A DNA stretch of 64,000 bases from a virus. Shown here one piece after another: positions 1 through 64,000 of this stretch; position 1 is the first letter of the stretch, and each line of letters opens with the position of its first letter. Under the pieces are notes generated by a model. That model did not search any database. It worked only from the letters and a program-made list of their open reading frames with translations, and was not told the origin of the DNA. The stretch is taken from positions 24,912-88,911 of IMG/VR virus record IMGVR_UViG_3300009182_000039, one strand, 5' to 3'. A program made the position numbers and the translations under genes.

Positions 1-803
1 ACAATAATGGTGTACCTGTTGGCAAGAAAGATGTTTTAGATTTAATGGAAGCTGGTAAGATTCAAGTAAGTCAATTATATACAACTTGGTTAGCAGATCG
101 CTATTCTCGTACAATGAATGTTATCGACATGCCATTTTTGTTTAAAGATCATGATCATGCTGCTCGTGTATTCGACGGTGCTATCGGTGAAGAGCTTTTA
201 GGCAAACTAGAGTCCGAAGGCGGCGACAAGATCAAAGCATTAGCATTTACATACAGTGGTGGTTTCAGAACTATCCCTGCTACTAAGTCTATTGCTAGTG
301 TAGAAGATTTTAAAGGCGTTAAATTCCGTGTTAGTAGCGGTCCAGTTATCAAAGATACATTTGATGCGTTGGGTGCTGAAACTACATTCTTCCCAGTTGA
401 AGAATTAACAGAGCGTACATTGTCTGGCGAAGTAGAAGCCGGCGAATGTACATATACTCGTTACTATCCATTAAACCAAGACAAAGCGATGTCGTTTATT
501 AATGATATGGAACACAACATTTCTTGTACCAGTATCATTGTTAATCGCGAATTTTGGAATACTTTAACTGAAGAGCAACAAGCCGCTATGAAGGCTGCTG
601 GTGTAGCCAGTGCTAAGATTGAGCGTGTTGAAAGTGTTGAAGATGCTGTTCGTATTGAAGCAGAATGCCGCGAAAATGGTGTTACCATTACTAAGTGGGA
701 CGATACAGAAGTTGCTAAATTTAAAGCAATGATGACTCCAATCTATGACAAGTATACTACATACTTCTCGGATGATTTGGTTAATCGCATTAAAAATGCT
801 TAA
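1..803 (+). CDS. dctP: TRAP transporter substrate-binding protein (DctP family), 5'-truncated by the window edge
   Basis: DMPFLFKDHDHAARVFDG, GGFR, EDFKGVKFRV motifs; the reading frame is open from the window start to the listed ATG at 45. Confidence 0.85.
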   Translation, partial: NNGVPVGKKDVLDLMEAGKIQVSQLYTTWLADRYSRTMNVIDMPFLFKDHDHAARVFDGAIGEELLGKLESEGGDKIKALAFTYSGGFRTIPATKSIASVEDFKGVKFRVSSGPVIKDTFDALGAETTFFPVEELTERTLSGEVEAGECTYTRYYPLNQDKAMSFINDMEHNISCTSIIVNREFWNTLTEEQQAAMKAAGVASAKIERVESVEDAVRIEAECRENGVTITKWDDTEVAKFKAMMTPIYDKYTTYFSDDLVNRIKNA

Positions 804-821
804 TTAACAAGTATTGAAATC

Positions 822-849
822 AAAGGACTCTTCGGAGTCCTTTTTTTTT
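822..849 (+). terminator. Rho-independent terminator
   Basis: AAAGGACTC-TTCG-GAGTCCTTT hairpin (cUUCGg loop) followed by a T run. Confidence 0.9.
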
Positions 850-901
850 GGTGAGCAATTTGTATGCTAAGTATTGAACTTATATAAAGAAAAACAGCAC
901 A

Positions 902-1780
902 ATGAAAAAAATATTATTAATATTAACATTACTCGTCGGCAATGCGTGGGCATCAACAGATACAACGACTATTACGGTAGGCTACGGGCCCGGTGGTACC
1001 GACACTATCATTCGAACACTAGCGGGCGATGCTGAGGCCTATACTGATTTTAAATTTACAGTAGAAAATAAAGTAGGTGCGAATGGTGTTATCGCATTAA
1101 AATATTATTTTGCTCTGCCAGTTGGCAATAAGAATGCGTTAGGAATATCAGGCGGGCAAGTACTATTTGAAGCTATTGCTAATCCTGAAAATAATTTTAT
1201 TCAACGATTAAAATTTGTTGGCCCGGTGTTGTCTAGTCCATTAGCAATTGGTGTTAGTAGCAAGAGTCAATTTAAAACCTTAGACAAATTGTTTAATAAA
1301 AATATACCACGCCAGCGTATTAATATTGGAGTGGCCGGCGAATCACATAATATGTTAGTCGAACAACTAAAAAAATATAGTCATCACGATATACAAGCTA
1401 TACGATTTAAGGGTAGTACCGAATCGTACACCGCATTATTAGGAGGCCATATAGATATGCAATCAGATGCTTATGGCTTTTTTAAACAAAAAGAAGGCGC
1501 TGTTCGTATTTTAGGTGTAGCCGATGCTGATTCTATTGACGGAGTGCCTAGTTTACACAAATATGCGCCTACCGCAAATTTAGTTAATTTTTTTGCTGTT
1601 GCGGTAAATCGAGATACCCCGGATAATCGTAATCTAGCAGATGCGTTGACTGTTGGATTTGTAAAAGCAAATAGATACGAATATTTTAAAAATCTAGGAT
1701 ATAATGTTGATATGAATCGCAAATCTGACTATGTAGAGCGAGTAGTAGTCCCAACTTATAAAAAATGGGCGACTAAATAG
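902..1780 (+). CDS. Bug/TctC tripartite tricarboxylate transporter substrate-binding protein
   Basis: Signal peptide (MKKILLIL..AWA); GPGGTDTIIR, VENKVGANG, FKGS..ALLGGHID motifs. Confidence 0.8.
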   Translation: MKKILLILTLLVGNAWASTDTTTITVGYGPGGTDTIIRTLAGDAEAYTDFKFTVENKVGANGVIALKYYFALPVGNKNALGISGGQVLFEAIANPENNFIQRLKFVGPVLSSPLAIGVSSKSQFKTLDKLFNKNIPRQRINIGVAGESHNMLVEQLKKYSHHDIQAIRFKGSTESYTALLGGHIDMQSDAYGFFKQKEGAVRILGVADADSIDGVPSLHKYAPTANLVNFFAVAVNRDTPDNRNLADALTVGFVKANRYEYFKNLGYNVDMNRKSDYVERVVVPTYKKWATK

Positions 1781-1784
1781 CTGC

Positions 1785-2849
1785 ATGCGAATCATCGACT
1801 GCGACAGTCATTTTTTAACTTGTGATATTTACAAAAATATTGAAGAACAATATCAACAGTTTCTTCCTAGATATGTTTTTGACTCACACAATCGTGTAAT
1901 CGATATACAATTTGATCAAGACCCTTGTGCCTTCGAGGACCCTACTAACAAATTTAATAATTATTGTGACGAAGCTGGAATTAACAATATTGATATAAGA
2001 TTAAACGATTTTAAAAAATTAAAAATAGATTTACAACTACTTGCTCCGCAAGAAAGAGCAATGCGATTTAATTACTCTGTAGAAAAAAATCTTGCGGCAG
2101 CAATGGCTCATAGTTATAATATAGAAATTAAAAAAATTGTTGATCAATATCCTGATAAATTTTTTGCTGTAGCTTTAGTGCCTTTACAAGATATAGAGCT
2201 TGCTCTTAAAGAAATAAAATGGATTATTTCTAACAATTTTAAAGCCATCTATATAGATTGTGTTTCATATAACCCAGCACAATTTGCCGGATGTCCAATA
2301 TCAAATCAAGAAAGAATAGATGAAATTTTTGCTATATGCGAAGAAAAAGAATTAATAATATATCAGCATCATTTTATGCATAAAATTACATCCAATGGCA
2401 ACAATACTATTAATGATGTATTAAACGGAAACCCAATTAGCAGAGTTAGAATATCTATCTACGATTGGATAACAAATGGTACTTTTGATAGGTTTCCTAA
2501 ACTTCGGGTAATATTCAGCGAAACTGCTGAAAAATTTATAAAACCTATATTTGAAAATTTAAAAAGTGCGTATAACGAAACTAAACTAATCTGTAAAGAA
2601 GATCCAATAGTATACTTTAAAAAAAACATATTCATTACTATAGAAGTAGAAAATAAAGACAATGTTTACTACTTAATAAACCAATTTGGCAGCGACCGTT
2701 TACTATTTAATACTGATTATCCGCACGTTGACCCAGCAGGGTCAAATAAATGGAACGATGTCGACGATTTATATAAATTAGAATTATCGCAAAAAGATTT
2801 AGAAAATATCGCATTTCGCAATGCTGAAAAGCTATTTAAACTAATATAA
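1785..2849 (+). CDS. Amidohydrolase_2 family metal-dependent hydrolase/decarboxylase
   Basis: IIDCDSH at the N-terminus, FDRFPKLRVIFSE, DRLLFNTDYPH, NAEKLF at the C-terminus. Confidence 0.85.
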   Translation: MRIIDCDSHFLTCDIYKNIEEQYQQFLPRYVFDSHNRVIDIQFDQDPCAFEDPTNKFNNYCDEAGINNIDIRLNDFKKLKIDLQLLAPQERAMRFNYSVEKNLAAAMAHSYNIEIKKIVDQYPDKFFAVALVPLQDIELALKEIKWIISNNFKAIYIDCVSYNPAQFAGCPISNQERIDEIFAICEEKELIIYQHHFMHKITSNGNNTINDVLNGNPISRVRISIYDWITNGTFDRFPKLRVIFSETAEKFIKPIFENLKSAYNETKLICKEDPIVYFKKNIFITIEVENKDNVYYLINQFGSDRLLFNTDYPHVDPAGSNKWNDVDDLYKLELSQKDLENIAFRNAEKLFKLI

Positions 2850-2852
2850 ATA
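2845..2852 (+). promoter_or_regulatory. T4-like late promoter motif TATAAATA
   Basis: Exact TATAAATA upstream of the ORF at 2896. Confidence 0.5.
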
Positions 2853-2895
2853 ATAACCGCTTCTTCGATAAATAGATTATAAGGAGCAGCACAAT

Positions 2896-3201
2896 ATGCT
2901 ACTAACATTCACATTAACAACAACTAAACCAGACGGTGTATTATGGTTTCCCGATTTTTCTGAAGAGAATCGGCAGATTGTTACTCGTATTAATACCTGG
3001 ACTAGTTTGCAACCAGGATTTATTAGACAAACTACCGTAGATATAGATGTAAATACCAGAGTTATGACTTTTGAATTTGATTCTGTAGAAAATTATGCTA
3101 ATTGGTTTTCATTAAGAAATCAACTACCGGAGCAAAGTATTCGATTTGCGTATATTAGAGCTAATGGCATGACCGTTACAACAAACGAAACTTTATCATA
3201 A
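2896..3201 (+). CDS. Hypothetical protein, possibly a dimeric alpha-beta barrel (ABM-like)
   Basis: Strong SD (AAGGAG); QPGFI...FDSVENYANW pattern reminiscent of ABM barrels. Confidence 0.5.
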   Translation: MLLTFTLTTTKPDGVLWFPDFSEENRQIVTRINTWTSLQPGFIRQTTVDIDVNTRVMTFEFDSVENYANWFSLRNQLPEQSIRFAYIRANGMTVTTNETLS

Positions 3202-3309
3202 ATTAACCTAGTTCTTTTAATTTTTAGTATAGCACTATACTAGGATATATACTTGTCTCAAAGATGAATAACTTCAAAATTTTTTGAGCAACTACACTAG
3301 GGTACTAAT

Positions 3310-4452
3310 ATGGATGCATTTGACAATTTTCCGCAAGGATATTGGTTAGTCAACAATCAAAAATTTATCAATAAGTACGAAGCATTACTTTATGCCACAA
3401 AACAAAATTTACCGGTACATTATAAATTTTTTAACGAGGTATGGGAATCGTTTGATAGATCGCAACTAGGAAATTTTAGTTTACAAGAAGTATATAAACA
3501 ACGAGCACAACAATTAAGAGACAAATACGATTATTTAATTTTATATTTTTCTGGCGGAGCAGATAGTTATAATGTGTTGCGCTCGTTTATCGATAATGGA
3601 ATTAAATTAGACGAAATATGCGTTAAGTGGTGTAATGATACATTAACAGCAAATTCAGTAATTTATAAACCAAATACAACAGAAAAATCAGCTCGTAACT
3701 ATTTGAGCGAATGGGATTACGCTATTAAGCCTGTACTCGATGATATTTCTAAAACTTATCCAGAAATTAAAATAGAAATAGTTGATTGGTTTAAAGATAG
3801 AAGTTTAATCGGTAGTGAAGAAATTTTTAAAATAGTTAATCACTGGCACGATGTTGAAGTTCCATCATTAGCTACTTGGTCTCCATCGGAATTAAAATTA
3901 ATTGACCAAGGTAAGCGAGTTGGTTCAATATATGGTATTGATAAACCTCAAATTTATTTTGAAGATGATGGGTCAGCTTATATGTTTTTTCTCGATTCTG
4001 CTACAACTATGGGTACTCCAAATCCATGTAATGTATACGGTACTGAATATTTTTACTGGGCGCCAAGTTTTCCGTTAATTACTTTTGAAACTGCTAGTGC
4101 GGCTATTGCTGCATTTAGAACTGACACTATTTTAAAATCTGCTGTGTTTGATAAAGAAGTTAAAACTAATTTAAGAAAATTTGTTGAACGAATACAAATA
4201 CAACAAAAAAATTTAAGAAGTGTACTGTATGATAATTGGACTAATCGATTTCAAGCATCAAAACCACTAGCTCTCAATCGTTCCGATAAACACTTTTGGA
4301 TTTACAGAAGTCCAGAATTAAAGAATTTTAAAAATAGTTACCAGGATATGATAAAGTTGCATACTAGCCAACTGAGACCCGATATGATTTATACTGGGCT
4401 TACTACAACTATGTATAAATTTATAGCATCTAAAAAATTTTTTATATCATGA
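3310..4452 (+). CDS. PP-loop (adenine nucleotide alpha-hydrolase) ATPase, paralog 1
   Basis: LYFSGGADS motif. Confidence 0.65.
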   Translation: MDAFDNFPQGYWLVNNQKFINKYEALLYATKQNLPVHYKFFNEVWESFDRSQLGNFSLQEVYKQRAQQLRDKYDYLILYFSGGADSYNVLRSFIDNGIKLDEICVKWCNDTLTANSVIYKPNTTEKSARNYLSEWDYAIKPVLDDISKTYPEIKIEIVDWFKDRSLIGSEEIFKIVNHWHDVEVPSLATWSPSELKLIDQGKRVGSIYGIDKPQIYFEDDGSAYMFFLDSATTMGTPNPCNVYGTEYFYWAPSFPLITFETASAAIAAFRTDTILKSAVFDKEVKTNLRKFVERIQIQQKNLRSVLYDNWTNRFQASKPLALNRSDKHFWIYRSPELKNFKNSYQDMIKLHTSQLRPDMIYTGLTTTMYKFIASKKFFIS

Positions 4453-5354
4453 CACCACAAGAATTATTAAAATTAAAAAGTCTTCCGTATGGTAGCATTC
4501 ACGCAATTTCTGATCCTTATATGGAAGCAGAAGTTAATAAAATTATTACCAAAGTTACACGAGACGGATGCTTGAATAACCCTACTATACACACTAAATT
4601 TTTAAATAGATTCTACGACTGGATTTTAGAAACAAAGAACAACACAATTACAGGATTAGAAAACTTTACTGCTAAAGTAATTACTAACGGATCAACAGAA
4701 GCATTCGATAAGTTTTATTTAAAAAATAAAACTCGTAGACTACGCTATTTTAAAGGCGAGTATATGTATCATGCCGCCGCTAGTAAAAGTTATTTTGAAT
4801 TAGCACCGCATATAGACGATGCGCCAATAGATTCCAACGATGTTATAGTAATAAGTTTACCATTTGCCGACACAGGCGGCGAGCATACAAGAATGAATGA
4901 AATATTAACTACTTGTAGCAAGTTGGATGTGCCTGTATTAATAGATTGCTGTTATTACGGTGCGTGTGCCAACTTAACTATGAATTTTAATTATAGTTGT
5001 ATTACTGATATTACCTTTAGTCTAGCAAAAAGTTTTCCTGTAGGTTTTATGCGAGTGGGCATGCGTTTAACTCGAGAAGATAACAATGATCCATTATTTG
5101 TTTATAATAAGAATAACTATGTTAATCGTATTGCAGCCGCGGTAGGATTAGAATTGCTAAATGTGTATAGTCCTGATTATAACTACAATGCCTATCAGTA
5201 TGTACAAAAATATTTTTGTAAAGAGTTAGGAGTTGAGCCTTCTAAATGTGTATTTTTTGCTACGAGTAAAGACAAATTTCCAGAATATAATCGCGGAACA
5301 GATTCAAATCGGTTGTGCTTTTCAAAATACTTGTATCAGCAAAAACTGCCGTAA
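4449..5354 (+). CDS. PLP-dependent fold-type I enzyme (aminotransferase class I/II-like)
   Basis: NGSTEAF, LIDCCY, FSLAKSF...RVG (PLP lysine motif); ATGA overlap with the upstream gene. Confidence 0.7.
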   Translation: MTPQELLKLKSLPYGSIHAISDPYMEAEVNKIITKVTRDGCLNNPTIHTKFLNRFYDWILETKNNTITGLENFTAKVITNGSTEAFDKFYLKNKTRRLRYFKGEYMYHAAASKSYFELAPHIDDAPIDSNDVIVISLPFADTGGEHTRMNEILTTCSKLDVPVLIDCCYYGACANLTMNFNYSCITDITFSLAKSFPVGFMRVGMRLTREDNNDPLFVYNKNNYVNRIAAAVGLELLNVYSPDYNYNAYQYVQKYFCKELGVEPSKCVFFATSKDKFPEYNRGTDSNRLCFSKYLYQQKLP

Positions 5355-5356
5355 AT

Positions 5357-6040
5357 TTATTTTTGTTTAGCATCATCTAAGTATTTTTCCCACAGTGGTA
5401 ACAAACAGTTGTCGTATGATTTTTTAACTCCGATTTCATCTAACCATTTGTATACTTCAGGTGTATTTGAATGTTCTTTAATCGTGACTGCCGTTTCGTT
5501 GGCCGGTAGCACATCAATAACAGCAGTATATATATTTGTAATACTATTATTTTGCGCCCAGTGAGGAATATATCCGTTAGTGTCATATACAACACCATCT
5601 TCAAAAATATACTGATCATCATCAAAGTACAAATAAGGAGTACTGTCGTGTATTATTGGCAGAACAATCCTACGGCAATATTTAAATATGTTATATGGGC
5701 CATCTGTATGTCTATGAACTTTATGCCCTGGCGGTAATCTTATGATGCAAGCCCGTACAGTAGAACCATTAATTATTTTTTCTACCTGATTTAATAAATT
5801 TACCCAACTGTTTTTAAATTCTTCATTTTCGCATATATTAATATTATTAATAGTATGTAGAAAATTGTCAAGAGTTTCGGTATGATTTTGTAGCCACAAA
5901 CTATGACAATCGCTAAAATTTTTATTGACTTTACGCCTGGAATCTTGAGCCCATACCATTTCAGGTAGTTCTAATAATGGTTTTTTAATATCAGTAACAT
6001 TAAGTTTTCCTAATATCTGAACTTTCCCGTCAAGATACAT
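5357..6040 (-). CDS. Asp/Asn beta-hydroxylase-like 2OG-Fe(II) oxygenase
   Basis: LPPGHKVHRHTD...PHWAQN (HxD...H). Confidence 0.75.
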   Translation of the reverse strand: MYLDGKVQILGKLNVTDIKKPLLELPEMVWAQDSRRKVNKNFSDCHSLWLQNHTETLDNFLHTINNINICENEEFKNSWVNLLNQVEKIINGSTVRACIIRLPPGHKVHRHTDGPYNIFKYCRRIVLPIIHDSTPYLYFDDDQYIFEDGVVYDTNGYIPHWAQNNSITNIYTAVIDVLPANETAVTIKEHSNTPEVYKWLDEIGVKKSYDNCLLPLWEKYLDDAKQK

Positions 6041-7477
6041 TTAATACTCCATAGCTTTATCGTAATATTTACTAATCATTATATCTGTTAAATTTTGTTC
6101 TTTTCTTATTTTGTGTATTTTTTTGTAAGTAGAATTTAAAATAACATCGCGAGTAAACCCTAGATTTTTTAAAGACGAATAATTCCACACGCTTGGAATT
6201 CTGATTGATCTTGTTTGTTTACGATTATTTTCGCACCAAGCGTGAGCCTGTCTTTCTGTTACAAAATCTGTTTCCCAATCTGGTCCATTAAATCTGTAAC
6301 CATATTTTTCTGGTTCTTTTTCAAATTCGCTTAACCCTAATGTAGGCGCTATATACAATTTATTATAATGCCAGTCGTGTACTTTAGATTGTATTAACCA
6401 ATCGTTGGATTCTTCCCAATCTTGTTCTGTTTCTTTACCTAATCCAGCAATCATAGAAACATTAACAATAACATCATCTCCCCATGTTTCGCCAATGTAT
6501 GTTAAAAACTTTTTGTTATTCTTAGCTCCCCATCCCTTGCCAATCATAGTACACGAAAGCGGATCAAATGATTCAATTCCAAAATGACAACTAGACAATC
6601 CAGACTCAGGCAATATTTCAAGTTGCTCCGGCCATATACTTAATAAATCCATTCTAACATACCCAATAAATTCTATTTTAAACGGTAACTCTTTAGTCAT
6701 AGCATAGAATTGTTTAGTTCTTTCCCTGTGCGAGTTTAATGTATCATCTGTGATGTGATAAGCTGTGGTTCCAAATTTTTCGTAGTTAGATATAAGAGAA
6801 TCTCTAATGTTCGACATATCTTTGTTAAAATCATCTTTGTCTTTTCCAATATGTGGATACTGACAGAACTTACATTTAAAAATACAACCCCGACTAAATT
6901 CTAAAGGTAAAGATTCGCCTGGCAAAATAAAATCATTTTCAGCAAATGTCATATTACATGATTGAATATTGTATAAAGTAGTGGCGTTATAAATTTTGTT
7001 AAGTCCTGGTCCTAGCGTAAAAACAGGAGCTAGTGTGCCTTTAAAAATATAATTACAATATTCTAAAAAAGAATGTTCTGCTTCGCCATCAAATATCCCA
7101 TCTAATTTAAAATTAATTTTTTTATACCCCCCAGACATAAATCCCCTTACCCATTGGCCTCCGGCAACTATTTTAACCCAGGGAAAGTTATCCTTGATTT
7201 CATTAAGAATATCAAATATTGGTTGTTCACCTTTTGTCATTTGTTGCGGACTTTCTAGCATACAAAATGGAGAATATCCTATTACTTTTGTTTCGTGCGT
7301 TATAAACTTTTTAAACAATGTTAATCTTTGTTCACTAGTCATAAAATATAAGAACTCTAGTACTTGTGTTGAAAATCCATGTTGCCGTAGCCACCACGCA
7401 ATTTGGTATGGCCCTAAATATCTTACTTGTCGACCAGGGTCTGTATTAGTTGTTAGTATTACTACTTGCATTAGCAA
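6041..7477 (-). CDS. Cobalamin-binding-type (class B-like) radical SAM protein
   Basis: SRGCIFKCKFC (CxxxCxxC); N-terminal VAGG...GEAE B12-domain pattern; HFGIES. Confidence 0.85.
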   Translation of the reverse strand: MLMQVVILTTNTDPGRQVRYLGPYQIAWWLRQHGFSTQVLEFLYFMTSEQRLTLFKKFITHETKVIGYSPFCMLESPQQMTKGEQPIFDILNEIKDNFPWVKIVAGGQWVRGFMSGGYKKINFKLDGIFDGEAEHSFLEYCNYIFKGTLAPVFTLGPGLNKIYNATTLYNIQSCNMTFAENDFILPGESLPLEFSRGCIFKCKFCQYPHIGKDKDDFNKDMSNIRDSLISNYEKFGTTAYHITDDTLNSHRERTKQFYAMTKELPFKIEFIGYVRMDLLSIWPEQLEILPESGLSSCHFGIESFDPLSCTMIGKGWGAKNNKKFLTYIGETWGDDVIVNVSMIAGLGKETEQDWEESNDWLIQSKVHDWHYNKLYIAPTLGLSEFEKEPEKYGYRFNGPDWETDFVTERQAHAWCENNRKQTRSIRIPSVWNYSSLKNLGFTRDVILNSTYKKIHKIRKEQNLTDIMISKYYDKAMEY

Positions 7478-8057
7478 TTAATCCTTGTTGGTCCAAATCT
7501 GACACTAAATTATTATAAGATGTAAAATCAGCCGGACCACCTAACAATGTAGTTGTTGGTGTTTTACTAAATGCAGCAAGAGTTAATACATACCTATTTT
7601 TTTTACTATAGTTAATTGCCATATGTGGAATTTGAGCATTTAACAGATAAAAAGTCTGCGGTTCGTATTTTAAACGACTAAATCGCTGATAGGTAAATTG
7701 AGTAATATCCAAATTAATTTCTTTAGGATATTCATGAGCAAAAAGTGTTAGATAGTCATCGTCATCTGTTAATAACAAATTAAATGACCACATTCTCCAC
7801 GCATCTCGATGCCAGTTATATTGATGTTCTGACTCTATTAAAAATATTTTAGCCCCTAAATTATATTTTTTCATTAAATCGTAAATAGGTTCTCCCTTAA
7901 AATAATCTGCTGTCAAATTATGTCTAAGAAAAGTTCTATTACTATCATATAGCTTAACATCTACATGTTGGTAATTGTAATTTAAGTGATCCGTAAAAAT
8001 TGGATGATCTTTCGGAAGTGTGATATTTAATTTTTCAAAACAACTATTGTTATTCAT
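7446..8057 (-). CDS. 2OG-Fe(II)/cupin-fold oxygenase-like protein
   Basis: WHRD...PHMAIN...RYVLTL. Confidence 0.6.
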   Translation of the reverse strand: MNNNSCFEKLNITLPKDHPIFTDHLNYNYQHVDVKLYDSNRTFLRHNLTADYFKGEPIYDLMKKYNLGAKIFLIESEHQYNWHRDAWRMWSFNLLLTDDDDYLTLFAHEYPKEINLDITQFTYQRFSRLKYEPQTFYLLNAQIPHMAINYSKKNRYVLTLAAFSKTPTTTLLGGPADFTSYNNLVSDLDQQGLIANASSNTNN

Positions 8058-8818
8058 AGTTTATACACAGAGGTAGGGGTGGCTTCTGCTAATCGCTTAT
8101 CTGTTTCAGCAGTCCGTAACCCAGTAATCGTTAAATTAGGTCTAGGTTTAGTACTAACATTGGCTGTACTATGCGGTACATTTAATGTATCAAAAATGTG
8201 TACATCGCCGGCGTGCCATTGATTGTGAAATAAATTGCCGTATGTTACATATTGGCCTGGTTCAAAATCATCTAAATTTACAATAATACGAACAATGCGT
8301 GATGGATCTCCTGGATTTCTATGCCATAGTTTATCGACGTGAACAGCAAAAAATTGACCGGGCCATTGTACATGAGCGCGGTAACTTACATTTTCTAAAC
8401 ACCAATAATCCACAATCTTTTTAATACTGGAAAACTGATCTAAATAATCTTCTAATACAACATTAGTGTATTCAATGTCCTTAAGACCGCGAACTTCTCT
8501 ATCGTGTTCTTCTTGACTAATCATCGGGCTAACACCACCCTTAAATCCTGGACGATTGCCTGACTTAGTAATGGCCGCCCAATCCAGTTCTTTAGATTTT
8601 TCTATAATTTTAGCAACATCAGCAGGATCTATACCTTCAAAATTTCCTAATAAATGAAACCAATCGCCAATTTGTTCTTCTTTAAATTTATCAAAATGAT
8701 AATTACTCAAAGTTTTACTATAATCCCAGGAGCTTTTAAATTTGGCACCATCTTGGTGATTAAAGTCTGCTGGTAGTTGTTTAAATTTAGTTCTATTAGC
8801 ATATTGATTGATGTCCAT
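8054..8818 (-). CDS. 2OG-Fe(II) oxygenase-like protein
   Basis: QWPGQFFAVHVD...PHSTAN...RPNL. Confidence 0.7.
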   Translation of the reverse strand: MDINQYANRTKFKQLPADFNHQDGAKFKSSWDYSKTLSNYHFDKFKEEQIGDWFHLLGNFEGIDPADVAKIIEKSKELDWAAITKSGNRPGFKGGVSPMISQEEHDREVRGLKDIEYTNVVLEDYLDQFSSIKKIVDYWCLENVSYRAHVQWPGQFFAVHVDKLWHRNPGDPSRIVRIIVNLDDFEPGQYVTYGNLFHNQWHAGDVHIFDTLNVPHSTANVSTKPRPNLTITGLRTAETDKRLAEATPTSVYKL

Positions 8819-8823
8819 AATAC

Positions 8824-8831
8824 TATTTATA
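8824..8831 (-). promoter_or_regulatory. Late promoter TATAAATA, 5 nt before the ATG at 8818
   Basis: Exact motif on the minus strand. Confidence 0.65.
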
Positions 8832-8834
8832 CTC

Positions 8835-9758
8835 TTAATTTTTAATCTTAGCTAATTTTTGTTTACTAGCATTCACAGCTTCGATAAACGGCTGTGCGCC
8901 TGGAGTAGCTTTGATTGTAAAATCTTTTACAAATTCTTCTTGAACTTGTTTGTTACTGAGGTAATTGTTTAAATATTCGCCCCAAAATCTTACAGCAGAA
9001 GGATCTGTGTTTTTGTGTACAACAATACCAAACCCATCATATTCTTTCCACTTAGGAAATTTAGATTCTATTGTTGGAGCATTATATTCAGGAAGTTTAG
9101 CTCTTGTAGTAGCCAACAATCTAAGTTTACCAGCATCTACATGACCTTTCACTAAGGTAAAAGGAACTTGTGCTACATCAACTGTGCCGCTTAATAAATC
9201 GTTGATCACTGGACCGCCTCCCTTATAAGGAACTAATAAAGGTTTGTTTTTAGATTTAGCAAATACAAACAACTGTTCCAACAACATAAGTTGGCCTGGC
9301 GCACCGTAACCAAATTTTATATCGTCACCACGAGCTAATCCTTTAGTGAGATCGTCTATGGACATAATAGATGTTTTTGGATTAGTTACAAAAGCACCTA
9401 TACTGTCGCGGATGCCGCCGATTACTTGTACTTGTTCATTAGGATATTGTAGCGTATAGTTAGCTACTACTCCTACTGTAGTAACTGTAATAGTGTATCC
9501 GTCTGCGGATGCTGTTTGTAATTCGCGCATACTTACAATCCCGTCTGCTCCAGGTTTGTACACAGCAACTAATTCAATTCCTCTATCTATAGAATATTTT
9601 TGTAAATTTCTAAAAGTCATGTCTACACCACCACCTGGCGCAAACGGAATAATAACTGTAACTGGTTTTTTGTTAGGATAAAATCCAGCGGCATTTCCTG
9701 AAATAGAAACTGCCATAGCCAAAATAAACGCCAAGGTAAATCGATTTAAAAAATTCAT
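8835..9758 (-). CDS. Bug/TctC substrate-binding protein, second copy
   Basis: Signal peptide; YPNKKPVTVIIPFAPGGGVD, KPGADG, VPYKGGGPVINDLLSG, AGKLRLLA. Confidence 0.9.
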   Translation of the reverse strand: MNFLNRFTLAFILAMAVSISGNAAGFYPNKKPVTVIIPFAPGGGVDMTFRNLQKYSIDRGIELVAVYKPGADGIVSMRELQTASADGYTITVTTVGVVANYTLQYPNEQVQVIGGIRDSIGAFVTNPKTSIMSIDDLTKGLARGDDIKFGYGAPGQLMLLEQLFVFAKSKNKPLLVPYKGGGPVINDLLSGTVDVAQVPFTLVKGHVDAGKLRLLATTRAKLPEYNAPTIESKFPKWKEYDGFGIVVHKNTDPSAVRFWGEYLNNYLSNKQVQEEFVKDFTIKATPGAQPFIEAVNASKQKLAKIKN

Positions 9759-9793
9759 AATTTCTCCGAATAATAATTTATAATACAGTTTTT

Positions 9794-11335
9794 TTACAAC
9801 AAAGTCAAGTACTTTTGAAAGTGGTTTATATCTAATTGTTTGATATATTCTTCGGTTTCAGAAACGGTCATTCCATCAAATGGACGATTATTGATTACAG
9901 CCGGGAGTAATTGAGCTTTATACTGTTCTGGAAGTAATGATTTAACAAAGGCAAAATTATGTTTACCAATCTTACCTTTTGCTAATTTTAATTTATTATA
10001 CTTTTCATGAATTATGTCAGCATCGCGGGTCGCTTCGATAAAATTGTAAGTATCTGTTTGCCAAATTAAACAATCATCTTGAACTACCGTTCGTATTCTA
10101 TCACTAATAATTTTAAATTCACTAGTATCCATAATTCTATAACCACTTTCAGCATAATGTTCATCTAAATAGCTAATACCAGTAGTTGGCATAATATACA
10201 AAGGCTTAACAAAAAATGAATGTAATGTTTTGTTTTTGTATTGTTCTGCTAACCACGCATCAAGCTCGTGTGCTGTAGCTGGTGTATCATAACGCAAACC
10301 AAGAATAAAACTAGCATTAACAAATACATCATCTTTCCACACTTTGTGAATTTTGTTAAGTGTTTCTTCTATACGTTTTACTCCCAAGCCCTTACCTACT
10401 GCTTTACCGCTACGATCATTAATAGTTTCAAGTCCAAAGGAGCAAGCTTCTAAACCCATGTCTTTTAACTTTTGTGTCATACTAGGAAACTTCCATAGCA
10501 AGTCTAATCGTAAAAAGCCGCCGAATGTAGGTTTAAAAGGTAAGTTGCTAACGGCATCTAATAACATATCTACTTTTTCTTCACTATCGTTAATAGTTTC
10601 GTCGGCAACATAGTAATCAGTTGTGCCCCATTCGTTGTAATTGCGAATTAATTCTTCACGAATGAGATTTTTTTGTTTAGTATAGTCGCCCATCTTCTTA
10701 CCAATAAGGTCATACCCACAAAACTTACATTTAAAAATACAGCCGCGGGCTATTTCAATAGGCAAGCCTTCCCCGTGTTGGATTCCATCCTCGTTAGTAA
10801 AATAGTTAAATGTAGAATTAAAGTCATCAAAGGCATAAGTCTTATCTGTGATAATTCTAGGTTTAGTCACAGTATTAAATGTAATCTTTTCACCTTGTGT
10901 AATATGTTTAAGCAATTTTATAATAGCGGTTTCGCCCTGTCCTTTGACTGCGTAGTCAAAGTAATTAAAGTTTGCTAAAAACGCATCGTTTGCTCCAGTA
11001 ACTTGTGCTCCACCTAAACATAATTTTATGTGCGGAAATAGTTCTTTTAGTTGTGTGAAACGTTCGCGAGTTTTGTCATTTGTAATACCAAAGAACTGAG
11101 AGTCTTCTAAATTTGCTAGTACTGTGGCCCCAAGCCCGACTAATACTGTACTATCAGAGATAAATTGATTAGCCAATTCATAGAATTGTTCGTCGGATAA
11201 CTTTACATATCCGTGTATGACTTTTACAGTATAACCATTTTCTCTCAAATGATTTGCTAGACGGTATACTCCCATACCTTTACCGTGTAGCGGACGATAT
11301 ATATCGGAAAATAAAATAATGTTATAATTTGGCAT
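9794..11335 (-). CDS. Cobalamin-binding-type radical SAM protein, paralog of 6041..7477
   Basis: ARGCIFKCKFC; LGGAQ...GQGE; FGLET. Confidence 0.85.
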   Translation of the reverse strand: MPNYNIILFSDIYRPLHGKGMGVYRLANHLRENGYTVKVIHGYVKLSDEQFYELANQFISDSTVLVGLGATVLANLEDSQFFGITNDKTRERFTQLKELFPHIKLCLGGAQVTGANDAFLANFNYFDYAVKGQGETAIIKLLKHITQGEKITFNTVTKPRIITDKTYAFDDFNSTFNYFTNEDGIQHGEGLPIEIARGCIFKCKFCGYDLIGKKMGDYTKQKNLIREELIRNYNEWGTTDYYVADETINDSEEKVDMLLDAVSNLPFKPTFGGFLRLDLLWKFPSMTQKLKDMGLEACSFGLETINDRSGKAVGKGLGVKRIEETLNKIHKVWKDDVFVNASFILGLRYDTPATAHELDAWLAEQYKNKTLHSFFVKPLYIMPTTGISYLDEHYAESGYRIMDTSEFKIISDRIRTVVQDDCLIWQTDTYNFIEATRDADIIHEKYNKLKLAKGKIGKHNFAFVKSLLPEQYKAQLLPAVINNRPFDGMTVSETEEYIKQLDINHFQKYLTLL

Positions 11336-11339
11336 GATC

Positions 11340-11375
11340 TATTTATTTTAACATAAATTCACACTAATGTAAATA
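11340..11375. promoter_or_regulatory. Divergent late-promoter pair (TAAATA on each strand)
   Basis: TAAATA (-) at 11340-45, 4 nt from the ATG at 11335; TAAATA (+) at 11370-75, 5 nt from the ATG at 11381. Confidence 0.55.
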
Positions 11376-11380
11376 CATTT

Positions 11381-12223
11381 ATGCTATTTGACAACCCTCC
11401 TAAAATACTATCACATATTTCAGCATTAGATTTTGGAAATTTCGTTGCTCCAGAATATATTCTTAATAAAGGCGATACCGATGTAAATTTATTTCACCGG
11501 TATTGTCCCCATCGTATGTATCCACTTGGCGAACCTGGAAAAATTGTAAATGAAATAGTTTGTAAATTTCATGGCTACAAGTGGGCTAAAGATGGAACTG
11601 CTGTCAATAATGATAAAAAATTATCATGCGGTGTTGCTGTAGTTGGTAAATCTGGATTAGTATTTAAAGATTTTGTAGAACCCGATCACTACTGGGTAGA
11701 AGATCTTGCTAAAGAAACTAATTTAGAATTTAGTCATATAGTAGAAGGTAAAAGTTCTGGTAGTTGGCTTTGGATGATGGAAATTCAAGCAGACTTATTA
11801 CATATACGCAAAGGCGATGATGTCGTACACCCTACTCTTGCCAAGGTAACAAACTTAGACAATGTTGGCATGGAGCAAGGCAATGGTTGGATACTCCAAA
11901 CGTGTAGTACCGGATGGTGGTTGTTTATCTATCCCTTTACATTTATTGAATATAGCCCAGGATGTTTATCGGTCAACTATACAATACCTAATGATACAGA
12001 TAATGAGTTTGGCTTTGATTGGATTACACAATTTTTCTACGACCCAGTAACTACAACCGACAAACGACATGACTTTGAAACATTAAGCGATGTATTTAAC
12101 GAAGATGTTAGCACAATCGAATTACAAAAAGGAAAATATTTTCCTTTGATGAAAACCGTTAATCACTTAGAAGATCACTGCATTCATTTCGGACAATGGG
12201 TTACTAAGAACCGATCTGCTTAA
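11381..12223 (+). CDS. Rieske [2Fe-2S] ring-hydroxylating oxygenase-like alpha subunit (compact)
   Basis: CPH...CKFHG Rieske motif; DLLH...H and a late ED as candidate mononuclear Fe ligands. Confidence 0.8.
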   Translation: MLFDNPPKILSHISALDFGNFVAPEYILNKGDTDVNLFHRYCPHRMYPLGEPGKIVNEIVCKFHGYKWAKDGTAVNNDKKLSCGVAVVGKSGLVFKDFVEPDHYWVEDLAKETNLEFSHIVEGKSSGSWLWMMEIQADLLHIRKGDDVVHPTLAKVTNLDNVGMEQGNGWILQTCSTGWWLFIYPFTFIEYSPGCLSVNYTIPNDTDNEFGFDWITQFFYDPVTTTDKRHDFETLSDVFNEDVSTIELQKGKYFPLMKTVNHLEDHCIHFGQWVTKNRSA

Positions 12224-13130
12224 TTAATTCTTCTTGTGAAAAAATATAACTCTTGTCTGAAACTACCCCACGAATATATTTTTTTCCAAATTCTAGCATA
12301 AAGGGCTGTACCAACGATTTGGATTTATCTGGATGTTGCCCTTCGAACCCAACTAGCTTTTGTCGTAAATCTAAAGTGGGCCAATATTCTTGATGTACTT
12401 GACACTTTGTAGACTCATTAGATAGCTTACCAGAAATTTCATCATTTAATAATTGCCGAACAAAAGGCAAGTTAAAATATGATACCAGTAATTCTGGAGA
12501 ATATTCATACCAATCAGTTATACATGGACGATTTATGGTTTTATGATATATAGCCCAGTGATGACATTTCTCGTCTAGTTCAAATACCCAAGGATATTTC
12601 TTACTCATATCACGACTTCTGCGTCTAATGTATGGATTGCCACTTCCTAAAATAGGTAGTCCATCACAGTACTCTGTTAATTTCATATGCGGTAGCCAAC
12701 CAGATTCAGAAGCAAATACTTTTTGTTGTATATCGTATGCTTCATTTTCAAAAAACTTTTGCAAGTTAAAGTCTATAATCTTAGGAGTAACATTTAGATC
12801 CTTACAAGTTTTGAGTGCGTGTGTATATTCTGGAAGATTATAATTATTTTCGTATTTAAAAATGTAAACATTAATCGGGACGCCGAGGTCTTTATAGACT
12901 CGTAAGATAATTTCACTATCTACTCCGCCAGAAAATAATAAATCAAGCGGTCCAGAAAATGTATCTCTGATAATCCTGCCATTTTCAAGTAATTCTTCGT
13001 AGTAACTTTTTACAGGACGATCAATCGTATTTTTGAGTATTATTTTGAATTCTGCCTTGGGGTGTAACTTAGGGCCGTATTCAGGACCATTGTCATATGT
13101 CCACGAAAACCAATTATTTTTATAAAACAT
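12204..13130 (-). CDS. PP-loop ATPase, paralog 2
   Basis: LLFSGGVDS; shares W(Y/F)xY(S/T)PE and K..GFE with 14540..15460. Confidence 0.65.
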   Translation of the reverse strand: MFYKNNWFSWTYDNGPEYGPKLHPKAEFKIILKNTIDRPVKSYYEELLENGRIIRDTFSGPLDLLFSGGVDSEIILRVYKDLGVPINVYIFKYENNYNLPEYTHALKTCKDLNVTPKIIDFNLQKFFENEAYDIQQKVFASESGWLPHMKLTEYCDGLPILGSGNPYIRRRSRDMSKKYPWVFELDEKCHHWAIYHKTINRPCITDWYEYSPELLVSYFNLPFVRQLLNDEISGKLSNESTKCQVHQEYWPTLDLRQKLVGFEGQHPDKSKSLVQPFMLEFGKKYIRGVVSDKSYIFSQEELIKQIGS

Positions 13131-13698
13131 ATTTTTCCATATTCCTATTCCAGCACTCTTCGCCTTGATCTGTTAAATGATGTAGCATTACCCATTGTTT
13201 CATACTATTTGGATCTTCTATATAAGCAGGACCATTTATAGCATACTTGTTAGGTTTCATTGTAAAAATAGTATTACAATTAACTTCAATTAATTTTAAG
13301 TATTCTTCAAAGCCTGTTAAGTTATCTCCCCGACTAATAAACACACAATCTAACCCAATTAGCCTTGCTTTGGCTAACTGCAACGGTAAACAATATGTAG
13401 TATTCAGGAATTTTGACCCACTAGTAAATTTTCCTGAATGTCTGTAGTCTGGATGAATCCACATTCTTGTACTAACTCTACCAATACCAGAGCCCCACCA
13501 TTCGTTATTAATTTGTAACCCACTAAAGCATACAATTACATTGTTGATTATTACTACGGGAAATGAAACGTAATTACGAGGGTCTAGATCGATGTAATTA
13601 TATTTTAAATTATCCGTTGTTGTCATCACATATTGTTGAAATTGGTTCCAAAGTTTGCTATCAAAACTTGTGGCAAAGTCAACTATTTTTGTCATCAT
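13120..13698 (-). CDS. Hypothetical protein, GNAT-fold-like
   Basis: RVSTRMWIHPDYRH resembles GNAT motif A. Confidence 0.45.
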   Translation of the reverse strand: MMTKIVDFATSFDSKLWNQFQQYVMTTTDNLKYNYIDLDPRNYVSFPVVIINNVIVCFSGLQINNEWWGSGIGRVSTRMWIHPDYRHSGKFTSGSKFLNTTYCLPLQLAKARLIGLDCVFISRGDNLTGFEEYLKLIEVNCNTIFTMKPNKYAINGPAYIEDPNSMKQWVMLHHLTDQGEECWNRNMEKYVL

Positions 13699-13702
13699 CT
13701 CA

Positions 13703-13716
13703 TATTTACTTAAATA
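13703..13716. promoter_or_regulatory. Back-to-back late-promoter pair TATTTA-CT-TAAATA
   Basis: Motifs lie 4-5 nt from the ATGs at 13698 (-) and 13722 (+). Confidence 0.6.
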
Positions 13717-13721
13717 GCAGC

Positions 13722-14540
13722 ATGCCTAAAACTAATTCTTTCCTTAACTATATCCTTTATCCTACTCACGCTATTGCTTGGTTGGGTACAATCCTTTATT
13801 TGATATTTTTTGATTTTACTTGGGTCAATTTTTTACAAGTATTAATTGGATGGATTATAATCGAAGGATTGGGCGTTGCTGTTATACTACACAGATATGT
13901 AAGCCACAGAGCCGTTGAATTACGCCCAGGATTAAAACCAATTTTACTTTGGATCAGCTGTTTGAGTTTACAAGGAAGTCCTTTGGGTTGGGCCGCTGTA
14001 CATCGAGGAAGCCATCATAGATATTCTGATACTGAAAAAGATGCTCATGCTCCTAGTAAAGGAAAATGGTATGCTTGGCATAGTTGGTTACATGACTGGG
14101 ACAAATATTTCAATCCTAAATATGCCATCGACTTGATTAAAGATCCAATGCACATGTGGTTTGCTAAAAATTATAATTGGATTATATTAGTTACTTACAC
14201 TATAGTCGGACTAATGTCATGGGAGTTACTATTATTTGGTTTTATGATACCAGCCGCCTTAAGTTTATATATGGAAAGTAATATCAATGTATTCTGTCAT
14301 ACGCCAGGCTATGGTTATAGAAACTTTGATACTAAAGATGATAGTCGTAATGTTCCGCTACTTGCTTGGATTACATGGGGACAGGGTTGGCATAACAATC
14401 ATCATTCTAAAGCAAGCGCCTACGATTTTGGGACTAGTGTTAGCGGTAAGAAATCTGAATGGGATTTTAGTTTAATATTTTTACCATTAATTGCTACTAA
14501 GGAAAGTAGAAAACAAATACTCGATGGACGCAAGGTTTAA
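13722..14540 (+). CDS. Membrane fatty-acid (delta-9-like) desaturase; start moved from 13563 to the ATG at 13722
   Basis: Three His boxes HRYVSH, HRGSHH, HNNHH; hydrophobic segments; the longer start would overlap the divergent gene. Confidence 0.9.
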   Translation: MPKTNSFLNYILYPTHAIAWLGTILYLIFFDFTWVNFLQVLIGWIIIEGLGVAVILHRYVSHRAVELRPGLKPILLWISCLSLQGSPLGWAAVHRGSHHRYSDTEKDAHAPSKGKWYAWHSWLHDWDKYFNPKYAIDLIKDPMHMWFAKNYNWIILVTYTIVGLMSWELLLFGFMIPAALSLYMESNINVFCHTPGYGYRNFDTKDDSRNVPLLAWITWGQGWHNNHHSKASAYDFGTSVSGKKSEWDFSLIFLPLIATKESRKQILDGRKV

Positions 14541-15460
14541 TGAATTTTACCCATCAAAATCATCTAAAGTATTCTATAGGTGGCAGAGAATATGGATATC
14601 GAGAAACTCCTACTGAAAAATTTGAAGTTATTTTAGGCGCTGTAGATCCAGATCAATATAGAACTAGTTCATTTTCAAATGAAATGCACCGTACGGCGGA
14701 TTTAGTACATAAAGATTTAGGAAATGATCTTGTATTGTTTTTATCAGGTGGCACAGATAGTGAACTTGTATTAAGAAGTTTTATACATAACGGGGTTAAA
14801 CCTCAGTGCGCGGTAGTGAGATTTGAAAATGACTATAATGCCTCTGAAGTTGAGGAAGCAAAAAGTGTAGCTGAAGAATTAGATGTAAAATTAGAAATTT
14901 TAGATTTTAATGTAAAAGAATTTTATTATTCGGGCGAAGCTAAAGAATTTGGCGAGAGTGTACAAGGTACGCAAATAACTTATCTAACAATATTTAAAAA
15001 TATCTTAAAATTAGGTGCTCCAGCAGTCATGGGCGGCGAGGCTGGGCTTACAAGACAAGTTAATAAAACTGATAGTTTTTGGTATTATGCCTTTCGCGAA
15101 AACGAAGACGGTGGTGCTATGCGATTTTCTAACAAGTTTAATATCCCGCTAGTCAACGAATGGTTTTCTTATACACCAGAAATGTTGCTATATTATTTAG
15201 AATGCGAGAGTGTTAAAAAGTTAGTAACAGAAAAATTTAATTATAAACTTACCGCGGCCTCAAGTAAAAATAAAATTTTAAAAGAATTGTTTGATAATTT
15301 TAGGCAAAAATTTAAAAGACACGGATTCGAAAAATTAATCGCTTTTAATAGTGTTGCTTATGCTGGCATTGGTATCGATCAAGTTCCTAGATTAGAGTCC
15401 AGTTTAGACGGTATACCCTATGATGTCGCAGTCAAACAATTAAAGGGGCTAGTAGAATGA
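14540..15460 (+). CDS. PP-loop ATPase, paralog 3
   Basis: LFLSGGTDS; TAATG coupling to the desaturase. Confidence 0.65.
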   Translation: MNFTHQNHLKYSIGGREYGYRETPTEKFEVILGAVDPDQYRTSSFSNEMHRTADLVHKDLGNDLVLFLSGGTDSELVLRSFIHNGVKPQCAVVRFENDYNASEVEEAKSVAEELDVKLEILDFNVKEFYYSGEAKEFGESVQGTQITYLTIFKNILKLGAPAVMGGEAGLTRQVNKTDSFWYYAFRENEDGGAMRFSNKFNIPLVNEWFSYTPEMLLYYLECESVKKLVTEKFNYKLTAASSKNKILKELFDNFRQKFKRHGFEKLIAFNSVAYAGIGIDQVPRLESSLDGIPYDVAVKQLKGLVE

Positions 15461-16056
15461 AACTTATAGAATTAAACGAAACGCATAAAGATGCTATCTT
15501 ACATTTGTTTTATACTAAAAACTATATGGGGGCAGATTTTCAAACTTATTTTGGGACCGGTGATCCCAACGATGGCGTTGAAAAAATTTATCATGCTGCT
15601 TTTTCAAATACCTATCTTACAGGATTAAAACAATATAAAGCATTAGGATTACAAGACGAAAATGGCGACATTCAAGGATTAATAGCATTTTATATTAGTT
15701 CAACAGAACCTTGTTGGTATGGTACTATGATTCGATCAGCTAAAAATAAAGATCATGTCAGATTATTATTAGATGCGGCTATAAATTTTCATGAACACGA
15801 GGGACGATATAAGTTTTACACATTGTGGTCAGTCAAACATGCTAAATTATTAAGAAGATTTGCGTTTAGTAACGATGCTAATAATCGATACGATTATTTT
15901 GACGAATGTATAGTCCCAACTAAAACTAGATGTATCTATCAAAATTTTTGGACTATCTTGTTTAATCGTGTATTGTTGCCTACCGATACTGTTGTACGTT
16001 GTACCTATCTTAAAAAGGAACATAGACCGAACACGCCGATTGGAGGTAATTTATGA
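15457..16056 (+). CDS. Hypothetical protein, possible GNAT fold
   Basis: ATGA-coupled ORF; pattern weakly GNAT-like. Confidence 0.4.
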   Translation: MKLIELNETHKDAILHLFYTKNYMGADFQTYFGTGDPNDGVEKIYHAAFSNTYLTGLKQYKALGLQDENGDIQGLIAFYISSTEPCWYGTMIRSAKNKDHVRLLLDAAINFHEHEGRYKFYTLWSVKHAKLLRRFAFSNDANNRYDYFDECIVPTKTRCIYQNFWTILFNRVLLPTDTVVRCTYLKKEHRPNTPIGGNL

Positions 16057-16661
16057 ATTGTTTAGTTAGTTCATTTAAATTATTTCAAGAAGATTTAAAT
16101 AGTTTTATAATAGACACAAATGTCGAATTAGGCGATGATCTACGAAAGTATTTTAAAGATTCTGAAAACAATTACTTATGGAAAATTAGTACGCATAGAC
16201 AAACTGTTACACAGGCATTAAGATTTACCGAATCAATACATTTGAGACATTTAAAAGATTTGCCACCAAAATCAAATACACTACAAGCTAATCAACACAT
16301 GAATGTAGTTCAGTCGAACATCGCTAATTTCCCTATATTTAAAAAATCCATCGAATGGGTTGAATTGGCACTAAAATCTAAAGGGGCAAAAAATGTTGAA
16401 TTTGGTAGAATTTTTGTAAGCAAACTAGCAGCTAATTCTAAAGTTGATCCACACACAGACAGTGGTAAATATTTTTCTTACTACGACCGATTTCATTTTA
16501 CAGTTACTGCCGCAAAAGAAAATATCTTTTCAATCAGAGATGAGAATTGTATTTTAGAAATGGATTCTTTATACTGGGTTAATAATCATGTGCCGCATTG
16601 GCTAGAAAATAGAAGTGACGAAGATAGGATTAACTTTATTATAGATGCAAGATTATCATGA
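16053..16661 (+). CDS. Asp/Asn beta-hydroxylase-like 2OG-Fe(II) oxygenase
   Basis: PHTDSG...RFH...PHWLENRSDEDRINFIID. Confidence 0.8.
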   Translation: MNCLVSSFKLFQEDLNSFIIDTNVELGDDLRKYFKDSENNYLWKISTHRQTVTQALRFTESIHLRHLKDLPPKSNTLQANQHMNVVQSNIANFPIFKKSIEWVELALKSKGAKNVEFGRIFVSKLAANSKVDPHTDSGKYFSYYDRFHFTVTAAKENIFSIRDENCILEMDSLYWVNNHVPHWLENRSDEDRINFIIDARLS

Positions 16662-17539
16662 ATATTACAAACATAAAAAACAACTGGGGTTCAGTAGTTG
16701 AGTTAGATTCGCCCGGCGAATTTTTTAGTTATAGCGCAGATTACTGGCGCAAGTTAGCTTACGAACGCGAAGTAATTTTTTTTAAAAAAGTTAAATTTAC
16801 AAAAGAACAATATTCAGAATTTAGTTTTTATTTTGGATCGCCTTGGAAGGGCGAAGACTATGTTTATTCTAGAGAGATTGTAGAAAAAGTAAAAACTAAA
16901 AACGGCGATCAAGTTATAAGTCCATTTAGTAATACCCTTATTAAGAGAATAGCCCCTAAACACATGCCATGGCATGCTGATATCCCTAACAGAGATTATA
17001 AACCGTATCCATTTAGAAGTTTATGGATTACTGATAATCCTAATCCAGAAAAATCAGGAAAAACTAGTTGGCTTAATTTAGAAGATGCGTATGATTATCT
17101 TACACCTGAAATGTTAGATTTAGTTAATCGGGTGACCGTAGTACAGCAAAGCTGGTATGAGCCGGGGGCCGACATTAAAGAATTTCCTTTGTTAAAAATA
17201 CATCCTATTACTGGTAAAAAATCATTAAGATTAAATCATTACAATTGGGGCAGTAACAAAGTTGCTTGGATTATTGATGTTAAAATTGACGGTGTATCGC
17301 AAGGGCATTGTTTTTTAATTAGACAATGGATTAATTTTTTAGAAAATATTCCTGAGCTAATATATGAACATCAATGGGATCTATATGATATTTCAATTTA
17401 TGATAATTACCCGTTTATACACTCGAGAAGTGCATTGAAACTCGATTCCAATGCCGCAACTAGACATTTTTACAGAATTAACATTGATCATTTAGACGAA
17501 CAAGAGTGGATTGAACACAAAAACAAATATTTTTTATGA
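16658..17539 (+). CDS. TauD/TfdA family 2OG-dependent dioxygenase
   Basis: WHAD, HPITGKKSL, HQWDLYDISIYDN...HSR, R-x-x-x-R. Confidence 0.85.
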   Translation: MNITNIKNNWGSVVELDSPGEFFSYSADYWRKLAYEREVIFFKKVKFTKEQYSEFSFYFGSPWKGEDYVYSREIVEKVKTKNGDQVISPFSNTLIKRIAPKHMPWHADIPNRDYKPYPFRSLWITDNPNPEKSGKTSWLNLEDAYDYLTPEMLDLVNRVTVVQQSWYEPGADIKEFPLLKIHPITGKKSLRLNHYNWGSNKVAWIIDVKIDGVSQGHCFLIRQWINFLENIPELIYEHQWDLYDISIYDNYPFIHSRSALKLDSNAATRHFYRINIDHLDEQEWIEHKNKYFL

Positions 17540-18138
17540 CAACACTAGTTATTCCTAAAAGAAATTACGGCGGTCGCGATGATCAAAAATTTCATCCACT
17601 AATTAGTCCCGACGACGATAACAACGGGTGGACTGTAAGATATCTATGGATCCAACATCGACATAACAACGATGCGTTTTATGAAAATTACTTCGACCCA
17701 ACAAAAAAACAAACTGGCATGAATGTAAGGAAACAAACTGTTGCGTTACAAAAAGACTGGACCGCTCATAATCAAATCTTCCACGATTCACACAAAAACG
17801 GAAATTTAGTATGGCGTCTTAAGGTAGGCAATCCTATTAGTCGTAGTATAGATTATATTGAAATCTGGCGCAATGCTGATATTATAACTCAATATTTTTC
17901 GCCGCAACCTATTACACAAATTAATGAAAATATTAGTTGGCCGAAAGAAGATAGACTTAACTTTAACAAAGAATTATATGATGCTGGGTTTGATATAAGA
18001 TCTTGGGTGCCGTATCGCAATATATCAAAGTTACACGCTATGAAAACTTATAAAAAATTTATAGACCTATATGAAAGCGGTTCTGGTAATATTATTTTTA
18101 ACTCTTGGTGGAAGCGAGAGCTTAATCCTTACCAATAA
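17536..18138 (+). CDS. Hypothetical protein
   Basis: 200-aa ORF, ATGA-coupled to the TauD-like gene. Confidence 0.55.
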   Translation: MTTLVIPKRNYGGRDDQKFHPLISPDDDNNGWTVRYLWIQHRHNNDAFYENYFDPTKKQTGMNVRKQTVALQKDWTAHNQIFHDSHKNGNLVWRLKVGNPISRSIDYIEIWRNADIITQYFSPQPITQINENISWPKEDRLNFNKELYDAGFDIRSWVPYRNISKLHAMKTYKKFIDLYESGSGNIIFNSWWKRELNPYQ

Positions 18139-18886
18139 GTTTTGCTTTTATTTCTGGTTTAAATTTGCCGTCAATTCTAATAGAAAAACTAAAATGATCA
18201 ACTGGGTCAGTGCCGTGATAATCCATTTCATTCCACCATACAAACTTTTTAGTAGGATCAGGATAAACTTTTTCTAGTGTTTCACCGTCCATTACATATA
18301 TACCCTTAGAATTTGGTTTTGTTGAAAGCCATATAAAATCATCGTTGGGTTTTTCAGCTCGTTGTTCATCGTTAGCGACATCATAATGCGGAACTGTTTG
18401 ATTGTTGGCCTCTGTCATAAAAAACATTACACGACCTATACCTTCAAATGGCATTGATTCAATAAGTTTCACTAATGATGGAAATAATGTAGCAGTTGGA
18501 GTCCAAAAACAATCTTCAGGAGTAGCTTTGTTATATACTCCTGTTTTTTCAACTCTTTTATTCCATCTTAAAAATATAACCCAAAACGGGTGCGGGGTAT
18601 GAGTTAATGCGTTAAGGAATTTTATTTTTTCATCTGTTGAATTTAATGAAACAAAAATTTTCAATTGTTCTTCAGTTAATCTATTTTTTAAATCCATGAA
18701 TGTTGTGGTTATTTCTTTTTCCGCCCAATTTTTGTGGACGCCACTAGATACAAATTTTTTATTCCATTCGGCTTTAGCAATACCTAAGGATACTTCGTTG
18801 TGAAGTTTTTCCCAGTCTGGTGCCTCTATATATTCATCTAAATATTTAAAAGGAGTTTGGATCGAATCTAATCCGATTATTGCCAT
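18122..18886 (-). CDS. 2OG-Fe(II) oxygenase-like protein
   Basis: VPHYD...DYHGT...SIRIDG. Confidence 0.65.
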   Translation of the reverse strand: MAIIGLDSIQTPFKYLDEYIEAPDWEKLHNEVSLGIAKAEWNKKFVSSGVHKNWAEKEITTTFMDLKNRLTEEQLKIFVSLNSTDEKIKFLNALTHTPHPFWVIFLRWNKRVEKTGVYNKATPEDCFWTPTATLFPSLVKLIESMPFEGIGRVMFFMTEANNQTVPHYDVANDEQRAEKPNDDFIWLSTKPNSKGIYVMDGETLEKVYPDPTKKFVWWNEMDYHGTDPVDHFSFSIRIDGKFKPEIKAKLIGKD

Positions 18887-18913
18887 CGTGAAGTGCCTTT
18901 ATTTGTACAGTAA

Positions 18914-18931
18914 TATTTATACCTATAAATA
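18914..18931. promoter_or_regulatory. Palindromic divergent late promoters TATTTATA-CC-TATAAATA
   Basis: Two exact TATAAATA motifs in inverted orientation between divergent genes. Confidence 0.75.
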
Positions 18932-18947
18932 TGACAAAGAGAAAAAC

Positions 18948-20000
18948 ATGGACTTTACACCTGGAAAACCAATCAGAACTTATGACGAAAATGGATCATG
19001 GAGAGATTGGAGTACCGACGAATTAGTTGGCGCTAAATTAAATTATTTGCCAGGATGGAAGTGTGGTGCTGGTGTCGATAGTCTGTATATCGACATGGAC
19101 GGTGGTGTGTGGACTGCTAGTTGTCGGGTAGGCGGCAAATTAGGCAATGTATGGGAAAAATTTAAAAGTCCTGAAGATTGGATTAACTGTACAAGAAATG
19201 TCTGTAGCTGCGGAGCTGACCTTTTTATTCCCAAAGTAAGTAAAATAGAATTTAAAAATTTACTTCGCAAAGGTCAAAATTTATCTCCCCAGAATGATTT
19301 GCGTGACAACGAGCAAACAGAGTTTATTGCGTTGGAAAGGACCCACGCTAGTACACAAAAACAAGTTTATTGGGAAATTGGTCGTAGATGTAACTACGAC
19401 TGCGGCTATTGTTGGCCTTGGATACATAATAACACAGATCCACATAAAACATTAGAAGAACTAATGAAAGCTACACATAATATTGAAGAAAATTTTACAC
19501 AAGGTGAAAGTGTAAACTTTATTATTAGTGGCGGTGAGCCTACTGTAAACAAACACTTTTTAGAGTGGTTGCGTTACTTGAATAGTTGCGGGCATCATGT
19601 TAGTTTACATAGTAATGGTTCTAGACTGCCTGAATATTACAAAGAAATTATTCATTTTGGAGATTTAAATTTAAGCGTACACTTTGAATTTTACGACAAG
19701 GAAAAATTTTTAAAAGTAGTAGAAGCTGTTACTGCTGAAAAAGTTGCTAATAAAAACCGAGGAGTTGGGCATCTAGAAATTAAGTTTATGATGCCTCCGC
19801 ATAATCGTGAAGAAGCATTAGAATTAGAAGCAGAACTTAAAAATATTCCTGAATTTATCAACTACTGTACTTGGGCTATCGTGCCTATTCGTGGTAGTTT
19901 AGATAATAATAAGATTACTGATATGACTCGTGGTGCTGGCAGCGAAATTATGACGGGATATACTAAAGAAGATTATTTGTTATTTGGCGACCGTAAGTAA
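18948..20000 (+). CDS. Radical SAM protein with an N-terminal SPASM/twitch-like Cys domain; start moved to the ATG at 18948
   Basis: CGAG...ASC...C...CSC precedes CNYDCGYC and GGEPT. Confidence 0.85.
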   Translation: MDFTPGKPIRTYDENGSWRDWSTDELVGAKLNYLPGWKCGAGVDSLYIDMDGGVWTASCRVGGKLGNVWEKFKSPEDWINCTRNVCSCGADLFIPKVSKIEFKNLLRKGQNLSPQNDLRDNEQTEFIALERTHASTQKQVYWEIGRRCNYDCGYCWPWIHNNTDPHKTLEELMKATHNIEENFTQGESVNFIISGGEPTVNKHFLEWLRYLNSCGHHVSLHSNGSRLPEYYKEIIHFGDLNLSVHFEFYDKEKFLKVVEAVTAEKVANKNRGVGHLEIKFMMPPHNREEALELEAELKNIPEFINYCTWAIVPIRGSLDNNKITDMTRGAGSEIMTGYTKEDYLLFGDRK

Positions 20001-21371
20001 TTTACATTCGTTATAAAAATCAACCATTTCAGGAAATGTAGCAGCAAAATTTAAATTTCTTCTTGCTGTAAGTTTATCAATATTTTCCGCAAACTCTTTC
20101 TTAGCTTGATCATTTTTATCAGGATTTAGAATACCATTTTTAATTGTTTTAAGAAATTCTACATAAGCTGGCCATGGTCCGTATGGCGAATATTTAGAAT
20201 GATCGTTAATTGCGACCATTTCTTTCTTTAATATTTCGATGCTTTCATCAATGTATCTGGCATACTCGGGCGGCAAGATATAAGGATCTAACCATTGCGG
20301 ATAAACAATTTGGTTGGGTCTAAGATGAACCCTGCGTCCTGTCTTTTTCTGTAGTTCAATGACAAATTTAAAAAAGTTAGGTAAATCACTAATACACAAT
20401 GCGTTTAACGCTATTTGAAAATTAAAAATAACTCTAAATTGTGCTGGGTCGTGTTCTTGTAAAAATACTAAAAACTTATCTATGTTAGCTGTCATTAATT
20501 GCCAATCGGTGCCGGTCCTAATAAATTCAGCACGATCGCCAATTGCTTCACAACTAACATTAAAATCTAATTTCAATTGCTTTGAACTTGCAATCTTCTT
20601 GACTGTATCTAGAAATCTATTGTAAAATTTAATTGGCGTATTAAAATTACTTACAATGCTTATGTTACGCCAATAGTCGGTTGTATTTGTGTTATAAAAA
20701 TCTATTATTCTGTTGCTATACAAATAAAATTTTTCAATAATTAGTGGTTCACCACCGATAAAGTTAATTGCCGATGCGGTTGGCCCGGCACTATTGTCAA
20801 ACCATGCCCACCATAAATCTTCATAAACAGTATCTGTAATTTTTGGAAGCTCGCGTTCAACGTCTTGTATACGAATTTCGCCATATTTTAAATTTTCGGC
20901 TGCCCATTGACTACTATAATGATGATGGCAGTACATACATTTTAAATCACATGTATTACCTAAAGAAATTTCTATCATCCTAACAGATTCTAAATTTACG
21001 AGAGTGTCTATTTCTTCAGGGGTAAGAGATTTTAATTTTTCTTTTAACTGTTCTTTAGATAAGCCAGGCCATACTTGATTTTTATTTACAAAATTAACAA
21101 AACTATCCATTCGCGACCGTGGACCACGACCGCCGCTTGCTTCAATACTCCAACAAGAATTGCAATCCTTATGTTGTACTCCTGTAAGTAAACTACGTCT
21201 AACATCTACTATTGGAATAAATTTATTGAATAATTCTATCCCTGTTTTAAAATCTTCTTCTGCTAATGTATTCGATCTGGCTCTACAACAATACCGTAAC
21301 TCGTTTCGAGATAGATTTAATACAGGATAGTCCCAAGCAAAAATACAAATAGTATCTTCAATATTATTCAT
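19980..21371 (-). CDS. Radical SAM protein with an N-terminal twitch-like domain
   Basis: CIFAW...CC...CNSCW then NTCDLKCMYC and GGEPL. Confidence 0.85.
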   Translation of the reverse strand: MNNIEDTICIFAWDYPVLNLSRNELRYCCRARSNTLAEEDFKTGIELFNKFIPIVDVRRSLLTGVQHKDCNSCWSIEASGGRGPRSRMDSFVNFVNKNQVWPGLSKEQLKEKLKSLTPEEIDTLVNLESVRMIEISLGNTCDLKCMYCHHHYSSQWAAENLKYGEIRIQDVERELPKITDTVYEDLWWAWFDNSAGPTASAINFIGGEPLIIEKFYLYSNRIIDFYNTNTTDYWRNISIVSNFNTPIKFYNRFLDTVKKIASSKQLKLDFNVSCEAIGDRAEFIRTGTDWQLMTANIDKFLVFLQEHDPAQFRVIFNFQIALNALCISDLPNFFKFVIELQKKTGRRVHLRPNQIVYPQWLDPYILPPEYARYIDESIEILKKEMVAINDHSKYSPYGPWPAYVEFLKTIKNGILNPDKNDQAKKEFAENIDKLTARRNLNFAATFPEMVDFYNECKLLTVAK

Positions 21372-22090
21372 TGTGTTAATTTTGTTATAAAATTCTTTAC
21401 TTCTTCGGCATTAATTATAAATTGATAAGTATCAACTGGAAGCTGTTTCTGTACCGTTACATCTAGAATACTTATAGGCATCTGTAATATCTTAGACAAA
21501 TCTTCTATTGCTGTTTCATAATGAATCACTGGTAAATTTGTTAAATTAAATATTCTTAATATACCGTCAAATCCTTTCAAATTCATGTACGCCCAATAAA
21601 TTGTTCTGAATCCCTCTCCATCGATCATCACCGAAGAATTTAGTATACCGTTTCCGTAAAAACTATTCCAATTGTGTGTTTTATGTGCTACAGCATGACT
21701 TAATAGTTGTTTTTTTATATCATTTCGTTTAAGTATCATAAATTCAAAACCACAATCATGTAATACTTTTAATATTTTATCTAAATGGGGTAACAAATAA
21801 TCGTAAGGAAATAATTTAACTACAAGAGGTTGTTCTGGATCACCTTCCATAAGAACAGATATTACATTGTTTATACGATCAGTTAACAACAGATTTCCGT
21901 CTACCTGCTCAGAGTGTTGTATGGCTTTATCATTAGTTAATATGGGTTTGTAAGGTTGATTCTCAGTAAATGGTTCAAGCATATCATAAACATGACAGTT
22001 TACATATTGTTTAATTGTTCCTGCAATAATTTGTGCTACGTATTGACTGCCAGACCGAGGGGTTCCTATAATACACCATCGATTATTCAT
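21368..22090 (-). CDS. Sulfotransferase-like (Stf0/P-loop) protein; ATG at 22090 preferred as start
   Basis: IGTPRSGSQY 5'-PSB-like loop; LKR...QLLS; IHYE. Confidence 0.65.
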   Translation of the reverse strand: MNNRWCIIGTPRSGSQYVAQIIAGTIKQYVNCHVYDMLEPFTENQPYKPILTNDKAIQHSEQVDGNLLLTDRINNVISVLMEGDPEQPLVVKLFPYDYLLPHLDKILKVLHDCGFEFMILKRNDIKKQLLSHAVAHKTHNWNSFYGNGILNSSVMIDGEGFRTIYWAYMNLKGFDGILRIFNLTNLPVIHYETAIEDLSKILQMPISILDVTVQKQLPVDTYQFIINAEEVKNFITKLTQ

Positions 22091-23039
22091 CAACAAATTC
22101 CTTTGTGCTCATAATATCAAAATTGCAATGGCACATTTTTTTAGTACACCGCACAGGTTGTGTAGGTAAACTTAAATCTGGGTCAACAATATTACCTAGC
22201 AAGCCGCCTTCTTTACACCAACCTCGAAAGATGGCTCCGCGTTGATCCACAATTAATTGTTCGACGCCAGCATAACAATCCCACCCTGACCAGTCATTTG
22301 CTTTTTCATTGATAAACCTATGGGCACTTGCTACCAAAGAAGTATCATTTGGATACAACATTTTCATAGCGCCTCTGTAATAATCAAATGACTTATCAAA
22401 TTTTATATATTTGCTAATTAATTCGTGCTGGCGATCGATAATTTGTTTTTGTTCTGGTGTGTAGTCATATAACACTTCGCCAAAATCGTGTATTAGAGGC
22501 TGGAGGGCCATGGAAATGTTACCAAGAAGTTTTATTTTGTCTGCTATTTCATAGCAGTAGTCAAATTTTTCAGGACTCATCATAATATTAACATGAGTTC
22601 TTACAGTCTTGTTCAATATTTTTACAACTTCAATGAAATGTTCTGAATCTCCAAATTCTGGATGGAAACTTAAACATACATGATCAAAATACTGTTTGTT
22701 TTCTTCCCAATATCTTAAAGTTCTGGATCCGTTAGAAATTAAACCTACTCTAACTCCTTGTTCTGTACAAAACTGACAAATATCAATAAAATGTTTGTAC
22801 AATGTAACTTCGCCGCCAGTAAATTCAAAATAAAGTTTTTTATTGGGGTGTGTTTCTTTAACTTTTAAGATAAAATTTTTAATAGTCTCTGGAGTCGGCC
22901 ACGGATTAGACCCATCGTGTAAATTTGCTGGACAATAACTGCAGCTAAAATTACAAGTATTACCCAAACACCAGTTAACTACAAACCAGTCTGTATTAGT
23001 TTCTTGAGCGTGCACTAATTTAAAATATTTTTTCTTCAT
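22083..23039 (-). CDS. Radical SAM protein with a C-terminal SPASM/twitch-like domain
   Basis: CNFSCSYC, TGGEVT, then CYAG...GWC...C...CHC. Confidence 0.85.
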   Translation of the reverse strand: MKKKYFKLVHAQETNTDWFVVNWCLGNTCNFSCSYCPANLHDGSNPWPTPETIKNFILKVKETHPNKKLYFEFTGGEVTLYKHFIDICQFCTEQGVRVGLISNGSRTLRYWEENKQYFDHVCLSFHPEFGDSEHFIEVVKILNKTVRTHVNIMMSPEKFDYCYEIADKIKLLGNISMALQPLIHDFGEVLYDYTPEQKQIIDRQHELISKYIKFDKSFDYYRGAMKMLYPNDTSLVASAHRFINEKANDWSGWDCYAGVEQLIVDQRGAIFRGWCKEGGLLGNIVDPDLSLPTQPVRCTKKMCHCNFDIMSTKEFVDE

Positions 23040-23047
23040 TATAATTT

Positions 23048-23590
23048 TTATTTAATTCCGATTAACATATATCTGGTAAATTTCCATTCTGGATACACAA
23101 AGCGTAATTCGCCTCGGTAAACAATTTCCGACAACGGATAATGATTTGCAAAATCGGATATAGTTGTAGAATGTACAACATGGTCATCGTGCGGCATATT
23201 ATTGCCTTGTAGTATAACTCTAGTACCTTTAGGGATACAGTCAAACCATTCCATGCTTTCAAAATGTTCTGTACTAGTATTTATAATTAAATCTGGTGTG
23301 CCCTTTACACCTTGATTACAATCTAATGTAAAGGCTTTGAACTGCCATTCTTTAATTACCCAATTTTCATTAATCACATCAGCAATCGCTTCGCATGACG
23401 GATCAATGTCAAAACTTTCTATACGGTCAACTTTAAATCGTTCTCTACTAAGCAATAAAAATCCTAATACACCGTACCACCCACCGTAGATATGTGTTAG
23501 TTCACTAGTCCAGCCGAGTTTTTCTAATTCTTGGCACAACCAAAGTTTGCTATCAATTTGTCCATTAGAAAACGCATCTTTATTGAACAT
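23048..23590 (-). CDS. Class I SAM-dependent methyltransferase-like protein; ATG at 23590
   Basis: IYGGWYG motif I, SFDIDP, DLIINTSTEH; TAATG coupling. Confidence 0.7.
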   Translation of the reverse strand: MFNKDAFSNGQIDSKLWLCQELEKLGWTSELTHIYGGWYGVLGFLLLSRERFKVDRIESFDIDPSCEAIADVINENWVIKEWQFKAFTLDCNQGVKGTPDLIINTSTEHFESMEWFDCIPKGTRVILQGNNMPHDDHVVHSTTISDFANHYPLSEIVYRGELRFVYPEWKFTRYMLIGIK

Positions 23591-24528
23591 TACCACCCCT
23601 CTAACTGACGGATAACATCAATTTCTCGAACCATAATACCTTTATTATGCCAGTCGTTTCGATAATGTGCTTTAAAAAATTTACTTGCTGTTTCATCTAA
23701 CATGGTAATAGGTAAGTCTAACTGAGTCAATAAATCTGCGGCTATTCTGCCGGCAATTTGTTCTGGATTGTGTCCGTCGATGGTGTCGTATATTGTTTTA
23801 AGCGCATCAAAGTTTTGAACTTCTTTGTAATCCCAAGTAGGATTAAGCATTAACATATAAGTACCCATTCGTGCGCCTAATATAGCCCAAACCCCATTTT
23901 CTACATCACGGCCAACATTTTGCCAGATGGTTAAATGATCAAGATTTCGACTGTTCACTTTATTTTTAAATTCTGTAACACTTGGTTTAACTCCGCGGTT
24001 TAAACACATCTTTACGCCTTCTCTAAATCCCGACCGCCATGCTTGATAGGGAGTAGCATTAGGATAAGTGGTACTATAACAATCGTACATAGCAATATAG
24101 TTAGGATAGAAACAAAACTCTACATCATTTGCCGCTGTGCCATCGCTGTTTTCGTGAGTTTTCATATTGTAAATAAAATCTTTAGTCCAACAACTTAGTC
24201 CGCCATTGCCATACATTAATCCGTTAATGATATTACGAGCTCGCCACCGGAAAACGCAATCTTTATCGTTATCATCGATAGAAAGAGCAAGGTCAAAAAA
24301 GTTATCGTCAGGAACATTGTCGCCATCGATCAATACAAATCGATCTGTAATAGCAGCATCGGCGGCGGCTTTATGTGCTGCATCTGAACCTTTAACTCCG
24401 TCAACACGCATTGCCCAAGGCACCATATTTTTAATTTTAACCCAATTTTCTTCTTTATTGGGTTCATCATATGTCAAGTATATGCAGTCTAATTCTGCTA
24501 TATCTATTTTGTTCACCTTAAACTCCAT
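23590..24528 (-). CDS. GT-A glycosyltransferase-like protein
   Basis: FVLIDGDN DxD motif; YGNGG. Confidence 0.55.
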   Translation of the reverse strand: MEFKVNKIDIAELDCIYLTYDEPNKEENWVKIKNMVPWAMRVDGVKGSDAAHKAAADAAITDRFVLIDGDNVPDDNFFDLALSIDDNDKDCVFRWRARNIINGLMYGNGGLSCWTKDFIYNMKTHENSDGTAANDVEFCFYPNYIAMYDCYSTTYPNATPYQAWRSGFREGVKMCLNRGVKPSVTEFKNKVNSRNLDHLTIWQNVGRDVENGVWAILGARMGTYMLMLNPTWDYKEVQNFDALKTIYDTIDGHNPEQIAGRIAADLLTQLDLPITMLDETASKFFKAHYRNDWHNKGIMVREIDVIRQLEGW

Positions 24529-24830
24529 TTAATATTTGGTTCCGTTTTTTTAACTACTATACTGACATCGGTGGGATGACACGGAATACCAGTTTTGGCA
24601 GGGTACAATCTTTTTACTATCGATGTATCGAGCACAACTATGTTATTATCAACTACTCTTATGTGTGTAGGAGGATTAACATATACTTCTCTAGTAATGT
24701 CTATATAATTACCTGGCAAATCCTCTTGGCTATAAAAAAGTGGCTGGCCTTGATCATCATAATACAGCCTATATAGAATAGGTTTTGGTTCTGCGGGTGT
24801 TAATGCCGCCCAAAATTCTTGTTCATTCAT
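24513..24830 (-). CDS. Hypothetical protein
   Basis: ORF overlapping both neighbours in the operon. Confidence 0.55.
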   Translation of the reverse strand: MNEQEFWAALTPAEPKPILYRLYYDDQGQPLFYSQEDLPGNYIDITREVYVNPPTHIRVVDNNIVVLDTSIVKRLYPAKTGIPCHPTDVSIVVKKTEPNIKWSLR

Positions 24831-25110
24831 CGTGTAAGCCGTGATGTGGTCGGTCGATATCTTGGAATAAGCGTTTTTCCTGTGCTGTTAGTTTATCTTT
24901 TCCTTTGGCCGTTTCGTTATGCCGAGGATTAGAGCACATAGGACAATGCGGGATGCCGCAATCCATAGCATGATGTTTAGCCAAGCGATGCGGTTCCTCG
25001 ATTGGTTTAGTAAGCCCATGAGACTTAGCAATTCTTAATTGTTTTTTAATTGCGGTCCAGGCTTTGTGTAAACGCTTACTATGTTTAATCTTATCTTCAT
25101 CTTTACTCAT
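24823..25110 (-). CDS. Small basic protein with a CGIPHCPMC putative Zn-binding motif
   Basis: K/H-rich; C-x4-C-x2-C. Confidence 0.55.
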   Translation of the reverse strand: MSKDEDKIKHSKRLHKAWTAIKKQLRIAKSHGLTKPIEEPHRLAKHHAMDCGIPHCPMCSNPRHNETAKGKDKLTAQEKRLFQDIDRPHHGLHDE

Positions 25111-25825
25111 TTACTAGATCCTTTATATGATAATGTACTAAACCCCACTGTGCTACTGTGTTAATTCTAACTCCAGGATTAGTATGTTCGCATACTAATT
25201 CCCTACTCCAATCTTCTGAAATAATAGGTATCATATGTTTTTTCATATGAACTATAGTCGGCCCTGCTGGTAAGGTAACTTGTTCAACGCCTATAATAAC
25301 TGAAGCTAATCCATAAACTACATCAGTAGTAGGTATTTCGTCTGGGAATTTTAATAATGTTTTATAACTTTTCCAATTTTCAAATATATTACGAACCAAT
25401 GTAAAAAATTCTTTAGCTAAGTCACTCGCTTCCCAATATGTGATGGCATTGTAAACATCCGGCAAGTTATTGTTATCAAATATTTTACGATAGACCCTTG
25501 ATTTACCAGGTTGATCATAAAAATCTCTACACCCTTGGCTGATGACTACATTGCGATTGGAAAATAATTCCCACCAATGATCGATAGGACTAGCGCACCA
25601 CATATCAGCTTCTAACTTAATAGTTTTTTTATAAGGGCTTGCCTCGTAACATTGCCAGTCATTGGCAAAACCTTTAAGTTTTCCATAGGGCAACATATCT
25701 TCTGTTAAAATTGTAATATTAGCACTAGGATGCCACGCTAATATACTATCCGCTAATTGTTTAGCACATTTAACATAGACATCGCCTATAGCTGGAATTA
25801 AATAACCTTGATCAACTAGCAACAA
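25103..25825 (-). CDS. Glycosyltransferase-like (GT8-like) protein
   Basis: SPYKKTIKLEAD (ExD variant of DxD), HMK; resembles 25812..26606. Confidence 0.55.
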   Translation of the reverse strand: MLLVDQGYLIPAIGDVYVKCAKQLADSILAWHPSANITILTEDMLPYGKLKGFANDWQCYEASPYKKTIKLEADMWCASPIDHWWELFSNRNVVISQGCRDFYDQPGKSRVYRKIFDNNNLPDVYNAITYWEASDLAKEFFTLVRNIFENWKSYKTLLKFPDEIPTTDVVYGLASVIIGVEQVTLPAGPTIVHMKKHMIPIISEDWSRELVCEHTNPGVRINTVAQWGLVHYHIKDLVNE

Positions 25826-26606
25826 TATCTCCTAAATGCTTTTTACCCATGGCATGAAAATCTTGTGCCAAAGTTATATAGCGTGGTTTTAGATCAGGAG
25901 TTAAAAAATCTACGCGATAGTTATCTTCGCTAACTTTTGTTAATTTATGTGCCGGAGTAACTGATGCTAAACCCCAAGGAATATCAGTGTAATTAAGTAT
26001 GTGTCCGTTAACAATGCCTAACGCTATACTTAACGCAAAATCGTTGCGATATGTTGGTCTATTAACACCATATAAATTTTTAAAGTGTTGCCAATTATTT
26101 TTTATCATAGCCATACAATCAAAAATCATTTTAGCTTCTGTAGAACGTCTAAACATCATTACAGTTGCCCACCACATAGGCATATTATAATTTCCAAAAT
26201 TGTTAAGCTCGTCAAAATTATCTTGCTTGACTACATCGTACGCTGTTTTGTGTGCTACAAAATTTTCTTTTATATTTAAAATTTTTTTTAATTCGCTACT
26301 GGCTACAACATAATCAGCATCTAACACCAAAGTTTGACCCCACGGCGTTAACTCATATGCGTTAACTCGATTGCCGTTATACCATGTTACATTTTCTGCT
26401 TGATCTTCAAATTTTCTAGAATAGTTGCCTTCGGGAATAGCCGGGATTACCTGTTCAAAAAAATAGTTATGAGGAATTGTTTGATCTGTTACTACTGCTA
26501 CTGGTAATTGTAAATGTCTGCGGATATTTTTAGCTGACCAATTAGCCATGGCAAGATAATCTATATGTTCATTATTAAAAGCAAATATTAATACACCAGT
26601 TGTCAT
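25812..26606 (-). CDS. Glycosyltransferase-like (GT8-like) protein
   Basis: TPWGQTLVLDADY DxD, RND, H-x-MGK. Confidence 0.65.
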   Translation of the reverse strand: MTTGVLIFAFNNEHIDYLAMANWSAKNIRRHLQLPVAVVTDQTIPHNYFFEQVIPAIPEGNYSRKFEDQAENVTWYNGNRVNAYELTPWGQTLVLDADYVVASSELKKILNIKENFVAHKTAYDVVKQDNFDELNNFGNYNMPMWWATVMMFRRSTEAKMIFDCMAMIKNNWQHFKNLYGVNRPTYRNDFALSIALGIVNGHILNYTDIPWGLASVTPAHKLTKVSEDNYRVDFLTPDLKPRYITLAQDFHAMGKKHLGDIVAS

Positions 26607-26911
26607 CTATTTTTGCTAAGTTGTTCGTGTTCTTCAAACCATAACTTCATAGTTTCTTGCCAGCGGGTTTTTGCTAAATTTAATAATTCTTTATAATCAA
26701 CTATAACTGGAGTTTCATACAAATCAAATAAGTATAATACTTGTTGACCTTCTGATGCTTTAAGTATGTTAATCAATTCGGGCCCAGCTTTAAACATTCC
26801 ACCATTATAAGCAAAAATAAGTTTGCTTTGATATTTTTCTTTGAGTGTCCGTTTGGCTGCCGCATGTTCAAAACGACTACGGCCGTGAGCAACTAAATTA
26901 TCAGTATCCAT
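26603..26911 (-). CDS. Hypothetical protein
   Basis: First ORF after the sigma70-like promoter; ATGA-coupled to the GT-like gene. Confidence 0.55.
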   Translation of the reverse strand: MDTDNLVAHGRSRFEHAAAKRTLKEKYQSKLIFAYNGGMFKAGPELINILKASEGQQVLYLFDLYETPVIVDYKELLNLAKTRWQETMKLWFEEHEQLSKNR

Positions 26912-26917
26912 GTGTTT

Positions 26918-26946
26918 ATTATACTACGAAAAGGGACAAAAGTAAA
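26918..26946 (-). promoter_or_regulatory. Sigma70-like promoter TTTACT-N17-TATAAT, 6 nt before the ATG at 26911
   Basis: Perfect -10 box and 17-bp spacer. Confidence 0.55.
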
Positions 26947-26963
26947 GGGGCTATACCCCTTTT
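26944..26963. terminator. Terminator hairpin separating the structural module from the GT operon
   Basis: AAAGGGG-CTATA-CCCCTTTT. Confidence 0.7.
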
Positions 26964-26979
26964 GGTAAAAATAAAACGA

Positions 26980-27927
26980 TTAAACTACGCCAACGGTTGA
27001 CGCAACACTTGGAGTGCCCCAAGTATTTGTCAAATAGGTTGTTGCTGGTGGGAAATAGGTTACAACAGTAGCCGGCGCTGTGCCGAAAGCTATACCGGTA
27101 GTAGCAGTTCCGCCAGCAATAGCGGCGTTGATGTCATCGCCGTTACTATACCATGTTGTAACTAAAGTAAGATTAGTGGATCCATTCCATGCTGCAGTAA
27201 CTTGAACATAATTACTGGAATAAGCCGCGCCAGAATCAAATTGTTTGTAAATGATTGTAGGGCTTGATATAAGTTGAGCAAACCCTGTGCTTGTGGTTAA
27301 AATAGTCGGAGTTCCCGTACCACCAATTTTAGTAGTACCTGTATAAGTTACACCATTAATACTTTTACTAGCACCAGTACTTGACAAATAAATTGCGCCG
27401 CAGGTTGTACCAATAAAGCTATTCCATTCAGTATCAACCCCTGTACCTGTGGATGTTTTACTAAATTGAATTTTAACTGTTGCTCCAGAATTAAAGAAAT
27501 TACTTGCTGCTGTAGCATTGGCAAAGGTAACGGTATCAGTAAATGTTATTGTCCAAGACGCAGTTCCAGAGCCAGCGCCCGAAGTAGCACTGGCAGATCC
27601 AGTCCATCCAGTAAATTGTGTGCCTTGTGTTGACGCATTATACTTATTGGTATTAATGCTAGTAATATCAGTACTTAAATTATTTAAAACTGAGATTACA
27701 TTACCTGTTTGAGGATTAGTTCTTGTTGTAATACTTGTGCCTTGATGACTGGCAGCACTACTAACCGTTGTATTTAAATTTGCCCAAGAATTAGCGTTAA
27801 CTGTATCTCCAGCTGATATATTGGCAGCAACTGATTGACCGTAGCTCGCATTCCAAACAGCATTAACATTGCCATTAAAGCCATTATAATCTGATGCTTG
27901 TATCAGGCCACCGGTTACATACGTCAT
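26980..27927 (-). CDS. Virion structural protein (tail/fibre-associated)
   Basis: T/S/G/N-rich beta-type composition; last gene of the tail module. Confidence 0.6.
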   Translation of the reverse strand: MTYVTGGLIQASDYNGFNGNVNAVWNASYGQSVAANISAGDTVNANSWANLNTTVSSAASHQGTSITTRTNPQTGNVISVLNNLSTDITSINTNKYNASTQGTQFTGWTGSASATSGAGSGTASWTITFTDTVTFANATAASNFFNSGATVKIQFSKTSTGTGVDTEWNSFIGTTCGAIYLSSTGASKSINGVTYTGTTKIGGTGTPTILTTSTGFAQLISSPTIIYKQFDSGAAYSSNYVQVTAAWNGSTNLTLVTTWYSNGDDINAAIAGGTATTGIAFGTAPATVVTYFPPATTYLTNTWGTPSVASTVGVV

Positions 27928-27942
27928 TGTTGTTCCTAATTT

Positions 27943-29229
27943 TTATTTGATGGTTACAATAGCTTCAACGGTACCAATACCAGAATCTAATTTATTTACA
28001 AGTGATCGACCAATAACATTAAATGCCGTTGCTTCGCCTGCTTTAGCTGCTCTTGCCATACCAGCGCCTGCGGAAACTAAACGGTCACCTTTGTTGACTA
28101 CACCTGTAACTTGAACTGGCACACGACCTGTCATAGCCACCGGCGGGTGGGTTAAATCATTACCGGCTCCGTTATTCATCAAGTAAGCAGCGTTTGTACT
28201 GATAACTCCAAATACAGATTCACTTAGTTCTGTATTAGATTGAGTAATTTCAGCAATACCGCCTAGCTCAACTACTGTACCTGGAGCATATTCTGTATCG
28301 GCTTCAAAGCGTTCTGCCACGTCGGCATAATTAGCTGTAATTCCAAATTGACTACTTACAATGCCAGTGGAGCCATTAATTGTCAATGCTGTCGAAGGAG
28401 TACTTGCTTTATTAACGCTAAAATTAATATTACCATTTAAATCAGCATTACTTAAAGTAACTGTTGTACCCGAAACTCCTACAGCAAAATCATTACCAGC
28501 ACCTACAGATAAACCTGTGTTGTTAACTACTCTTAATGTTCCTGTTGTTGATGTATTAGCATCTGAACGCATAAATGAATTGCCATACACACCATTTAAT
28601 TGTAGTGCGTTGGTTGCTGTACCTGTGAACAACGGAACTTGTGAGTTAATTGTTGAAGCAAGCGTGATGCCTGGATAAACTTGTGTAAATCCTGGAATAG
28701 CTGTTTGCGGAGTAAACGCAGCATCTTCAGAAATAAATCCAATAATAGCATTATTAACATACAGTTCAACAACAACGTGAGATGTTGCTGTATTATCAAG
28801 GATTGTGGCAGGAATAGCACCAGTAATACCTGTAGTTGAATTGTAAATTGGGCCCACTAATAACCACGCTGTGCCGGTCCATACATTAAGTTGTTGTGTT
28901 GTAGTATTATACCACAAATCACCAGTAGAATTATTAGTTGGTGCTGAACTAGCTGACTGAGCTCCGCCTAATGATTTCCATCCAACGCCGTTATAAACTT
29001 GTAATACAGATGTAGTGGTATTAAACCATAACTGGCCTTTTAACGGAGTTGAAGGTGATGTGCTATTGGCGGCATTTTCTAATAAATGTACAAAATTGTC
29101 GTCTAAAAACTGACCGTATCCTGCGTAATTTTTACCAACCAATGTTTGCGAACAAGCTGTAGTGTTGATAGTTCCATCTGGTATTGTAGTTAAAACATTA
29201 CCATTTGTTAGATTAATTGTGTATGACAT
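27943..29229 (-). CDS. Tail fibre/baseplate protein with a C-terminal intramolecular-chaperone-like domain
   Basis: Repeated G(Q/D)LW(F/Y)NTTT..L.V motifs; YADVAERF...GVIST...GRVPV...KGDRLV. Confidence 0.7.
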   Translation of the reverse strand: MSYTINLTNGNVLTTIPDGTINTTACSQTLVGKNYAGYGQFLDDNFVHLLENAANSTSPSTPLKGQLWFNTTTSVLQVYNGVGWKSLGGAQSASSAPTNNSTGDLWYNTTTQQLNVWTGTAWLLVGPIYNSTTGITGAIPATILDNTATSHVVVELYVNNAIIGFISEDAAFTPQTAIPGFTQVYPGITLASTINSQVPLFTGTATNALQLNGVYGNSFMRSDANTSTTGTLRVVNNTGLSVGAGNDFAVGVSGTTVTLSNADLNGNINFSVNKASTPSTALTINGSTGIVSSQFGITANYADVAERFEADTEYAPGTVVELGGIAEITQSNTELSESVFGVISTNAAYLMNNGAGNDLTHPPVAMTGRVPVQVTGVVNKGDRLVSAGAGMARAAKAGEATAFNVIGRSLVNKLDSGIGTVEAIVTIK

Positions 29230-29278
29230 TTAGTTTACTCCGTCCTTTTTATTATTTATGGCCATTTAATATACATAT

Positions 29279-29887
29279 TTATGCGGCGCTTAAATTTGTT
29301 AATGTCTGTATTCTAAGGGTATAATCTATCTGAATTTGGCGATTTAAACTCTTTTGTACAGGATGAAAAATAACATGGGTAATTAGGAATAAATCAGTGG
29401 CTGAACCGTTCCAGCATTGTAATCCTAACTCATCAAAAACATATTCTCCATTAAAATTGGTGCTATTATCGAACGCTTGCTGGCCAGCAGGCTGTCCGTA
29501 GTCTAATAAACATGAAACTAGTATGTCTGTATATGGATTTCCTGAAGTGTGCAACACCGTCATATTGTTATTAGCGGGATCTAAATTATCAGCAGAATTG
29601 CCATCCACTACTTGAACGTATGTTTCGTTGTATAAACTAGCATTTTGTCCGGTGACATTAGGCGGCAAATATGTGATAACTCCTGTGGGATCTACAGCTG
29701 ATCCACCATTACCAAAAGCCATGGAATAAATCCAACCTTTACCTTGATCACTGAGTGTATTAGCCATAGCAATGCTAATATTTTCATAATTAATGGCGTT
29801 CTTTTTATCTACCAAAACTTCCCCAGTTGTGGGGTCGGTAATTTTAATAAATCCTTCTATCTTTGCTAAACCTGGCTGAATAATCAT
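29279..29887 (-). CDS. Virion structural protein (baseplate/collar-like)
   Basis: MAFGNGG, FDELGL, HPVQKSLNRQIQIDYTLRI; structural context. Confidence 0.6.
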   Translation of the reverse strand: MIIQPGLAKIEGFIKITDPTTGEVLVDKKNAINYENISIAMANTLSDQGKGWIYSMAFGNGGSAVDPTGVITYLPPNVTGQNASLYNETYVQVVDGNSADNLDPANNNMTVLHTSGNPYTDILVSCLLDYGQPAGQQAFDNSTNFNGEYVFDELGLQCWNGSATDLFLITHVIFHPVQKSLNRQIQIDYTLRIQTLTNLSAA

Positions 29888-30024
29888 GCTTTCTGCTCCA
29901 CAAATACTTTATGGGTCTGTGGATCAAAAATCTTCACAAAACCATCGACTGTTACAGAGCCCGTATCATTCGGACGCTTTTCAGGTTGAACTTGTTGCTG
30001 TTGTGTTGGTGTTTTATTTTCCAT
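29884..30024 (-). CDS. 46-aa protein not in the ORF track (MENKTPTQQQQVQPEKRPNDTGSVTVDGFVKIFDPQTHKVFVEQKA)
   Basis: TAAATA motif 7 nt upstream; ATGA overlap with the next gene; similar to that gene's N-terminus. Confidence 0.7.
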   Translation of the reverse strand: MENKTPTQQQQVQPEKRPNDTGSVTVDGFVKIFDPQTHKVFVEQKA

Positions 30025-30077
30025 CGTTCTTTATTTATTATGATTTATATCCATGTCAAACCTTATAGATATTTACC

Positions 30078-33000
30078 TTAATTTAGACCCCTTAAAAATA
30101 GCGCCGCAGGGTTATTGGTTTGCTGTAGCGGAACCCCATCGGATGCTGTCCCAACTCCTGGATTATACCAACTGACTCCGCGACGAACTATGATAGTAAC
30201 TTCAACCCCATCTGCTGGCGGAGTAGCAAAAGATACAATTATCGGAGTTAAGTTTGTTACTCCATACCCGCTAGTTTGTAACGCTCCGCCAAGATATACC
30301 TCTACAGTTTCTATATTACTACCCATACCTACGTCATAATTTCCATCACCTTCTGGATATGAATAATTTGTACTGTCATAAGGAATAGATCCAGTCCAAT
30401 CATTAGCATTATTAACAGTAATATCTGTAGTAAAGTTAGTAGTTGTGCCGTTGCCTAAGAAAGAATTAGTTTCAATATAATTTTGGAACTGTTCCGGCAT
30501 TAAATTGCCTCGGCCCATATTGTATACATAAGCACCAACGGCATGAGAATCTGCTCCGGTACCAGCTGTGCCACGCAATAAGCTACTAATAGTATTAGCT
30601 TCTATATCAATTTCACGATACATAATGCGCTCGCCGTTGATACTTACTACACCCCATATATTGGCAGCAAACTCAGGAATACTCAATGCGCCAGCGTTGA
30701 CTACATGAATGATATCATCGGTTGCTGTGACTGCTTCTGTCACTGTTGTAGTAGTAGAAGGGGTCATGCGATATGTAGCTTGCACACCGCGCATATCTTG
30801 GAATATTCTAAATTCCATAGATTCTGGAACTACTGAATTTGTAACGTTTGTTATTATAATAACATCAGTTGGACCAATTACTCCATTATTTAATGTTAAT
30901 GTGTTATCAACAATAGTATAATCTGTATAAGCTGTTAAGACTCTTCCATTTCTGGATACCCACGGCCGAGATATATCTGTATATGATTGATATAGTGTAA
31001 AGTCATTAAAATAAATTGTATCGCCTACTGTGGCATCAAATAATCCAGGATCAGCCGACGGAGCACCAGGAGGATTATCATATAAAGTTGAGTCATATTT
31101 TTCATAAATTGAAATACCTTGACTTACTGGCCCAACAAATATTTGTTGGGATAATCGTTGTTCGCGAGTATCATTAAATGTAGTAACTGAAATTATATCG
31201 CCTGCGTGTGGGACAATACCTGTTCCAGAAATAATTGTTAATGTATATGCCATTGGATCAATAATATATTGAGCCGTTACATCAACCGCAACATATACTT
31301 CAGCACCGTCAGCTGGAGCAGTATCTAACACTATATCAGGATAAGCGAATATATATGTAGCTGGCTCTTGTAGTATGCCATCGACATAAACACTTAAATT
31401 ATCTTTAATAATAGTAGTTGGATCAACTCCTAATCTAGTAGGTAACGCAAATGCATCATTTGTGCCATCACCTACACTAGGTTTTCCTGCACTGCCACTA
31501 GCAGTAATGCCACCAATAGTAACTATAGCAGTTACTGGATTTGTATATTCTAAACTAATTGTTGGATCTAAATCATACTCTAGTTGTCCCGTTGTAGGAA
31601 CTGTTATAGTTTGAGTTACTGGTATACTCCAGCTATAATTTGTAGTAACGCTATCAATTGTAGTAGGGCTAATGGCTACTAAACTAATAAAATCATCCGA
31701 AGCATAAGTAGAATCAAAAGTTAACGTTGTAGTATTAAAGGCTGTGCCGGCTTCGTATGAATATTCTGTAGTTGGTACGCAACTTCCATTTACGAAAATA
31801 ACAAATTCTTGTATCAAACTATACTGTACTGGTACTGTTAAAGAATTTCCAACATCGGCACCGTTGTATATATTTTTGTAAAGCTGATTCCCGCCACCAA
31901 CTTGATATACATAAATGCCTAATTGATCGCCGTTAGCAACCAACGACGAGGAATTTAAAATAGTAAATGTTTGATTTACCCAATTGACTGTATAATCAGT
32001 ACCTTCATTTAAATTATAACCTTGTGTTACATCTGTAATTTCTAAATCTGCTGGGAACGATTGTAATCCATCAAAACTTATAGTTGGATTTACACTATCG
32101 TATATAACTTGTAGTGTTCCTTGTGCAAACCCGTGTCCTAATCCTTGCCAGTCGGCCCCAGGAGTAGTATAAACTCGAAGATCTAAAGTGTCAAACTCGA
32201 TACCAGGAACTAATTCTTCTGGTGCGTGGCTTTCGTAGGCATCAACATACTTACCGCCATCAATATTAATGTCGGATGGCCGAGTACCCAAGTATGGATC
32301 AAGATAACTACTTTGGAATATAGTATCAAGTATACCCAAATCGTATGTAGGTTGGCCGTTTGGATCTAATGAAATGTTATCGAATGGGTTAATATCAAAA
32401 TTACCGCGGTCAAAACCAGTGTCTTGGTCAAATCTTACAGCAGCAACTTGTACACCTGGGTAATCAATGCCGTCAATCAGTAATGGCAACGACAATCCAG
32501 GAGTATTAACTGTACTTACATAAAAACCCATTGTGCGATCAGCACCACTTAATACACCAGCATCAACTTGTAACCATTCTGCTGGATCAAACACAGAATT
32601 TGTTACTGATCCACTAGTGCTATCGGCGGCCCAGACCAGATTATCGTAGCGAACTTGTGTTCCATTTTCATATGTTATGTTGGCTTCCCAGTCGATAATA
32701 GTCGATTGATATTCGCAACGGTCATATTTAATTGTAGTATTGAAAGAACGAACTAACGAGTTGTTCATAATAGTTACTGCTTGAGCAATTTGTCCTACAA
32801 ATGTCAATTCCGCTGTTCCATTAACTTCAGTAGCTGTGCCAATTGGTTCTACATTACCTAAAATGCCGGCAGTATCAACTACATAAATGTTATTCCATGA
32901 TGTAATAATATTTTCATTCTCTACAACCGATATTCCTGCAGCCCACGGTGTAGGATCGCCAGGTAATCCACCGCCACTAATGGTAATAATTGCATCCGTA

Positions 33001-36000
33001 CTATAACCTGATCCTGGATTTACAACAATAATTTCAATTACTTGTCCAGCAGGATTAATAATAGCTGTCATAGTAGCTTGTGTGATACAAGTTCCTGTTA
33101 CAGTAACTACTGGTACCGAGGTATAGCCAGAACCACTATTAACAATACTAACAGCTTGAATGCTTAATAAATAATTTTCAAACCATTGACTATACAAACT
33201 TGGCAATTGCCATATTTGAGCATTGGGAGCAGTATTACTAGCATTTGAATGATAAGCAGTAATAGCTTCTGTGTATGGGGTTAGTATCGGACTTACAAAT
33301 TGCGATACTGGCAGCGATGAATTCCAATAAGCTGGCAAATCATAATCGGTAATATCGCCTAAGAAGTCATCTTCTCCAGTATAAATTAAATTAAATTGGC
33401 GCACTTGTACGTGATACGGTTTAATTTCTTGAAAATAATTTATAACAAAGTCTTGGTTATCGGCAAGATATGTTTGATAGGGTTTTAATGAACGAATTTC
33501 GTGATTTACATCAACATAACTAGTTTTAACTAACCAAGAGGGATCAGTAAATTCACTATAAACATAATTAAAGATTAAAATTAAACTGCTATTTCTTTCA
33601 AATAATAAATCGCCAATATAAATTTCTTCATTCAACGCACGAAGAATGTAACGTGTTTCAGTTTGCGGAGTTTCATCAAAATATAATGAATCAAATACTT
33701 GAGCATCAAATCCAAAATTTCCAACAGTATAGTTCCATAATTCTTCTTTAAATGCAATGGTGCCATCTTCTAACCCAACACGAGTCCAATCCTTAACTAA
33801 GTCAATGCCTGTTCTTAAATATATTTCCCATTTGCCGGCACCATTACTTATAACTCGCACAGAAGAACCCACTGGTACTGTTTCATAACTTAATGTTGCC
33901 AATTGAGAATAATTTTGAACAGCCGCTACTGGTGAAAGTGTAGAATTATAACCTGGTAAGTACCAATTAATATAATACCAATATTCGGGTGTGTCGTAAC
34001 TTTGGACGCGAATTAACGCTAATGTTTGTCCTGTTTGAACTTCATAAATTGTCCAGCGGCCAAATTGACTACTGTCCGACAATACAAGATATTTGTAGCC
34101 TACTGGAACTATACTGAGATTTTGATAGCCTAAAATTTCTAAATTGGCTACTTTATAATCCCATGCGCCACTATTTGCTTGTGGAATTGATTCAGCGGCA
34201 TTTAATAAATTAAAACTTCGAGTTTCAGAAATTGGGTATTGTGCTAATATTGTATTTGCCCGGCCTAAATAATTTTCCAAAGCTGTAAATCTATCAGTCA
34301 CCATACTTTGACGGGGTCGGAATTGCACTCCATAACGCATACCAAAACTTAAATTAGGATCCGGCACAGCACTACCTGCAGTGTCAACCCCGCATAAACT
34401 ATCTAAAAATTTACGATATAGGTTTGAATTTAAGAACGATTTAGCTACACCATCTTTAATAATTTGATATTCTTGATGGATTACTGCGTCGTTAAGTTTA
34501 CGGTCAAACCCAATACTTAAAATAGTATTTGTTGCGTTTAATAAACTTTGTGCGTTGTAAATAGCAATGGTACTAGCATTAAGTCCAGCAATATATGGTA
34601 ATCCACTGCTACGAGGATCGGTAATATAGCTAGCCACACCACTAGGACTTAATGTTTTTCCGGCACCAGTAGAAATAGTTGTAATTCCTCTTACCCAGAA
34701 ATAATAAAATGTAGTAAAAATATTATTTGTGCCTAGCTGCGAAGTTACACAATAACTTGTGGTACTAAGTGGTGTACCTTGTCCAGTATAGCCAGCTGGT
34801 GGATTAGAACTTTCTACCCATTGATAAATGTCCACTCTACTTCCTGGGAATATTGATCCCCAACGGCGACTAGCATATACTATATCATCTTGATTTGGAT
34901 CAATAAATCTTACAGTATCAGTATCCCACCACATTTGTCCAATACGTTCACGACCCCAAGATTGACCATTATTATGGACTGATCCTTGATTATATTGAGC
35001 TGGATCTACGGCACCAATATAATTAATGTTGCTTCGAGCTACTCCTAATATTTTACCTTGTAGTGGATCAAAGAAATCAAAATATGTTTGTGCTTGCCCA
35101 GTAACCGTAGTGTTAACTCCGGCCGCTTGTTCTCCGTTATAAGAAAATACTCCGTCGATAGCGTAGACATCAACTACAGGTTGTTGTACTCTTATCGGAG
35201 CCCAAGCTGGCGTATCATTTAAATTTTTAAATATTGTAACATAACCCGAGTTTGTTGTTTCATAAATCGTACCGCCAGTTGCCCCGACCATTAATTTGCC
35301 ACTTGTATAATTTACTGCGGTTCCAAAAAAGTTACCAGATTGTACTTTGCTATTATAAATTTGTTGCCCAAACGCAAATTGTCCAGGATTTTTAATACTA
35401 CTTTGACTACTTGGGAAATAATCAAAAGTATATGCTACTCCACCATTGTTAACTGGATTAAAGAATGTTGTGCTATGTTCATCAAAATATGTTTGGCCGG
35501 CATCAAAAGTTGTTGGTTCATAAACGTCGCCGTTCGGAGACCCGACAATTAGATTAACTGCGCTAGTGTCAATGCTTAAACTTGCTCCAAATTGTCCATT
35601 GAATGCTGGCAGCGGGCTTAATATTTGTTGAGTAAACACAAGAGTATTAAATCCTAGTTGGTTGAAAACAGAGGCTACTGTCCCGGGCAGTACTGTAATT
35701 AAATTATACGGTGTACCGGCATCAATATTTTTTACAGATAATGTTAATCTTCCTGATACAACAGTTATAATTCTCCCAGTTGTCGGGGCATAAACAAAAT
35801 AAATGTTTTCTGTGACAGGATCATAAGAATAATCAGTACCGGCGATTTGTAATATGTTGTCTAGGTATACTACAGTTGTGTAAGAACTAGCATCAGAATA
35901 TAAAGTTCCAATATTAAAAATTTTAGTGATGCCATCTGCTACAAATTCTAAATCAGAAGTTAATGTGGCTAAAACATTTGGTATATTAGCAGAGTTAATT

Positions 36001-39000
36001 GCAGCAACAAACCCGGCTATTGTATTATTCAAGCCAGTAGGAACCGATACCTGTGTATCATTAATACGCAATGTTCCATTAGCAGTGAGCGTTGGATTGG
36101 CAATTGTAGAGGTTGTGATTCCGTAAACTCTTGATTGATTAATTTGATAATCTACCGATCCAGATAAATCAGTATAGGTACTATCAAATGGAGCTCCGAC
36201 GTATAAACTGCAATTTAATGGACATGAATCAACAGCAAATCCATATTGTGCGTTTTCGTTAACTGTATTACTAGTTAAAGTTTGAATTTGACTTATTTGA
36301 TTTGTTTCAATTTCAATTATATCACCGTAGTTGAATATTATATTAGAAAATACAATATCATTACCATCTACAGTAAATTGTCCGCTTGGCGATTGCTCAA
36401 TAGTTAATAAGAAAATTCCATTTACACTTACAGCGACTGGTCCAGTAACATTTCCAGGAACAATATATGTTGTTTGTGATGGAGTTGATACTACATAACG
36501 TAGAACACTTCTATCAAACACATATACAGTTCCAGTTTCTGTTAAACTATTAGTATCGGTTTTTGGGGCGCCGATCATTATTTGTCTGCCATCGGTAGTG
36601 GCTGCTATACTAGCACCAAAATTATCTCCAGACATCGAATCAGGAGTAGTAATACTTAAAACATATTGCCAATAAGTTGAAGTAGACGCAATAATTTTTG
36701 CGCCGGCGGGTGGTATTGTTATAAATGTTAAAACTGTAGTATTTGAATTGAATGTATAATCTAAATAAGGGCGTTGTACTACATCATTTACTCTAATAAC
36801 GACATTGTTAATAGATGTAGCATTATACAAATATTGATTTAATGTAAAATTATTTGTATTACTAATTCCAGAGCCAGAATAAGAAAATCCAATTATTTGA
36901 CCTAGTATATTAATACCTGTTACAGTTATAACTAAATTATTAGCAGGAGTTGCCCCGCCTATTTGCGAACCGTTGATTGTAAGTGTATTGCCCACCGCAT
37001 AATTTTGGCCGCCAAATTCTAATGTGGGATAATATACTCCTCTTATAACTTCAACTGTGAAGAGTGCCCCGGTTCCTACACCAGTTGCTGTATTTTGATG
37101 AATAGTATAATAAAAATACTCATCTAATTGTTTAGCTAGGTTACGAGCTATTACTAATGTTTGGCCGTTTACGGGAGGATTAGTGAATATTAAATTATTT
37201 TGATTTAATGTATAATCTACCCCATAAGTTAATCTAGTTTTGTTAAGAGTAACTATTAACTGATTAGGATAGGTATAGTCAATCTGTATTGCGTTAGAAT
37301 ATTCATATATTGATGCGCTATCGGCTGTGGTATATTCAATAGCTTGTGTTTCTACCATTACTTTTTCGTAAGCATATACAGTATTAGCGCCAGGAGCGCC
37401 TATGTACATCCAGTTTTCATCAAGACTAACTATACCCGATGTGCCAAAGCCAATAGGGTCAAAATTTTGGTCAGGTGGTACTAATAACTGTGATATAGTA
37501 ATAGTATTTGTGCCGGCTTCTCTATAAATTACTGCAGCATATCCCATACCAGACAGACTAGTATTAGCACCGACTACTGCCCAATTTGATTTACCAAACG
37601 ATATCATATTACCAAAGTTACTAGTATCACTAACGCCTAAACTTATAGTTCTACTAAATTGATAATCACTCAATGGATCTTTAAAATATGCTAGTACTGT
37701 TCCTACCCCGTTCGCGCCGTTTGGTGCTCCAACTAACGCAAAAAGATTGTTTTGTGTTTGTGCTACACTTGCGCCAAACTGATTGTTTGCTGATAACCCA
37801 GGAGTAATGGTTGAACTTGTAATAAACGGAGCTTGTTTTTGGACCGTCTCCCAGTGGCCGTTGCCATCGTTATCTACCCAAGCAATGGCACCGGGCACTA
37901 AACTGTTTACATATGGCAATGTTGAAATATCGCTTGCTTGACTTACTCTAGCACTTTGCAAATCAAGTACTAATCCTGTGCCAGTAACCGTTGTTATATT
38001 TGTATTTGTAAAACTATACGAAATAGTAATAGTAGTCGGCGAGGGGCTTGATAAAACACGATAGACACCATTAACAGCATCATTAAAATATTTAATAATA
38101 ATTAAAGCGCCTGCTGACAAATTGTGTGCGGCACTAAACTGAACAATACTTGTACCATTTAAATTATCAGTAAGTTGAGTCATTTGACCGTTTACAGCCG
38201 TACAGCGATATACTCCCCAATTATAAGGATTAATTTTAGCAATCCAGATGTAAGTACCAATACCTATACTATTAATCTTAGCATCAATTGCAGTAGGATC
38301 GTCAAGACTGAATACAGTAACGTCAACATCATCTAAACATACATAACCAGCAGAAGGTAATGCAGTTGGAATATTACTGCCTTCGTAGGTAGTAGGTAAA
38401 ATTTCAGTAGATGTAATGTTGTAACTTTCTCTCCATAAATTTTTTAAATAAATTTGTTGGTTAGCTTGACTTGTTTCTCCAGGATTAATAATTTGTATTG
38501 TTGATGGGTTATACGACAATAACGATGCGTCCAATTGAATATCAAAATAACTCTTATTAGCTTGAGCGCCGTATGTTCCTGCTAAGACTCCCCAGTTTTC
38601 ATAGACATTATAGGCTCCACTTTCTTTGCCGCCTAATAGTGTAGAGTTAAATATTTCTGCTGCTTGTAATGTCCCTTTAGTTCCAATAAATTGTTGATAA
38701 AGCTGTACCTGGGTTACTCCGTTTAGATTCATCTCGCTCATATATTGTCGAGGACGGAATCCAATTAGTCCAAATGCAAACAAATCATTATCAGAAGTTA
38801 AATTTGCTTGGTAAACATCATAAGATGTAGTTAATTGATCAGCTTTATTAGCTAGGTTAGGTAATAATCCCTTGTCAATTGCTTGAAAATCGCTCTTGAC
38901 CCAGTCGTTATAATTAAATGTTTCTTGCGGTTCACTAATTGTAATAGCTTGCCAATATGTATTTTTATATAATACAATTTCACCTTTAGTGTATTTGGTA

Positions 39001-42000
39001 TAGGCTTTCCATTGCTCAACATTGTTTAAATTAAGAATAAATCCTTGGGCGTTAAGTTGACCGTCCCATTCTGTTGTAGTGGAGGCTATTAGACTTAATC
39101 GAATTTGTCGTGCGGCTGTAACCGGATCATAAATTAAATCGTTAAACTGTGTTGTGTTATCTAGCACAATCATATCTTCATAGTTTGTAAACTTTAATGT
39201 AAGATAATTAATTGTTTGATTGTTGGTGGTAGTAATTGAAAATTCATTTCCGTTTCGATATACAATTAAATTTTTAACATCCAATACCGATTGGTTCTGG
39301 TCTAATAACATATTTTCTGGAGTTATACTAGCGACAGTATCAACAATACTAATTGGTTGTGCGGCTGTAATAGTTGTGGCGCAAGGATTTAAATTAATTA
39401 TAGTGCCGTCGTCCCAGCCCTGAGTAGCAAAATTTAAAAATTCTGCTGCCATTTGTTTCCAATTTAAAGTGTATCCATTGTAAACATTATTAAAAATTAG
39501 TCCTTGACTTGATAACCAAGCCCCGTAACTTAATAAAAAGTCGCATACACTAGCAGTAGTTGTGAATACATAACCATAAGGTATTTGTCTTGTTTTATCA
39601 GTGTACTGCGAAGGAATTTGTACTGTGGCATTGCCTGCTGTAACAGTTTCATATAACCCAACTGGGCTACTTACTAAAATTTCAAAATAAGGTTGGACAT
39701 TGCTATATCCAAATACAGAATATCCTACTCCGCCAGAACTTAATTGTTGTACTTGCACAATTACAGAACTATATGTAATTTGATTAAACGGTTGATTTTT
39801 ATAAAATAGTAAATTATAACTTGTAGACGGAATTACTAATCCATTATTAGTAGAATTAGGTCCGGCTCGATCAGTAGATATTTGTACATACACTGGATCA
39901 GAAAATGATGCCATACGATAACACAATCTAACATCTAAATTAGCCAAGTCGGCAGTTAATTCCGAGGTGCTATTAACTCCAGATTGCTGATTGTAATCTA
40001 CAATCCAGTTAATATAAGATGCTTTACTTACACCATTACCGTATACTTGAACGCCCGACGCATCTAAACGATAGCGGTTGTTTAGTAAATATTGGCCTAA
40101 TGTAGTGTTATATCTGTATAAATCTCTGTCGGCATATAATGAGAAAAATTGTGCGGGTTTAGTTAATACCAGCATACGCATAATAGCAAATGGGTAAGAA
40201 CTACTATTCCACCAAGATGCTTGAACTGGGCCACCGTCACCGGCTACCCAAGATTGTTGGAATCCATACGGGTCATTTCGACCCATTATACATTCATCTG
40301 GCGGCAATAATTCGCCTTCTGAGCCAGCTGGAATAATTTTGCTTAATCCTGGACGAATATATTCAGGAAGAATATATGGACCAGCAGGATCTCCAACAAT
40401 ACCAGCTTCTAAATCGTCCCATAAAACAGTATTACCGGAAGTATATGGAGACGGGCCGTAACGCAACACCCACCAGGCTGGTTCTTCCGTAAACCCAACC
40501 ATTTCCCACGGTGTAGAATTAGGGGTTTCTGTGTCATAAAAATAACGATAGATTCCGCGCCAGTTACCTTGGAGGAAAGAATCTTGATTAATACGATTGG
40601 CAGCATTAATATAATTCCATGTAAAGGGATTGTTTGCTACATAATTTTGTTGTGTATAATCTACTCGATTCTGCCCAACCCAGCTTAAAAAATCTTCGTT
40701 CATTATCTCATTGACTTCTGAGTAAGTGTAAGGCGTTTTACGGAAAAAGCCTGGCAATAATGCTGTAGTTTGTGCTGGGTAAAATAATGGATCAACTTCA
40801 TCAGTAGACAACGGAATTGGATTGTCGTCTACTTTAATATTATCATATATACGTTTTTCAAATTCAAGTAATACTTGGTCGCGAACGTCGCCGAAGGCAA
40901 TAGTAATACTACCATCGTGCCCTTGAATTACTGGGGTTGGTTCAGAATAAGTATCGTCGATAAAAATACTCGGAGTATATTTTGGATACAGACCCATCTT
41001 ACTCGGTGTATTAGGACACCAGCTAGCTAATGTTGTAGGATATTCGGTAATAGTGACAACATCATTAACATTTAATGGAATTAAAATTCTTAATTTAAGT
41101 GCATCTACAGACACAACATACTGACTTCCACGAACTAATAATACATTGTTTACATAAACTAACAATCCAAGATAATTTGATGATGTAAAATCATATGATT
41201 GTGTTGTATTAAAAACTGAAGTTGTAATAGGATTTACTACCGTTGTAGTTGATGTATAATTAGTGCCTACCGGTAGCATGTCTGACCAATAAAATGGATC
41301 AATGTTTGTTAAACTCTGGGTAATATTGTTTATACTTAAATCAAGTATTTGTGCTACTGTTTCTGACCCGTTAAGATCTAATTGTGTAACCGCAGTTAAT
41401 AATTTATTTTTATATTTAATATATTCCCGACTATTATATTGTAGTGCAGCAAAAATATTATAATTTGGTGCTCGTAAAAAATATCCTGCTAATGTTAAGG
41501 GCGAAGATTGTTGTAATATCAATTGGCCATAGGGAATAATATTCCCTAAATCGCGAGTGTTATTTCTTCCGTTTATAGGACCTTGAAGCTTAGTTAAATT
41601 TTCACAAATTGTAGTATAATGAGTACGAACTGTACCTAAACTAAATTGCGGAGAATTTCCGTTAAACGGATTATTTTCAAGGTTAATTGGAACTTCGTAA
41701 AAACCTTGTGCGCTGATTTGTTCGCTATAAACTAATACTTCAATAACGTCACCGATAACATATCCTGTACCATTTAATGTAATCGTCGATGTGTTTGTAG
41801 TAGAATTAACCGAAAGTGTATATGTCGACGGAGTTTGGTATACATTATTAATAAAAACTTGAGCTGGAGGAACATCCAACACAGTTTCAATTAATACATC
41901 AAATTGTAATGGTGTGCCTGAATATGTAAATTGAAATTGTTGACGAGCTAACGATGGTATAGCCGCTGTTTGCCAACCAATCTCTCGGTTAAATGTGATG

Positions 42001-44837
42001 CGATCACTATACTGACGCACAAATCCAGAACTAACTTCAACAGTTGTTCCTGTACCGCCTGTTGGTGTATAGATAAACGAATCGGTATATAAATTATTGT
42101 CAAATAATATATCGCCAATATTATCAATACTAAAAAATGCTAAAGGAAATCCTAATACTGAGTCAACGGGGTTATCTGGATTTTCCGAGTAGCTTAATAA
42201 CTTACACCCTGTAAAATTTGTACTTGGGTAATAAGTTTGGTCGCCAAAACTTATGCTATTAGAATCATATACATCAAACAACGGTGCTTGGTTAACAGCC
42301 GTTTTTTGTTGAGCACTAATCCATTCCTCGCCAGTATAATAAAAACTTTCTCCAGTTAAAGTATTACCGCTAATACAAACTGTAGTTTGATTGGCTAGTA
42401 CTGGATTATAACTTGTAGGAATTAAATCAATAATAGGTACAGTAGATGTTGCTGCATCTGTATCTATAAAATTAACTTCGTATACTTGATTACGCACATC
42501 CGGATTTTCGTCAGCAGCAAAAATAATTAAACTACCTTGAACTAGAGTATAACCATCAACTCCATAACCAGCTTGACCATTAACATTTAGTAGAGCATTT
42601 GTTTGCGTAAAATCAATAACATTAACCGCAGGGATACCTTGTGTGCCAAAATTAAATAATTTTGTGCCAGCACGGAATTCTAAAATAGGACGGTTTGCTC
42701 TTTGAGCATTAATATATGTAGGTTGGATGTCGTTGTATGTCGCAGCGGCGTTGATAACATCAACATGGAACCAGCGATTACTTCTGGTCCACGGATTCAA
42801 ATCAGGACTTGCTAAATTAATTGTTAAATAATCTGGTTTAATTGGCTCGCCATTAATTTTAGTTTCTAAAGCATAAGTTTCTGGCACTACTAAACTATTG
42901 GCATCTACTAAAACAATGCTCGAGCCCACCCCTTGAACATAATACGTGTTACCAATATAGGATGTTGGGTATACATTCCCTTGAAATATAATTTTAAGTC
43001 CGTTGGTAAATGTTACTCCGTTTGGACTTATGTAATTTGTTTGTCCTAATATTTCAGTGTCTATGTTAATATAAGCATTAACACTAATTGAATTAATAGT
43101 ACCGCTACTAACATAAGCGGCCGTCTCGGGACTAGCATAAGTTACAGTTGTCGTAGTACAATCAGTTACTACATAAGTTCCATTATATACAGGTGGATTA
43201 ATTTCTGAAACAATAATAGAACTTCCAACAGAATACGGGGCGGATAATTGTGTAGCAAAACTTAATGTTACAGAGCTTCCTGTACTAGCAACACCACTTA
43301 CCGATAACGGCGGAACAGCATCGCCGGTAGTTTCAGTGATAAATTTAATTTGTCCAAATATTGTTGGATCCTCGCTATCCTGATAATAAACATAGGGCAA
43401 TGCCGCTGTTAATAATGGCATTTGTATATAGTTGCCTGACGAATTTTTATACCATTGTGTATTAACAAACTCTGTACCGAATGAAATGGAAAATTGTGTT
43501 TGATCGGCTATTGTTAAAATACTATTAAGTTGAATATATCCATCAACATATTGAATTTGCCATAAACTAGCTTGTACCAATGGTTCAAAATCATTAGTAA
43601 ATACCAATGTACGAGAATTAAGATTTGTGATACCATCGATACCGTCAGGATTTTCAGACAAAAAGGTGTCTACTGCTACACCGTTTAACTGGTCAAATGT
43701 AAAAGTTGAACAAATTAAATCAACGATGCCAATTCCTGTAGTTGGATAATTAATAAATGGTAAAGTATAATAAAAATCTTGTGCTGTAGAACTAGGTACA
43801 TTAAATCCTACAGTTCCTAGATCGATTCCGTTATTGGTAACACCCAGCACATTACGATCACTTATATTAGGAGACCACGGTAATCTGCCATCGATTCCAG
43901 GTTGCGTCTGAATCCAAAATTGCGGACCCGACCCACTGGTAGCATCAATAACATTTAGTTGGCCGCGAAGATTGTAATGTATATCATTGCAGTAATATAA
44001 TACATCTGGCGCATCTTGCGGAACTGTAAATGTAACTAATCCTTCAGTGCCACCATTGTTAGTTACGCCTTCGCTCCATAAATTAGTTGTACCAAACGAT
44101 GCTTCTGTTTTGATAAAAAAAGCGTATGGTGCGTTTTGTACTAAGTTCCAGGTATATGTATTACCACGAACCAATGTTAATGTAGGATTTGCTATTTGAT
44201 TAATTGCCCAACTACTTGTTCCATTATTAATAACACGATATTCAACCGAAGTAGCAGTATTTTGTGCTACAACAAAATTGTAACTACCATTACGCACTAA
44301 CGTCAATGTTGGGTTTGCGCCTTCATAACCACTAAAAGTATAAGCGCCGTTAGTACGAGTAACTGTAAATGTTTGTTCTGTTGATATAGCAGTAGGCGCC
44401 ACTGTAACTAAATCTGGACCGTCAGGTAACCAGTAATACTGGGCGTAATTATTAAACTTGTCAAAATCTACAAATGGATCCCACGAATAATATTCACTTT
44501 CAAATAATCTATCAGCTTGATCAACAATACCACCTTGTGTGCTTAACGCATCAAGAATTCCAGGATAAGTGATAACATCATCAATTTTTAAATTTATTGG
44601 ATTAAGAGAAACAACGCCTGGCTCGAGTTGATAATCATCACGAACTTTAGTAGGTTCAATTACATAATTGTCATTGGCATTAACTCCAGGCCCAACTTTA
44701 CGACCAATATAACCCTGTGTTTGTTTATAAGCTGGTTCCTGAATTAACTGGTCAAGAGTAGCATTTAGAAATTGCGTGTTTACCGGAGTTTGAAATATTT
44801 CTGGTAGAAAATCAACTGAACGAATTTTTGTGGCCAT
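30078..44837 (-). CDS. Giant 4919-aa virion protein, probably a baseplate wedge/adsorption scaffold
   Basis: TAATG-coupled to the gp6-like gene; FG-GAP-like repeats, Ig/cupredoxin-like modules, SGSGY motifs, IKPYHV motif. Confidence 0.7.
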   Translation of the reverse strand: MATKIRSVDFLPEIFQTPVNTQFLNATLDQLIQEPAYKQTQGYIGRKVGPGVNANDNYVIEPTKVRDDYQLEPGVVSLNPINLKIDDVITYPGILDALSTQGGIVDQADRLFESEYYSWDPFVDFDKFNNYAQYYWLPDGPDLVTVAPTAISTEQTFTVTRTNGAYTFSGYEGANPTLTLVRNGSYNFVVAQNTATSVEYRVINNGTSSWAINQIANPTLTLVRGNTYTWNLVQNAPYAFFIKTEASFGTTNLWSEGVTNNGGTEGLVTFTVPQDAPDVLYYCNDIHYNLRGQLNVIDATSGSGPQFWIQTQPGIDGRLPWSPNISDRNVLGVTNNGIDLGTVGFNVPSSTAQDFYYTLPFINYPTTGIGIVDLICSTFTFDQLNGVAVDTFLSENPDGIDGITNLNSRTLVFTNDFEPLVQASLWQIQYVDGYIQLNSILTIADQTQFSISFGTEFVNTQWYKNSSGNYIQMPLLTAALPYVYYQDSEDPTIFGQIKFITETTGDAVPPLSVSGVASTGSSVTLSFATQLSAPYSVGSSIIVSEINPPVYNGTYVVTDCTTTTVTYASPETAAYVSSGTINSISVNAYINIDTEILGQTNYISPNGVTFTNGLKIIFQGNVYPTSYIGNTYYVQGVGSSIVLVDANSLVVPETYALETKINGEPIKPDYLTINLASPDLNPWTRSNRWFHVDVINAAATYNDIQPTYINAQRANRPILEFRAGTKLFNFGTQGIPAVNVIDFTQTNALLNVNGQAGYGVDGYTLVQGSLIIFAADENPDVRNQVYEVNFIDTDAATSTVPIIDLIPTSYNPVLANQTTVCISGNTLTGESFYYTGEEWISAQQKTAVNQAPLFDVYDSNSISFGDQTYYPSTNFTGCKLLSYSENPDNPVDSVLGFPLAFFSIDNIGDILFDNNLYTDSFIYTPTGGTGTTVEVSSGFVRQYSDRITFNREIGWQTAAIPSLARQQFQFTYSGTPLQFDVLIETVLDVPPAQVFINNVYQTPSTYTLSVNSTTNTSTITLNGTGYVIGDVIEVLVYSEQISAQGFYEVPINLENNPFNGNSPQFSLGTVRTHYTTICENLTKLQGPINGRNNTRDLGNIIPYGQLILQQSSPLTLAGYFLRAPNYNIFAALQYNSREYIKYKNKLLTAVTQLDLNGSETVAQILDLSINNITQSLTNIDPFYWSDMLPVGTNYTSTTTVVNPITTSVFNTTQSYDFTSSNYLGLLVYVNNVLLVRGSQYVVSVDALKLRILIPLNVNDVVTITEYPTTLASWCPNTPSKMGLYPKYTPSIFIDDTYSEPTPVIQGHDGSITIAFGDVRDQVLLEFEKRIYDNIKVDDNPIPLSTDEVDPLFYPAQTTALLPGFFRKTPYTYSEVNEIMNEDFLSWVGQNRVDYTQQNYVANNPFTWNYINAANRINQDSFLQGNWRGIYRYFYDTETPNSTPWEMVGFTEEPAWWVLRYGPSPYTSGNTVLWDDLEAGIVGDPAGPYILPEYIRPGLSKIIPAGSEGELLPPDECIMGRNDPYGFQQSWVAGDGGPVQASWWNSSSYPFAIMRMLVLTKPAQFFSLYADRDLYRYNTTLGQYLLNNRYRLDASGVQVYGNGVSKASYINWIVDYNQQSGVNSTSELTADLANLDVRLCYRMASFSDPVYVQISTDRAGPNSTNNGLVIPSTSYNLLFYKNQPFNQITYSSVIVQVQQLSSGGVGYSVFGYSNVQPYFEILVSSPVGLYETVTAGNATVQIPSQYTDKTRQIPYGYVFTTTASVCDFLLSYGAWLSSQGLIFNNVYNGYTLNWKQMAAEFLNFATQGWDDGTIINLNPCATTITAAQPISIVDTVASITPENMLLDQNQSVLDVKNLIVYRNGNEFSITTTNNQTINYLTLKFTNYEDMIVLDNTTQFNDLIYDPVTAARQIRLSLIASTTTEWDGQLNAQGFILNLNNVEQWKAYTKYTKGEIVLYKNTYWQAITISEPQETFNYNDWVKSDFQAIDKGLLPNLANKADQLTTSYDVYQANLTSDNDLFAFGLIGFRPRQYMSEMNLNGVTQVQLYQQFIGTKGTLQAAEIFNSTLLGGKESGAYNVYENWGVLAGTYGAQANKSYFDIQLDASLLSYNPSTIQIINPGETSQANQQIYLKNLWRESYNITSTEILPTTYEGSNIPTALPSAGYVCLDDVDVTVFSLDDPTAIDAKINSIGIGTYIWIAKINPYNWGVYRCTAVNGQMTQLTDNLNGTSIVQFSAAHNLSAGALIIIKYFNDAVNGVYRVLSSPSPTTITISYSFTNTNITTVTGTGLVLDLQSARVSQASDISTLPYVNSLVPGAIAWVDNDGNGHWETVQKQAPFITSSTITPGLSANNQFGASVAQTQNNLFALVGAPNGANGVGTVLAYFKDPLSDYQFSRTISLGVSDTSNFGNMISFGKSNWAVVGANTSLSGMGYAAVIYREAGTNTITISQLLVPPDQNFDPIGFGTSGIVSLDENWMYIGAPGANTVYAYEKVMVETQAIEYTTADSASIYEYSNAIQIDYTYPNQLIVTLNKTRLTYGVDYTLNQNNLIFTNPPVNGQTLVIARNLAKQLDEYFYYTIHQNTATGVGTGALFTVEVIRGVYYPTLEFGGQNYAVGNTLTINGSQIGGATPANNLVITVTGINILGQIIGFSYSGSGISNTNNFTLNQYLYNATSINNVVIRVNDVVQRPYLDYTFNSNTTVLTFITIPPAGAKIIASTSTYWQYVLSITTPDSMSGDNFGASIAATTDGRQIMIGAPKTDTNSLTETGTVYVFDRSVLRYVVSTPSQTTYIVPGNVTGPVAVSVNGIFLLTIEQSPSGQFTVDGNDIVFSNIIFNYGDIIEIETNQISQIQTLTSNTVNENAQYGFAVDSCPLNCSLYVGAPFDSTYTDLSGSVDYQINQSRVYGITTSTIANPTLTANGTLRINDTQVSVPTGLNNTIAGFVAAINSANIPNVLATLTSDLEFVADGITKIFNIGTLYSDASSYTTVVYLDNILQIAGTDYSYDPVTENIYFVYAPTTGRIITVVSGRLTLSVKNIDAGTPYNLITVLPGTVASVFNQLGFNTLVFTQQILSPLPAFNGQFGASLSIDTSAVNLIVGSPNGDVYEPTTFDAGQTYFDEHSTTFFNPVNNGGVAYTFDYFPSSQSSIKNPGQFAFGQQIYNSKVQSGNFFGTAVNYTSGKLMVGATGGTIYETTNSGYVTIFKNLNDTPAWAPIRVQQPVVDVYAIDGVFSYNGEQAAGVNTTVTGQAQTYFDFFDPLQGKILGVARSNINYIGAVDPAQYNQGSVHNNGQSWGRERIGQMWWDTDTVRFIDPNQDDIVYASRRWGSIFPGSRVDIYQWVESSNPPAGYTGQGTPLSTTSYCVTSQLGTNNIFTTFYYFWVRGITTISTGAGKTLSPSGVASYITDPRSSGLPYIAGLNASTIAIYNAQSLLNATNTILSIGFDRKLNDAVIHQEYQIIKDGVAKSFLNSNLYRKFLDSLCGVDTAGSAVPDPNLSFGMRYGVQFRPRQSMVTDRFTALENYLGRANTILAQYPISETRSFNLLNAAESIPQANSGAWDYKVANLEILGYQNLSIVPVGYKYLVLSDSSQFGRWTIYEVQTGQTLALIRVQSYDTPEYWYYINWYLPGYNSTLSPVAAVQNYSQLATLSYETVPVGSSVRVISNGAGKWEIYLRTGIDLVKDWTRVGLEDGTIAFKEELWNYTVGNFGFDAQVFDSLYFDETPQTETRYILRALNEEIYIGDLLFERNSSLILIFNYVYSEFTDPSWLVKTSYVDVNHEIRSLKPYQTYLADNQDFVINYFQEIKPYHVQVRQFNLIYTGEDDFLGDITDYDLPAYWNSSLPVSQFVSPILTPYTEAITAYHSNASNTAPNAQIWQLPSLYSQWFENYLLSIQAVSIVNSGSGYTSVPVVTVTGTCITQATMTAIINPAGQVIEIIVVNPGSGYSTDAIITISGGGLPGDPTPWAAGISVVENENIITSWNNIYVVDTAGILGNVEPIGTATEVNGTAELTFVGQIAQAVTIMNNSLVRSFNTTIKYDRCEYQSTIIDWEANITYENGTQVRYDNLVWAADSTSGSVTNSVFDPAEWLQVDAGVLSGADRTMGFYVSTVNTPGLSLPLLIDGIDYPGVQVAAVRFDQDTGFDRGNFDINPFDNISLDPNGQPTYDLGILDTIFQSSYLDPYLGTRPSDINIDGGKYVDAYESHAPEELVPGIEFDTLDLRVYTTPGADWQGLGHGFAQGTLQVIYDSVNPTISFDGLQSFPADLEITDVTQGYNLNEGTDYTVNWVNQTFTILNSSSLVANGDQLGIYVYQVGGGNQLYKNIYNGADVGNSLTVPVQYSLIQEFVIFVNGSCVPTTEYSYEAGTAFNTTTLTFDSTYASDDFISLVAISPTTIDSVTTNYSWSIPVTQTITVPTTGQLEYDLDPTISLEYTNPVTAIVTIGGITASGSAGKPSVGDGTNDAFALPTRLGVDPTTIIKDNLSVYVDGILQEPATYIFAYPDIVLDTAPADGAEVYVAVDVTAQYIIDPMAYTLTIISGTGIVPHAGDIISVTTFNDTREQRLSQQIFVGPVSQGISIYEKYDSTLYDNPPGAPSADPGLFDATVGDTIYFNDFTLYQSYTDISRPWVSRNGRVLTAYTDYTIVDNTLTLNNGVIGPTDVIIITNVTNSVVPESMEFRIFQDMRGVQATYRMTPSTTTTVTEAVTATDDIIHVVNAGALSIPEFAANIWGVVSINGERIMYREIDIEANTISSLLRGTAGTGADSHAVGAYVYNMGRGNLMPEQFQNYIETNSFLGNGTTTNFTTDITVNNANDWTGSIPYDSTNYSYPEGDGNYDVGMGSNIETVEVYLGGALQTSGYGVTNLTPIIVSFATPPADGVEVTIIVRRGVSWYNPGVGTASDGVPLQQTNNPAALFLRGLN

Positions 44838-47800
44838 TAAATCGCTCCACTTCCTGGCGCTGTTTGTAAATTAGTACTTGTTAATGAATTTATTACTTCG
44901 ATATCATTTACTGTAGCACCATTTACAAAAATTTGATATGGAGCGCATTGTATTTCATATAAGTCGCCAAAACTCTTTTGTGGATTTAACGGGACTAAAA
45001 CTACAGAAGCTACATAAGTGCCTATTTGTGAGTGAATATACGCTGCTAATTCACTAAAGTAAAATGTATCGCCAAAATTCCAATTAGCAATATCGAAGTA
45101 TGCGTTCATAGTAGCCAATACAAGATTACGAATTTGATTGTTACTAGCATTAGTGTTAGCCGCTGGGATAACTTTTATAATTGCTCTTAATGTTTCTGGC
45201 GCTTTGCTACCAAATAATGGTAAAAATTCTACACTATTAAGAATCATGTTATCACTAATCATTTTATAATTTTGCAACTTAGCGTATGCCGCTGTTAATT
45301 CATCAATAGTTGGTGGCAACGGCTGAGCAAGTGTATTTGTAGTATCTTGTATCCACTTTGAATATGCTGTATAGTATTCTAATGTTACAACATATAGATC
45401 AATAATATTTGTACTACCAGGATCAATTAAATTAGTTAATGCGCTATTATGTCTGTACTGGAAATAAAGACTTTGGCGGCCTGTTTCTGCTACCCACCCG
45501 CTGGTTGAAGTTATTACTCTAGTTCCTGAAAGCGTTATTGTTAATGTATAAAATGAATCTTCATTGTATGCGTAAAATATTTGCCCTGTTGGATATTGCT
45601 CTTTGACTTGCTCTATCTCTGCTAATGTTGGCCAATCGGTCTCAACAACGCCAGCTGGTTGTAATATGTATCTTTCTAAATTGTCAAAATCTGTAGTAAG
45701 TTGGAAAAACACATAGGGCTGTGGAGTAGTTGTATCTGCTGGTGAAACCCCAACAATTTCTTGGAAAAAATCTGGATCTACCGGAATGCCTGTGTTATTA
45801 TCTTCATACCCAACTAATACTTGATAATCATCGACTAGTCCATCAGTCTGTACAGGTTGTCCAATAATTTTAAGAGTAAGGTCTTCTAATAATGGAGAAT
45901 TACTATATGGTTGACTATTTGTCCTTAATACTTTAGTAAAATCTGAAATAACTGTGCCGGTTCGACTGTCATAAATTGCTTGGTCAGTATCAAAGAAAAA
46001 GCGTACCTCTAGTACACTACCAAAATAATAATCAAGGCTACGAGATACTACTGTATATTGGCTACCGTCAAATGTAGCTTGAATTAACCAGCTAGCATCA
46101 AGCATACTACCAGAAGTATTGCCCGCATAAGTCTGGCTCCAAACTGCGCCAGTATCAAGATTTGCGGCCGTAATTAAATACCATGTATATGGAGTTCCTG
46201 TAATTGTGCCGGTGCTATCATATCCTAATCCAAAATTTGCTTTCAAATATATTTGATTAACAATTGATTCTTTTAACGCAGTAGAAAACGACGACGCAAA
46301 CAATGGGATAACTTGAACTGCTATAGCGCCAGTTGGAACATAAGTGTTTAACACTACTGGTCCTGTACCATTAGTTAAATTACCAAGGCCACCGTTAGTA
46401 CCGTTGCCGTAAATTGCTGTTGGTGAAGCCCATATTACTAAATGATCGTTGTCAGCTGTTGGTATGCCTGGTTTTAATTCATTAGTAGCACTGAAATAAT
46501 ATCCTGTTGGAGGTATAAATTTAACCAAAGAAGTTTCTGTGATAAACTTTGCGTTGTTACTTACTGTTGGTCCAACTGGTACTGGTGTCCCACTACTGTT
46601 TTCAAAATATCCAGTAGTTTCATTTACAACTGTAGTACTCTCTTGCCAAATATAATTTAATGTCAGTAAACTTGGACGCGGGAAATATGCGTAATAAAAT
46701 TGTCTTAATGTAGCTTGAATTAACAGTGGAGTGATATCGTTCGTAATAACGTTGTTAATATCATTGGTTGTTTGATACGTAAAAGTAAATGCTGGTGTGT
46801 TATTAACATACCACAATGCCCCATCACTACCAAACACATTTGTCGAGGAGTACTTACCTGTTGGATCAACTAGATCTAAATATCGGCTGGTTCCAATGGA
46901 ACTACGATTAAGTGCTGAACTTTTAACAATGGAATTATAAGTTGTAAACGGAAAATTTGTATAATCTTCGCCGTTGACCATACGATTCTGTGTATAGTAA
47001 CGAGCCGGTGCTCGTTGTTTAATCTGTTCAATAGTTTCGCGAGGGGCGGCATTAGTTACAGGCGCGGTAATACCACAATTAAATGTAATAGTTTCAATGG
47101 TGCCAGCACGACTAACATAAGAAATAGGTATTGAAACAGATTGCATATTTTCTGGATTAATAATATATTGTAATCCATTAGATGCGCGAACATAATTTCT
47201 AAATTGACCTACTGGGATCGCTGAAAATACATTATCACCAAATACTAATGTAATTTGATCATTAGTGCGACTTGTTACAGAGTAAACTGTTCTTAAATTT
47301 GGTGTCATTTGTTCAACAGCCGCAGCAAACACTGACTGGACCAACGTCCAAATTTGTTTAACATTGCCAACGTTATCAAGTTGATATAACCATACATCAG
47401 TATTGTTGACACCTTCAATATTAATATCGACTGTACGATTAGAAATACTTTCTGCTAAATTAAAATCTTGATTTTGTAATACACCTTGTTTAAAATAAAA
47501 GAAATAACCAGTGTTAGCACTTGAATAACCTAATTGATCATTACGGAATAGGACATTAAATTGTCCATTAGGCAATGGCGGTGGTTCATAGATATAAGTT
47601 TCTCCCAATGAAGTCGCATTTACTGCTTCAAATGGCATGTTAACACCGTTGATAGTAGCAGTATATGGAATTACTGGAATATAACCAGGAACTAAGTTAA
47701 TTGTATATTCTTGTGTGTCTACGCCAAGAATGTTTTGATTATTACCAGGAGAACCTACATATTGTGTGTCAACCAATGACGCATTAATGATAGCTGTAAA

Positions 47801-48265
47801 TTGTTCTTGCCAATCAAAATTACTAGGATCGGCCCAATTAATTGTAATGTTAGCAAGGTCTACCCCGTTATAATCAGTAACATTTTCTGTAGTTTGGACT
47901 GAAAATACTTTAAGATAGCCGTTAGCTTCTGTATTTCTTTGTGGTGTATAACTTACTAAATTAGCAAGTTTAATAACACTATCACGACGTTCTGCTGTAT
48001 CAATATAGTTTTCGCGAGTGTTTAAATCTGTGCGGAATGCTAATGCTTGACCCATAAAAGCCATGACATCTAATAAGGCAATAAATTCCGACGATTCAAT
48101 ATAATCGTTAAATGTTTCTGGGTAATACTGGCGCAAATAATCTATAAAAGTCTTGCGTAAAGTTTCAAAGTCGTAACTTTGAAAATCACCTTCGCTATAG
48201 GTTTGATAGATTCTTTTCCAATCTTCAACTCCAAATAGTACGGTTTGTCTTGTTGTTTTCGCCAT
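44837..48265 (-). CDS. Baseplate wedge protein (T4 gp6-like)
   Basis: DFETLR, ENYIDTAERRDSV.KLA...Y.P, FGD, ETIEQIKQRAP.YYTQNRMVNGEDY. Confidence 0.85.
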   Translation of the reverse strand: MAKTTRQTVLFGVEDWKRIYQTYSEGDFQSYDFETLRKTFIDYLRQYYPETFNDYIESSEFIALLDVMAFMGQALAFRTDLNTRENYIDTAERRDSVIKLANLVSYTPQRNTEANGYLKVFSVQTTENVTDYNGVDLANITINWADPSNFDWQEQFTAIINASLVDTQYVGSPGNNQNILGVDTQEYTINLVPGYIPVIPYTATINGVNMPFEAVNATSLGETYIYEPPPLPNGQFNVLFRNDQLGYSSANTGYFFYFKQGVLQNQDFNLAESISNRTVDINIEGVNNTDVWLYQLDNVGNVKQIWTLVQSVFAAAVEQMTPNLRTVYSVTSRTNDQITLVFGDNVFSAIPVGQFRNYVRASNGLQYIINPENMQSVSIPISYVSRAGTIETITFNCGITAPVTNAAPRETIEQIKQRAPARYYTQNRMVNGEDYTNFPFTTYNSIVKSSALNRSSIGTSRYLDLVDPTGKYSSTNVFGSDGALWYVNNTPAFTFTYQTTNDINNVITNDITPLLIQATLRQFYYAYFPRPSLLTLNYIWQESTTVVNETTGYFENSSGTPVPVGPTVSNNAKFITETSLVKFIPPTGYYFSATNELKPGIPTADNDHLVIWASPTAIYGNGTNGGLGNLTNGTGPVVLNTYVPTGAIAVQVIPLFASSFSTALKESIVNQIYLKANFGLGYDSTGTITGTPYTWYLITAANLDTGAVWSQTYAGNTSGSMLDASWLIQATFDGSQYTVVSRSLDYYFGSVLEVRFFFDTDQAIYDSRTGTVISDFTKVLRTNSQPYSNSPLLEDLTLKIIGQPVQTDGLVDDYQVLVGYEDNNTGIPVDPDFFQEIVGVSPADTTTPQPYVFFQLTTDFDNLERYILQPAGVVETDWPTLAEIEQVKEQYPTGQIFYAYNEDSFYTLTITLSGTRVITSTSGWVAETGRQSLYFQYRHNSALTNLIDPGSTNIIDLYVVTLEYYTAYSKWIQDTTNTLAQPLPPTIDELTAAYAKLQNYKMISDNMILNSVEFLPLFGSKAPETLRAIIKVIPAANTNASNNQIRNLVLATMNAYFDIANWNFGDTFYFSELAAYIHSQIGTYVASVVLVPLNPQKSFGDLYEIQCAPYQIFVNGATVNDIEVINSLTSTNLQTAPGSGAI

Positions 48266-48285
48266 GGTCGTTCCAATGTTACAAG

Positions 48286-48293
48286 TATTTATA
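48286..48293 (-). promoter_or_regulatory. Late promoter TATAAATA for the wedge operon
   Basis: Exact motif 20 nt upstream of the ATG at 48265. Confidence 0.7.
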
Positions 48294-48318
48294 CAAAAAT
48301 TAAACTGGGTAGTTTAAG

Positions 48319-48693
48319 TTAAACGTAACTTGCAGAACGTTGTTGCTCATTAAAAAATATAGATAGAATTTGAGCTGACGTGGTTGCTACTGTTTGCAAT
48401 TCTAATTCTAATAATATGCCGTTTTGTTGGGGGTACATATTGACATTATTAAGATATAGCCTAGGATCTGCGCCAATAACTCGTTGGACTTCTTGATATA
48501 CAGCCGTTTGGAGTTCTGGGGTTTGATTTTCAAACAAATAAGCCCATAAAATAGTGCCGTATCCTGGGCGGCCGACTACTTCGCCCTGCCTAATGTTAAA
48601 GGCGTTTAGTAAATCTTGTTTTATCAATTCATAATCAACAAGTGTAAATGTTTTATTTTGATTGATTGTATTAAATCCGATGAAGGTTGCCAT
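48319..48693 (-). CDS. Baseplate wedge/sheath initiator (T4 gp25-like)
   Basis: IKQDLLN...GE...PGYGT...LFE...DPR. Confidence 0.85.
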   Translation of the reverse strand: MATFIGFNTINQNKTFTLVDYELIKQDLLNAFNIRQGEVVGRPGYGTILWAYLFENQTPELQTAVYQEVQRVIGADPRLYLNNVNMYPQQNGILLELELQTVATTSAQILSIFFNEQQRSASYV

Positions 48694-48707
48694 ATATTAT
48701 ATTTATT

Positions 48708-50453
48708 CTACCTAATATTAACAGCTTTAGACAGGATATTTTGCCCAGCCGCTTGAGCTTGAGCTAATATATTGTTAGATTGATTTAAAACATTAGACAC
48801 AATGCCTTGTCCGGTCGCTTGAGCTTGAGCCAATAAACTCTTAGCTTGATCAATATCTGCTGTAACACCTAACGAAGCTGGCGAAGGGAATTCATACACT
48901 GGTGGCGAAATTAATGGAGATCCTATCACTCGGTTTACAGCAGCATCAAGGACCGCTCGATCTACTGTATTTGTAAACGCAGGAGCTGACTGAACGCCAG
49001 CAACTAAACTACTTAAAGAAAAATCACTAAAATTAACACTAAATTGTGATGCCTTACCTAATGAATCCAGTGCACTAGTTAAACTTGTTTGTGCTGAATT
49101 GAAAGCAGTTTGGGCTGAATCAGTAATACCCGATGCTAGCGATCCTAAATTAGAGCCAATACTTGTTAACGCAGAAGTTGCACTACCAGCCCATGCTGTA
49201 GCTAGTTCTGTTCCGTACTTACTACCATTTGTAATTAGTGCTCCTATGTCACCACTGAGTGTAGACGATATTGAAGCGATTGTTCCAGATACATTTCCAC
49301 CTGTTAGCCCTGCTGCTAGACCAGAAATTTGTGACACCGCCGACCCAGCAGATGCTGTCAAGTTGTTTAGTGTGCCGGTATCAAAACCAACTGCGCCAGT
49401 TGATAAACTTGATAATGCTGAACTATATGACGCAATAGCATCTGCGCCAAGACGTTGAATATCTGCTGGTATATCACCAAGATTTAAACTACTTAGACTT
49501 GAAAAAGCGTTGCTAATTGAACTACCTACACTTCCTAATGTACCTACCACATCGTTATATAACGCCGTAGTTGATGATCCAGATAAGAATCCATTTATAC
49601 CGCCGTTTAGGCCAACAGATAATAATGCCAATGCCGATGTTGTTGCTAATGTGCCAGCAGTATCGTATACTTGGCCGTCGTTGACTGTAGCGGCCGGAGT
49701 AGCCGATGCTGGCGGAACAATAGTTCCGTTAGATACCAATTGGCTGTAACTTTGTTGAAATAATTTGTCCTGGATAGTATTTTGCAAATCTCGATTTCCT
49801 AGTATGTCATTAACACTAGTTATTCCGTGTAAGCCAGTCCACGGGGCTGGCGATTTCATAACTTCAACAAAATTATCAGGATTAGTTCCTGTATTTGGAT
49901 CTATTCGACAATATCTTTGAGCATACCCTGGCTTCCACACACCAGCTTGTTCAAGTTGTTGTGCATTTAAAGCATATACACCAATACCATCTTGCGATAA
50001 AGTATCGGCACTAGCATTTGGATTTTGATTGGCAGTTGTTGCTAATAATGCTTGAACTTGGGTAGGAGATAATGACCCAATACCCGATGGTCCTAACCCT
50101 ACTCGACCAGTAGGACTACTAGTTACCTGAATATAATCAGTTTGGTCGATTGGATTTTTAACAGGAACTTGTGCTAGAGTAGACGGTAATGTTGCTACAA
50201 TCGGCAGCCCTGAAATAACTGCCAGCAATGTTTTATCATCTACTCCGGCTGTGCCCCTTTTTAATCGAGATATTCCAAATTCGTTAAGTACATCTTGTGG
50301 ATGTGTAAGTCTGTCGCCTTTTTTATATCCAACAAAGGTACCAGCAGCCACTTGTTCATAAAAGATTTTATCTGCTTGTAGTTGTGTTGTACCTGTGGCC
50401 GCATTTACTTGATATTGCGAGCCTGACGGAAGTGTATATTTAAATATTGCCAT
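48708..50453 (-). CDS. Baseplate hub-associated protein; possible lysozyme-like segment plus an S/A/G-rich tail
   Basis: Between gp5-like and gp25-like genes; GIGVYAL..QQLEQAG motif. Confidence 0.45.
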   Translation of the reverse strand: MAIFKYTLPSGSQYQVNAATGTTQLQADKIFYEQVAAGTFVGYKKGDRLTHPQDVLNEFGISRLKRGTAGVDDKTLLAVISGLPIVATLPSTLAQVPVKNPIDQTDYIQVTSSPTGRVGLGPSGIGSLSPTQVQALLATTANQNPNASADTLSQDGIGVYALNAQQLEQAGVWKPGYAQRYCRIDPNTGTNPDNFVEVMKSPAPWTGLHGITSVNDILGNRDLQNTIQDKLFQQSYSQLVSNGTIVPPASATPAATVNDGQVYDTAGTLATTSALALLSVGLNGGINGFLSGSSTTALYNDVVGTLGSVGSSISNAFSSLSSLNLGDIPADIQRLGADAIASYSSALSSLSTGAVGFDTGTLNNLTASAGSAVSQISGLAAGLTGGNVSGTIASISSTLSGDIGALITNGSKYGTELATAWAGSATSALTSIGSNLGSLASGITDSAQTAFNSAQTSLTSALDSLGKASQFSVNFSDFSLSSLVAGVQSAPAFTNTVDRAVLDAAVNRVIGSPLISPPVYEFPSPASLGVTADIDQAKSLLAQAQATGQGIVSNVLNQSNNILAQAQAAGQNILSKAVNIR

Positions 50454-50454
50454 G

Positions 50455-51969
50455 TTAATTTGTTTTAGTAATAGTAGTACCAGCTGGAATACTAGGTGCT
50501 CCAGGCGGAATTGTATTTGGGCCGTCTGCTAAATTAACATCATTTTTTACTCCTCGGTTATGATACGGCCAAGGTTCGTGCGTAGGAGCTCGAGTAACAA
50601 TACTTTTTAATTTGCTTGAGCCTACATTCCAGCCACTGCTAGCTTTAAATGTGCTATCCGGCATAGTATATTCAGTTAGTGGCGTGGGGACTTCAGCAGT
50701 AGGAGCAGATCCAGGATTTAACTCTATAGTAGACCCTTGTAGTGTCAATTGACCAGCTGAATTCCATGATCCACCAACACTATCTAAAACTAATTGGCCA
50801 TTACTTTTAACATTAATTTTTGCTTGACTAAACAATGTTAGCGCAGCTTTGCTTGAACAAGTAAATGTTTCTTCGGCTTCAAATGTAATTCCTTTTTTAC
50901 TTTTTATGTTAATATTTTCACCAGCAAAAATATTAAAATCTTTGTCTGCATGTAAATTTATAGTACCTTGTGTTCTTAAATTAATAGAATTTGTTGTATA
51001 AACATCCAATGTACCTTCTTGACCAAACTCCAGCCATACCTGTCCATTAGCATGAGCAATATAAAAACAGTTTCCATCATCTGACATTGTGATCTGATGA
51101 CCTTTAGCTGATCGAATTCGTACTAACGAATTTTTTCCACCAATATCTCCATCGTCCATTACAAAAGAATGGCCGCCTTTTCTGCCAACAACATTAACTG
51201 CTTCCGGCGGAACCGATCCAGATGCTACTTGTTGTTGAATAGTCGAGTCTTTTAACCCGCCTTGATATACCGGGCGACCAGGTGTACTAAAACCAAAAGT
51301 ATTACTAGGACTTTCCCGTTGACTAGATGAGCTTATTGATCCGCGAATTGGGTCATCAACTGTGCCTGCTTGAAACAATACGCCAGCTACATAACTATGA
51401 ACTGGTTTTTTCTGATTAAAAAATTGTGGATTTTCGTTGATGGCTGTGTTCTGTTCTGCATTATTAATCTCAGTCACAGGAAGTTTAGGGCTTTTTCCAA
51501 AGTATGTTGATTGATTTTCGTTTTGTGTAGCTGCTTCAGGAGCCGCCCCAATGGCCGGTACCATATGATTTACACCTTGCGGTGGCACAACACCTACATA
51601 AAAACCTTGATTGGGATCACCTGCGACAAAGAAGCACAATACTTGGACTCCGATGTCAGGTGGACTAAAACTCATGCCATAACTTTGTTGATTATTAGTG
51701 GATCCGTAAGTACCTACGCCAGCCGATGTACTTGTTTTTGGTGTCGCTCCACCAAAAGGTGGTATGTAACTAACTGTGCGCCACAATGTTTTATTTGTTT
51801 TATCCCCACCACCAAACTGTTCAATATAAACTTGTACACGACCACTACGAGTTGGGTCAACGTTGTTTACTATTTCACCAATGAAGGGACCAAAATCCGT
51901 AGGAGTGCCTCCGCGGTCAAATTTATACGGAGCTGATCTTCCTGTTGTTCTTTGTACGTTAAGTGCCAT
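50455..51969 (-). CDS. Baseplate central spike (gp5/VgrG-like OB fold plus beta-helix)
   Basis: NVDPTRSGRVQV, PPDIGVQVLCFF..GDPNQG, GH.FVMDD, RSAKGHQI. Confidence 0.85.
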   Translation of the reverse strand: MALNVQRTTGRSAPYKFDRGGTPTDFGPFIGEIVNNVDPTRSGRVQVYIEQFGGGDKTNKTLWRTVSYIPPFGGATPKTSTSAGVGTYGSTNNQQSYGMSFSPPDIGVQVLCFFVAGDPNQGFYVGVVPPQGVNHMVPAIGAAPEAATQNENQSTYFGKSPKLPVTEINNAEQNTAINENPQFFNQKKPVHSYVAGVLFQAGTVDDPIRGSISSSSQRESPSNTFGFSTPGRPVYQGGLKDSTIQQQVASGSVPPEAVNVVGRKGGHSFVMDDGDIGGKNSLVRIRSAKGHQITMSDDGNCFYIAHANGQVWLEFGQEGTLDVYTTNSINLRTQGTINLHADKDFNIFAGENINIKSKKGITFEAEETFTCSSKAALTLFSQAKINVKSNGQLVLDSVGGSWNSAGQLTLQGSTIELNPGSAPTAEVPTPLTEYTMPDSTFKASSGWNVGSSKLKSIVTRAPTHEPWPYHNRGVKNDVNLADGPNTIPPGAPSIPAGTTITKTN

Positions 51970-53786
51970 TATGCGTCCTTAGCTGCCATCGATTGTGTTT
52001 CTGTAGTTATCCGTGTTCCACTCTCAGTAAAAACAACTGTTTGTCCGTTTCTTAATGCTTGTGATGTGGCACTTGCAATAGCTATTGTCGATCCAGTGTC
52101 TCCAAATACTTTCACTGCCGCTGCCGCATTTTGTGGCGGAGTAAATCCGCTTGTACCAGCTAATCCAGCAAAATAATCAAGGCCGCCGTTACTTGTTGGC
52201 GCTTCAGCAGGAGTTGCTGGTTGTATTGGCGGTGTTCCAACTGATGTAGCAGAGTTAGGGGCTGCCACTGGAGTATTATTAGGCTCGCTGTTCCATAAAT
52301 TTGGATTAAGTTGATCTGCTAAACTAATACTACTACCGTTATTATCAGTGGCTAAATCAGGTAATCGTACACCTCCTTGCGGTTGATTTTCTGCTGGTTG
52401 TTTAGTATTACTAGATCCAGATGGCCTACCAGTTACACTAGCTAGCTGTGTTGGATTTAAATTCTTTAAAGCATTACCTTTTAATTCTTGCGTGAACTTG
52501 CCTTTAGAGAATGTACTTTTTACTTGAGTCGCTGTATATGCCGCACTAGCCTGTGTAGGAGAATTTGCTAAATTATTATTGTTACCTTGTGTACTCGAAG
52601 CATTTACTTCCATTAACCCTGTTCCACTGTAAGGGCCACTCGTTCCGTTACTATAGTCACTAGGAGCATTCCAATTGACAGCAAATACTACTTGTTGAAC
52701 TTCGGGGTTTACAGTACCGTCTGCATAAAATCCGCCAAATTCAAAAGCCTTAGCGGTAATACCTTTGGGTTCGCCTTGCACTAACCAAGCTGGATCTCCA
52801 ATAATTTGTAAGGTTATTTCACTTTGGTCATCAAAACTATACAAATAATCAGCTAGTGTACTAGCTGGATTGTTTGCTCCATTTTCTGCCTGCTGATCAC
52901 TTTGTGCTGATCTAGGAGATGGTACATTTTTTGGCAATCCTATCCCATATCCCACAGAGTTTGCTAATTGATTACCAACAGTTTGTTTTCCTTGGGTTCG
53001 AGTTTTATTACTTAATACATTTATATATTGATTATTATAGTTTTGCTCGTAACCTAATACTTGAGTATTTTGTCCTGTAAACCAATAGTTATAAACTTTT
53101 TGTACCCCGCGGAATTGTGCTTCGGGAAAATATTGACTTTGTGCGTCGTTTAACGCATAAGTTGATATTGTATATGTAATTTTATAAGCATAATCGTTTC
53201 GTTTTTTATCTATCTTAGGACTATTAGGTACCGCATTAACTGTTATTTTAAACCAAGTAGTTGTTTTATTAGTTGTAGTAGAAGTACTTGGTATCGAATT
53301 ACCAGTAACTTGGTCTTGTGTTACATTTAATTGATCCGTAATGTAACGACTATTACGCATAGTTAATTCAATGAATTGTATAATTTGTGTACCTTGGGAT
53401 ACTGCTATATTTTTACCTTTGGTATTAAAAGTATTAGTTTCTGGAAGTACTTTACCTTTAGCTGTATCAGTTTGTTGGCTTGGTGCTAATTTTTTATCAC
53501 TAGTGCCGGGCAACACAATTCCAGAACTGGCAAGACTTGCCGGGGCAAATTCTATTACATATTCATTAGCATACTCCACTGTACCTGCTTTAACTAAACT
53601 TTTTTCATAGGCATTTAATGCGTCACATAAACCAGTATATGTAAATTTGTTGTTTCCAGTAGGCGCGGCAGTAGCTTTTTCCGGGGCGGCTGATTTATTA
53701 GCATCTAGGCTGCCAGCAGACCGTACACCAGGACCAAGACCATCTTCACCAGCATAATTTCCAAACGCATCTAATATTGTTCCCAT
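51969..53786 (-). CDS. Baseplate hub protein (C-terminal half of a gp27-like hub?)
   Basis: KVYNYWFTGQN, LQIIGDPAWL, STFSKGKFTQEL; directly upstream of the gp5-like gene. Confidence 0.55.
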   Translation of the reverse strand: MGTILDAFGNYAGEDGLGPGVRSAGSLDANKSAAPEKATAAPTGNNKFTYTGLCDALNAYEKSLVKAGTVEYANEYVIEFAPASLASSGIVLPGTSDKKLAPSQQTDTAKGKVLPETNTFNTKGKNIAVSQGTQIIQFIELTMRNSRYITDQLNVTQDQVTGNSIPSTSTTTNKTTTWFKITVNAVPNSPKIDKKRNDYAYKITYTISTYALNDAQSQYFPEAQFRGVQKVYNYWFTGQNTQVLGYEQNYNNQYINVLSNKTRTQGKQTVGNQLANSVGYGIGLPKNVPSPRSAQSDQQAENGANNPASTLADYLYSFDDQSEITLQIIGDPAWLVQGEPKGITAKAFEFGGFYADGTVNPEVQQVVFAVNWNAPSDYSNGTSGPYSGTGLMEVNASSTQGNNNNLANSPTQASAAYTATQVKSTFSKGKFTQELKGNALKNLNPTQLASVTGRPSGSSNTKQPAENQPQGGVRLPDLATDNNGSSISLADQLNPNLWNSEPNNTPVAAPNSATSVGTPPIQPATPAEAPTSNGGLDYFAGLAGTSGFTPPQNAAAAVKVFGDTGSTIAIASATSQALRNGQTVVFTESGTRITTETQSMAAKDA

Positions 53787-53792
53787 TTATTT

Positions 53793-55091
53793 TTATCCGC
53801 TTAATAAATTAAACGCCATTCCTTCTTCGGTAGTTAAATTAATATCAGCTCCAGTTGCCATGAGGGCTGTAGGACTAACTTGAGATTTTATCGACGGTTG
53901 ATTAGTTGATTCTCTGCCGGTATCGACATCAGGAACTGCAGACACACCAGTACCAGCTAATACATCACTAACTGTTTCGCCAGTAAGTTCTATATTATAC
54001 GGAATACTAGCAGTTCCTGAAGATTGACCGTATTGAAAATGTTGCGGCATACCTTTAATTTGATATTCGATTGCTCTATTTGCCATTTTAAAATGAAATT
54101 CTGATATTCCAAATGGGTAATATCTTGTTATTGCCGCGTTAGTTATACCAGGTGTCGCGCCCGGTGTGCCTGTATTTTTTGTTGGATCTGTAATTAAATG
54201 TCCGTTAATATCCCATCCATAAAATTTAACTACCATAACATAAAATGCTAGATTATTAGCCGCTGTGGTTTCTTGGTACAAATCACGCACAGCATTAGTA
54301 AGATTTGGCAGAAGCGTTAGTCCATTTGGTTCTGTTACCTTAAATGAAATTTCAGTAAGTGTAGATGGGCCTCCCCCGCCCAATACTGAAGTAACTTCAA
54401 AATCATCTATGTAGTAATCCAATGTAAAATATTTGTTACGACCAGAAACGGCCGAAGATTGTTGATTGGTTAAATTACCTTGCGGTGATACTCCGGCTTG
54501 TTGTGCAGCCGCGCCACCACTTTGAACTAATAACGACCATTGACTAATATCAAGTTTAGACACATTTGTAATTTCTTCAAATTGTGTTGGCTTTAACAAA
54601 TACCAGCCTAAGTTATATGTATAACTAGCATATTGATCTAATATGTTTGGTTGTGGCGTAATTAAACTTCCAGGATTTGTTCCAGCATTTAATAATGCAG
54701 TAGTTCCCGAGGTGGTGTTGGATAAGCCAAAGTTATCATCGTTAGGAGCTGCCGCTCCAGGTTGTGTTGCTGCTGTTAAATTTTGAACAGTGGATCTACC
54801 GGTTCCTGTTATCCCAGCAACAATATTGGCATTAAATCCATTATTAGGATTATTGACATCAAACCCTAGACTTGTGCCTATGGTCTGATTTGGGGCAAAT
54901 AATTGAGAAGGCGTTGATTGCGTTTGTTCTGTGGTTCCAACCTTTGGATTTTCAGCTTGCCATGCATTTAATTGATTTGGGCTTGGTGAAGTGTCTGATA
55001 AAATAAAATCGCCGGTAGCTTCATTAAAATATCTATACTGTCCGGTAACGGTGTCTGGTCCTACATAACGACCAAGATTATAATTAGCCAT
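53793..55091 (-). CDS. Baseplate hub protein (N-terminal half of a gp27-like hub?)
   Basis: PNILDQYASYTY, FKVTEPNG, VKFYGWD; position between gp53-like and gp5-like genes. Confidence 0.5.
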   Translation of the reverse strand: MANYNLGRYVGPDTVTGQYRYFNEATGDFILSDTSPSPNQLNAWQAENPKVGTTEQTQSTPSQLFAPNQTIGTSLGFDVNNPNNGFNANIVAGITGTGRSTVQNLTAATQPGAAAPNDDNFGLSNTTSGTTALLNAGTNPGSLITPQPNILDQYASYTYNLGWYLLKPTQFEEITNVSKLDISQWSLLVQSGGAAAQQAGVSPQGNLTNQQSSAVSGRNKYFTLDYYIDDFEVTSVLGGGGPSTLTEISFKVTEPNGLTLLPNLTNAVRDLYQETTAANNLAFYVMVVKFYGWDINGHLITDPTKNTGTPGATPGITNAAITRYYPFGISEFHFKMANRAIEYQIKGMPQHFQYGQSSGTASIPYNIELTGETVSDVLAGTGVSAVPDVDTGRESTNQPSIKSQVSPTALMATGADINLTTEEGMAFNLLSG

Positions 55092-55092
55092 T

Positions 55093-55395
55093 TTATAAAC
55101 CTAACGCAGATTTAAGTGTAGTAATTTTTGGCAAATAAATTTGAGTGCCTGCTTTAAAATCTAAGGGAGGTGCTGTTAATGTATTTGGATTGCGCTGGTA
55201 AAATACCCACCATAGATTACTATTATCATATAAGTCGTGTGCTAACAAATCTGGTCTGTATTGATATGTCGCATTTATTGTAAAATATTGATCGTCAACT
55301 AATTTTGGAATAGGACGATTAACCATTACATCCAAAAAATACTGGCTATACTGAGTCGTATAGTATGGACTAGTTTGATTATAAGAGGCTGACAT
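55093..55395 (-). CDS. Baseplate wedge protein (gp53/LysM-like)
   Basis: YRPDLLAHDLY...LWWVF...N...G..IYLP. Confidence 0.8.
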   Translation of the reverse strand: MSASYNQTSPYYTTQYSQYFLDVMVNRPIPKLVDDQYFTINATYQYRPDLLAHDLYDNSNLWWVFYQRNPNTLTAPPLDFKAGTQIYLPKITTLKSALGL

Positions 55396-56555
55396 TACCA
55401 GAACCCTCCTTTAAGTTGATTTCCATTAGCAAATTCTCTGAGGCTAAATTGCTGACTTACTTGTTGGCGAGTATTTACTGGTAACAATCTAATGGTCATG
55501 TCCATTTTAGTTGGTACATAAGTCGGAGAGCCTTGTGCTAAATTTGGCACATTTGTTGAACCAAACGGAGTATTAGGTATAGCACCTTTAGTAGTAAATG
55601 CGTTTGCTAGTCTTTGTATACTAGAAAAAATATTATTAGTCGATACACTTTGCTGTACATTGTTCTGCGATGTTAAATTAAGACCAACTTGATTAGCAAC
55701 TTGAGCTCGAATATAGTCTACATCTTCAGGAAGGTTATAACTAAAATCAGCAATTAAACAAGGATGGCGATTAAATTGATATTGCCCCAGTCCTGATAAA
55801 AATACTAATGGCGGAGGACTACCTCGTTGAGCATCTTGACCGTAAAACATTTTTGTAGCACTACGGAAAAAATGAATTACCGCTAGCAAATAATTTGCTT
55901 GTTGTGTATCTTGTGCAGTAAAATGTGCTGTAATGCCAATATCGCCTACTTGACTATTTTGATAAAAATAACCTCTAAAATTAGCGTGTGTTAAATCATA
56001 AGTTGAATAGTTTGCTTTATAACTAATATCAATTTTAGGAGTGTAGGGGAATATAATGCCATTAGTAACTTTTAATGGTTGCAATATTCCTGGTTGTGGA
56101 GCATTATACAAATAAGTTGCTCCTTGTGCTAGACTTAATTTAACTCGCCAGTCACCGCTACCCGATTCTTGCCCTAATTGTACTGCTCGCACTGGTTGTG
56201 CTCTAGCATTATCAATACCGCGTTGAATGGTTGATGCTAACGGACTACCAGAAGATGTACCTTCGCCTTCATCTACTTCAGCTGCTCTATACAATACCCC
56301 GTCTTTAAATGTATTACCCAAACTATCAGTAGTAAACCCAGGTTCGCTATCATCATGATCAGGAGCTTGGGGAGCTCTATTAATTTCACTTTCAGGTACT
56401 ATTGTTTCGCCTTGAGCTAAACTAGCTTCTGGGTCTACAGTGGGACTAACTGGAGTCTTTTTGGCTAAAAAATTATCAACCCAGACATTGTATTCAGCCT
56501 GAGTGACTTCTATTGATGGGCCGGTGGGGTTATTAGGGTCTGGTATGAACGGCAT
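55395..56555 (-). CDS. Tail-tube initiator/baseplate protein (gp48/gp54-like); ATG at 56555 preferred as start
   Basis: IFPYTP, GSPPPLVFLSG.G, FSYNLP.DVDY, YVP; AGGA SD and TAAATA upstream. Confidence 0.65.
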   Translation of the reverse strand: MPFIPDPNNPTGPSIEVTQAEYNVWVDNFLAKKTPVSPTVDPEASLAQGETIVPESEINRAPQAPDHDDSEPGFTTDSLGNTFKDGVLYRAAEVDEGEGTSSGSPLASTIQRGIDNARAQPVRAVQLGQESGSGDWRVKLSLAQGATYLYNAPQPGILQPLKVTNGIIFPYTPKIDISYKANYSTYDLTHANFRGYFYQNSQVGDIGITAHFTAQDTQQANYLLAVIHFFRSATKMFYGQDAQRGSPPPLVFLSGLGQYQFNRHPCLIADFSYNLPEDVDYIRAQVANQVGLNLTSQNNVQQSVSTNNIFSSIQRLANAFTTKGAIPNTPFGSTNVPNLAQGSPTYVPTKMDMTIRLLPVNTRQQVSQQFSLREFANGNQLKGGFW

Positions 56556-56609
56556 TATTATTATCCTGTACAATATTTATGGTTTAGATAATGTGCCCAT
56601 ATTATGTTA

Positions 56610-56643
56610 AATAGGTTGACAATAGGTTGACTTATGTTATAAT
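56610..56643 (+). promoter_or_regulatory. Near-consensus sigma70 promoter TTGACA-N16-TATAAT with extended -10 TGn
   Basis: TTGACA 56616-21, TG 56635-36, TATAAT 56638-43; overlaps tandem AATAGGTTGAC x2. Confidence 0.75.
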
Positions 56644-56668
56644 AAATAATCACTCAGGAGATCATTTA

Positions 56669-57595
56669 GTGGCCACAGCACCCGTAGTATCACAAAGAAA
56701 AGTCATTTATCTCAATAATAGAGATATCCTAAAGCAAATACACCTAAGCAAAAATACATATTGTACATACCTAGATCCCGTAAACGATCATCAATATGAC
56801 ATTATTTTGCCCACGGTAGAGAAGATTAATCAGCGCACAGTAGCAGAAGCTAGACGAAATCGCGCAGATCGTATTAAAAAAGAAACAGGTGTAGTTACTG
56901 ATCCTAAGAAGATTCCTAATACAGATTTAGTGTTTAGAATTACTTGTTGGGAACATATACCCATGGCTCCTAAAAAAATACCAAAATCTGCTACTACAAA
57001 AAAGAAAAAATTAGACGATATTTTTGAGCTTAATTTAATAGAAGAAGATCCAGTATTAGATCTTCCTATCCCAGAAGATGCAGATTCTGCCACAGCAAAA
57101 TATGTTAGACTTCCATTCCCGCCATTTTATCATTATCGATTAGATGATAAAAAACAACCGTTTCTCGTGGGTAAAAGTCATTGGATGGGCGATTTGAAAA
57201 AAGGCGAGTTCAGCAAGGATCACGGTAATATGACACGCACTCTTGCTAATATGTTTATTAAATTATGCGATAGATATGCTACCCGTAGTAACTGGCGCGG
57301 TTATACTTATAACGAAGAAATGCGTGGAGCGGCACTTGTACAATTAAGTCAAATTGGGTTACGGTTTGATGAAAGTAAATCACAGAATCCATTTGCTTAC
57401 TATACTGCCGCTATCACTAACTCGTTTACTCATGTACTAAATTCTGAAAAGAAAAATCAAAACATCCGTGACGATATGTTAGAAATGAACGGGCTTAACC
57501 CAAGTTGGACTAGACAAGCCGCTGGTAAAAAAGATCCAAATCTTAATTCAGTTGTTACCAATATTGACGTTTCTGAGTACAATACTGAAGAATAA
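56669..57595 (+). CDS. gp55: Late-transcription sigma factor (T4 gp55-like); GTG start at 56669
   Basis: YLNN.D, NWRGYTYNEEM...FDESKSQNPFAYYT...EKK.Q; CAGGAG SD; gp55-47-46 synteny. Confidence 0.8.
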   Translation: MATAPVVSQRKVIYLNNRDILKQIHLSKNTYCTYLDPVNDHQYDIILPTVEKINQRTVAEARRNRADRIKKETGVVTDPKKIPNTDLVFRITCWEHIPMAPKKIPKSATTKKKKLDDIFELNLIEEDPVLDLPIPEDADSATAKYVRLPFPPFYHYRLDDKKQPFLVGKSHWMGDLKKGEFSKDHGNMTRTLANMFIKLCDRYATRSNWRGYTYNEEMRGAALVQLSQIGLRFDESKSQNPFAYYTAAITNSFTHVLNSEKKNQNIRDDMLEMNGLNPSWTRQAAGKKDPNLNSVVTNIDVSEYNTEE

Positions 57596-57604
57596 CCAGT
57601 TTAG

Positions 57605-57633
57605 TTGTAATCTACAATCTAGAAGTGTATAAT
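57605..57633 (+). promoter_or_regulatory. Sigma70-like promoter TTGTAA-N17-TATAAT, 7 nt before the gp47 ATG
   Basis: Perfect -10 box and 17-bp spacer. Confidence 0.55.
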
Positions 57634-57640
57634 CAAGGAT

Positions 57641-58657
57641 ATGACAAATCTATTCCGTAAAGTAGCAGTTTGTACTGACCTCCACTGGGGATTAAAGTCC
57701 AATAGTCTAGTACATAATCGTGATTGCGCAGCATTTATTGATTGGTTTATTGCCAAAGCTAAAGAAGAAGGTTGCGAAACCGGTATGTTCTTAGGCGATT
57801 GGCACAATCATCGTGCTAGTATCAATTTACAAACATTACAATTTAGTGTTCAAGCATTAGAAAAACTATCAAAAGCATTTGATAAGTTTTATTTTATCCC
57901 AGGTAATCACGATTTATACTATCGTGATAAACGGGATATCCACGGTGCTGAGTGGGCCAAACATATCCCAAACATTATTATTGTTAACGATTGGTTCAAA
58001 GAAGGAGATGTTGTTATTGCTCCTTGGCTAGTAGGCGACGATCATAAAAAATTACAAAAAATGTCAGCCAAATATATGTTTGGGCATTTTGAATTGCCAC
58101 ATTTTAAAATGAATGCCATGGTGGAAATGCCCGATCACGGAGAAATTAGTATAGACAGTTTTGGTGGAGTTGAAAGTGTATATTCTGGGCATTTTCATTT
58201 GCGTCAACAAAAGAAAAATATTACATATATTGGAAATTGTTTCCCGCACAATTTTGCCGATGCTGGCGATAGTGATCGTGGCATGATGATTAAAGAATGG
58301 GGCAAAGAAGACCAGTACTTTGCTTGGCCTGGCCAGCCGTTGTACCGTGTTATGAAGTTAAGCGACGCCATCGACAACGGTGCTAATATATTTGTACCTA
58401 ATATGCATGTTCGTGTTGAATTAGACATTGATATTAGTTACGAAGAAGCTAACTTTATTAAAGAAACATTTATTAAAGATTATAATTTGCGTGAGATGGC
58501 GTTAATACCTAGTAAGAAGACTGATATTAACACTGATTTAGCTCCAGGAGATGTTAAGTTTGAATCTGTGGATCAAATTGTAACCGATCAGCTGACTAAT
58601 ATAGCATCAGAGTTTTATGACAACAAGTTATTACTAAAAATTTATCAAAATCTATGA
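57641..58657 (+). CDS. gp47: Recombination endonuclease subunit (gp47/Mre11/SbcD-like)
   Basis: TDLHWG, LGDW, GNHD, GHF, SGHFH metallophosphoesterase motifs. Confidence 0.92.
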   Translation: MTNLFRKVAVCTDLHWGLKSNSLVHNRDCAAFIDWFIAKAKEEGCETGMFLGDWHNHRASINLQTLQFSVQALEKLSKAFDKFYFIPGNHDLYYRDKRDIHGAEWAKHIPNIIIVNDWFKEGDVVIAPWLVGDDHKKLQKMSAKYMFGHFELPHFKMNAMVEMPDHGEISIDSFGGVESVYSGHFHLRQQKKNITYIGNCFPHNFADAGDSDRGMMIKEWGKEDQYFAWPGQPLYRVMKLSDAIDNGANIFVPNMHVRVELDIDISYEEANFIKETFIKDYNLREMALIPSKKTDINTDLAPGDVKFESVDQIVTDQLTNIASEFYDNKLLLKIYQNL

Positions 58658-60417
58658 TACAAATAAAAAATTTAAGTGTTAAAAATTTCATGAGTGTGGG
58701 TAATGCTACACAAGGAATTAACTTTGATCGACAAGACTTAACCTTAGTTCTAGGCGAAAATATGGATTTAGGTGGAGATGGTAGCAGAAATGGTACTGGT
58801 AAGACCACTATTATCAATGCGTTAAGCTATGCTATGTATGGCACAGCATTAAGCAATATCCGCAAAGATAACTTAGTTAATAAAACTAACGGTAAAAATA
58901 TGTTAGTATCGTTAGAGTTTACTGTTGGCAATCAAGACTATAAAATTGAACGAGGGCGTAAACCTAACTTCTTAAAATTTTATATTAATAATAAAGAAAC
59001 CGAAGCAGACGACAATGCCCAAGGCGATAGTCGCGAAACACAAGATGCTATTGAAAATATTTTAGGTATGAGTCACGATATGTTCAAGCATATCATGGCG
59101 TTGAACACTTATACCGAACCGTTTTTATCATTAAAATCTAATGATCAGCGTACTATTATCGAACAGCTACTTGGTATTACCATGCTATCTGAGCGGGCTG
59201 AAAAAATTAAAGAATTAAATCGCACTACCAAAGAAGATATCACTAAGGAAGAGTTTAGAATCCGTGCTGTACAGGATGCTAACAAGCGCATACAGGAACA
59301 AATTGAATCTTTAAAGCGCAGACAAGGATTATGGGTAACCAAACATGAAGAAGATATCAAAGAACTTGAGAAAGCACTATCGTCGCTCCAGAAAATTAAT
59401 ATTGAACAAGAGATACAGGCACACAAGGACCACAAAGCCTGGGATCAAAAAAGGAAGGATATCAACGATTTATCTAGTCAGATCAGTCGCACGAAAATGG
59501 ATGTTACACGGGAAGACAAAACGATTTCCAAGGTATCTAAAGAAATTGAGACTCTTGAAAAGCATGAATGTCACACATGCGGGCAGGCCTTCCACGACGG
59601 TAAGCACGAATCAGTTTTGGCGAGCAAACAGAAAGATTTGGCAACAGCTCGACAGAATTTCGACGAACATACACAGCTCTTATCAGAATTGGAGGCTGCC
59701 CATGAAGCCTTGGGCGTGTTAGGCAAGCCTCCCAAGATGTTCTATGACACCGAAGAGCAAGCAATACAACATCGCAGTACTATTGAAGGATTAGTAACAC
59801 AAATAACTGGTAAAAAAGCAGAAGTTGATCCTTATGATGACCAAATTGATGAAATGACTAATCAAGCATTAGAAGAAGTATCTTACGATGCGCTAAACGA
59901 TTTAACAAAATTACAGGAACATCAAGACTTTTTGCTTAAACTATTAACAAGTAAAGATAGTTTTATTCGTAAAAAGATTATTGAACAAAACTTATCCTAC
60001 TTAAATGCTCGATTAACACACTATTTAGATCGTATTGGTTTGCCACATACTGTTGTATTCCAAAATGACTTAACTGTTAGTATCGAAGAACTAGGCCGTG
60101 AGCTAGACTTTGATAATTTAAGTCGTGGCGAACGCAACAGACTTATATTAAGTATGGCATGGGCGTTCCGTGATGTATTTGAGTCACTTTACACACCAAT
60201 TAATGTATTGTTTATCGATGAAATGATCGATAACGGATTAGATACACAAGGTGTGGAGTCGGCACTAGCCTTATTGAAACAAATGTCGCGGGAACGACAC
60301 AAAAGTATTTGGTTAGTAAGTCACAGAGACGAGTTAGCAGGGCGAGTAGAAAACATTCTTAAAGTAGTTAAAGAAGGCGGATTTACTAGTTATAACACAG
60401 ATATTGAAACAGCATGA
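58654..60417 (+). CDS. gp46: Recombination ATPase subunit (gp46/Rad50/SbcC-like)
   Basis: KNFMS, NGTGKT Walker A, coiled coil with CHTC zinc hook, LSRGE signature, FIDE Walker B, VSH. Confidence 0.92.
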   Translation: MIQIKNLSVKNFMSVGNATQGINFDRQDLTLVLGENMDLGGDGSRNGTGKTTIINALSYAMYGTALSNIRKDNLVNKTNGKNMLVSLEFTVGNQDYKIERGRKPNFLKFYINNKETEADDNAQGDSRETQDAIENILGMSHDMFKHIMALNTYTEPFLSLKSNDQRTIIEQLLGITMLSERAEKIKELNRTTKEDITKEEFRIRAVQDANKRIQEQIESLKRRQGLWVTKHEEDIKELEKALSSLQKINIEQEIQAHKDHKAWDQKRKDINDLSSQISRTKMDVTREDKTISKVSKEIETLEKHECHTCGQAFHDGKHESVLASKQKDLATARQNFDEHTQLLSELEAAHEALGVLGKPPKMFYDTEEQAIQHRSTIEGLVTQITGKKAEVDPYDDQIDEMTNQALEEVSYDALNDLTKLQEHQDFLLKLLTSKDSFIRKKIIEQNLSYLNARLTHYLDRIGLPHTVVFQNDLTVSIEELGRELDFDNLSRGERNRLILSMAWAFRDVFESLYTPINVLFIDEMIDNGLDTQGVESALALLKQMSRERHKSIWLVSHRDELAGRVENILKVVKEGGFTSYNTDIETA

Positions 60418-60460
60418 TGAAATTTTTAAGTACCACAATATCAGCGATAACTATTAGTCC

Positions 60461-60889
60461 ATGTCTTGGCTTTATGAAAATCAAACTATCGAAGTATTAC
60501 CAGAAGACTGTATTGGGTTCGTTTACTTAATTACAAATACACTTTCTGGCCGGAAATATGTAGGAAAAAAATTAGCAAAATTTAGTAAAACAACATATAA
60601 AGTAGTAAAACTTAAAAACGGTAAAAAGAAACGCAAGAAAATCAAAAGTAAAATAGATTCAGACTGGCAACAATATTATGGCAGCAATATAGAGTTAAAC
60701 AAAGACATCAAACAACTAGGCAGCGAAAATTTTACAAGAGAAATATTATACTACTGTAGGTCCAAGGCTGAATGTAGTTATATTGAAGCTCGTGAGCAAT
60801 TTAATAGAAAAGTACTAGAAACTAAAGACTATTATAACGGACATATACAAGTTCGTGTACATGGTAGTCATATAATCAACAAAATTTAA
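60461..60889 (+). CDS. Small stand-alone GIY-YIG (Seg-like) endonuclease
   Basis: GFVYLITN...KYVGKK, YYGS, F.REIL, E, YYN. Confidence 0.8.
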   Translation: MSWLYENQTIEVLPEDCIGFVYLITNTLSGRKYVGKKLAKFSKTTYKVVKLKNGKKKRKKIKSKIDSDWQQYYGSNIELNKDIKQLGSENFTREILYYCRSKAECSYIEAREQFNRKVLETKDYYNGHIQVRVHGSHIINKI

Positions 60890-60894
60890 TCATC

Positions 60895-61310
60895 ATTGTA
60901 AGGCATCATTAAGACAATGTTTGGTCGAGGTAGCTCGACTCGCAAGGAGGAACGGTGAGATACCCGGTCTGGATGAGCTTGTGTGTCAAAGGCAAATGCT
61001 AACTTAAGGCATCAAATGGTTTGGGCAACGTGAAACAGATACGACCCATGCTTATAGGACTTGGATTTATTATTGGGTCACTAGGGTTCCGTTGATATGT
61101 GAAGCTAGAGTAAGGGGTACCGGTCAACCGCCTCTGCGTCGTAAGACAATCTCTTTATAATAAATGACTGTGCAACTCAGATGAAGTTTGTAACAATCAT
61201 GTTTGCCGTTTATACGGTGAATTGTGACCGATTAATCTAGATGAAGTATTCAAAAACAAAAATAAGACGAGCTGTTAAGCGAGTCTTAGATTAGCTACGC
61301 TAATCTTTCA
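60895..61310 (+). ncRNA. Candidate large structured non-coding RNA, family not recognised; strand inferred
   Basis: About 420 nt with no ORF of 60 aa or more; multiple hairpins, a 9-bp long-range helix and a terminal hairpin. Confidence 0.6.
61288..61308. terminator. Terminal hairpin/terminator between convergent units
   Basis: AGATTAGC-TAC-GCTAATCT followed by TT. Confidence 0.55.
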
Positions 61311-61313
61311 ATG

Positions 61314-61526
61314 TTAGAAGAACGGCATGCCCGACTTCTTAGTTGTTTCCATATTGTCTTTAATAATTTGTCCAATAAGTCTTCGTTCTGAAATACTTAA
61401 ATGTAATGCTTGGTCGTAGAGTAATCCACCACGCATATACCAAGACATTCGTAACGCCTCTGCTCTAATCTCGTTTATTTCTTCATCCATGCCGTCAACA
61501 TATTTGGCGACACCGTCAGAGTCCAA
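61314..61526 (-). CDS. Small hub/tail assembly chaperone ORF, probably the -1 frameshift extension of 61529..62368
   Basis: Annotated start is a TTG without an SD; the frame is open back through the slippery T TTT TTC site. Confidence 0.65.
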   Translation of the reverse strand: MDSDGVAKYVDGMDEEINEIRAEALRMSWYMRGGLLYDQALHLSISERRLIGQIIKDNMETTKKSGMPFF

Positions 61527-61528
61527 GG

Positions 61529-62368
61529 TTAGGAGGCGGGCCCGAAAAAACTTGTCATATCCAATGTAATATTTTGTTTATATTCATTTTCACATTGCCC
61601 ACATTTGATATTAACAGGCTGCATTTCTGCTTGAGTTTTGTGCCCAATTACATATTCTTGAATACGATTAAACAGTCCACGGTCGCAGTTTTTCATAAAT
61701 TCAGAAATATACTCAGGTTCACTTACCATAGCTTGTGGAGTCTTAATTGTAAGTATACTTTGCGACAACGCCATAACTGTCATTTCAGTCATCTTTTTAA
61801 GGGCTTGTGACATAGCAGCAATTTGCTGTGTGTCTACATTACCGTCAGTTGGTATAGACTGAAAAATTCGTTGTTCATCAAATTGTATTTTATTATTATC
61901 TGACAAATTTTTATAAGTCATTGGTTTAAAATAAATTTCAATATCACCTTGTTTAATAGCTTCGCTGTAATCAGGAGATTTAATTTTATCAATAACTGAA
62001 CGCAAATCAACAGCATAATCATCGGTGGTATTACATTTTGGACATTGGGTAGCAAACTCCATGTCGTGTCCGTAACTGGCAATGCGAATAGCTACTAAAA
62101 TAGTATCAATATCGATAGAAGGGATAGCCCACGCATCTTTGATGTTTGGTACACAACTTTGAATAACATTGATAACAGCTTGTCCACTGAACAATGCATC
62201 TGGTGTGCGATAAGTGATTTCATCGATGGCAGTCATGGGTAAAACCGGCAATTCCCCATTTTGGGGCATTTCCAATGCGCCAGGTGGGTAATAATTACCT
62301 TGGCTAGGCAATTTAATATAAATTGCCGGTTGTCTAAAATATTGGCTTAACGGGTTGTTCGAAATCAT
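61529..62368 (-). CDS. Baseplate hub/tail assembly chaperone (T4 gp26-like)
   Basis: IKLPSQG.YY, PMTAIDE, D.DTILVAIRIASYG, CPKC and C-terminal CGQC. Confidence 0.75.
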   Translation of the reverse strand: MISNNPLSQYFRQPAIYIKLPSQGNYYPPGALEMPQNGELPVLPMTAIDEITYRTPDALFSGQAVINVIQSCVPNIKDAWAIPSIDIDTILVAIRIASYGHDMEFATQCPKCNTTDDYAVDLRSVIDKIKSPDYSEAIKQGDIEIYFKPMTYKNLSDNNKIQFDEQRIFQSIPTDGNVDTQQIAAMSQALKKMTEMTVMALSQSILTIKTPQAMVSEPEYISEFMKNCDRGLFNRIQEYVIGHKTQAEMQPVNIKCGQCENEYKQNITLDMTSFFGPAS

Positions 62369-62381
62369 GTATTTTTCCTTG

Positions 62382-62389
62382 TATAAATA
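62382..62389 (+). promoter_or_regulatory. Late promoter TATAAATA, 6 nt before the ATG at 62396
   Basis: Exact motif. Confidence 0.7.
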
Positions 62390-62395
62390 TTAATT

Positions 62396-64000
62396 ATGGC
62401 AGATCAACTCGACCCAAAAGATATTCAAGACATTGTCGACACTTATACTGAGCACTTAGCCCAAGGTATTCCAATTTCTGAAGAACTTGCTCAAAAAATG
62501 AAAGATGCTTCTACGGGCATCAAAGATTATACTAAAAATTTAAAAGCCAGCAAAGAAGCTTTGATGGGCAGTTTGAAATCCCTTGGTATGTCCATGGTCA
62601 ATGGCGAATCTGGGGCCGCAGTTTACAACAATGCTATTAATGCTGGTGCTAAAACTTTTAGTAGTTGGGCAAAGAAAATTCCTATTGTTGGTAATGCTCT
62701 AGGTAAGGTAGCAGAAGCAGCAGCCACTTATGAAAATGCTGTTGCTGAACAAGCAGATGCATTATTTAAAAGTTATCAAGACATAAGTCGTTCTGGTATT
62801 GCTACCGGAATGCAAGATGCGTTTAAAAATTTACAAGACGCTGGATATACAATGAAAGAAATTGGCCAATACGGTCAATTAATGAAAGAAAATTCTGCAG
62901 TACTTGCGACCATGGGTGGCACCACTGCTCAAGGAGCAGCAGAGTTTGCTAAAGTATCAAAAAACATTAAAAATTCTCAATTAGAAACACAGTTCATGCG
63001 TATGGGTATGACTGTTAATGATATCAACAGTGGTATAGCAAACTATGTAAAAATACAGCAATTAAGTGGGTCAACATTACAACAAAATGACAAACAAATT
63101 GCAGCCAGTGCCGCTGAATATATTTTAGAACAAGATAAAGTAACTAAAGTAACAGGCCTTACAGCTGATCAACAAAATAAAATTTATGAAGGCGCTCTAG
63201 CTCAGGAACAATTTGCGGCTAAAACATTTCAATTACAGCAAGCGGCGGCAGCAGGTGACGAACAAGCAAAAGCTGAACTATCAAGAAATAGACAGTTAGT
63301 TGAATTTGCCATGGCCAAAGGCGGGCCCGAAGCAGCTAAACAAGCTCAGCTATACATAGCTGGAGCTGTCAATACAAAAGGTTATCAACAATTCCAAAGA
63401 AGTTTTGCTCAAACTGCCGACTACATAGATAAAGGCGGCACCGATGTAGGTAAAGCACAAAATTTATTAGTTAATGATGCTAAAGTGTTAGTCAAAGATC
63501 AAGCAAGATTAGGTCAATTTGGAGCATTCAATACCACATACACTCCAATACAAGAAGCAGGAAAATTAGCGGCAGCTTCGGTAAAAGATTATGCCGTAGC
63601 TAATAAAGATGCCGCTGAGCAACAGCAAAAACAAATAAAAGCTACCGACGAAGCTACTGGCGCCATGGTTGATACGACTATGGATCAACGGGACATAACT
63701 CAATCGGCTGATCATGTAATTAACAAAGGTGTCCCAGCAGTTACTAAAGGATTATCTGGATTATCTAGTGTCACACAACAATTAACCAGTGTGTTTGGAC
63801 AGTTAGCTGGCAAACAAGGACAAATTGGTGGAGGTACAACACTACTGAATAAAATTGGTATAGGCGGAGCAGCTGCTCCGTCCGCAGCAGGTGGAGCGGC
63901 AGCAGGTGGAGCGGCAGCAGGTGGAGCGGCAGCAGGCGGAGCGGCAGCAGGCGGAGCGGCAGCAGGCGGAGCGGCAGCAGGCGGAGCGGCAGCAGGCGGA
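62396..64000 (+). CDS. Tape-measure-like protein, 3'-truncated by the window edge (not in the ORF track)
   Basis: Frame MADQLDPKDIQDIV... appears open to the window end; A/Q/K-rich helical composition; adjacent to the chaperone gene. Confidence 0.7.
   Translation, partial: MADQLDPKDIQDIVDTYTEHLAQGIPISEELAQKMKDASTGIKDYTKNLKASKEALMGSLKSLGMSMVNGESGAAVYNNAINAGAKTFSSWAKKIPIVGNALGKVAEAAATYENAVAEQADALFKSYQDISRSGIATGMQDAFKNLQDAGYTMKEIGQYGQLMKENSAVLATMGGTTAQGAAEFAKVSKNIKNSQLETQFMRMGMTVNDINSGIANYVKIQQLSGSTLQQNDKQIAASAAEYILEQDKVTKVTGLTADQQNKIYEGALAQEQFAAKTFQLQQAAAAGDEQAKAELSRNRQLVEFAMAKGGPEAAKQAQLYIAGAVNTKGYQQFQRSFAQTADYIDKGGTDVGKAQNLLVNDAKVLVKDQARLGQFGAFNTTYTPIQEAGKLAAASVKDYAVANKDAAEQQQKQIKATDEATGAMVDTTMDQRDITQSADHVINKGVPAVTKGLSGLSSVTQQLTSVFGQLAGKQGQIGGGTTLLNKIGIGGAAAPSAAGGAAAGGAAAGGAAAGGAAAGGAAAGGAAAGGAAAGG
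63884..64000 (+). repeat. 15-bp in-frame tandem repeat GCAGCAGG(T/C)GGAGCG, at least 7.8 copies, encoding (AAGGA)n
   Basis: 3 GGT copies then GGC copies; runs off the window end. Confidence 0.95.

Follow-up and report, generated by a model that had tools for sequence, protein, structure and literature searches.

The window is a 64,000-nt stretch (positions 24,912 to 88,911) of IMG/VR record IMGVR_UViG_3300009182_000039. The source contig is a fragment of an uncultured, giant, T4-type jumbo myophage of freshwater lakes: it encodes gp25, gp5, gp46/47 and T4 baseplate domains, with a gp46 homologue 52.8% identical to that of PA5oct, and the cultured relatives of the phage are Ralstonia phage RsoM2USA, PA5oct and Atu_ph07. 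The ORF listing gives 33 ORFs with a length of 95 aa or more at window positions 1–26,911, nearly all of them enzymes of the families named in the first pass (Table 1). The first-pass annotation had placed here an island of about 27 kb with some 32 genes, nearly all modifying enzymes, beside the tail-fibre genes. The enzyme block and its fibre-gene flank were borne out, but not the size, and three of the genes encode solute-binding proteins instead. Because the true start lies 4.9 kb upstream and the window edge is a mere left cut, the island spans about 32 kb (window −4,900 to 26,911), the larger part of it in the window, between a non-structural region on one side and tail-fibre and baseplate genes on the other. 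The genes upstream of the window encode an SDR epimerase/dehydratase resembling dTDP-glucose 4,6-dehydratase or LegB, a 465-aa GT-like protein and two further PP-loop ligases. Pfam and NCBIfam searches of positions 1–26,911 found no NRPS/PKS domains and no precursor-like small genes, in agreement with the earlier reading. All enzyme assignments are at the level of family or fold, and many fall far below the curated cut-offs of equivalog models.

Table 1. Genes and features of the island within the window and of its fibre-side flank (window coordinates).
Position	Strand	Feature	Basis
1–803	+	DctP-type TRAP solute-binding protein	Pfam DctP E 3.7e-46 on full ORF; NCBIfam TRAP_S1
902–1780	+	TctC/Bug-type solute-binding protein 1	Pfam TctC 33.9 bits (cut-off 27)
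1785–2849	+	Amidohydro_2 protein, aromatic-acid decarboxylase type	Pfam
2896–3201	+	101-aa conserved protein, C-terminal E-T-x-S invariant	
3310–4452	+	PP-loop-L3, asparagine-synthetase-shaped amide-ligase family member	Paralogy, SGGxDS
4449–5354	+	PLP-enzyme-like protein, short, fold-type-I	Family profile
5357–6040	-	2OG oxygenase, Asp/Asn beta-hydroxylase family (Asp_Arg_Hydrox)	Pfam PF05118, 26.7 bits (cut-off 22.6)
6041–7477	-	Radical SAM 1, B12-binding type	Pfam Radical_SAM; paralogue of 9794–11335
7446–8057	-	2OG/cupin-like candidate	HxD...H motif only
8054–8818	-	Weak 2OG-Fe(II) oxygenase candidate	Pfam 2OG-FeII_Oxy_3, E 0.048
8835–9758	-	TctC/Bug-type solute-binding protein 2	Pfam TctC E 2.7e-18
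9794–11335	-	Radical SAM 2, B12-binding	Pfam Radical_SAM + B12-binding
11381–12223	+	Rieske [2Fe-2S] oxygenase	Pfam Rieske E 5e-8
12204–13130	-	PP-loop-S1, QueC-like short PP-loop ATPase	Pfam QueC 24.5 bits (cut-off 22), motif region only
13120–13698	-	GNAT-like acyltransferase candidate a	Nearest Atlas clusters GNAT, score 0.96; GSGIGR motif
13722–14540	+	Desaturase-like di-iron protein, Delta9-type, membrane	Pfam FA_desaturase 58.7 bits (cut-off 29.7)
14540–15460	+	PP-loop-S2, translationally coupled to desaturase	
15457–16056	+	GNAT-like candidate b	
16053–18138	+	Coupled trio, overlapping stops/starts	
16053–16661	+	Trio: Asp/Asn hydroxylase-family oxygenase (Asp_Arg_Hydrox)	Pfam
16658–17539	+	Trio: TauD/TfdA-family oxygenase	Pfam; nearest solved relative PlaO1, E 4e-8
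17536–18138	+	Trio: 200-aa protein	
18122–18886	-	2OG/cupin-like candidate	HxD...H motif only
18888–20000	+	Radical SAM with extra N-terminal domain	Pfam; domain-permuted paralogue of 22083–23039
19980–21371	-	Twitch-domain radical SAM	NF033640, 209 bits (cut-off 170)
21368–22096	-	Sulfotransferase-like candidate, unique to this phage	GTPRSGS motif only
22083–23039	-	Radical SAM	Pfam
23048–23596	-	Methyltransferase-like, conserved-frame member	Motifs only
23590–24528	-	GT-A-fold transferase, conserved-frame member, DGD nearly invariant	AF2 model, pLDDT 69
24513–25110	-	Two small conserved proteins, 105 aa and 95 aa	
25103–26911	-	Three frame genes	
25103–25825	-	GT-A-like paralogue	N-terminal + DxD motifs only
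25812–26606	-	w25812 core protein, GT-like	N-terminal + DxD motifs only
26603–26911	-	Small conserved protein	
26980–29887	-	Tail-fibre genes (flank), one with Peptidase_G2 / intramolecular-chaperone domain	
30078–44837		4,919-aa fibre or baseplate protein, beyond flanking fibre genes	

All five radical SAM enzymes counted in the first pass were recovered by Pfam or NCBIfam. Radical SAM 1 gave partial NCBIfam matches to the PhpK and RiPP C-methyltransferase families; those of radical SAM 2, also partial, were best to the lipid-biosynthesis B12-rSAM model TIGR04072 (E 3e-20, far below its cut-off). For the protein at 18888–20000, matches to the viperin models are confined to the first ~100 positions, and the one at 22083–23039 is 83–88% identical in close relatives. 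Three of the six proposed 2OG/cupin oxygenases are clear by Pfam; the other three stay candidates by weak match or motif only, with homologues of 7446–8057 in loci L017 and L018 and of 18122–18886 in 18 of 80 desaturase-seeded loci. Pfam likewise confirmed the Rieske protein, the desaturase and the amidohydrolase. In the PDB the Rieske protein weakly matches SxtT and carnitine monooxygenase, over its Rieske domain only, and the nearest solved structures to the amidohydrolase are 2,3-dihydroxybenzoate, salicylate and gamma-resorcylate decarboxylases and ACMSD (E 4.5e-12). The PLP assignment is also supported: the profile of its family (492 representative clusters) hits the class I/II aminotransferase 3if2 at E 1.6e-5, and both the Asp (D166) and the S-x-S-K motif with its lysine (S191/S193/K194) are conserved. 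The sulfotransferase-like call (no Pfam match) and the methyltransferase call have motif support only.

Among the three GT-like proteins, the product of 23590–24528 is predicted to adopt a GT-A / NDP-sugar-transferase fold, its model matching the SunS/ThuS glycocin glycosyltransferases best in Foldseek (E 4e-4) and reaching VIA Z values of 10.3 for B4GALNT1, 9.7 for STIV A197 and 9.3 for SunS; the other two were called from motifs only. One of these, 25812–26606, is a core gene of the lineage and no variable accessory gene: its homologues at E ≤ 0.001 number 2,796 or more, and the best 120 are 62–100% identical. The 95-aa protein of 24513–25110 is basic, with a Cys/His cluster.

The three PP-loop ATPases of the first pass all carry SGGxDS. 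PP-loop-L3 has no Pfam match; the AF2 model of a paralogue (pLDDT 89.5) aligns best with the synthetase domain of AsnB (283 residues, Z 10.7), two further copies of the long family lie directly upstream of the window, and the 101-aa protein recurs immediately upstream of such genes. The short family, met in phage and metagenome sequences only, has at least 204 metagenomic homologues. Homologues of both families are metagenomic and unnamed only, the Atlas clusters of the long family being 100% viral. Neither family had a match in 50,697 GenBank phage records, and when 185,579 species genomes were scanned by pattern, the short family was represented only by two fragments with the PP-loop motif, and by no real homologue in a cellular genome.

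Many related phage contigs, distant relatives included, carry next to their fibre genes an operon-like frame of about 15 kb. It comprises genes for a small protein, a w25812-family protein, two to three transferases of GT-A fold, a methyltransferase-like and a GNAT-like protein, a QueC-like PP-loop ATPase and a membrane desaturase of the Delta9 type. At distant loci the frame persists at 26–48% identity, on one strand and in fixed order (fibre, w25812, GTs, MTase-like, PP-loop-S, GNAT-like, desaturase, w-6292-like), with two to three paralogues of 23590–24528; the 465-aa protein upstream of the window is another. The core genes co-occur beside fibre genes far above chance, although partly by design, since the compared loci were retrieved with members of the kit as queries. 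A control exists for the PP-loop pair only, in the form of 80 phage loci for which the desaturase was the sole seed. PP-loop ATPase and desaturase are an almost obligate gene pair: a PP-loop-S gene lies nearby in 77 of these loci (median gap 730 nt); the distance does not exceed 1.5 kb in 75, and 75 have both genes on one strand. Homologues of GNAT-like candidate b sit between or beside the two in 35 of the 80. The desaturase itself, 272 aa from its true start at 13722, has the His boxes HRYVSH, HRGSHH and HNNHH and hydrophobic segments.

Three close relatives carry the island at the same position, with flanks 68–98% identical. Because the same arrangement is shared by at least three independent phage contigs, the genes are phage-borne and not a chimeric host fragment; nor are they a random set, and the island genes belong together. 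Adjacency to the fibre genes is common, not universal, because in the more distant relative G004 at least ~50 kb separate the PP-loop/desaturase cluster from the fibre/w25812 block, and a search of GenBank phage records found RsoM2USA to lack both PP-loop families. RsoM2USA does have the fibre-side block, which includes a homologue of 19980–21371; there this twitch radical SAM gene adjoins a GT-like gene, whereas in the present phage variable DNA lies between the two.

The island is an inflated copy of the ~15-kb frame. In this lineage the frame has been split and filled with self-contained, separately promoted cassettes that differ between close relatives. They encode amide ligases shaped like AsnB synthetase, radical SAM enzymes of the B12 and other types, 2OG/Rieske/TauD oxygenases, a PLP enzyme, a decarboxylase-like amidohydrolase and proteins that bind carboxylates. 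Among four close relatives, eight cassette genes (4449–11335, beginning with the PLP gene at 4449–5354, and 21368–22096) occur in this phage alone, and the island of G002 measures only ~16 kb. A single pathway of about 32 genes, as first proposed, gives way to a frame plus cassettes with their own start signals, in both orientations. In the contig, 16 ORFs begin with the signal TAAATA-N4-6-ATG. Seven of them belong to the island, among them the amidohydrolase, 8054–8818, Rieske and desaturase genes (N5), GNAT-like candidate a (N4) and 9794–11335 (N4, divergent from the Rieske gene); the others include a gp25-like baseplate gene and ORF 62396. From this we infer late transcription of the island units, alongside the virion genes. 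The metatranscriptome run holds no more than eight short contigs, possibly the result of DNA carry-over.

The first-pass annotation had also suggested that the island makes a small molecule recognised by the co-encoded binding proteins, an idea that found no support. TctC protein 1 has a signal peptide, its hydrophobic N-terminus ending in AWA; TctC protein 2 likewise has one, and its gene has a sigma70-like promoter of its own (TTGACT-17-TATTAT) together with a Shine-Dalgarno sequence; and relatives also encode TctA and a porin. Because of these signal peptides, the separate promoter and the accompanying TctA and porin, carboxylate uptake fits the TctC proteins better than recognition of an island product. 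Once exported, they would more likely raise carboxylate uptake than join the island chemistry. The DctP gene extends 192 nt past the left edge of the window, and a strong terminator-like hairpin (822–843) lies 3′ of it. Its product has no signal peptide at the N-terminus and is 90–92% identical in relatives G001 and G003, where its neighbours are 46–65% identical.

Our best reading of the island's role is that its late-expressed genes tailor a surface glycan or glycolipid, either of the virion or of the infected cell. As an account of the whole, an inflated fibre-side frame with late-expressed, glycan/glycolipid-type surface tailoring is the best explanation we have, held tentatively at a little short of an even chance. 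The frame would assemble and tailor a glycan or glycolipid-type surface structure through sugar activation and transfer, N-acylation, carboxylate amidation, methylation and acyl-chain oxidation, and the product may be displayed on virion fibres or the infected-cell envelope. The unifying glycan/glycolipid idea is one that we infer, because a membrane Delta9-type desaturase fits lipid, not sugar, chemistry. The closest described kind of locus is the host recognition cluster of pelagimyophages, whose fibre-side hypervariable islands carry glycosyltransferases and radical SAM cassettes (PMC7029224). In the present lineage, cassette turnover would diversify the structure that the frame builds, akin to varying bacterial surface-glycan loci.

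The window covers bases 24,912-88,911 of an 88,911-base viral contig that CheckV rates as about 17% complete. At 48-64 kb, it encodes gp25, a gp5-like hub, gp46/47, SegE and T4 baseplate domains; its gp46 homologue shares 52.8% identity with the counterpart in Pseudomonas phage PA5oct and 43-47% with the counterparts in Atu_ph07 and Phosso. Two island proteins have GenBank-phage homologues only in Ralstonia phage RsoM2USA (343.8-kb genome), contigs bearing homologues of island proteins reach 345-375 kb, and related contigs of 80-133 kb are rated 23-39% complete. We conclude that the contig is part of a larger genome, that of a jumbo T4-type myophage of about 350 kb or above. It occurs in freshwater and lake metagenomes (19 listed runs, 15 studies).

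The first-pass annotation had described a block of tailoring enzymes beside the tail-fibre genes, and had named a chimeric host fragment as one alternative. We give almost no weight to an assembly chimera or a captured piece of host DNA. The GC content is slightly lower at 2000-8000 (30-32%) than in the structural region (36-40%), but identical junctions and gene order recur in independent IMG/VR contigs from other samples, and six runs from separate studies, three of them flagged as possible sources, carry 78-98% of the sampled words. Moreover, the protein families are phage-restricted and phage start motifs lie inside the block. Read joints had sides of at most 24 letters and were not trusted, except for one same-length diverged stretch in sequencing run X7 (side of 104 letters); uncovered stretches in that run are no evidence of absence.

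Within the window, 33 ORFs pack bases 1-26,911 with hardly any intergenic space. The enzyme families assigned to this block were largely confirmed, but its left edge was an artefact of the window: the island starts upstream and spans about 32 kb, from -4,900 to 26,911.

Features of the enzyme island and its surroundings, in window bases
Feature	Coordinates	Strand	Remarks
Two conserved flank genes	beyond upstream island genes
Two further PP-loop ligases (PP-loop-L)	upstream of window		by paralogy
465-aa paralogue of the GT-A protein	upstream of window
SDR	upstream of window		resembles dTDP-glucose 4,6-dehydratase or LegB
DctP	1-803		gene starts 192 nt upstream
101-aa protein	2896-3201
PP-loop-L3	3310-4452		long, AsnB-shaped family
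PLP enzyme	4449-5354
2OG-like candidate	7446-8057		HxD...H motif
2OG-like candidate	8054-8818		HxD...H motif; weak Pfam match (2OG-FeII_Oxy_3)
PP-loop-S	12204-13130		short, QueC-like family
GNAT-like a	13120-13698		protein atlas and motif
Desaturase-like protein	13722-14540
PP-loop-S	14540-15460		short, QueC-like family
GNAT-like b	15457-16056
2OG-like candidate	18122-18886		HxD...H motif
Radical SAM paralogues	18888-20000 and 22083-23039
Twitch-domain radical SAM protein	19980-21371
GT-A-fold protein	23590-24528
tRNA-Ile	24767-24840	+	ARAGORN, anticodon AAT; antisense to junction 24513-24830/24823-25110 (-); may be a false call
Basic 95-aa protein	24823-25110	-
Core protein w25812	25812-26606
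Tail-fibre genes	26980-29887		baseplate genes directly after
4,919-aa single ORF	30078-44837	-	Thr/Asn/Ser/Gly-rich, without collagen-like repeats

Pfam/NCBIfam profiles bore out most of the enzyme calls, including five radical SAM proteins (two with B12-type domains and one, NF033640 twitch-domain, above cut-off), three PP-loop proteins, and one each of Rieske, FA_desaturase and Amidohydro_2. The count of six 2OG/cupin oxygenases stood only in part, with two Asp/Asn-hydroxylase-family proteins and one TauD-family protein recovered by the same profiles and the rest being HxD...H motifs, among which 8054-8818 alone has a (weak) Pfam match. The PLP assignment gained support from a family profile matching a class I/II aminotransferase (E 1.6e-5); in this family of 492 representative clusters, an Asp is invariant and S-x-S-K is nearly so. 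The sulfotransferase-like and methyltransferase-like candidates were called by motif. In line with the first reading, no NRPS, PKS or RiPP core domain, carrier protein, or precursor with a recognition element was found by Pfam/NCBIfam in any ORF, and such small ORFs as there are all encode conserved proteins (95-105 aa).

PHROGs gave no match for nine unknown ORFs and only weak radical SAM family matches for the tenth, the twitch-domain protein, while relaxed Pfam searches returned nothing credible for nine of the ten, 8054-8818 being the exception. PDB sequence searches with the twitch-domain protein, with the PLP protein alone and with the GT-like family profile yielded nothing useful, and Megablast found no match to the island among GenBank phages. 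Comparison of 19 island families by hhalign revealed paralogy between PP-loop-L and PP-loop-S, between the two AspH proteins, and between 25103 and 25812, with no further hidden paralogy. We rejected a prokaryotic viperin identity, for which the pVip models match only the first ~100 of ~260 positions (the Fe-S cluster region). The two radical SAM paralogues are domain-permuted: about 100 residues at the N-terminus of one correspond to about 100 at the C-terminus of the other.

Two of the small proteins have conserved features of their own. The 101-aa protein has an invariant E-T-x-S at its C-terminus, which reads NET[ILV]S in four of the five members. In several relatives, its homologues directly precede the genes for long PP-loop ligases, and it may therefore be a partner or scaffold; a complex prediction with its neighbour PP-loop-L3 scored 0.00, which makes no call either way. 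The basic 95-aa protein has a conserved HHAMDCG..C..C..PR cluster and a KDKLTAQEKR motif, and shares about 58% identity, in BLAST local matches, even with distant loci (L006, L012 and L017).

We compared the island with its relatives. An IMG/VR scan with a single PP-loop-L protein returned nothing, while an alignment-based scan returned 27 loci. In three close relatives (G001-G003), the flanks are 68-98% identical; the flank genes, the fibre genes and the block at 22083-26911 are 55-98% identical with their order kept, and the middle differs. The segment 4449-11335 (the PLP enzyme, an AspH-like oxygenase, two B12-type radical SAM proteins, two 2OG-like proteins and one TctC) and the gene 21368-22096 occur only in this phage, with no counterpart in the three relatives. 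The island measures between 16 and 32 kb in these phages, the ~16-kb island of G002 being without binding proteins, Rieske, TauD or amidohydrolase genes. Identity is uneven as well: DctP is 90-92% identical, next to an amidohydrolase at 46-47%, and in two relatives the genes neighbouring DctP are 46-65% identical. The Pfam census of the islands L003-L029 also included TctA (the large TTT membrane subunit), Gram-negative porin, NifU, TerC, PhyH oxygenases, FkbM methyltransferases and, in two relatives' loci, cytidylyltransferases.

The cultured phage RsoM2USA has a fibre-side block with counterparts of 26603, 25812 and 25103, a pair of 23590-type genes, the twitch-domain radical SAM protein and a methyltransferase-like protein, with an SDR nearby; the radical SAM gene and the second GT-like gene are adjacent there and separated by about 25 kb of variable DNA here. 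The 4,919-aa ORF partly matches a 2,540-aa RsoM2USA protein.

This arrangement resembles the host recognition cluster of pelagimyophages and cyanomyophages, a non-syntenic, fibre-side island of 34-45 kb with conserved flanks in T4-type myophages, whose content comprises glycosyltransferases, LPS-type sugar genes, transport genes, Asp/Asn hydroxylases and, varying between near-identical genomes, radical SAM cassettes (Zaragoza-Solas et al., 2020; PMC7029224). Like that cluster, our island sits at the tail-fibre genes, a layout kept in G001-G003 and RsoM2USA, holds non-syntenic content between syntenic flanks, and encodes a glycosyltransferase (GT-A fold), a sugar gene (SDR dehydratase-like) and five radical SAM proteins. 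In contrast, it belongs to a different phage lineage (relatives RsoM2USA, PA5oct and Atu_ph07; ~350 kb or more), and it includes a fixed operon, in which a PP-loop ATPase is paired with a desaturase, together with phage-only PP-loop ligases; that study reports neither (PMC7029224).

The operon became apparent in more distant loci. Because the first loci had been seeded with a member of the enzyme kit, a second scan was seeded with the desaturase only (His boxes HRxxxH, HRxHH and HNNHH), which is encoded in at least 576 viral stretches. Among the best 80 of these loci, 77 have a short PP-loop gene (median gap 730 nt), 75 with a gap of at most 1.5 kb and 75 with both genes on the same strand; GNAT-like b occurs in 35, GT-A paralogues in 33 (74 copies) and w25812, whose homologues number at least ~2,800, in 16. 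At 26-48% identity, distant loci keep a fixed order on one strand: fibre gene, small protein, w25812, two unknowns, two to three GT-A genes, methyltransferase-like gene, two unknowns, short PP-loop gene, GNAT-like gene and desaturase, with a homologue of the upstream flank gene a few kb beyond. L101 (76-10816) and L075 (1453-10807) are examples of the minimal operon, which includes unassigned proteins of 233, 324, 175 and 212 aa. Thus, the island is an inflated copy of an old operon of about 15 kb. The random co-occurrence of genes that the first-pass annotation had considered does not agree with this fixed order and strand or with a nearly obligate desaturase/PP-loop pair; the neighbourhood comparison that it proposed did find a fixed core operon beside fibre genes, joined by variable cassettes. 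Fibre adjacency is common, not universal: in the more distant relative G004, the PP-loop/desaturase cluster lies at least ~50 kb from the fibre/w25812 block. Two other genes follow the minimal operon in some loci, encoding a third kind of SGGxDS protein of ~355 aa (L101 12523-13590, L075 12315-13385) and a 152-aa membrane protein with His boxes (L101 16511-16972, L075 14636-15094) that looks like a second, hydroxylase-like di-iron enzyme.

The contig has 128 TAAATA occurrences over both strands; for 16 ORFs of at least 70 aa, the ATG start comes 3-8 bases after one of them. Seven of these starts are in the island (-2569, 1785, 8818, 11335, 11381, 13698 and 13722); two others belong to the gp25-like gene and to ORF 62396, which adjoins a T4 baseplate-domain gene. 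The T4 late promoter is TATAAATA, and the resemblance suggests that the island units are transcribed late, with very short leaders. Divergent back-to-back TAAATA-N4-5-ATG pairs occur at 11335-11381 and 13698-13722, 45 and 23 bases apart. A consensus scan for sigma70 promoters and terminators showed no enrichment over shuffles. Eight short identical contigs were found in a lake metatranscriptome, which could be DNA carry-over; three fall on DctP and the others on 8054-8818, the 5' end of 9794-11335, the Rieske gene and the 17362-17573 junction.

The island encodes three solute-binding proteins by Pfam/NCBIfam, one DctP and two TctC, from the TRAP and TTT families, which bind carboxylates. Each TctC protein carries a signal peptide; DctP lacks one. 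The second TctC gene is preceded by TTGACT-17-TATTAT and a Shine-Dalgarno sequence; the DctP gene is followed by a strong hairpin and T-run at 822-843. Because they are exported, and because relatives also encode TctA and a porin, the TctC proteins look like uptake helpers rather than pathway parts.

Such genes raise the question of whether auxiliary metabolic genes with no connection to one another have simply accumulated in a hypervariable island, each cassette aiding the infected cell alone (for example in carboxylate uptake, aromatic-acid conversion or membrane fluidity) with no common product. The cassettes do have their own start signals and both orientations, eight genes are unique to this phage, island length varies twofold among close relatives, exported TctC proteins (one with a sigma70-like promoter) are joined in relatives by TctA, porin and NifU, and the Amidohydro_2 protein resembles aromatic-acid decarboxylases. 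However, core order and strand are kept across highly diverged loci, the desaturase and PP-loop genes are rarely parted, the main families are without cellular counterparts, unlike typical host-derived metabolic genes, and the start motif is common to the gp25-like baseplate gene. We consider this explanation unlikely, while giving it appreciable weight.

The PP-loop enzymes form two families. PP-loop-L proteins (~390 aa) are present in three copies here and in three to five copies per phage, with at least 319 homologues, all metagenomic and unnamed, and atlas clusters that are 100% viral. The family has no Pfam/NCBIfam match, no Pfam domain among the 120 homologues listed, and no match in 50,697 GenBank phage records. 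Its SGGxDS motif is invariant. An AlphaFold model (392 aa, pLDDT 89.5) aligns over its whole length to the synthetase half of AsnB (1ct9, Z 10.7, 283 residues), followed by beta-lactam synthetase (Z 8.9), TsnB9 (8.4) and carbapenam synthetase (7.9), and it has no N-terminal Ntn glutaminase domain. This predicted fold suggests that PP-loop-L works like an ATP-dependent, carboxylate-adenylating amide ligase. PP-loop-L thus shares SGGxDS, a fold alignment of ~280 residues and the missing glutaminase with the beta-lactam, carbapenam, TsnB9 and lasso-peptide cyclase members of the AsnB family, and differs from them in its own N- and C-terminal elements, its several copies per phage and its lack of a Pfam/NCBIfam match. 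We did not accept it as a member of PF00733, which motif and fold would fit, since it has no glutaminase domain and no significant family-model match.

PP-loop-S proteins (~305 aa, two copies here) have a family profile that matches NAD synthetase, LarE and QueC in the motif region only. At least 204 homologues are metagenomic; none was found in the 50,697 GenBank phage records, and a pattern scan of 185,579 species genomes returned two motif-length fragments only. Neither a QueC identity (TIGR00364, 19.8 and 20.7 bits where the cut-off is 150, matching ~65 residues that surround the PP-loop) nor, for the PP-loop proteins, a sugar amidotransferase identity (TIGR03573, 12.8 bits, PP-loop motif only) was retained. 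PDB sequence searches with both families gave nothing useful. The weak QueC matches, together with a GTP cyclohydrolase I gene in one relative's locus, would suit hypermodification of phage DNA or tRNA by PP-loop and radical SAM enzymes, for example of the 7-deazaguanine type. We find this very improbable: the QueC match covers the ATP-binding motif only, and the idea is at odds with late-type starts, a membrane desaturase partner and GT-A neighbours. There is also no TGT or DpdA in the 88.9-kb contig, which is weak evidence, since CheckV puts this fragment at about 17% of the genome.

The desaturase partner scores above the FA_desaturase cut-off (58.7 against 29.7 bits, Pfam), has hydrophobic segments, and keeps HRYVSH, HRGSHH and HNNHH in 26 aligned members. 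It reaches 62 bits against a cut-off of 400 for the NCBIfam DesA equivalog, and could be a hydroxylase or use another lipid. Cyanomyophages are said, in work by Roitman et al. from 2018, to encode Delta9 lipid desaturases. A stearoyl-CoA desaturase has been noted in fonsimyophages (PMC7029224). Ours is likewise a putative Delta9-type His-box membrane desaturase in a T4-type aquatic phage; in contrast to those, it is compact (~255-272 aa), reaches eight copies in some relatives, and is linked within a GT-rich operon to genes for a PP-loop ATPase and a GNAT-like protein. In L017 and L018, each 20-kb locus encodes eight desaturase paralogues, whose second His boxes diverge (HINHH, HLHHH, HRKHH and others).

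Could the ligases instead build a free small molecule without NRPS or PKS? In such a route, PP-loop ligases would adenylate carboxylic acids, taken up or bound by DctP and TctC, and join them to amines or acyl groups, followed by oxidation and methylation, giving products such as lipo-amino acids, catecholamides or siderophore-like compounds. The likeness of PP-loop-L to glutaminase-less amide and lactam synthetases points this way, as do the carboxylate-binding families with a DctP lacking a signal peptide, the GNAT-like genes adjoining PP-loop-S genes, and a TauD protein whose nearest solved relative is the natural-product oxygenase PlaO1. Against this, Pfam/NCBIfam searches of the ORFs found no carrier protein, thioesterase, exporter or known scaffold enzyme, the frame, as we call the conserved core, is dominated by GT-A proteins and lies beside fibre genes, and the use of such a compound to a lytic phage is hard to see. 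We therefore regard a free product as rather improbable.

The frame's glycosyltransferase call was strengthened by structure comparison of an AF2 model, which placed 23590-24528, with its nearly invariant DGD motif, in the GT-A/NDP-sugar transferase fold (VIA: Z 10.3 B4GALNT1, 9.7 STIV A197, 9.3 SunS, 8.4 A64R). Its top Foldseek matches are the glycocin peptide glycosyltransferases SunS and ThuS, which would agree with RiPP-like, direct modification of virion proteins, in which fibre and baseplate proteins are hydroxylated, methylated or cross-linked and AsnB-like ligases form isopeptide or lactam links, as lasso-peptide cyclases do. Late-type starts common to baseplate genes, the adjoining fibre genes and Thr/Asn/Ser-rich 4,919-aa protein, and the Asp/Asn-hydroxylase-family enzymes are consistent with this idea. 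But the SunS/ThuS matches are weak (E 4e-4, TM about 0.3), Pfam searches of the ORFs recovered no leader-peptide recognition element, no protease and no precursor gene, and the membrane desaturase has no place in it; we give it a small share of our confidence.

We lean, with somewhat less than even confidence, towards a reading in which a surface structure of glycan or glycolipid type, belonging to the virion or to the infected cell, is tailored late and the turnover of cassettes generates variants. Nucleotide-sugar-type enzymes of the frame (SDR, PLP enzyme, GT-A and methyltransferase-like proteins) would supply and transfer sugars, GNAT-like proteins and PP-loop enzymes would contribute acyl and amide chemistry, and the desaturase-like membrane protein would act on acyl chains. 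The frame adjoins receptor-binding genes, and several units share the start motif of the gp25-like gene. By analogy, this surface-tailoring reading would parallel the proposal for the pelagimyophage host recognition cluster, a change of the host O-chain against coinfection that is itself only inferred (PMC7029224).

The enzyme mix has cellular and viral counterparts. Bacterial surface-glycan loci (O-antigen, capsule and the Campylobacter flagellin glycosylation island) combine SDR dehydratase, aminotransferase, N-acyltransferase, PP-loop amidotransferases, methyltransferases and several GTs, are rich in paralogues, and vary cassette-wise between strains. Our island shares this enzyme mix, the paralogues and the cassette variation, whereas its oxygenases and radical SAM proteins are far more numerous; profile searches of this 88.9-kb contig fragment found no flippase, polymerase, cytidylyltransferase or NeuB, the last standing for the NeuB/PseI-type synthase expected of a nonulosonic-acid (Pse/Leg) glycan pathway. 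Virion glycosylation is known in mycobacteriophages, and the virus-encoded systems of PBCV-1 (A64R) and STIV (A197) likewise have GT-A transferases beside structural genes, both of which match 23590-24528. In contrast to these systems, our candidate module adds lipid-type and amide-forming enzymes.

A wider reading, which we put forward as speculative and doubtful in its entirety, is that the conserved operon encodes a virus-specific route to a glycoconjugate that bears lipid; this product would be made late and would go to the tail fibres or into the outer membrane of the infected cell. The PP-loop/di-iron membrane enzyme pair would then be an undescribed partnership, and swappable cassettes would give strain-specific variants that set host range or block rivals.

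Fibre-side hypervariable islands with glycosyltransferases and radical SAM cassettes have already been described; to our knowledge, the chemistry of those in marine T4-type phages has never been worked out. We found no earlier description of the fixed core, the near-obligate PP-loop/desaturase pair or the two phage-only PP-loop families, and no paper describing this enzyme kit. Kavagutti 2019 makes no mention of the island genes, and the 'Moraphages' (PMC12619734) appear to be a separate lineage. In a widespread group of giant freshwater phages, the fibre-side island has a fixed enzymatic core, a small defined gene set for expression and assay, with RsoM2USA as a cultured entry point to the fibre-side transferase block. 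A product that decorates virions or the host surface would add a new level to the control of host range; a free compound would instead mean a virus-encoded, NRPS-independent route, likewise new.

What the first reader, a model, noticed from the sequence alone, without database searches (positions are those of the whole stretch)
60461..61310. GIY-YIG nuclease gene followed directly by a ~420-nt structured candidate ncRNA
Seen: this is by far the largest non-coding gap in a tightly packed window. It looks more GC-rich than other intergenic DNA and begins right after the stop of a 142-aa GIY-YIG protein with no obvious promoter between. Visible pairings: GTCGAG-GTAG-CTCGAC (60924-39); ATGC..GCAT; TGGG..CGT-GAAA..ACG..CCCA (61022-48); a 9-bp long-range helix ATTTATTAT (61065-73)/ATAATAAAT (61157-65) enclosing three sub-stems, including GTC-GTAA-GAC with a GNRA loop; GCCGT-TTAT-ACGGT; TAAGAC/GTCTTA; and an 8-bp terminal hairpin. 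The protein is a bare catalytic domain with a very basic insert (KLKNGKKKRKKIKSK) and no appended DNA-recognition domain of the kind found in I-TevI-type homing enzymes. Inference: a nuclease plus cognate RNA (scaffold, guide or ribozyme), conceptually like IscB/omegaRNA. Alternatives are an independent phage RNA or an RNA-primed replication origin next to gp46/47.
Basis: partly seen in the sequence, partly recalled or inferred. Interest (0 to 1): 0.85.

Follow-up and report, generated by a model that had tools for sequence, protein, structure and literature searches.

The report
Large knotted twin-box phage RNA gene
The 424-base gene-free stretch behind a small nuclease gene of this uncultured giant freshwater phage encodes a real, intricately folded RNA of about 410 bases that probably works on its own rather than as the nuclease's guide; its job is unknown, and so is the reason it carries the same 7-letter word twice.

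Summary
Window 60890-61313 is the largest non-coding gap, 424 nt against 116 nt for the next. The RNA lies on the + strand, about 60898-61310. It has a 5' domain, a core with two pseudoknots, a 3' domain and two terminal hairpins.

The nuclease-plus-guide reading is not supported. The RNA also occurs behind an unrelated PD-(D/E)XK nuclease gene. It occurs 1-2 kb away from the GIY-YIG gene, and once with no nuclease gene directly beside it. GIY-YIG relatives in four cultured phages have no such RNA. No guide-like variable segment exists.

Rfam 15 gives no match in the window. In a sister subtype, the 5' third of the homologous RNA is the orphan Rfam motif Polynucleobacter-1 (RF01718). The window's RNA is therefore an uncatalogued variant of a partly catalogued family.

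One feature is unexplained. Two 7-nt words (61179-85 and 61239-45) are identical in 99 of 99 relatives, although nine different words occur.

Earlier notes of this scan describe the same RNA on more than 15 other stretches of DNA. Function is unknown. My best guess is a stand-alone, trans-acting RNA.

The parts
60461..60889 (+). GIY-YIG nuclease gene, 142 aa, catalytic domain only. It is a neighbour, not shown to be a partner.
   Evidence: Pfam PF19835 SegE_GIY-YIG E 1e-31 over residues 3-129. PHROG 447. No PDB sequence match. 65-96% identical in the relatives, at the same place in nearly all.
60898..60907 (+). Upstream word GUAAGGCAUC (UUAGAWAGGCAAC in relatives). Probable 5' boundary signal of the RNA: a processing site, an operator or a special promoter.
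   Evidence: It lies 8-12 nt before the first helix in most type-1 relatives whatever gene lies upstream, and is sometimes tandem. The same word lies 4-7 nt before the ATG of the gp32 SSB gene and of a 115-aa gene in the complete genomes G002 and G003. A lake metatranscriptome contig ends at 60897 followed by Illumina adapter.
60898..61310 (+). The whole RNA gene, about 410 nt.
   Evidence: Conserved at 75-95% in IMG/VR relatives. 90 pairs are supported on alignment A1. G-U pairs fit only the + strand.
60913..61012 (+). 5' domain. Closing helix 60913-15/60985-87, hairpin 60923-40, helix 60941-44/60980-83 enclosing hairpin 60949-70, and hairpin 60996-61012 with loop UAACUUAAG.
   Evidence: Covariation (60913/60987 is GC 83, CG 13). 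No RF01718 match here. Some relatives insert an extra GNRA hairpin at about 60975.
61019..61168 (+). Conserved core, the region of model R1. Hairpin 61022-48; long stem 61050-64/61073-87; three-way junction 61107-10/61151-54 with hairpins 61113-35 and 61138-47; near-invariant stretch 61084-61135.
   Evidence: A2: 97.9% paired and 22 pairs changed on both sides. R1 scores 183.9 bits here, 16-40 bits in the type-2 relatives and 103-174 bits in other divergent relatives (L084/L090, L125, L144, L172, L184, L189, L195).
61065..61072 (+). Pseudoknot 1, 5' strand (loop of the long stem). It pairs with 61158-61165.
   Evidence: 5 of 8 pairs change on both sides. Relatives L172 and L195 replace both strands together.
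61158..61165 (+). Pseudoknot 1, 3' strand.
   Evidence: As above.
61091..61095 (+). Pseudoknot 2, GUUGA. It pairs with UCAAC at 61124-61128.
   Evidence: Invariant in type 1. It covaries in type 2: GUCG/CGAC, GUCA/UGAC, GUCAG/CUGAC.
61124..61128 (+). Pseudoknot 2, UCAAC.
   Evidence: As above.
61177..61186 (+). Twin box copy 1 (UC-AGAUGAA-G), in a hairpin loop.
   Evidence: The 7-mer 61179-85 equals 61239-45 in 99 of 99 distinct relatives, with 9 different words. At least 26 changes of the word on a tree built without the box columns.
61202..61221 (+). Hairpin between the boxes.
   Evidence: 8 pairs, 100% paired. The sequence is different but still paired in type 2.
61236..61246 (+). Twin box copy 2 (UCU-AGAUGAA-G), single-stranded, followed by an A-rich linker.
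   Evidence: It is also present in L125 and in type 2.
61263..61305 (+). Two terminal hairpins (61263-88 with a conserved GAGC..AGCGA loop; 61289-61305). Probable 3' end, facing the convergent gene.
   Evidence: Covariation. The next gene (61314-61526) is on the - strand.

Best explanation
**What it is.** A stand-alone gene for a structured non-coding RNA of about 410 nt. It is the last element of the rightward gp47-gp46-nuclease transcription unit of a giant T4-like freshwater phage.

**Shown:**
- The RNA is real, with about 90 conserved base pairs.
- Its core holds two pseudoknots.
- It is present once in each of two complete genomes of about 340 kb.
- Convergent genes follow it in the window and in nearly all syntenic relatives. 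L125 is the exception: there same-strand genes lie on both sides. So it does not look like a 5' leader.
- It can be separated from the GIY-YIG gene.

**Inferred:**
- It is set free as a discrete RNA. The 5' end would be near 60898, at a conserved word that also precedes the gp32 gene. The 3' end would be at the hairpins ending at 61305.
- It acts in trans as a folded scaffold. The scaffold exposes two identical single-stranded 7-nt words, one in a hairpin loop and one in a linker, to one common partner. That partner could be a protein dimer, a host RNA, or each other.
- The nuclease gene beside it is a syntenic neighbour from the recombination module, not its effector.
For: - **Structure and conservation:**
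- **Strand:** G-U pairs fit only the + strand.
- **Copy number:** one copy per complete genome.
- **End of the unit:** in the syntenic loci the downstream genes are on the opposite strand, including the cassettes inserted in relatives.
- **Separable from GIY-YIG:**
- **Boundary word:** it is shared with the gp32 gene and another gene. Ordinary genes use AAGGAG and TAAATA instead.
- **RNA fragment end:** at 60897.
- **Twin boxes:** identical in 99 of 99 relatives, with at least 26 changes of the word. They are kept in type 2 and in the locus with a different context.
Against: - **No proof of expression.** Contigs of three lake metatranscriptomes cover the GIY-YIG, p70 and baseplate genes but not 60911-61333. 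By the tool's own terms a hole proves nothing, but it gives no support either.
- **No partner found.** There is no complementary word nearby. None covaries at alignable sites between two complete genomes. None occurs above chance genome-wide.
- **The neighbour is suggestive.** A nuclease gene is the upstream neighbour in nearly every locus, and two unrelated nuclease families occupy that place.
Confidence: 0.5

Rival explanations
1. Nuclease cofactor. The RNA binds whichever small nuclease is encoded upstream, GIY-YIG or PD-(D/E)XK. It supplies target recognition or scaffolding, with the twin boxes as the recognition words.
For: The RNA lies directly behind a nuclease gene on the same strand in nearly all loci. 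The GIY-YIG protein has no DNA-binding domain. The boxes vary between phages.
Against: Two unrelated folds would have to use the same RNA. L125 has no directly adjacent nuclease gene. The GIY-YIG family is widespread without the RNA. Other genes are often inserted between the two. The boxes do not track GIY-YIG residues. Seven nucleotides with five variable positions are not a guide. Both nuclease families resemble recombination or structure-specific nucleases and sit beside gp46/gp47.
Confidence: 0.08
2. Ribozyme. The double-pseudoknotted, near-invariant core catalyses a reaction, for instance cleaving itself off the upstream mRNA near 60897/60898, or cutting and joining at the two identical boxes.
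For: The core is near-invariant and has two pseudoknots and GNRA hairpins. An RNA fragment ends at 60897. Two identical sites would suit a two-cut reaction.
Against: No Rfam ribozyme family matches, even at E up to 10. The topology is not that of a group I intron, and no gene is interrupted. The end at 60897 rests on one contig. The same boundary word precedes protein genes, which fits a trans-acting enzyme or a promoter better.
Confidence: 0.12
3. Decoy against host defence or host RNA metabolism. The folded RNA shows two copies of a mimic of a host target, for instance the substrate of a defence nuclease or the site of an RNA-binding protein. It soaks up that factor. Box words would then differ with the host.
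For: The boxes are accessible and duplicated, and they differ among phages. No partner is encoded in the phage. The phages encode no reverse transcriptase or Ro protein of their own.
Against: No host is known. No similarity to any known target was found. The many switches between closely related phages are hard to reconcile with conserved host molecules.
Confidence: 0.12
4. Cis-acting element. It could be a pre-primer or R-loop RNA of a replication origin beside the recombination genes. It could also be a 3'-end stabiliser or insulator between convergent transcription units.
For: It lies at the junction of the replication/recombination module and the structural module, between convergent genes. 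A box RNA could pair with the DNA of the other box only if the two are identical.
Against: About 90 conserved pairs and two pseudoknots are far more than a terminator or primer needs. In L125 the RNA sits inside a same-strand gene row in another context. No AT-rich unwinding element or iterons were seen.
Confidence: 0.1

Closest known systems
Polynucleobacter-1 RNA motif (Rfam RF01718; Weinberg et al. 2010, PMC2864571)
   Same: In sister ('type 2') RNAs at the same genomic place, the 5' third scores 70-116 bits against RF01718 (gathering score 37). It is followed by the same core, hairpin and twin boxes as in the window. Both occur in fresh water (the table in PMC2864571 read gives Burkholderiales, fresh water/estuary). 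The function of both is unknown.
   Different: The window's own 5' domain gives no RF01718 match, even at E up to 10. Type-1 loci L119, L021, L172 and L125 give none either. A sequence profile of the type-1 5' domain finds nothing in type-2 loci. RF01718 covers 141 nt and none of the pseudoknotted core or the boxes. The 2010 table marked it as probably cis-regulatory. Here no same-strand gene follows the RNA in the window or in nearly all relatives.
GOLLD and ROOL large ornate RNAs of phages and prophages (Rfam)
   Same: They are large, intricately folded, phage-borne non-coding RNAs with GNRA hairpins and pseudoknots, and their function is unknown.
   Different: There is no Rfam match, and this RNA is smaller (about 410 nt). 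GOLLD and ROOL are not known to me to carry identical twin words. Multimer formation was not tested here.
OMEGA systems (IscB or TnpB with omega RNA, HEARO)
   Same: A nuclease gene sits next to a structured RNA of a few hundred nucleotides.
   Different: There is no HEARO match, no guide segment and no transposon ends. The nuclease and the RNA can be separated. The nuclease here belongs to GIY-YIG or PD-(D/E)XK, not RuvC/HNH.
Template-jumping RNAs of defence reverse transcriptases (DRT2, DRT10; the abstract of bioRxiv 10.64898/2026.06.29.735271 listed, the rest from my own knowledge)
   Same: Short identical words at both ends of a segment would let a copying enzyme jump back and make tandem repeats.
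   Different: The two complete phage genomes hold no reverse transcriptase. The unit length varies from 49 to 64 nt. In 82 of 99 relatives no frame of the repeated unit stays open.

Membership tests
Rfam RF01718 Polynucleobacter-1 | A score at or above the family's gathering score (37 bits) with the Rfam covariance model. | tested here: not met
   cmscan of window 59000-63000 at E up to 10 gave no match at all. The same model scores 70-116 bits in the type-2 relatives L046, L058, L065, L102 and L113.
Rfam RF01718 Polynucleobacter-1 | Homology of the window's 5' domain to the motif. | tested here: inconclusive
   An nhmmer profile of the type-1 5' domain finds nothing in 26 type-2 loci. By eye, both show the same order of hairpins, and the last hairpin followed by a U-rich G tract looks alike. 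Homology of the rest of the RNA is shown by model R1.
Nuclease with guide RNA (OMEGA-like) | Nuclease and RNA always occur together. | tested here: not met
   The RNA occurs with a PF24608 nuclease instead of GIY-YIG, or with no directly adjacent nuclease gene. GIY-YIG relatives occur without the RNA in four whole phage genomes.
Nuclease with guide RNA (OMEGA-like) | A variable guide segment next to a conserved scaffold. | tested here: not met
   The only unpaired variable words are the 7-nt twin boxes, with nine words among 99 relatives. The other variable parts are hairpins that keep their pairing.
Nuclease with guide RNA (OMEGA-like) | Physical binding of the RNA to the nuclease, and RNA-dependent cleavage. 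| not testable with these tools
   This needs biochemistry.
Group I intron | It interrupts a gene, has the P3-P7 pseudoknot topology and matches the Rfam intron model. | tested here: not met
   gp46 is complete and the next gene is convergent. The pseudoknots are hairpin loop to downstream strand and loop to loop. There is no Rfam match.
Riboswitch or 5' leader | A regulated gene follows on the same strand. | tested here: not met
   The next gene is on the - strand in the window and in the syntenic relatives, including the cassettes inserted there. L125 is the only locus seen with same-strand genes downstream.
Free-standing Seg-type homing endonuclease (for the GIY-YIG gene) | A GIY-YIG catalytic domain. 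| tested here: met
   PF19835, E 1e-31.
Free-standing Seg-type homing endonuclease (for the GIY-YIG gene) | An appended DNA-binding domain and a sporadic distribution among related genomes. | tested here: not met
   Of 142 aa, residues 3-129 are the catalytic domain. The gene is present at the same place in nearly all relatives. In some it is replaced by a resolvase-like PD-(D/E)XK gene.
GOLLD / ROOL / HEARO and all other Rfam 15 families | A match to the family model. | tested here: not met
   No match at E up to 10.

The most novel reading that the evidence does not exclude
The two always-identical 7-nt words are a functional device of a kind not yet described. One possibility is direct, in-register (parallel-strand) pairing of like with like inside the RNA. 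The other is that they are twin recognition words through which the RNA directs the neighbouring small nuclease, GIY-YIG or PD-(D/E)XK, or another enzyme to nucleic acid. In the second case the locus would be a new RNA-assisted nuclease system of giant phages.
Probability: 0.1. Interest if true: 0.9.

Novelty: new variant of a known kind. Interest (0 to 1): 0.62.

Why it matters
- **A candidate new RNA class.** Large RNAs with many conserved pairs and multiple pseudoknots are rare, and they have usually turned out to be ribozymes, riboswitches or parts of RNA-protein machines. This one is common in uncultured giant T4-like phages of lakes. It occurs once per genome and is better conserved than the proteins around it.
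- **It extends an old orphan motif.** Polynucleobacter-1 has been in Rfam since 2010. This work shows that motif to be only the optional 5' domain of a much larger RNA. That makes its function testable in a defined genomic setting.
- **A new kind of constraint.** The twin words are identical in every relative despite at least 26 changes. This is a sequence constraint I cannot match to any described RNA mechanism.

Tried and rejected
- **Single-sequence folding.** Not significant on either strand.
- **Coding remnant.** No ORF longer than 42 aa lies in the gap. Variation follows base pairs, not codons.
- **GenBank phages.** No blastn match, even for the invariant core at E up to 10.
- **Bacterial genomes.** A pattern of the invariant core gave only chance matches in GC-rich genomes. 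Model R1 rejected all 80 loci it was run on.
- **Third partner for the boxes.** The MI scan found none inside the RNA. None lies within the fetched loci. No 8-mer excess exists in the 89-kb contig. None covaries between G002 and G003. None occurs above chance genome-wide; one 12-nt complement in G003 has no counterpart in G002.
- **Tandem-repeat gene idea.** The unit length is 49-64 nt. In 82 of 99 relatives no frame of the repeated unit stays open, and the rest share none. No reverse transcriptase is present.
- **Y-RNA idea.** No Ro/TROVE protein is present.
- **Coevolution of boxes with GIY-YIG.** None beyond background.
- **Metatranscriptome contigs.** Three RNA runs do not cover 60911-61333. 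This shows neither presence nor absence of the RNA.
- **Kin of a virus record.** The genome search does not draw relatives for a virus record.
- **Paper on 10,000 viral structured RNAs.** The text of PMC10690425 holds nothing that can be tied to this RNA. Its supplements were not read.

Full report
**Setting.** The window is the right-hand 64 kb of an 88.9-kb IMG/VR contig, rated 17% complete. It comes from a T4-like phage. Around the finding the genes are:
- a gp47-like phosphoesterase, 57641-58657
- a gp46-like SMC/AAA protein, 58654-60417
- a 142-aa GIY-YIG protein, 60461-60889
- the gap
- on the opposite strand, a 70-aa ORF (61314-61526) and a T4 baseplate protein (61529-62368)

Two relatives are complete genomes of 346,856 and 337,119 bp with terminal repeats. 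Each holds one copy of the RNA. Public runs that hold the stretch are freshwater and lake metagenomes from 19 studies.

**Checking the observation.** The gap is 424 nt, and the next largest in the window is 116 nt. Its GC content is 0.42, against 0.29 for the other gaps. Folding the single sequence is not better than shuffles, so I turned to relatives.

Searches seeded with the baseplate protein, with the GIY-YIG protein and with an invariant 34-nt pattern each returned many IMG/VR contigs. blastn found the gap sequence in most of them at 75-95% identity. It is always on the GIY-YIG strand, in the order gp47, gp46, (variable), nuclease, (0-2 kb), RNA, (0-3 kb), p70, baseplate. The RNA is often better conserved than the flanking proteins.

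**Structure.** Three analyses agree: an alignment of 39 full-length sequences (A1), RNAalifold, and my own mutual-information scan of 99 distinct sequences. The helices are these:
- a closing helix 60913-15/60985-87
- hairpin 60923-40
- helix 60941-44/60980-83 around hairpin 60949-70
- hairpin 60996-61012
- hairpin 61022-48
- a three-way junction 61107-10/61151-54, with hairpin 61113-35 and a GNRA hairpin 61138-47
- hairpin 61202-21
- two terminal hairpins, 61263-88 and 61289-61305

On A1, 90 pairs are 91.5% paired, against 36-48% with slid partners. Of these, 47 pairs changed on both sides. On 77 core sequences the figures are 97.9% against about 45%. G-U pairs fit only the + strand.

The divergent relatives L172 and L195 replace both strands of the long stem and of the first pseudoknot together. 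A second pseudoknot, GUUGA 61091-95 with UCAAC 61124-28, is invariant in the window's subtype. It covaries in the other subtype.

**Two subtypes and the link to Rfam.** A covariance model of the core (R1) found weaker but consistently placed matches of 16-40 bits. They lie 170-330 nt behind the GIY-YIG gene in nearly all loci where blastn had found nothing. These 'type 2' RNAs keep the core, the hairpin between the boxes and the boxes themselves, but have a different 5' domain.

Earlier notes of this scan on other genomes named Rfam RF01718, Polynucleobacter-1, as a relative, so I tested that. The Rfam model scores 70-116 bits on the 5' third of five type-2 RNAs. It gives nothing on the window at E up to 10, nor on the type-1 loci L119, L021, L172 and L125. 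A sequence profile of the type-1 5' domain finds nothing in type-2 loci.

The window's RNA is therefore not a member of RF01718 as that family is defined. It belongs to a larger, uncatalogued family in which RF01718 is one form of a replaceable 5' domain. The 2010 paper lists the motif only in a table, as a likely RNA that is probably cis-regulatory, from Burkholderiales and fresh water.

**Is it tied to the nuclease?** The evidence is against a strict tie.
- In L172, L195, L144, L184 and L189 the gene in front of the RNA is a PF24608 PD-(D/E)XK endonuclease. PHROGs calls it a RusA-like resolvase.
- In L125 the RNA lies in another gene row, with no nuclease gene directly beside it.
- Many relatives have 1-2 kb of other same-strand genes between the GIY-YIG gene and the RNA.
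- The GIY-YIG family (PHROG 447, often mislabelled 'NAD synthetase') is found in more than 500 GenBank phage records. Four such genomes, searched whole, have no R1 match.
- The variable box positions associate with GIY-YIG residues no better than 170 other variable RNA columns do.

Two unrelated small nucleases occupy the same place beside gp46/gp47. This looks to me like replacement of a recombination nuclease, with the RNA as a syntenic neighbour. That last step is inference.

**What kind of element?**
- In the window and the syntenic relatives, the genes after the RNA are on the opposite strand. A riboswitch or leader is therefore unlikely.
- No gene is interrupted and the topology is wrong for a group I intron.
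- The gap holds no ORF longer than 42 aa.
- No sigma-70 promoter or canonical terminator was found.

Eight to twelve nucleotides before the first helix lies a conserved word: GUAAGGCAUC here, UUAGAWAGGCAAC in most relatives, and sometimes tandem. It is present whatever gene lies upstream. In both complete genomes the same word lies 4-7 nt before the start codons of the gp32 single-strand-binding protein gene and of a 115-aa gene. Ordinary genes there show AAGGAG and the T4 late-promoter word TAAATA. One lake metatranscriptome contig ends at 60897, just before the word, and runs on into Illumina adapter. Together these hint at a defined 5' end made by processing or by a special promoter. This is a lead, not a result.

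**The twin boxes.** The 7-mers 61179-85 and 61239-45 are identical to each other in all 99 distinct relatives. Nine different words occur, and five of the seven positions vary. On a tree built without the box columns the word changes at least 26 times. Recombination may inflate that count. Type 2 and L125 keep the rule. Copy 1 sits in a hairpin loop and copy 2 in a single-stranded linker. Each is preceded by UGAC and 7-8 nt.

I found no third copy or complement. None is inside the RNA, in the flanks, or at aligned sites of two complete genomes, and none occurs above chance genome-wide. A rolling template for tandem repeats is unlikely, because the phages encode no reverse transcriptase, the unit length varies, and 82 of 99 relatives have no open frame.

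Transversion pairs in ordinary helices of this RNA also show no sampled intermediates (61107/61154 is AU 54, UA 45). Direct like-with-like contact of the two boxes is therefore possible. Purine-to-pyrimidine changes, however, fit a common base-pairing partner better. This remains unexplained.

**Expression.** Contigs of three lake metatranscriptomes cover the neighbouring genes but not the RNA. By the tool's own terms this proves nothing. Expression of the RNA is not shown.

**Verdict.** The nuclease-guide reading is not supported.

The RNA is a new variant of a partly catalogued family, and earlier notes of this scan describe it on more than 15 other stretches of DNA. Its function is unknown. 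I commit, at about even odds, to a stand-alone trans-acting scaffold RNA that presents its two identical words to one partner.

Noticed in passing
window 61314-61552 (- strand): The 70-aa ORF starts 2 nt after the stop of the baseplate gene. In all relatives the two ORFs stay adjacent, 5-15 nt apart and in the same order. I did not test this.
   Followed up: no
G002 13300 and 254535; G003 21, 102716 and 336988 (loci L365, L377, L383, L388, L399): The word TTAGAWAGGCAAC, often tandem, lies directly before the gp32 SSB gene and a 115-aa gene of unknown function, as well as before the RNA. It occurs only a handful of times per 340-kb genome. It may be an operator, a processing site or a special promoter.
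   Followed up: partly
L125 10800-10850 (- strand): Three and a half tandem copies of CACACTTAGG lie directly upstream of the RNA in the one locus with a different gene context. A 3'-5' exoribonuclease gene (PF16473) lies 1 kb downstream on the same strand.
   Followed up: no
L045, L066, L127, L147 and others; L195 7003-9306: In several relatives the gp46 match spans about 2080 nt instead of 1761. In L195 it is split around an extra ORF, which suggests an intein or a mobile insertion in gp46. In many loci gp47 and gp46 are separated by inserted genes.
   Followed up: no
relatives L057, L045, L051, L066, L089, L108, L110, between the RNA and p70: A recurring cassette of three genes on the opposite strand (about 111, 143 and 167 aa; the last carries a PHPALGGWAPCPYAR motif) is inserted between the RNA and p70. 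It is absent from the window.
   Followed up: no
window 63800-64000: The tape-measure-like ORF runs into a GC-rich (0.65) run of AAAGG peptide repeats at the contig end.
   Followed up: no
window 24767-24840: This is the only tRNA gene in the window. ARAGORN calls it tRNA-Ile with the unusual anticodon AAU.
   Followed up: no
window 60996-61013: The loop and 3' strand of this hairpin (CUUAAGGCAUC) repeat the upstream boundary word (AAGGCAWC). The RNA therefore carries that word twice.
   Followed up: no
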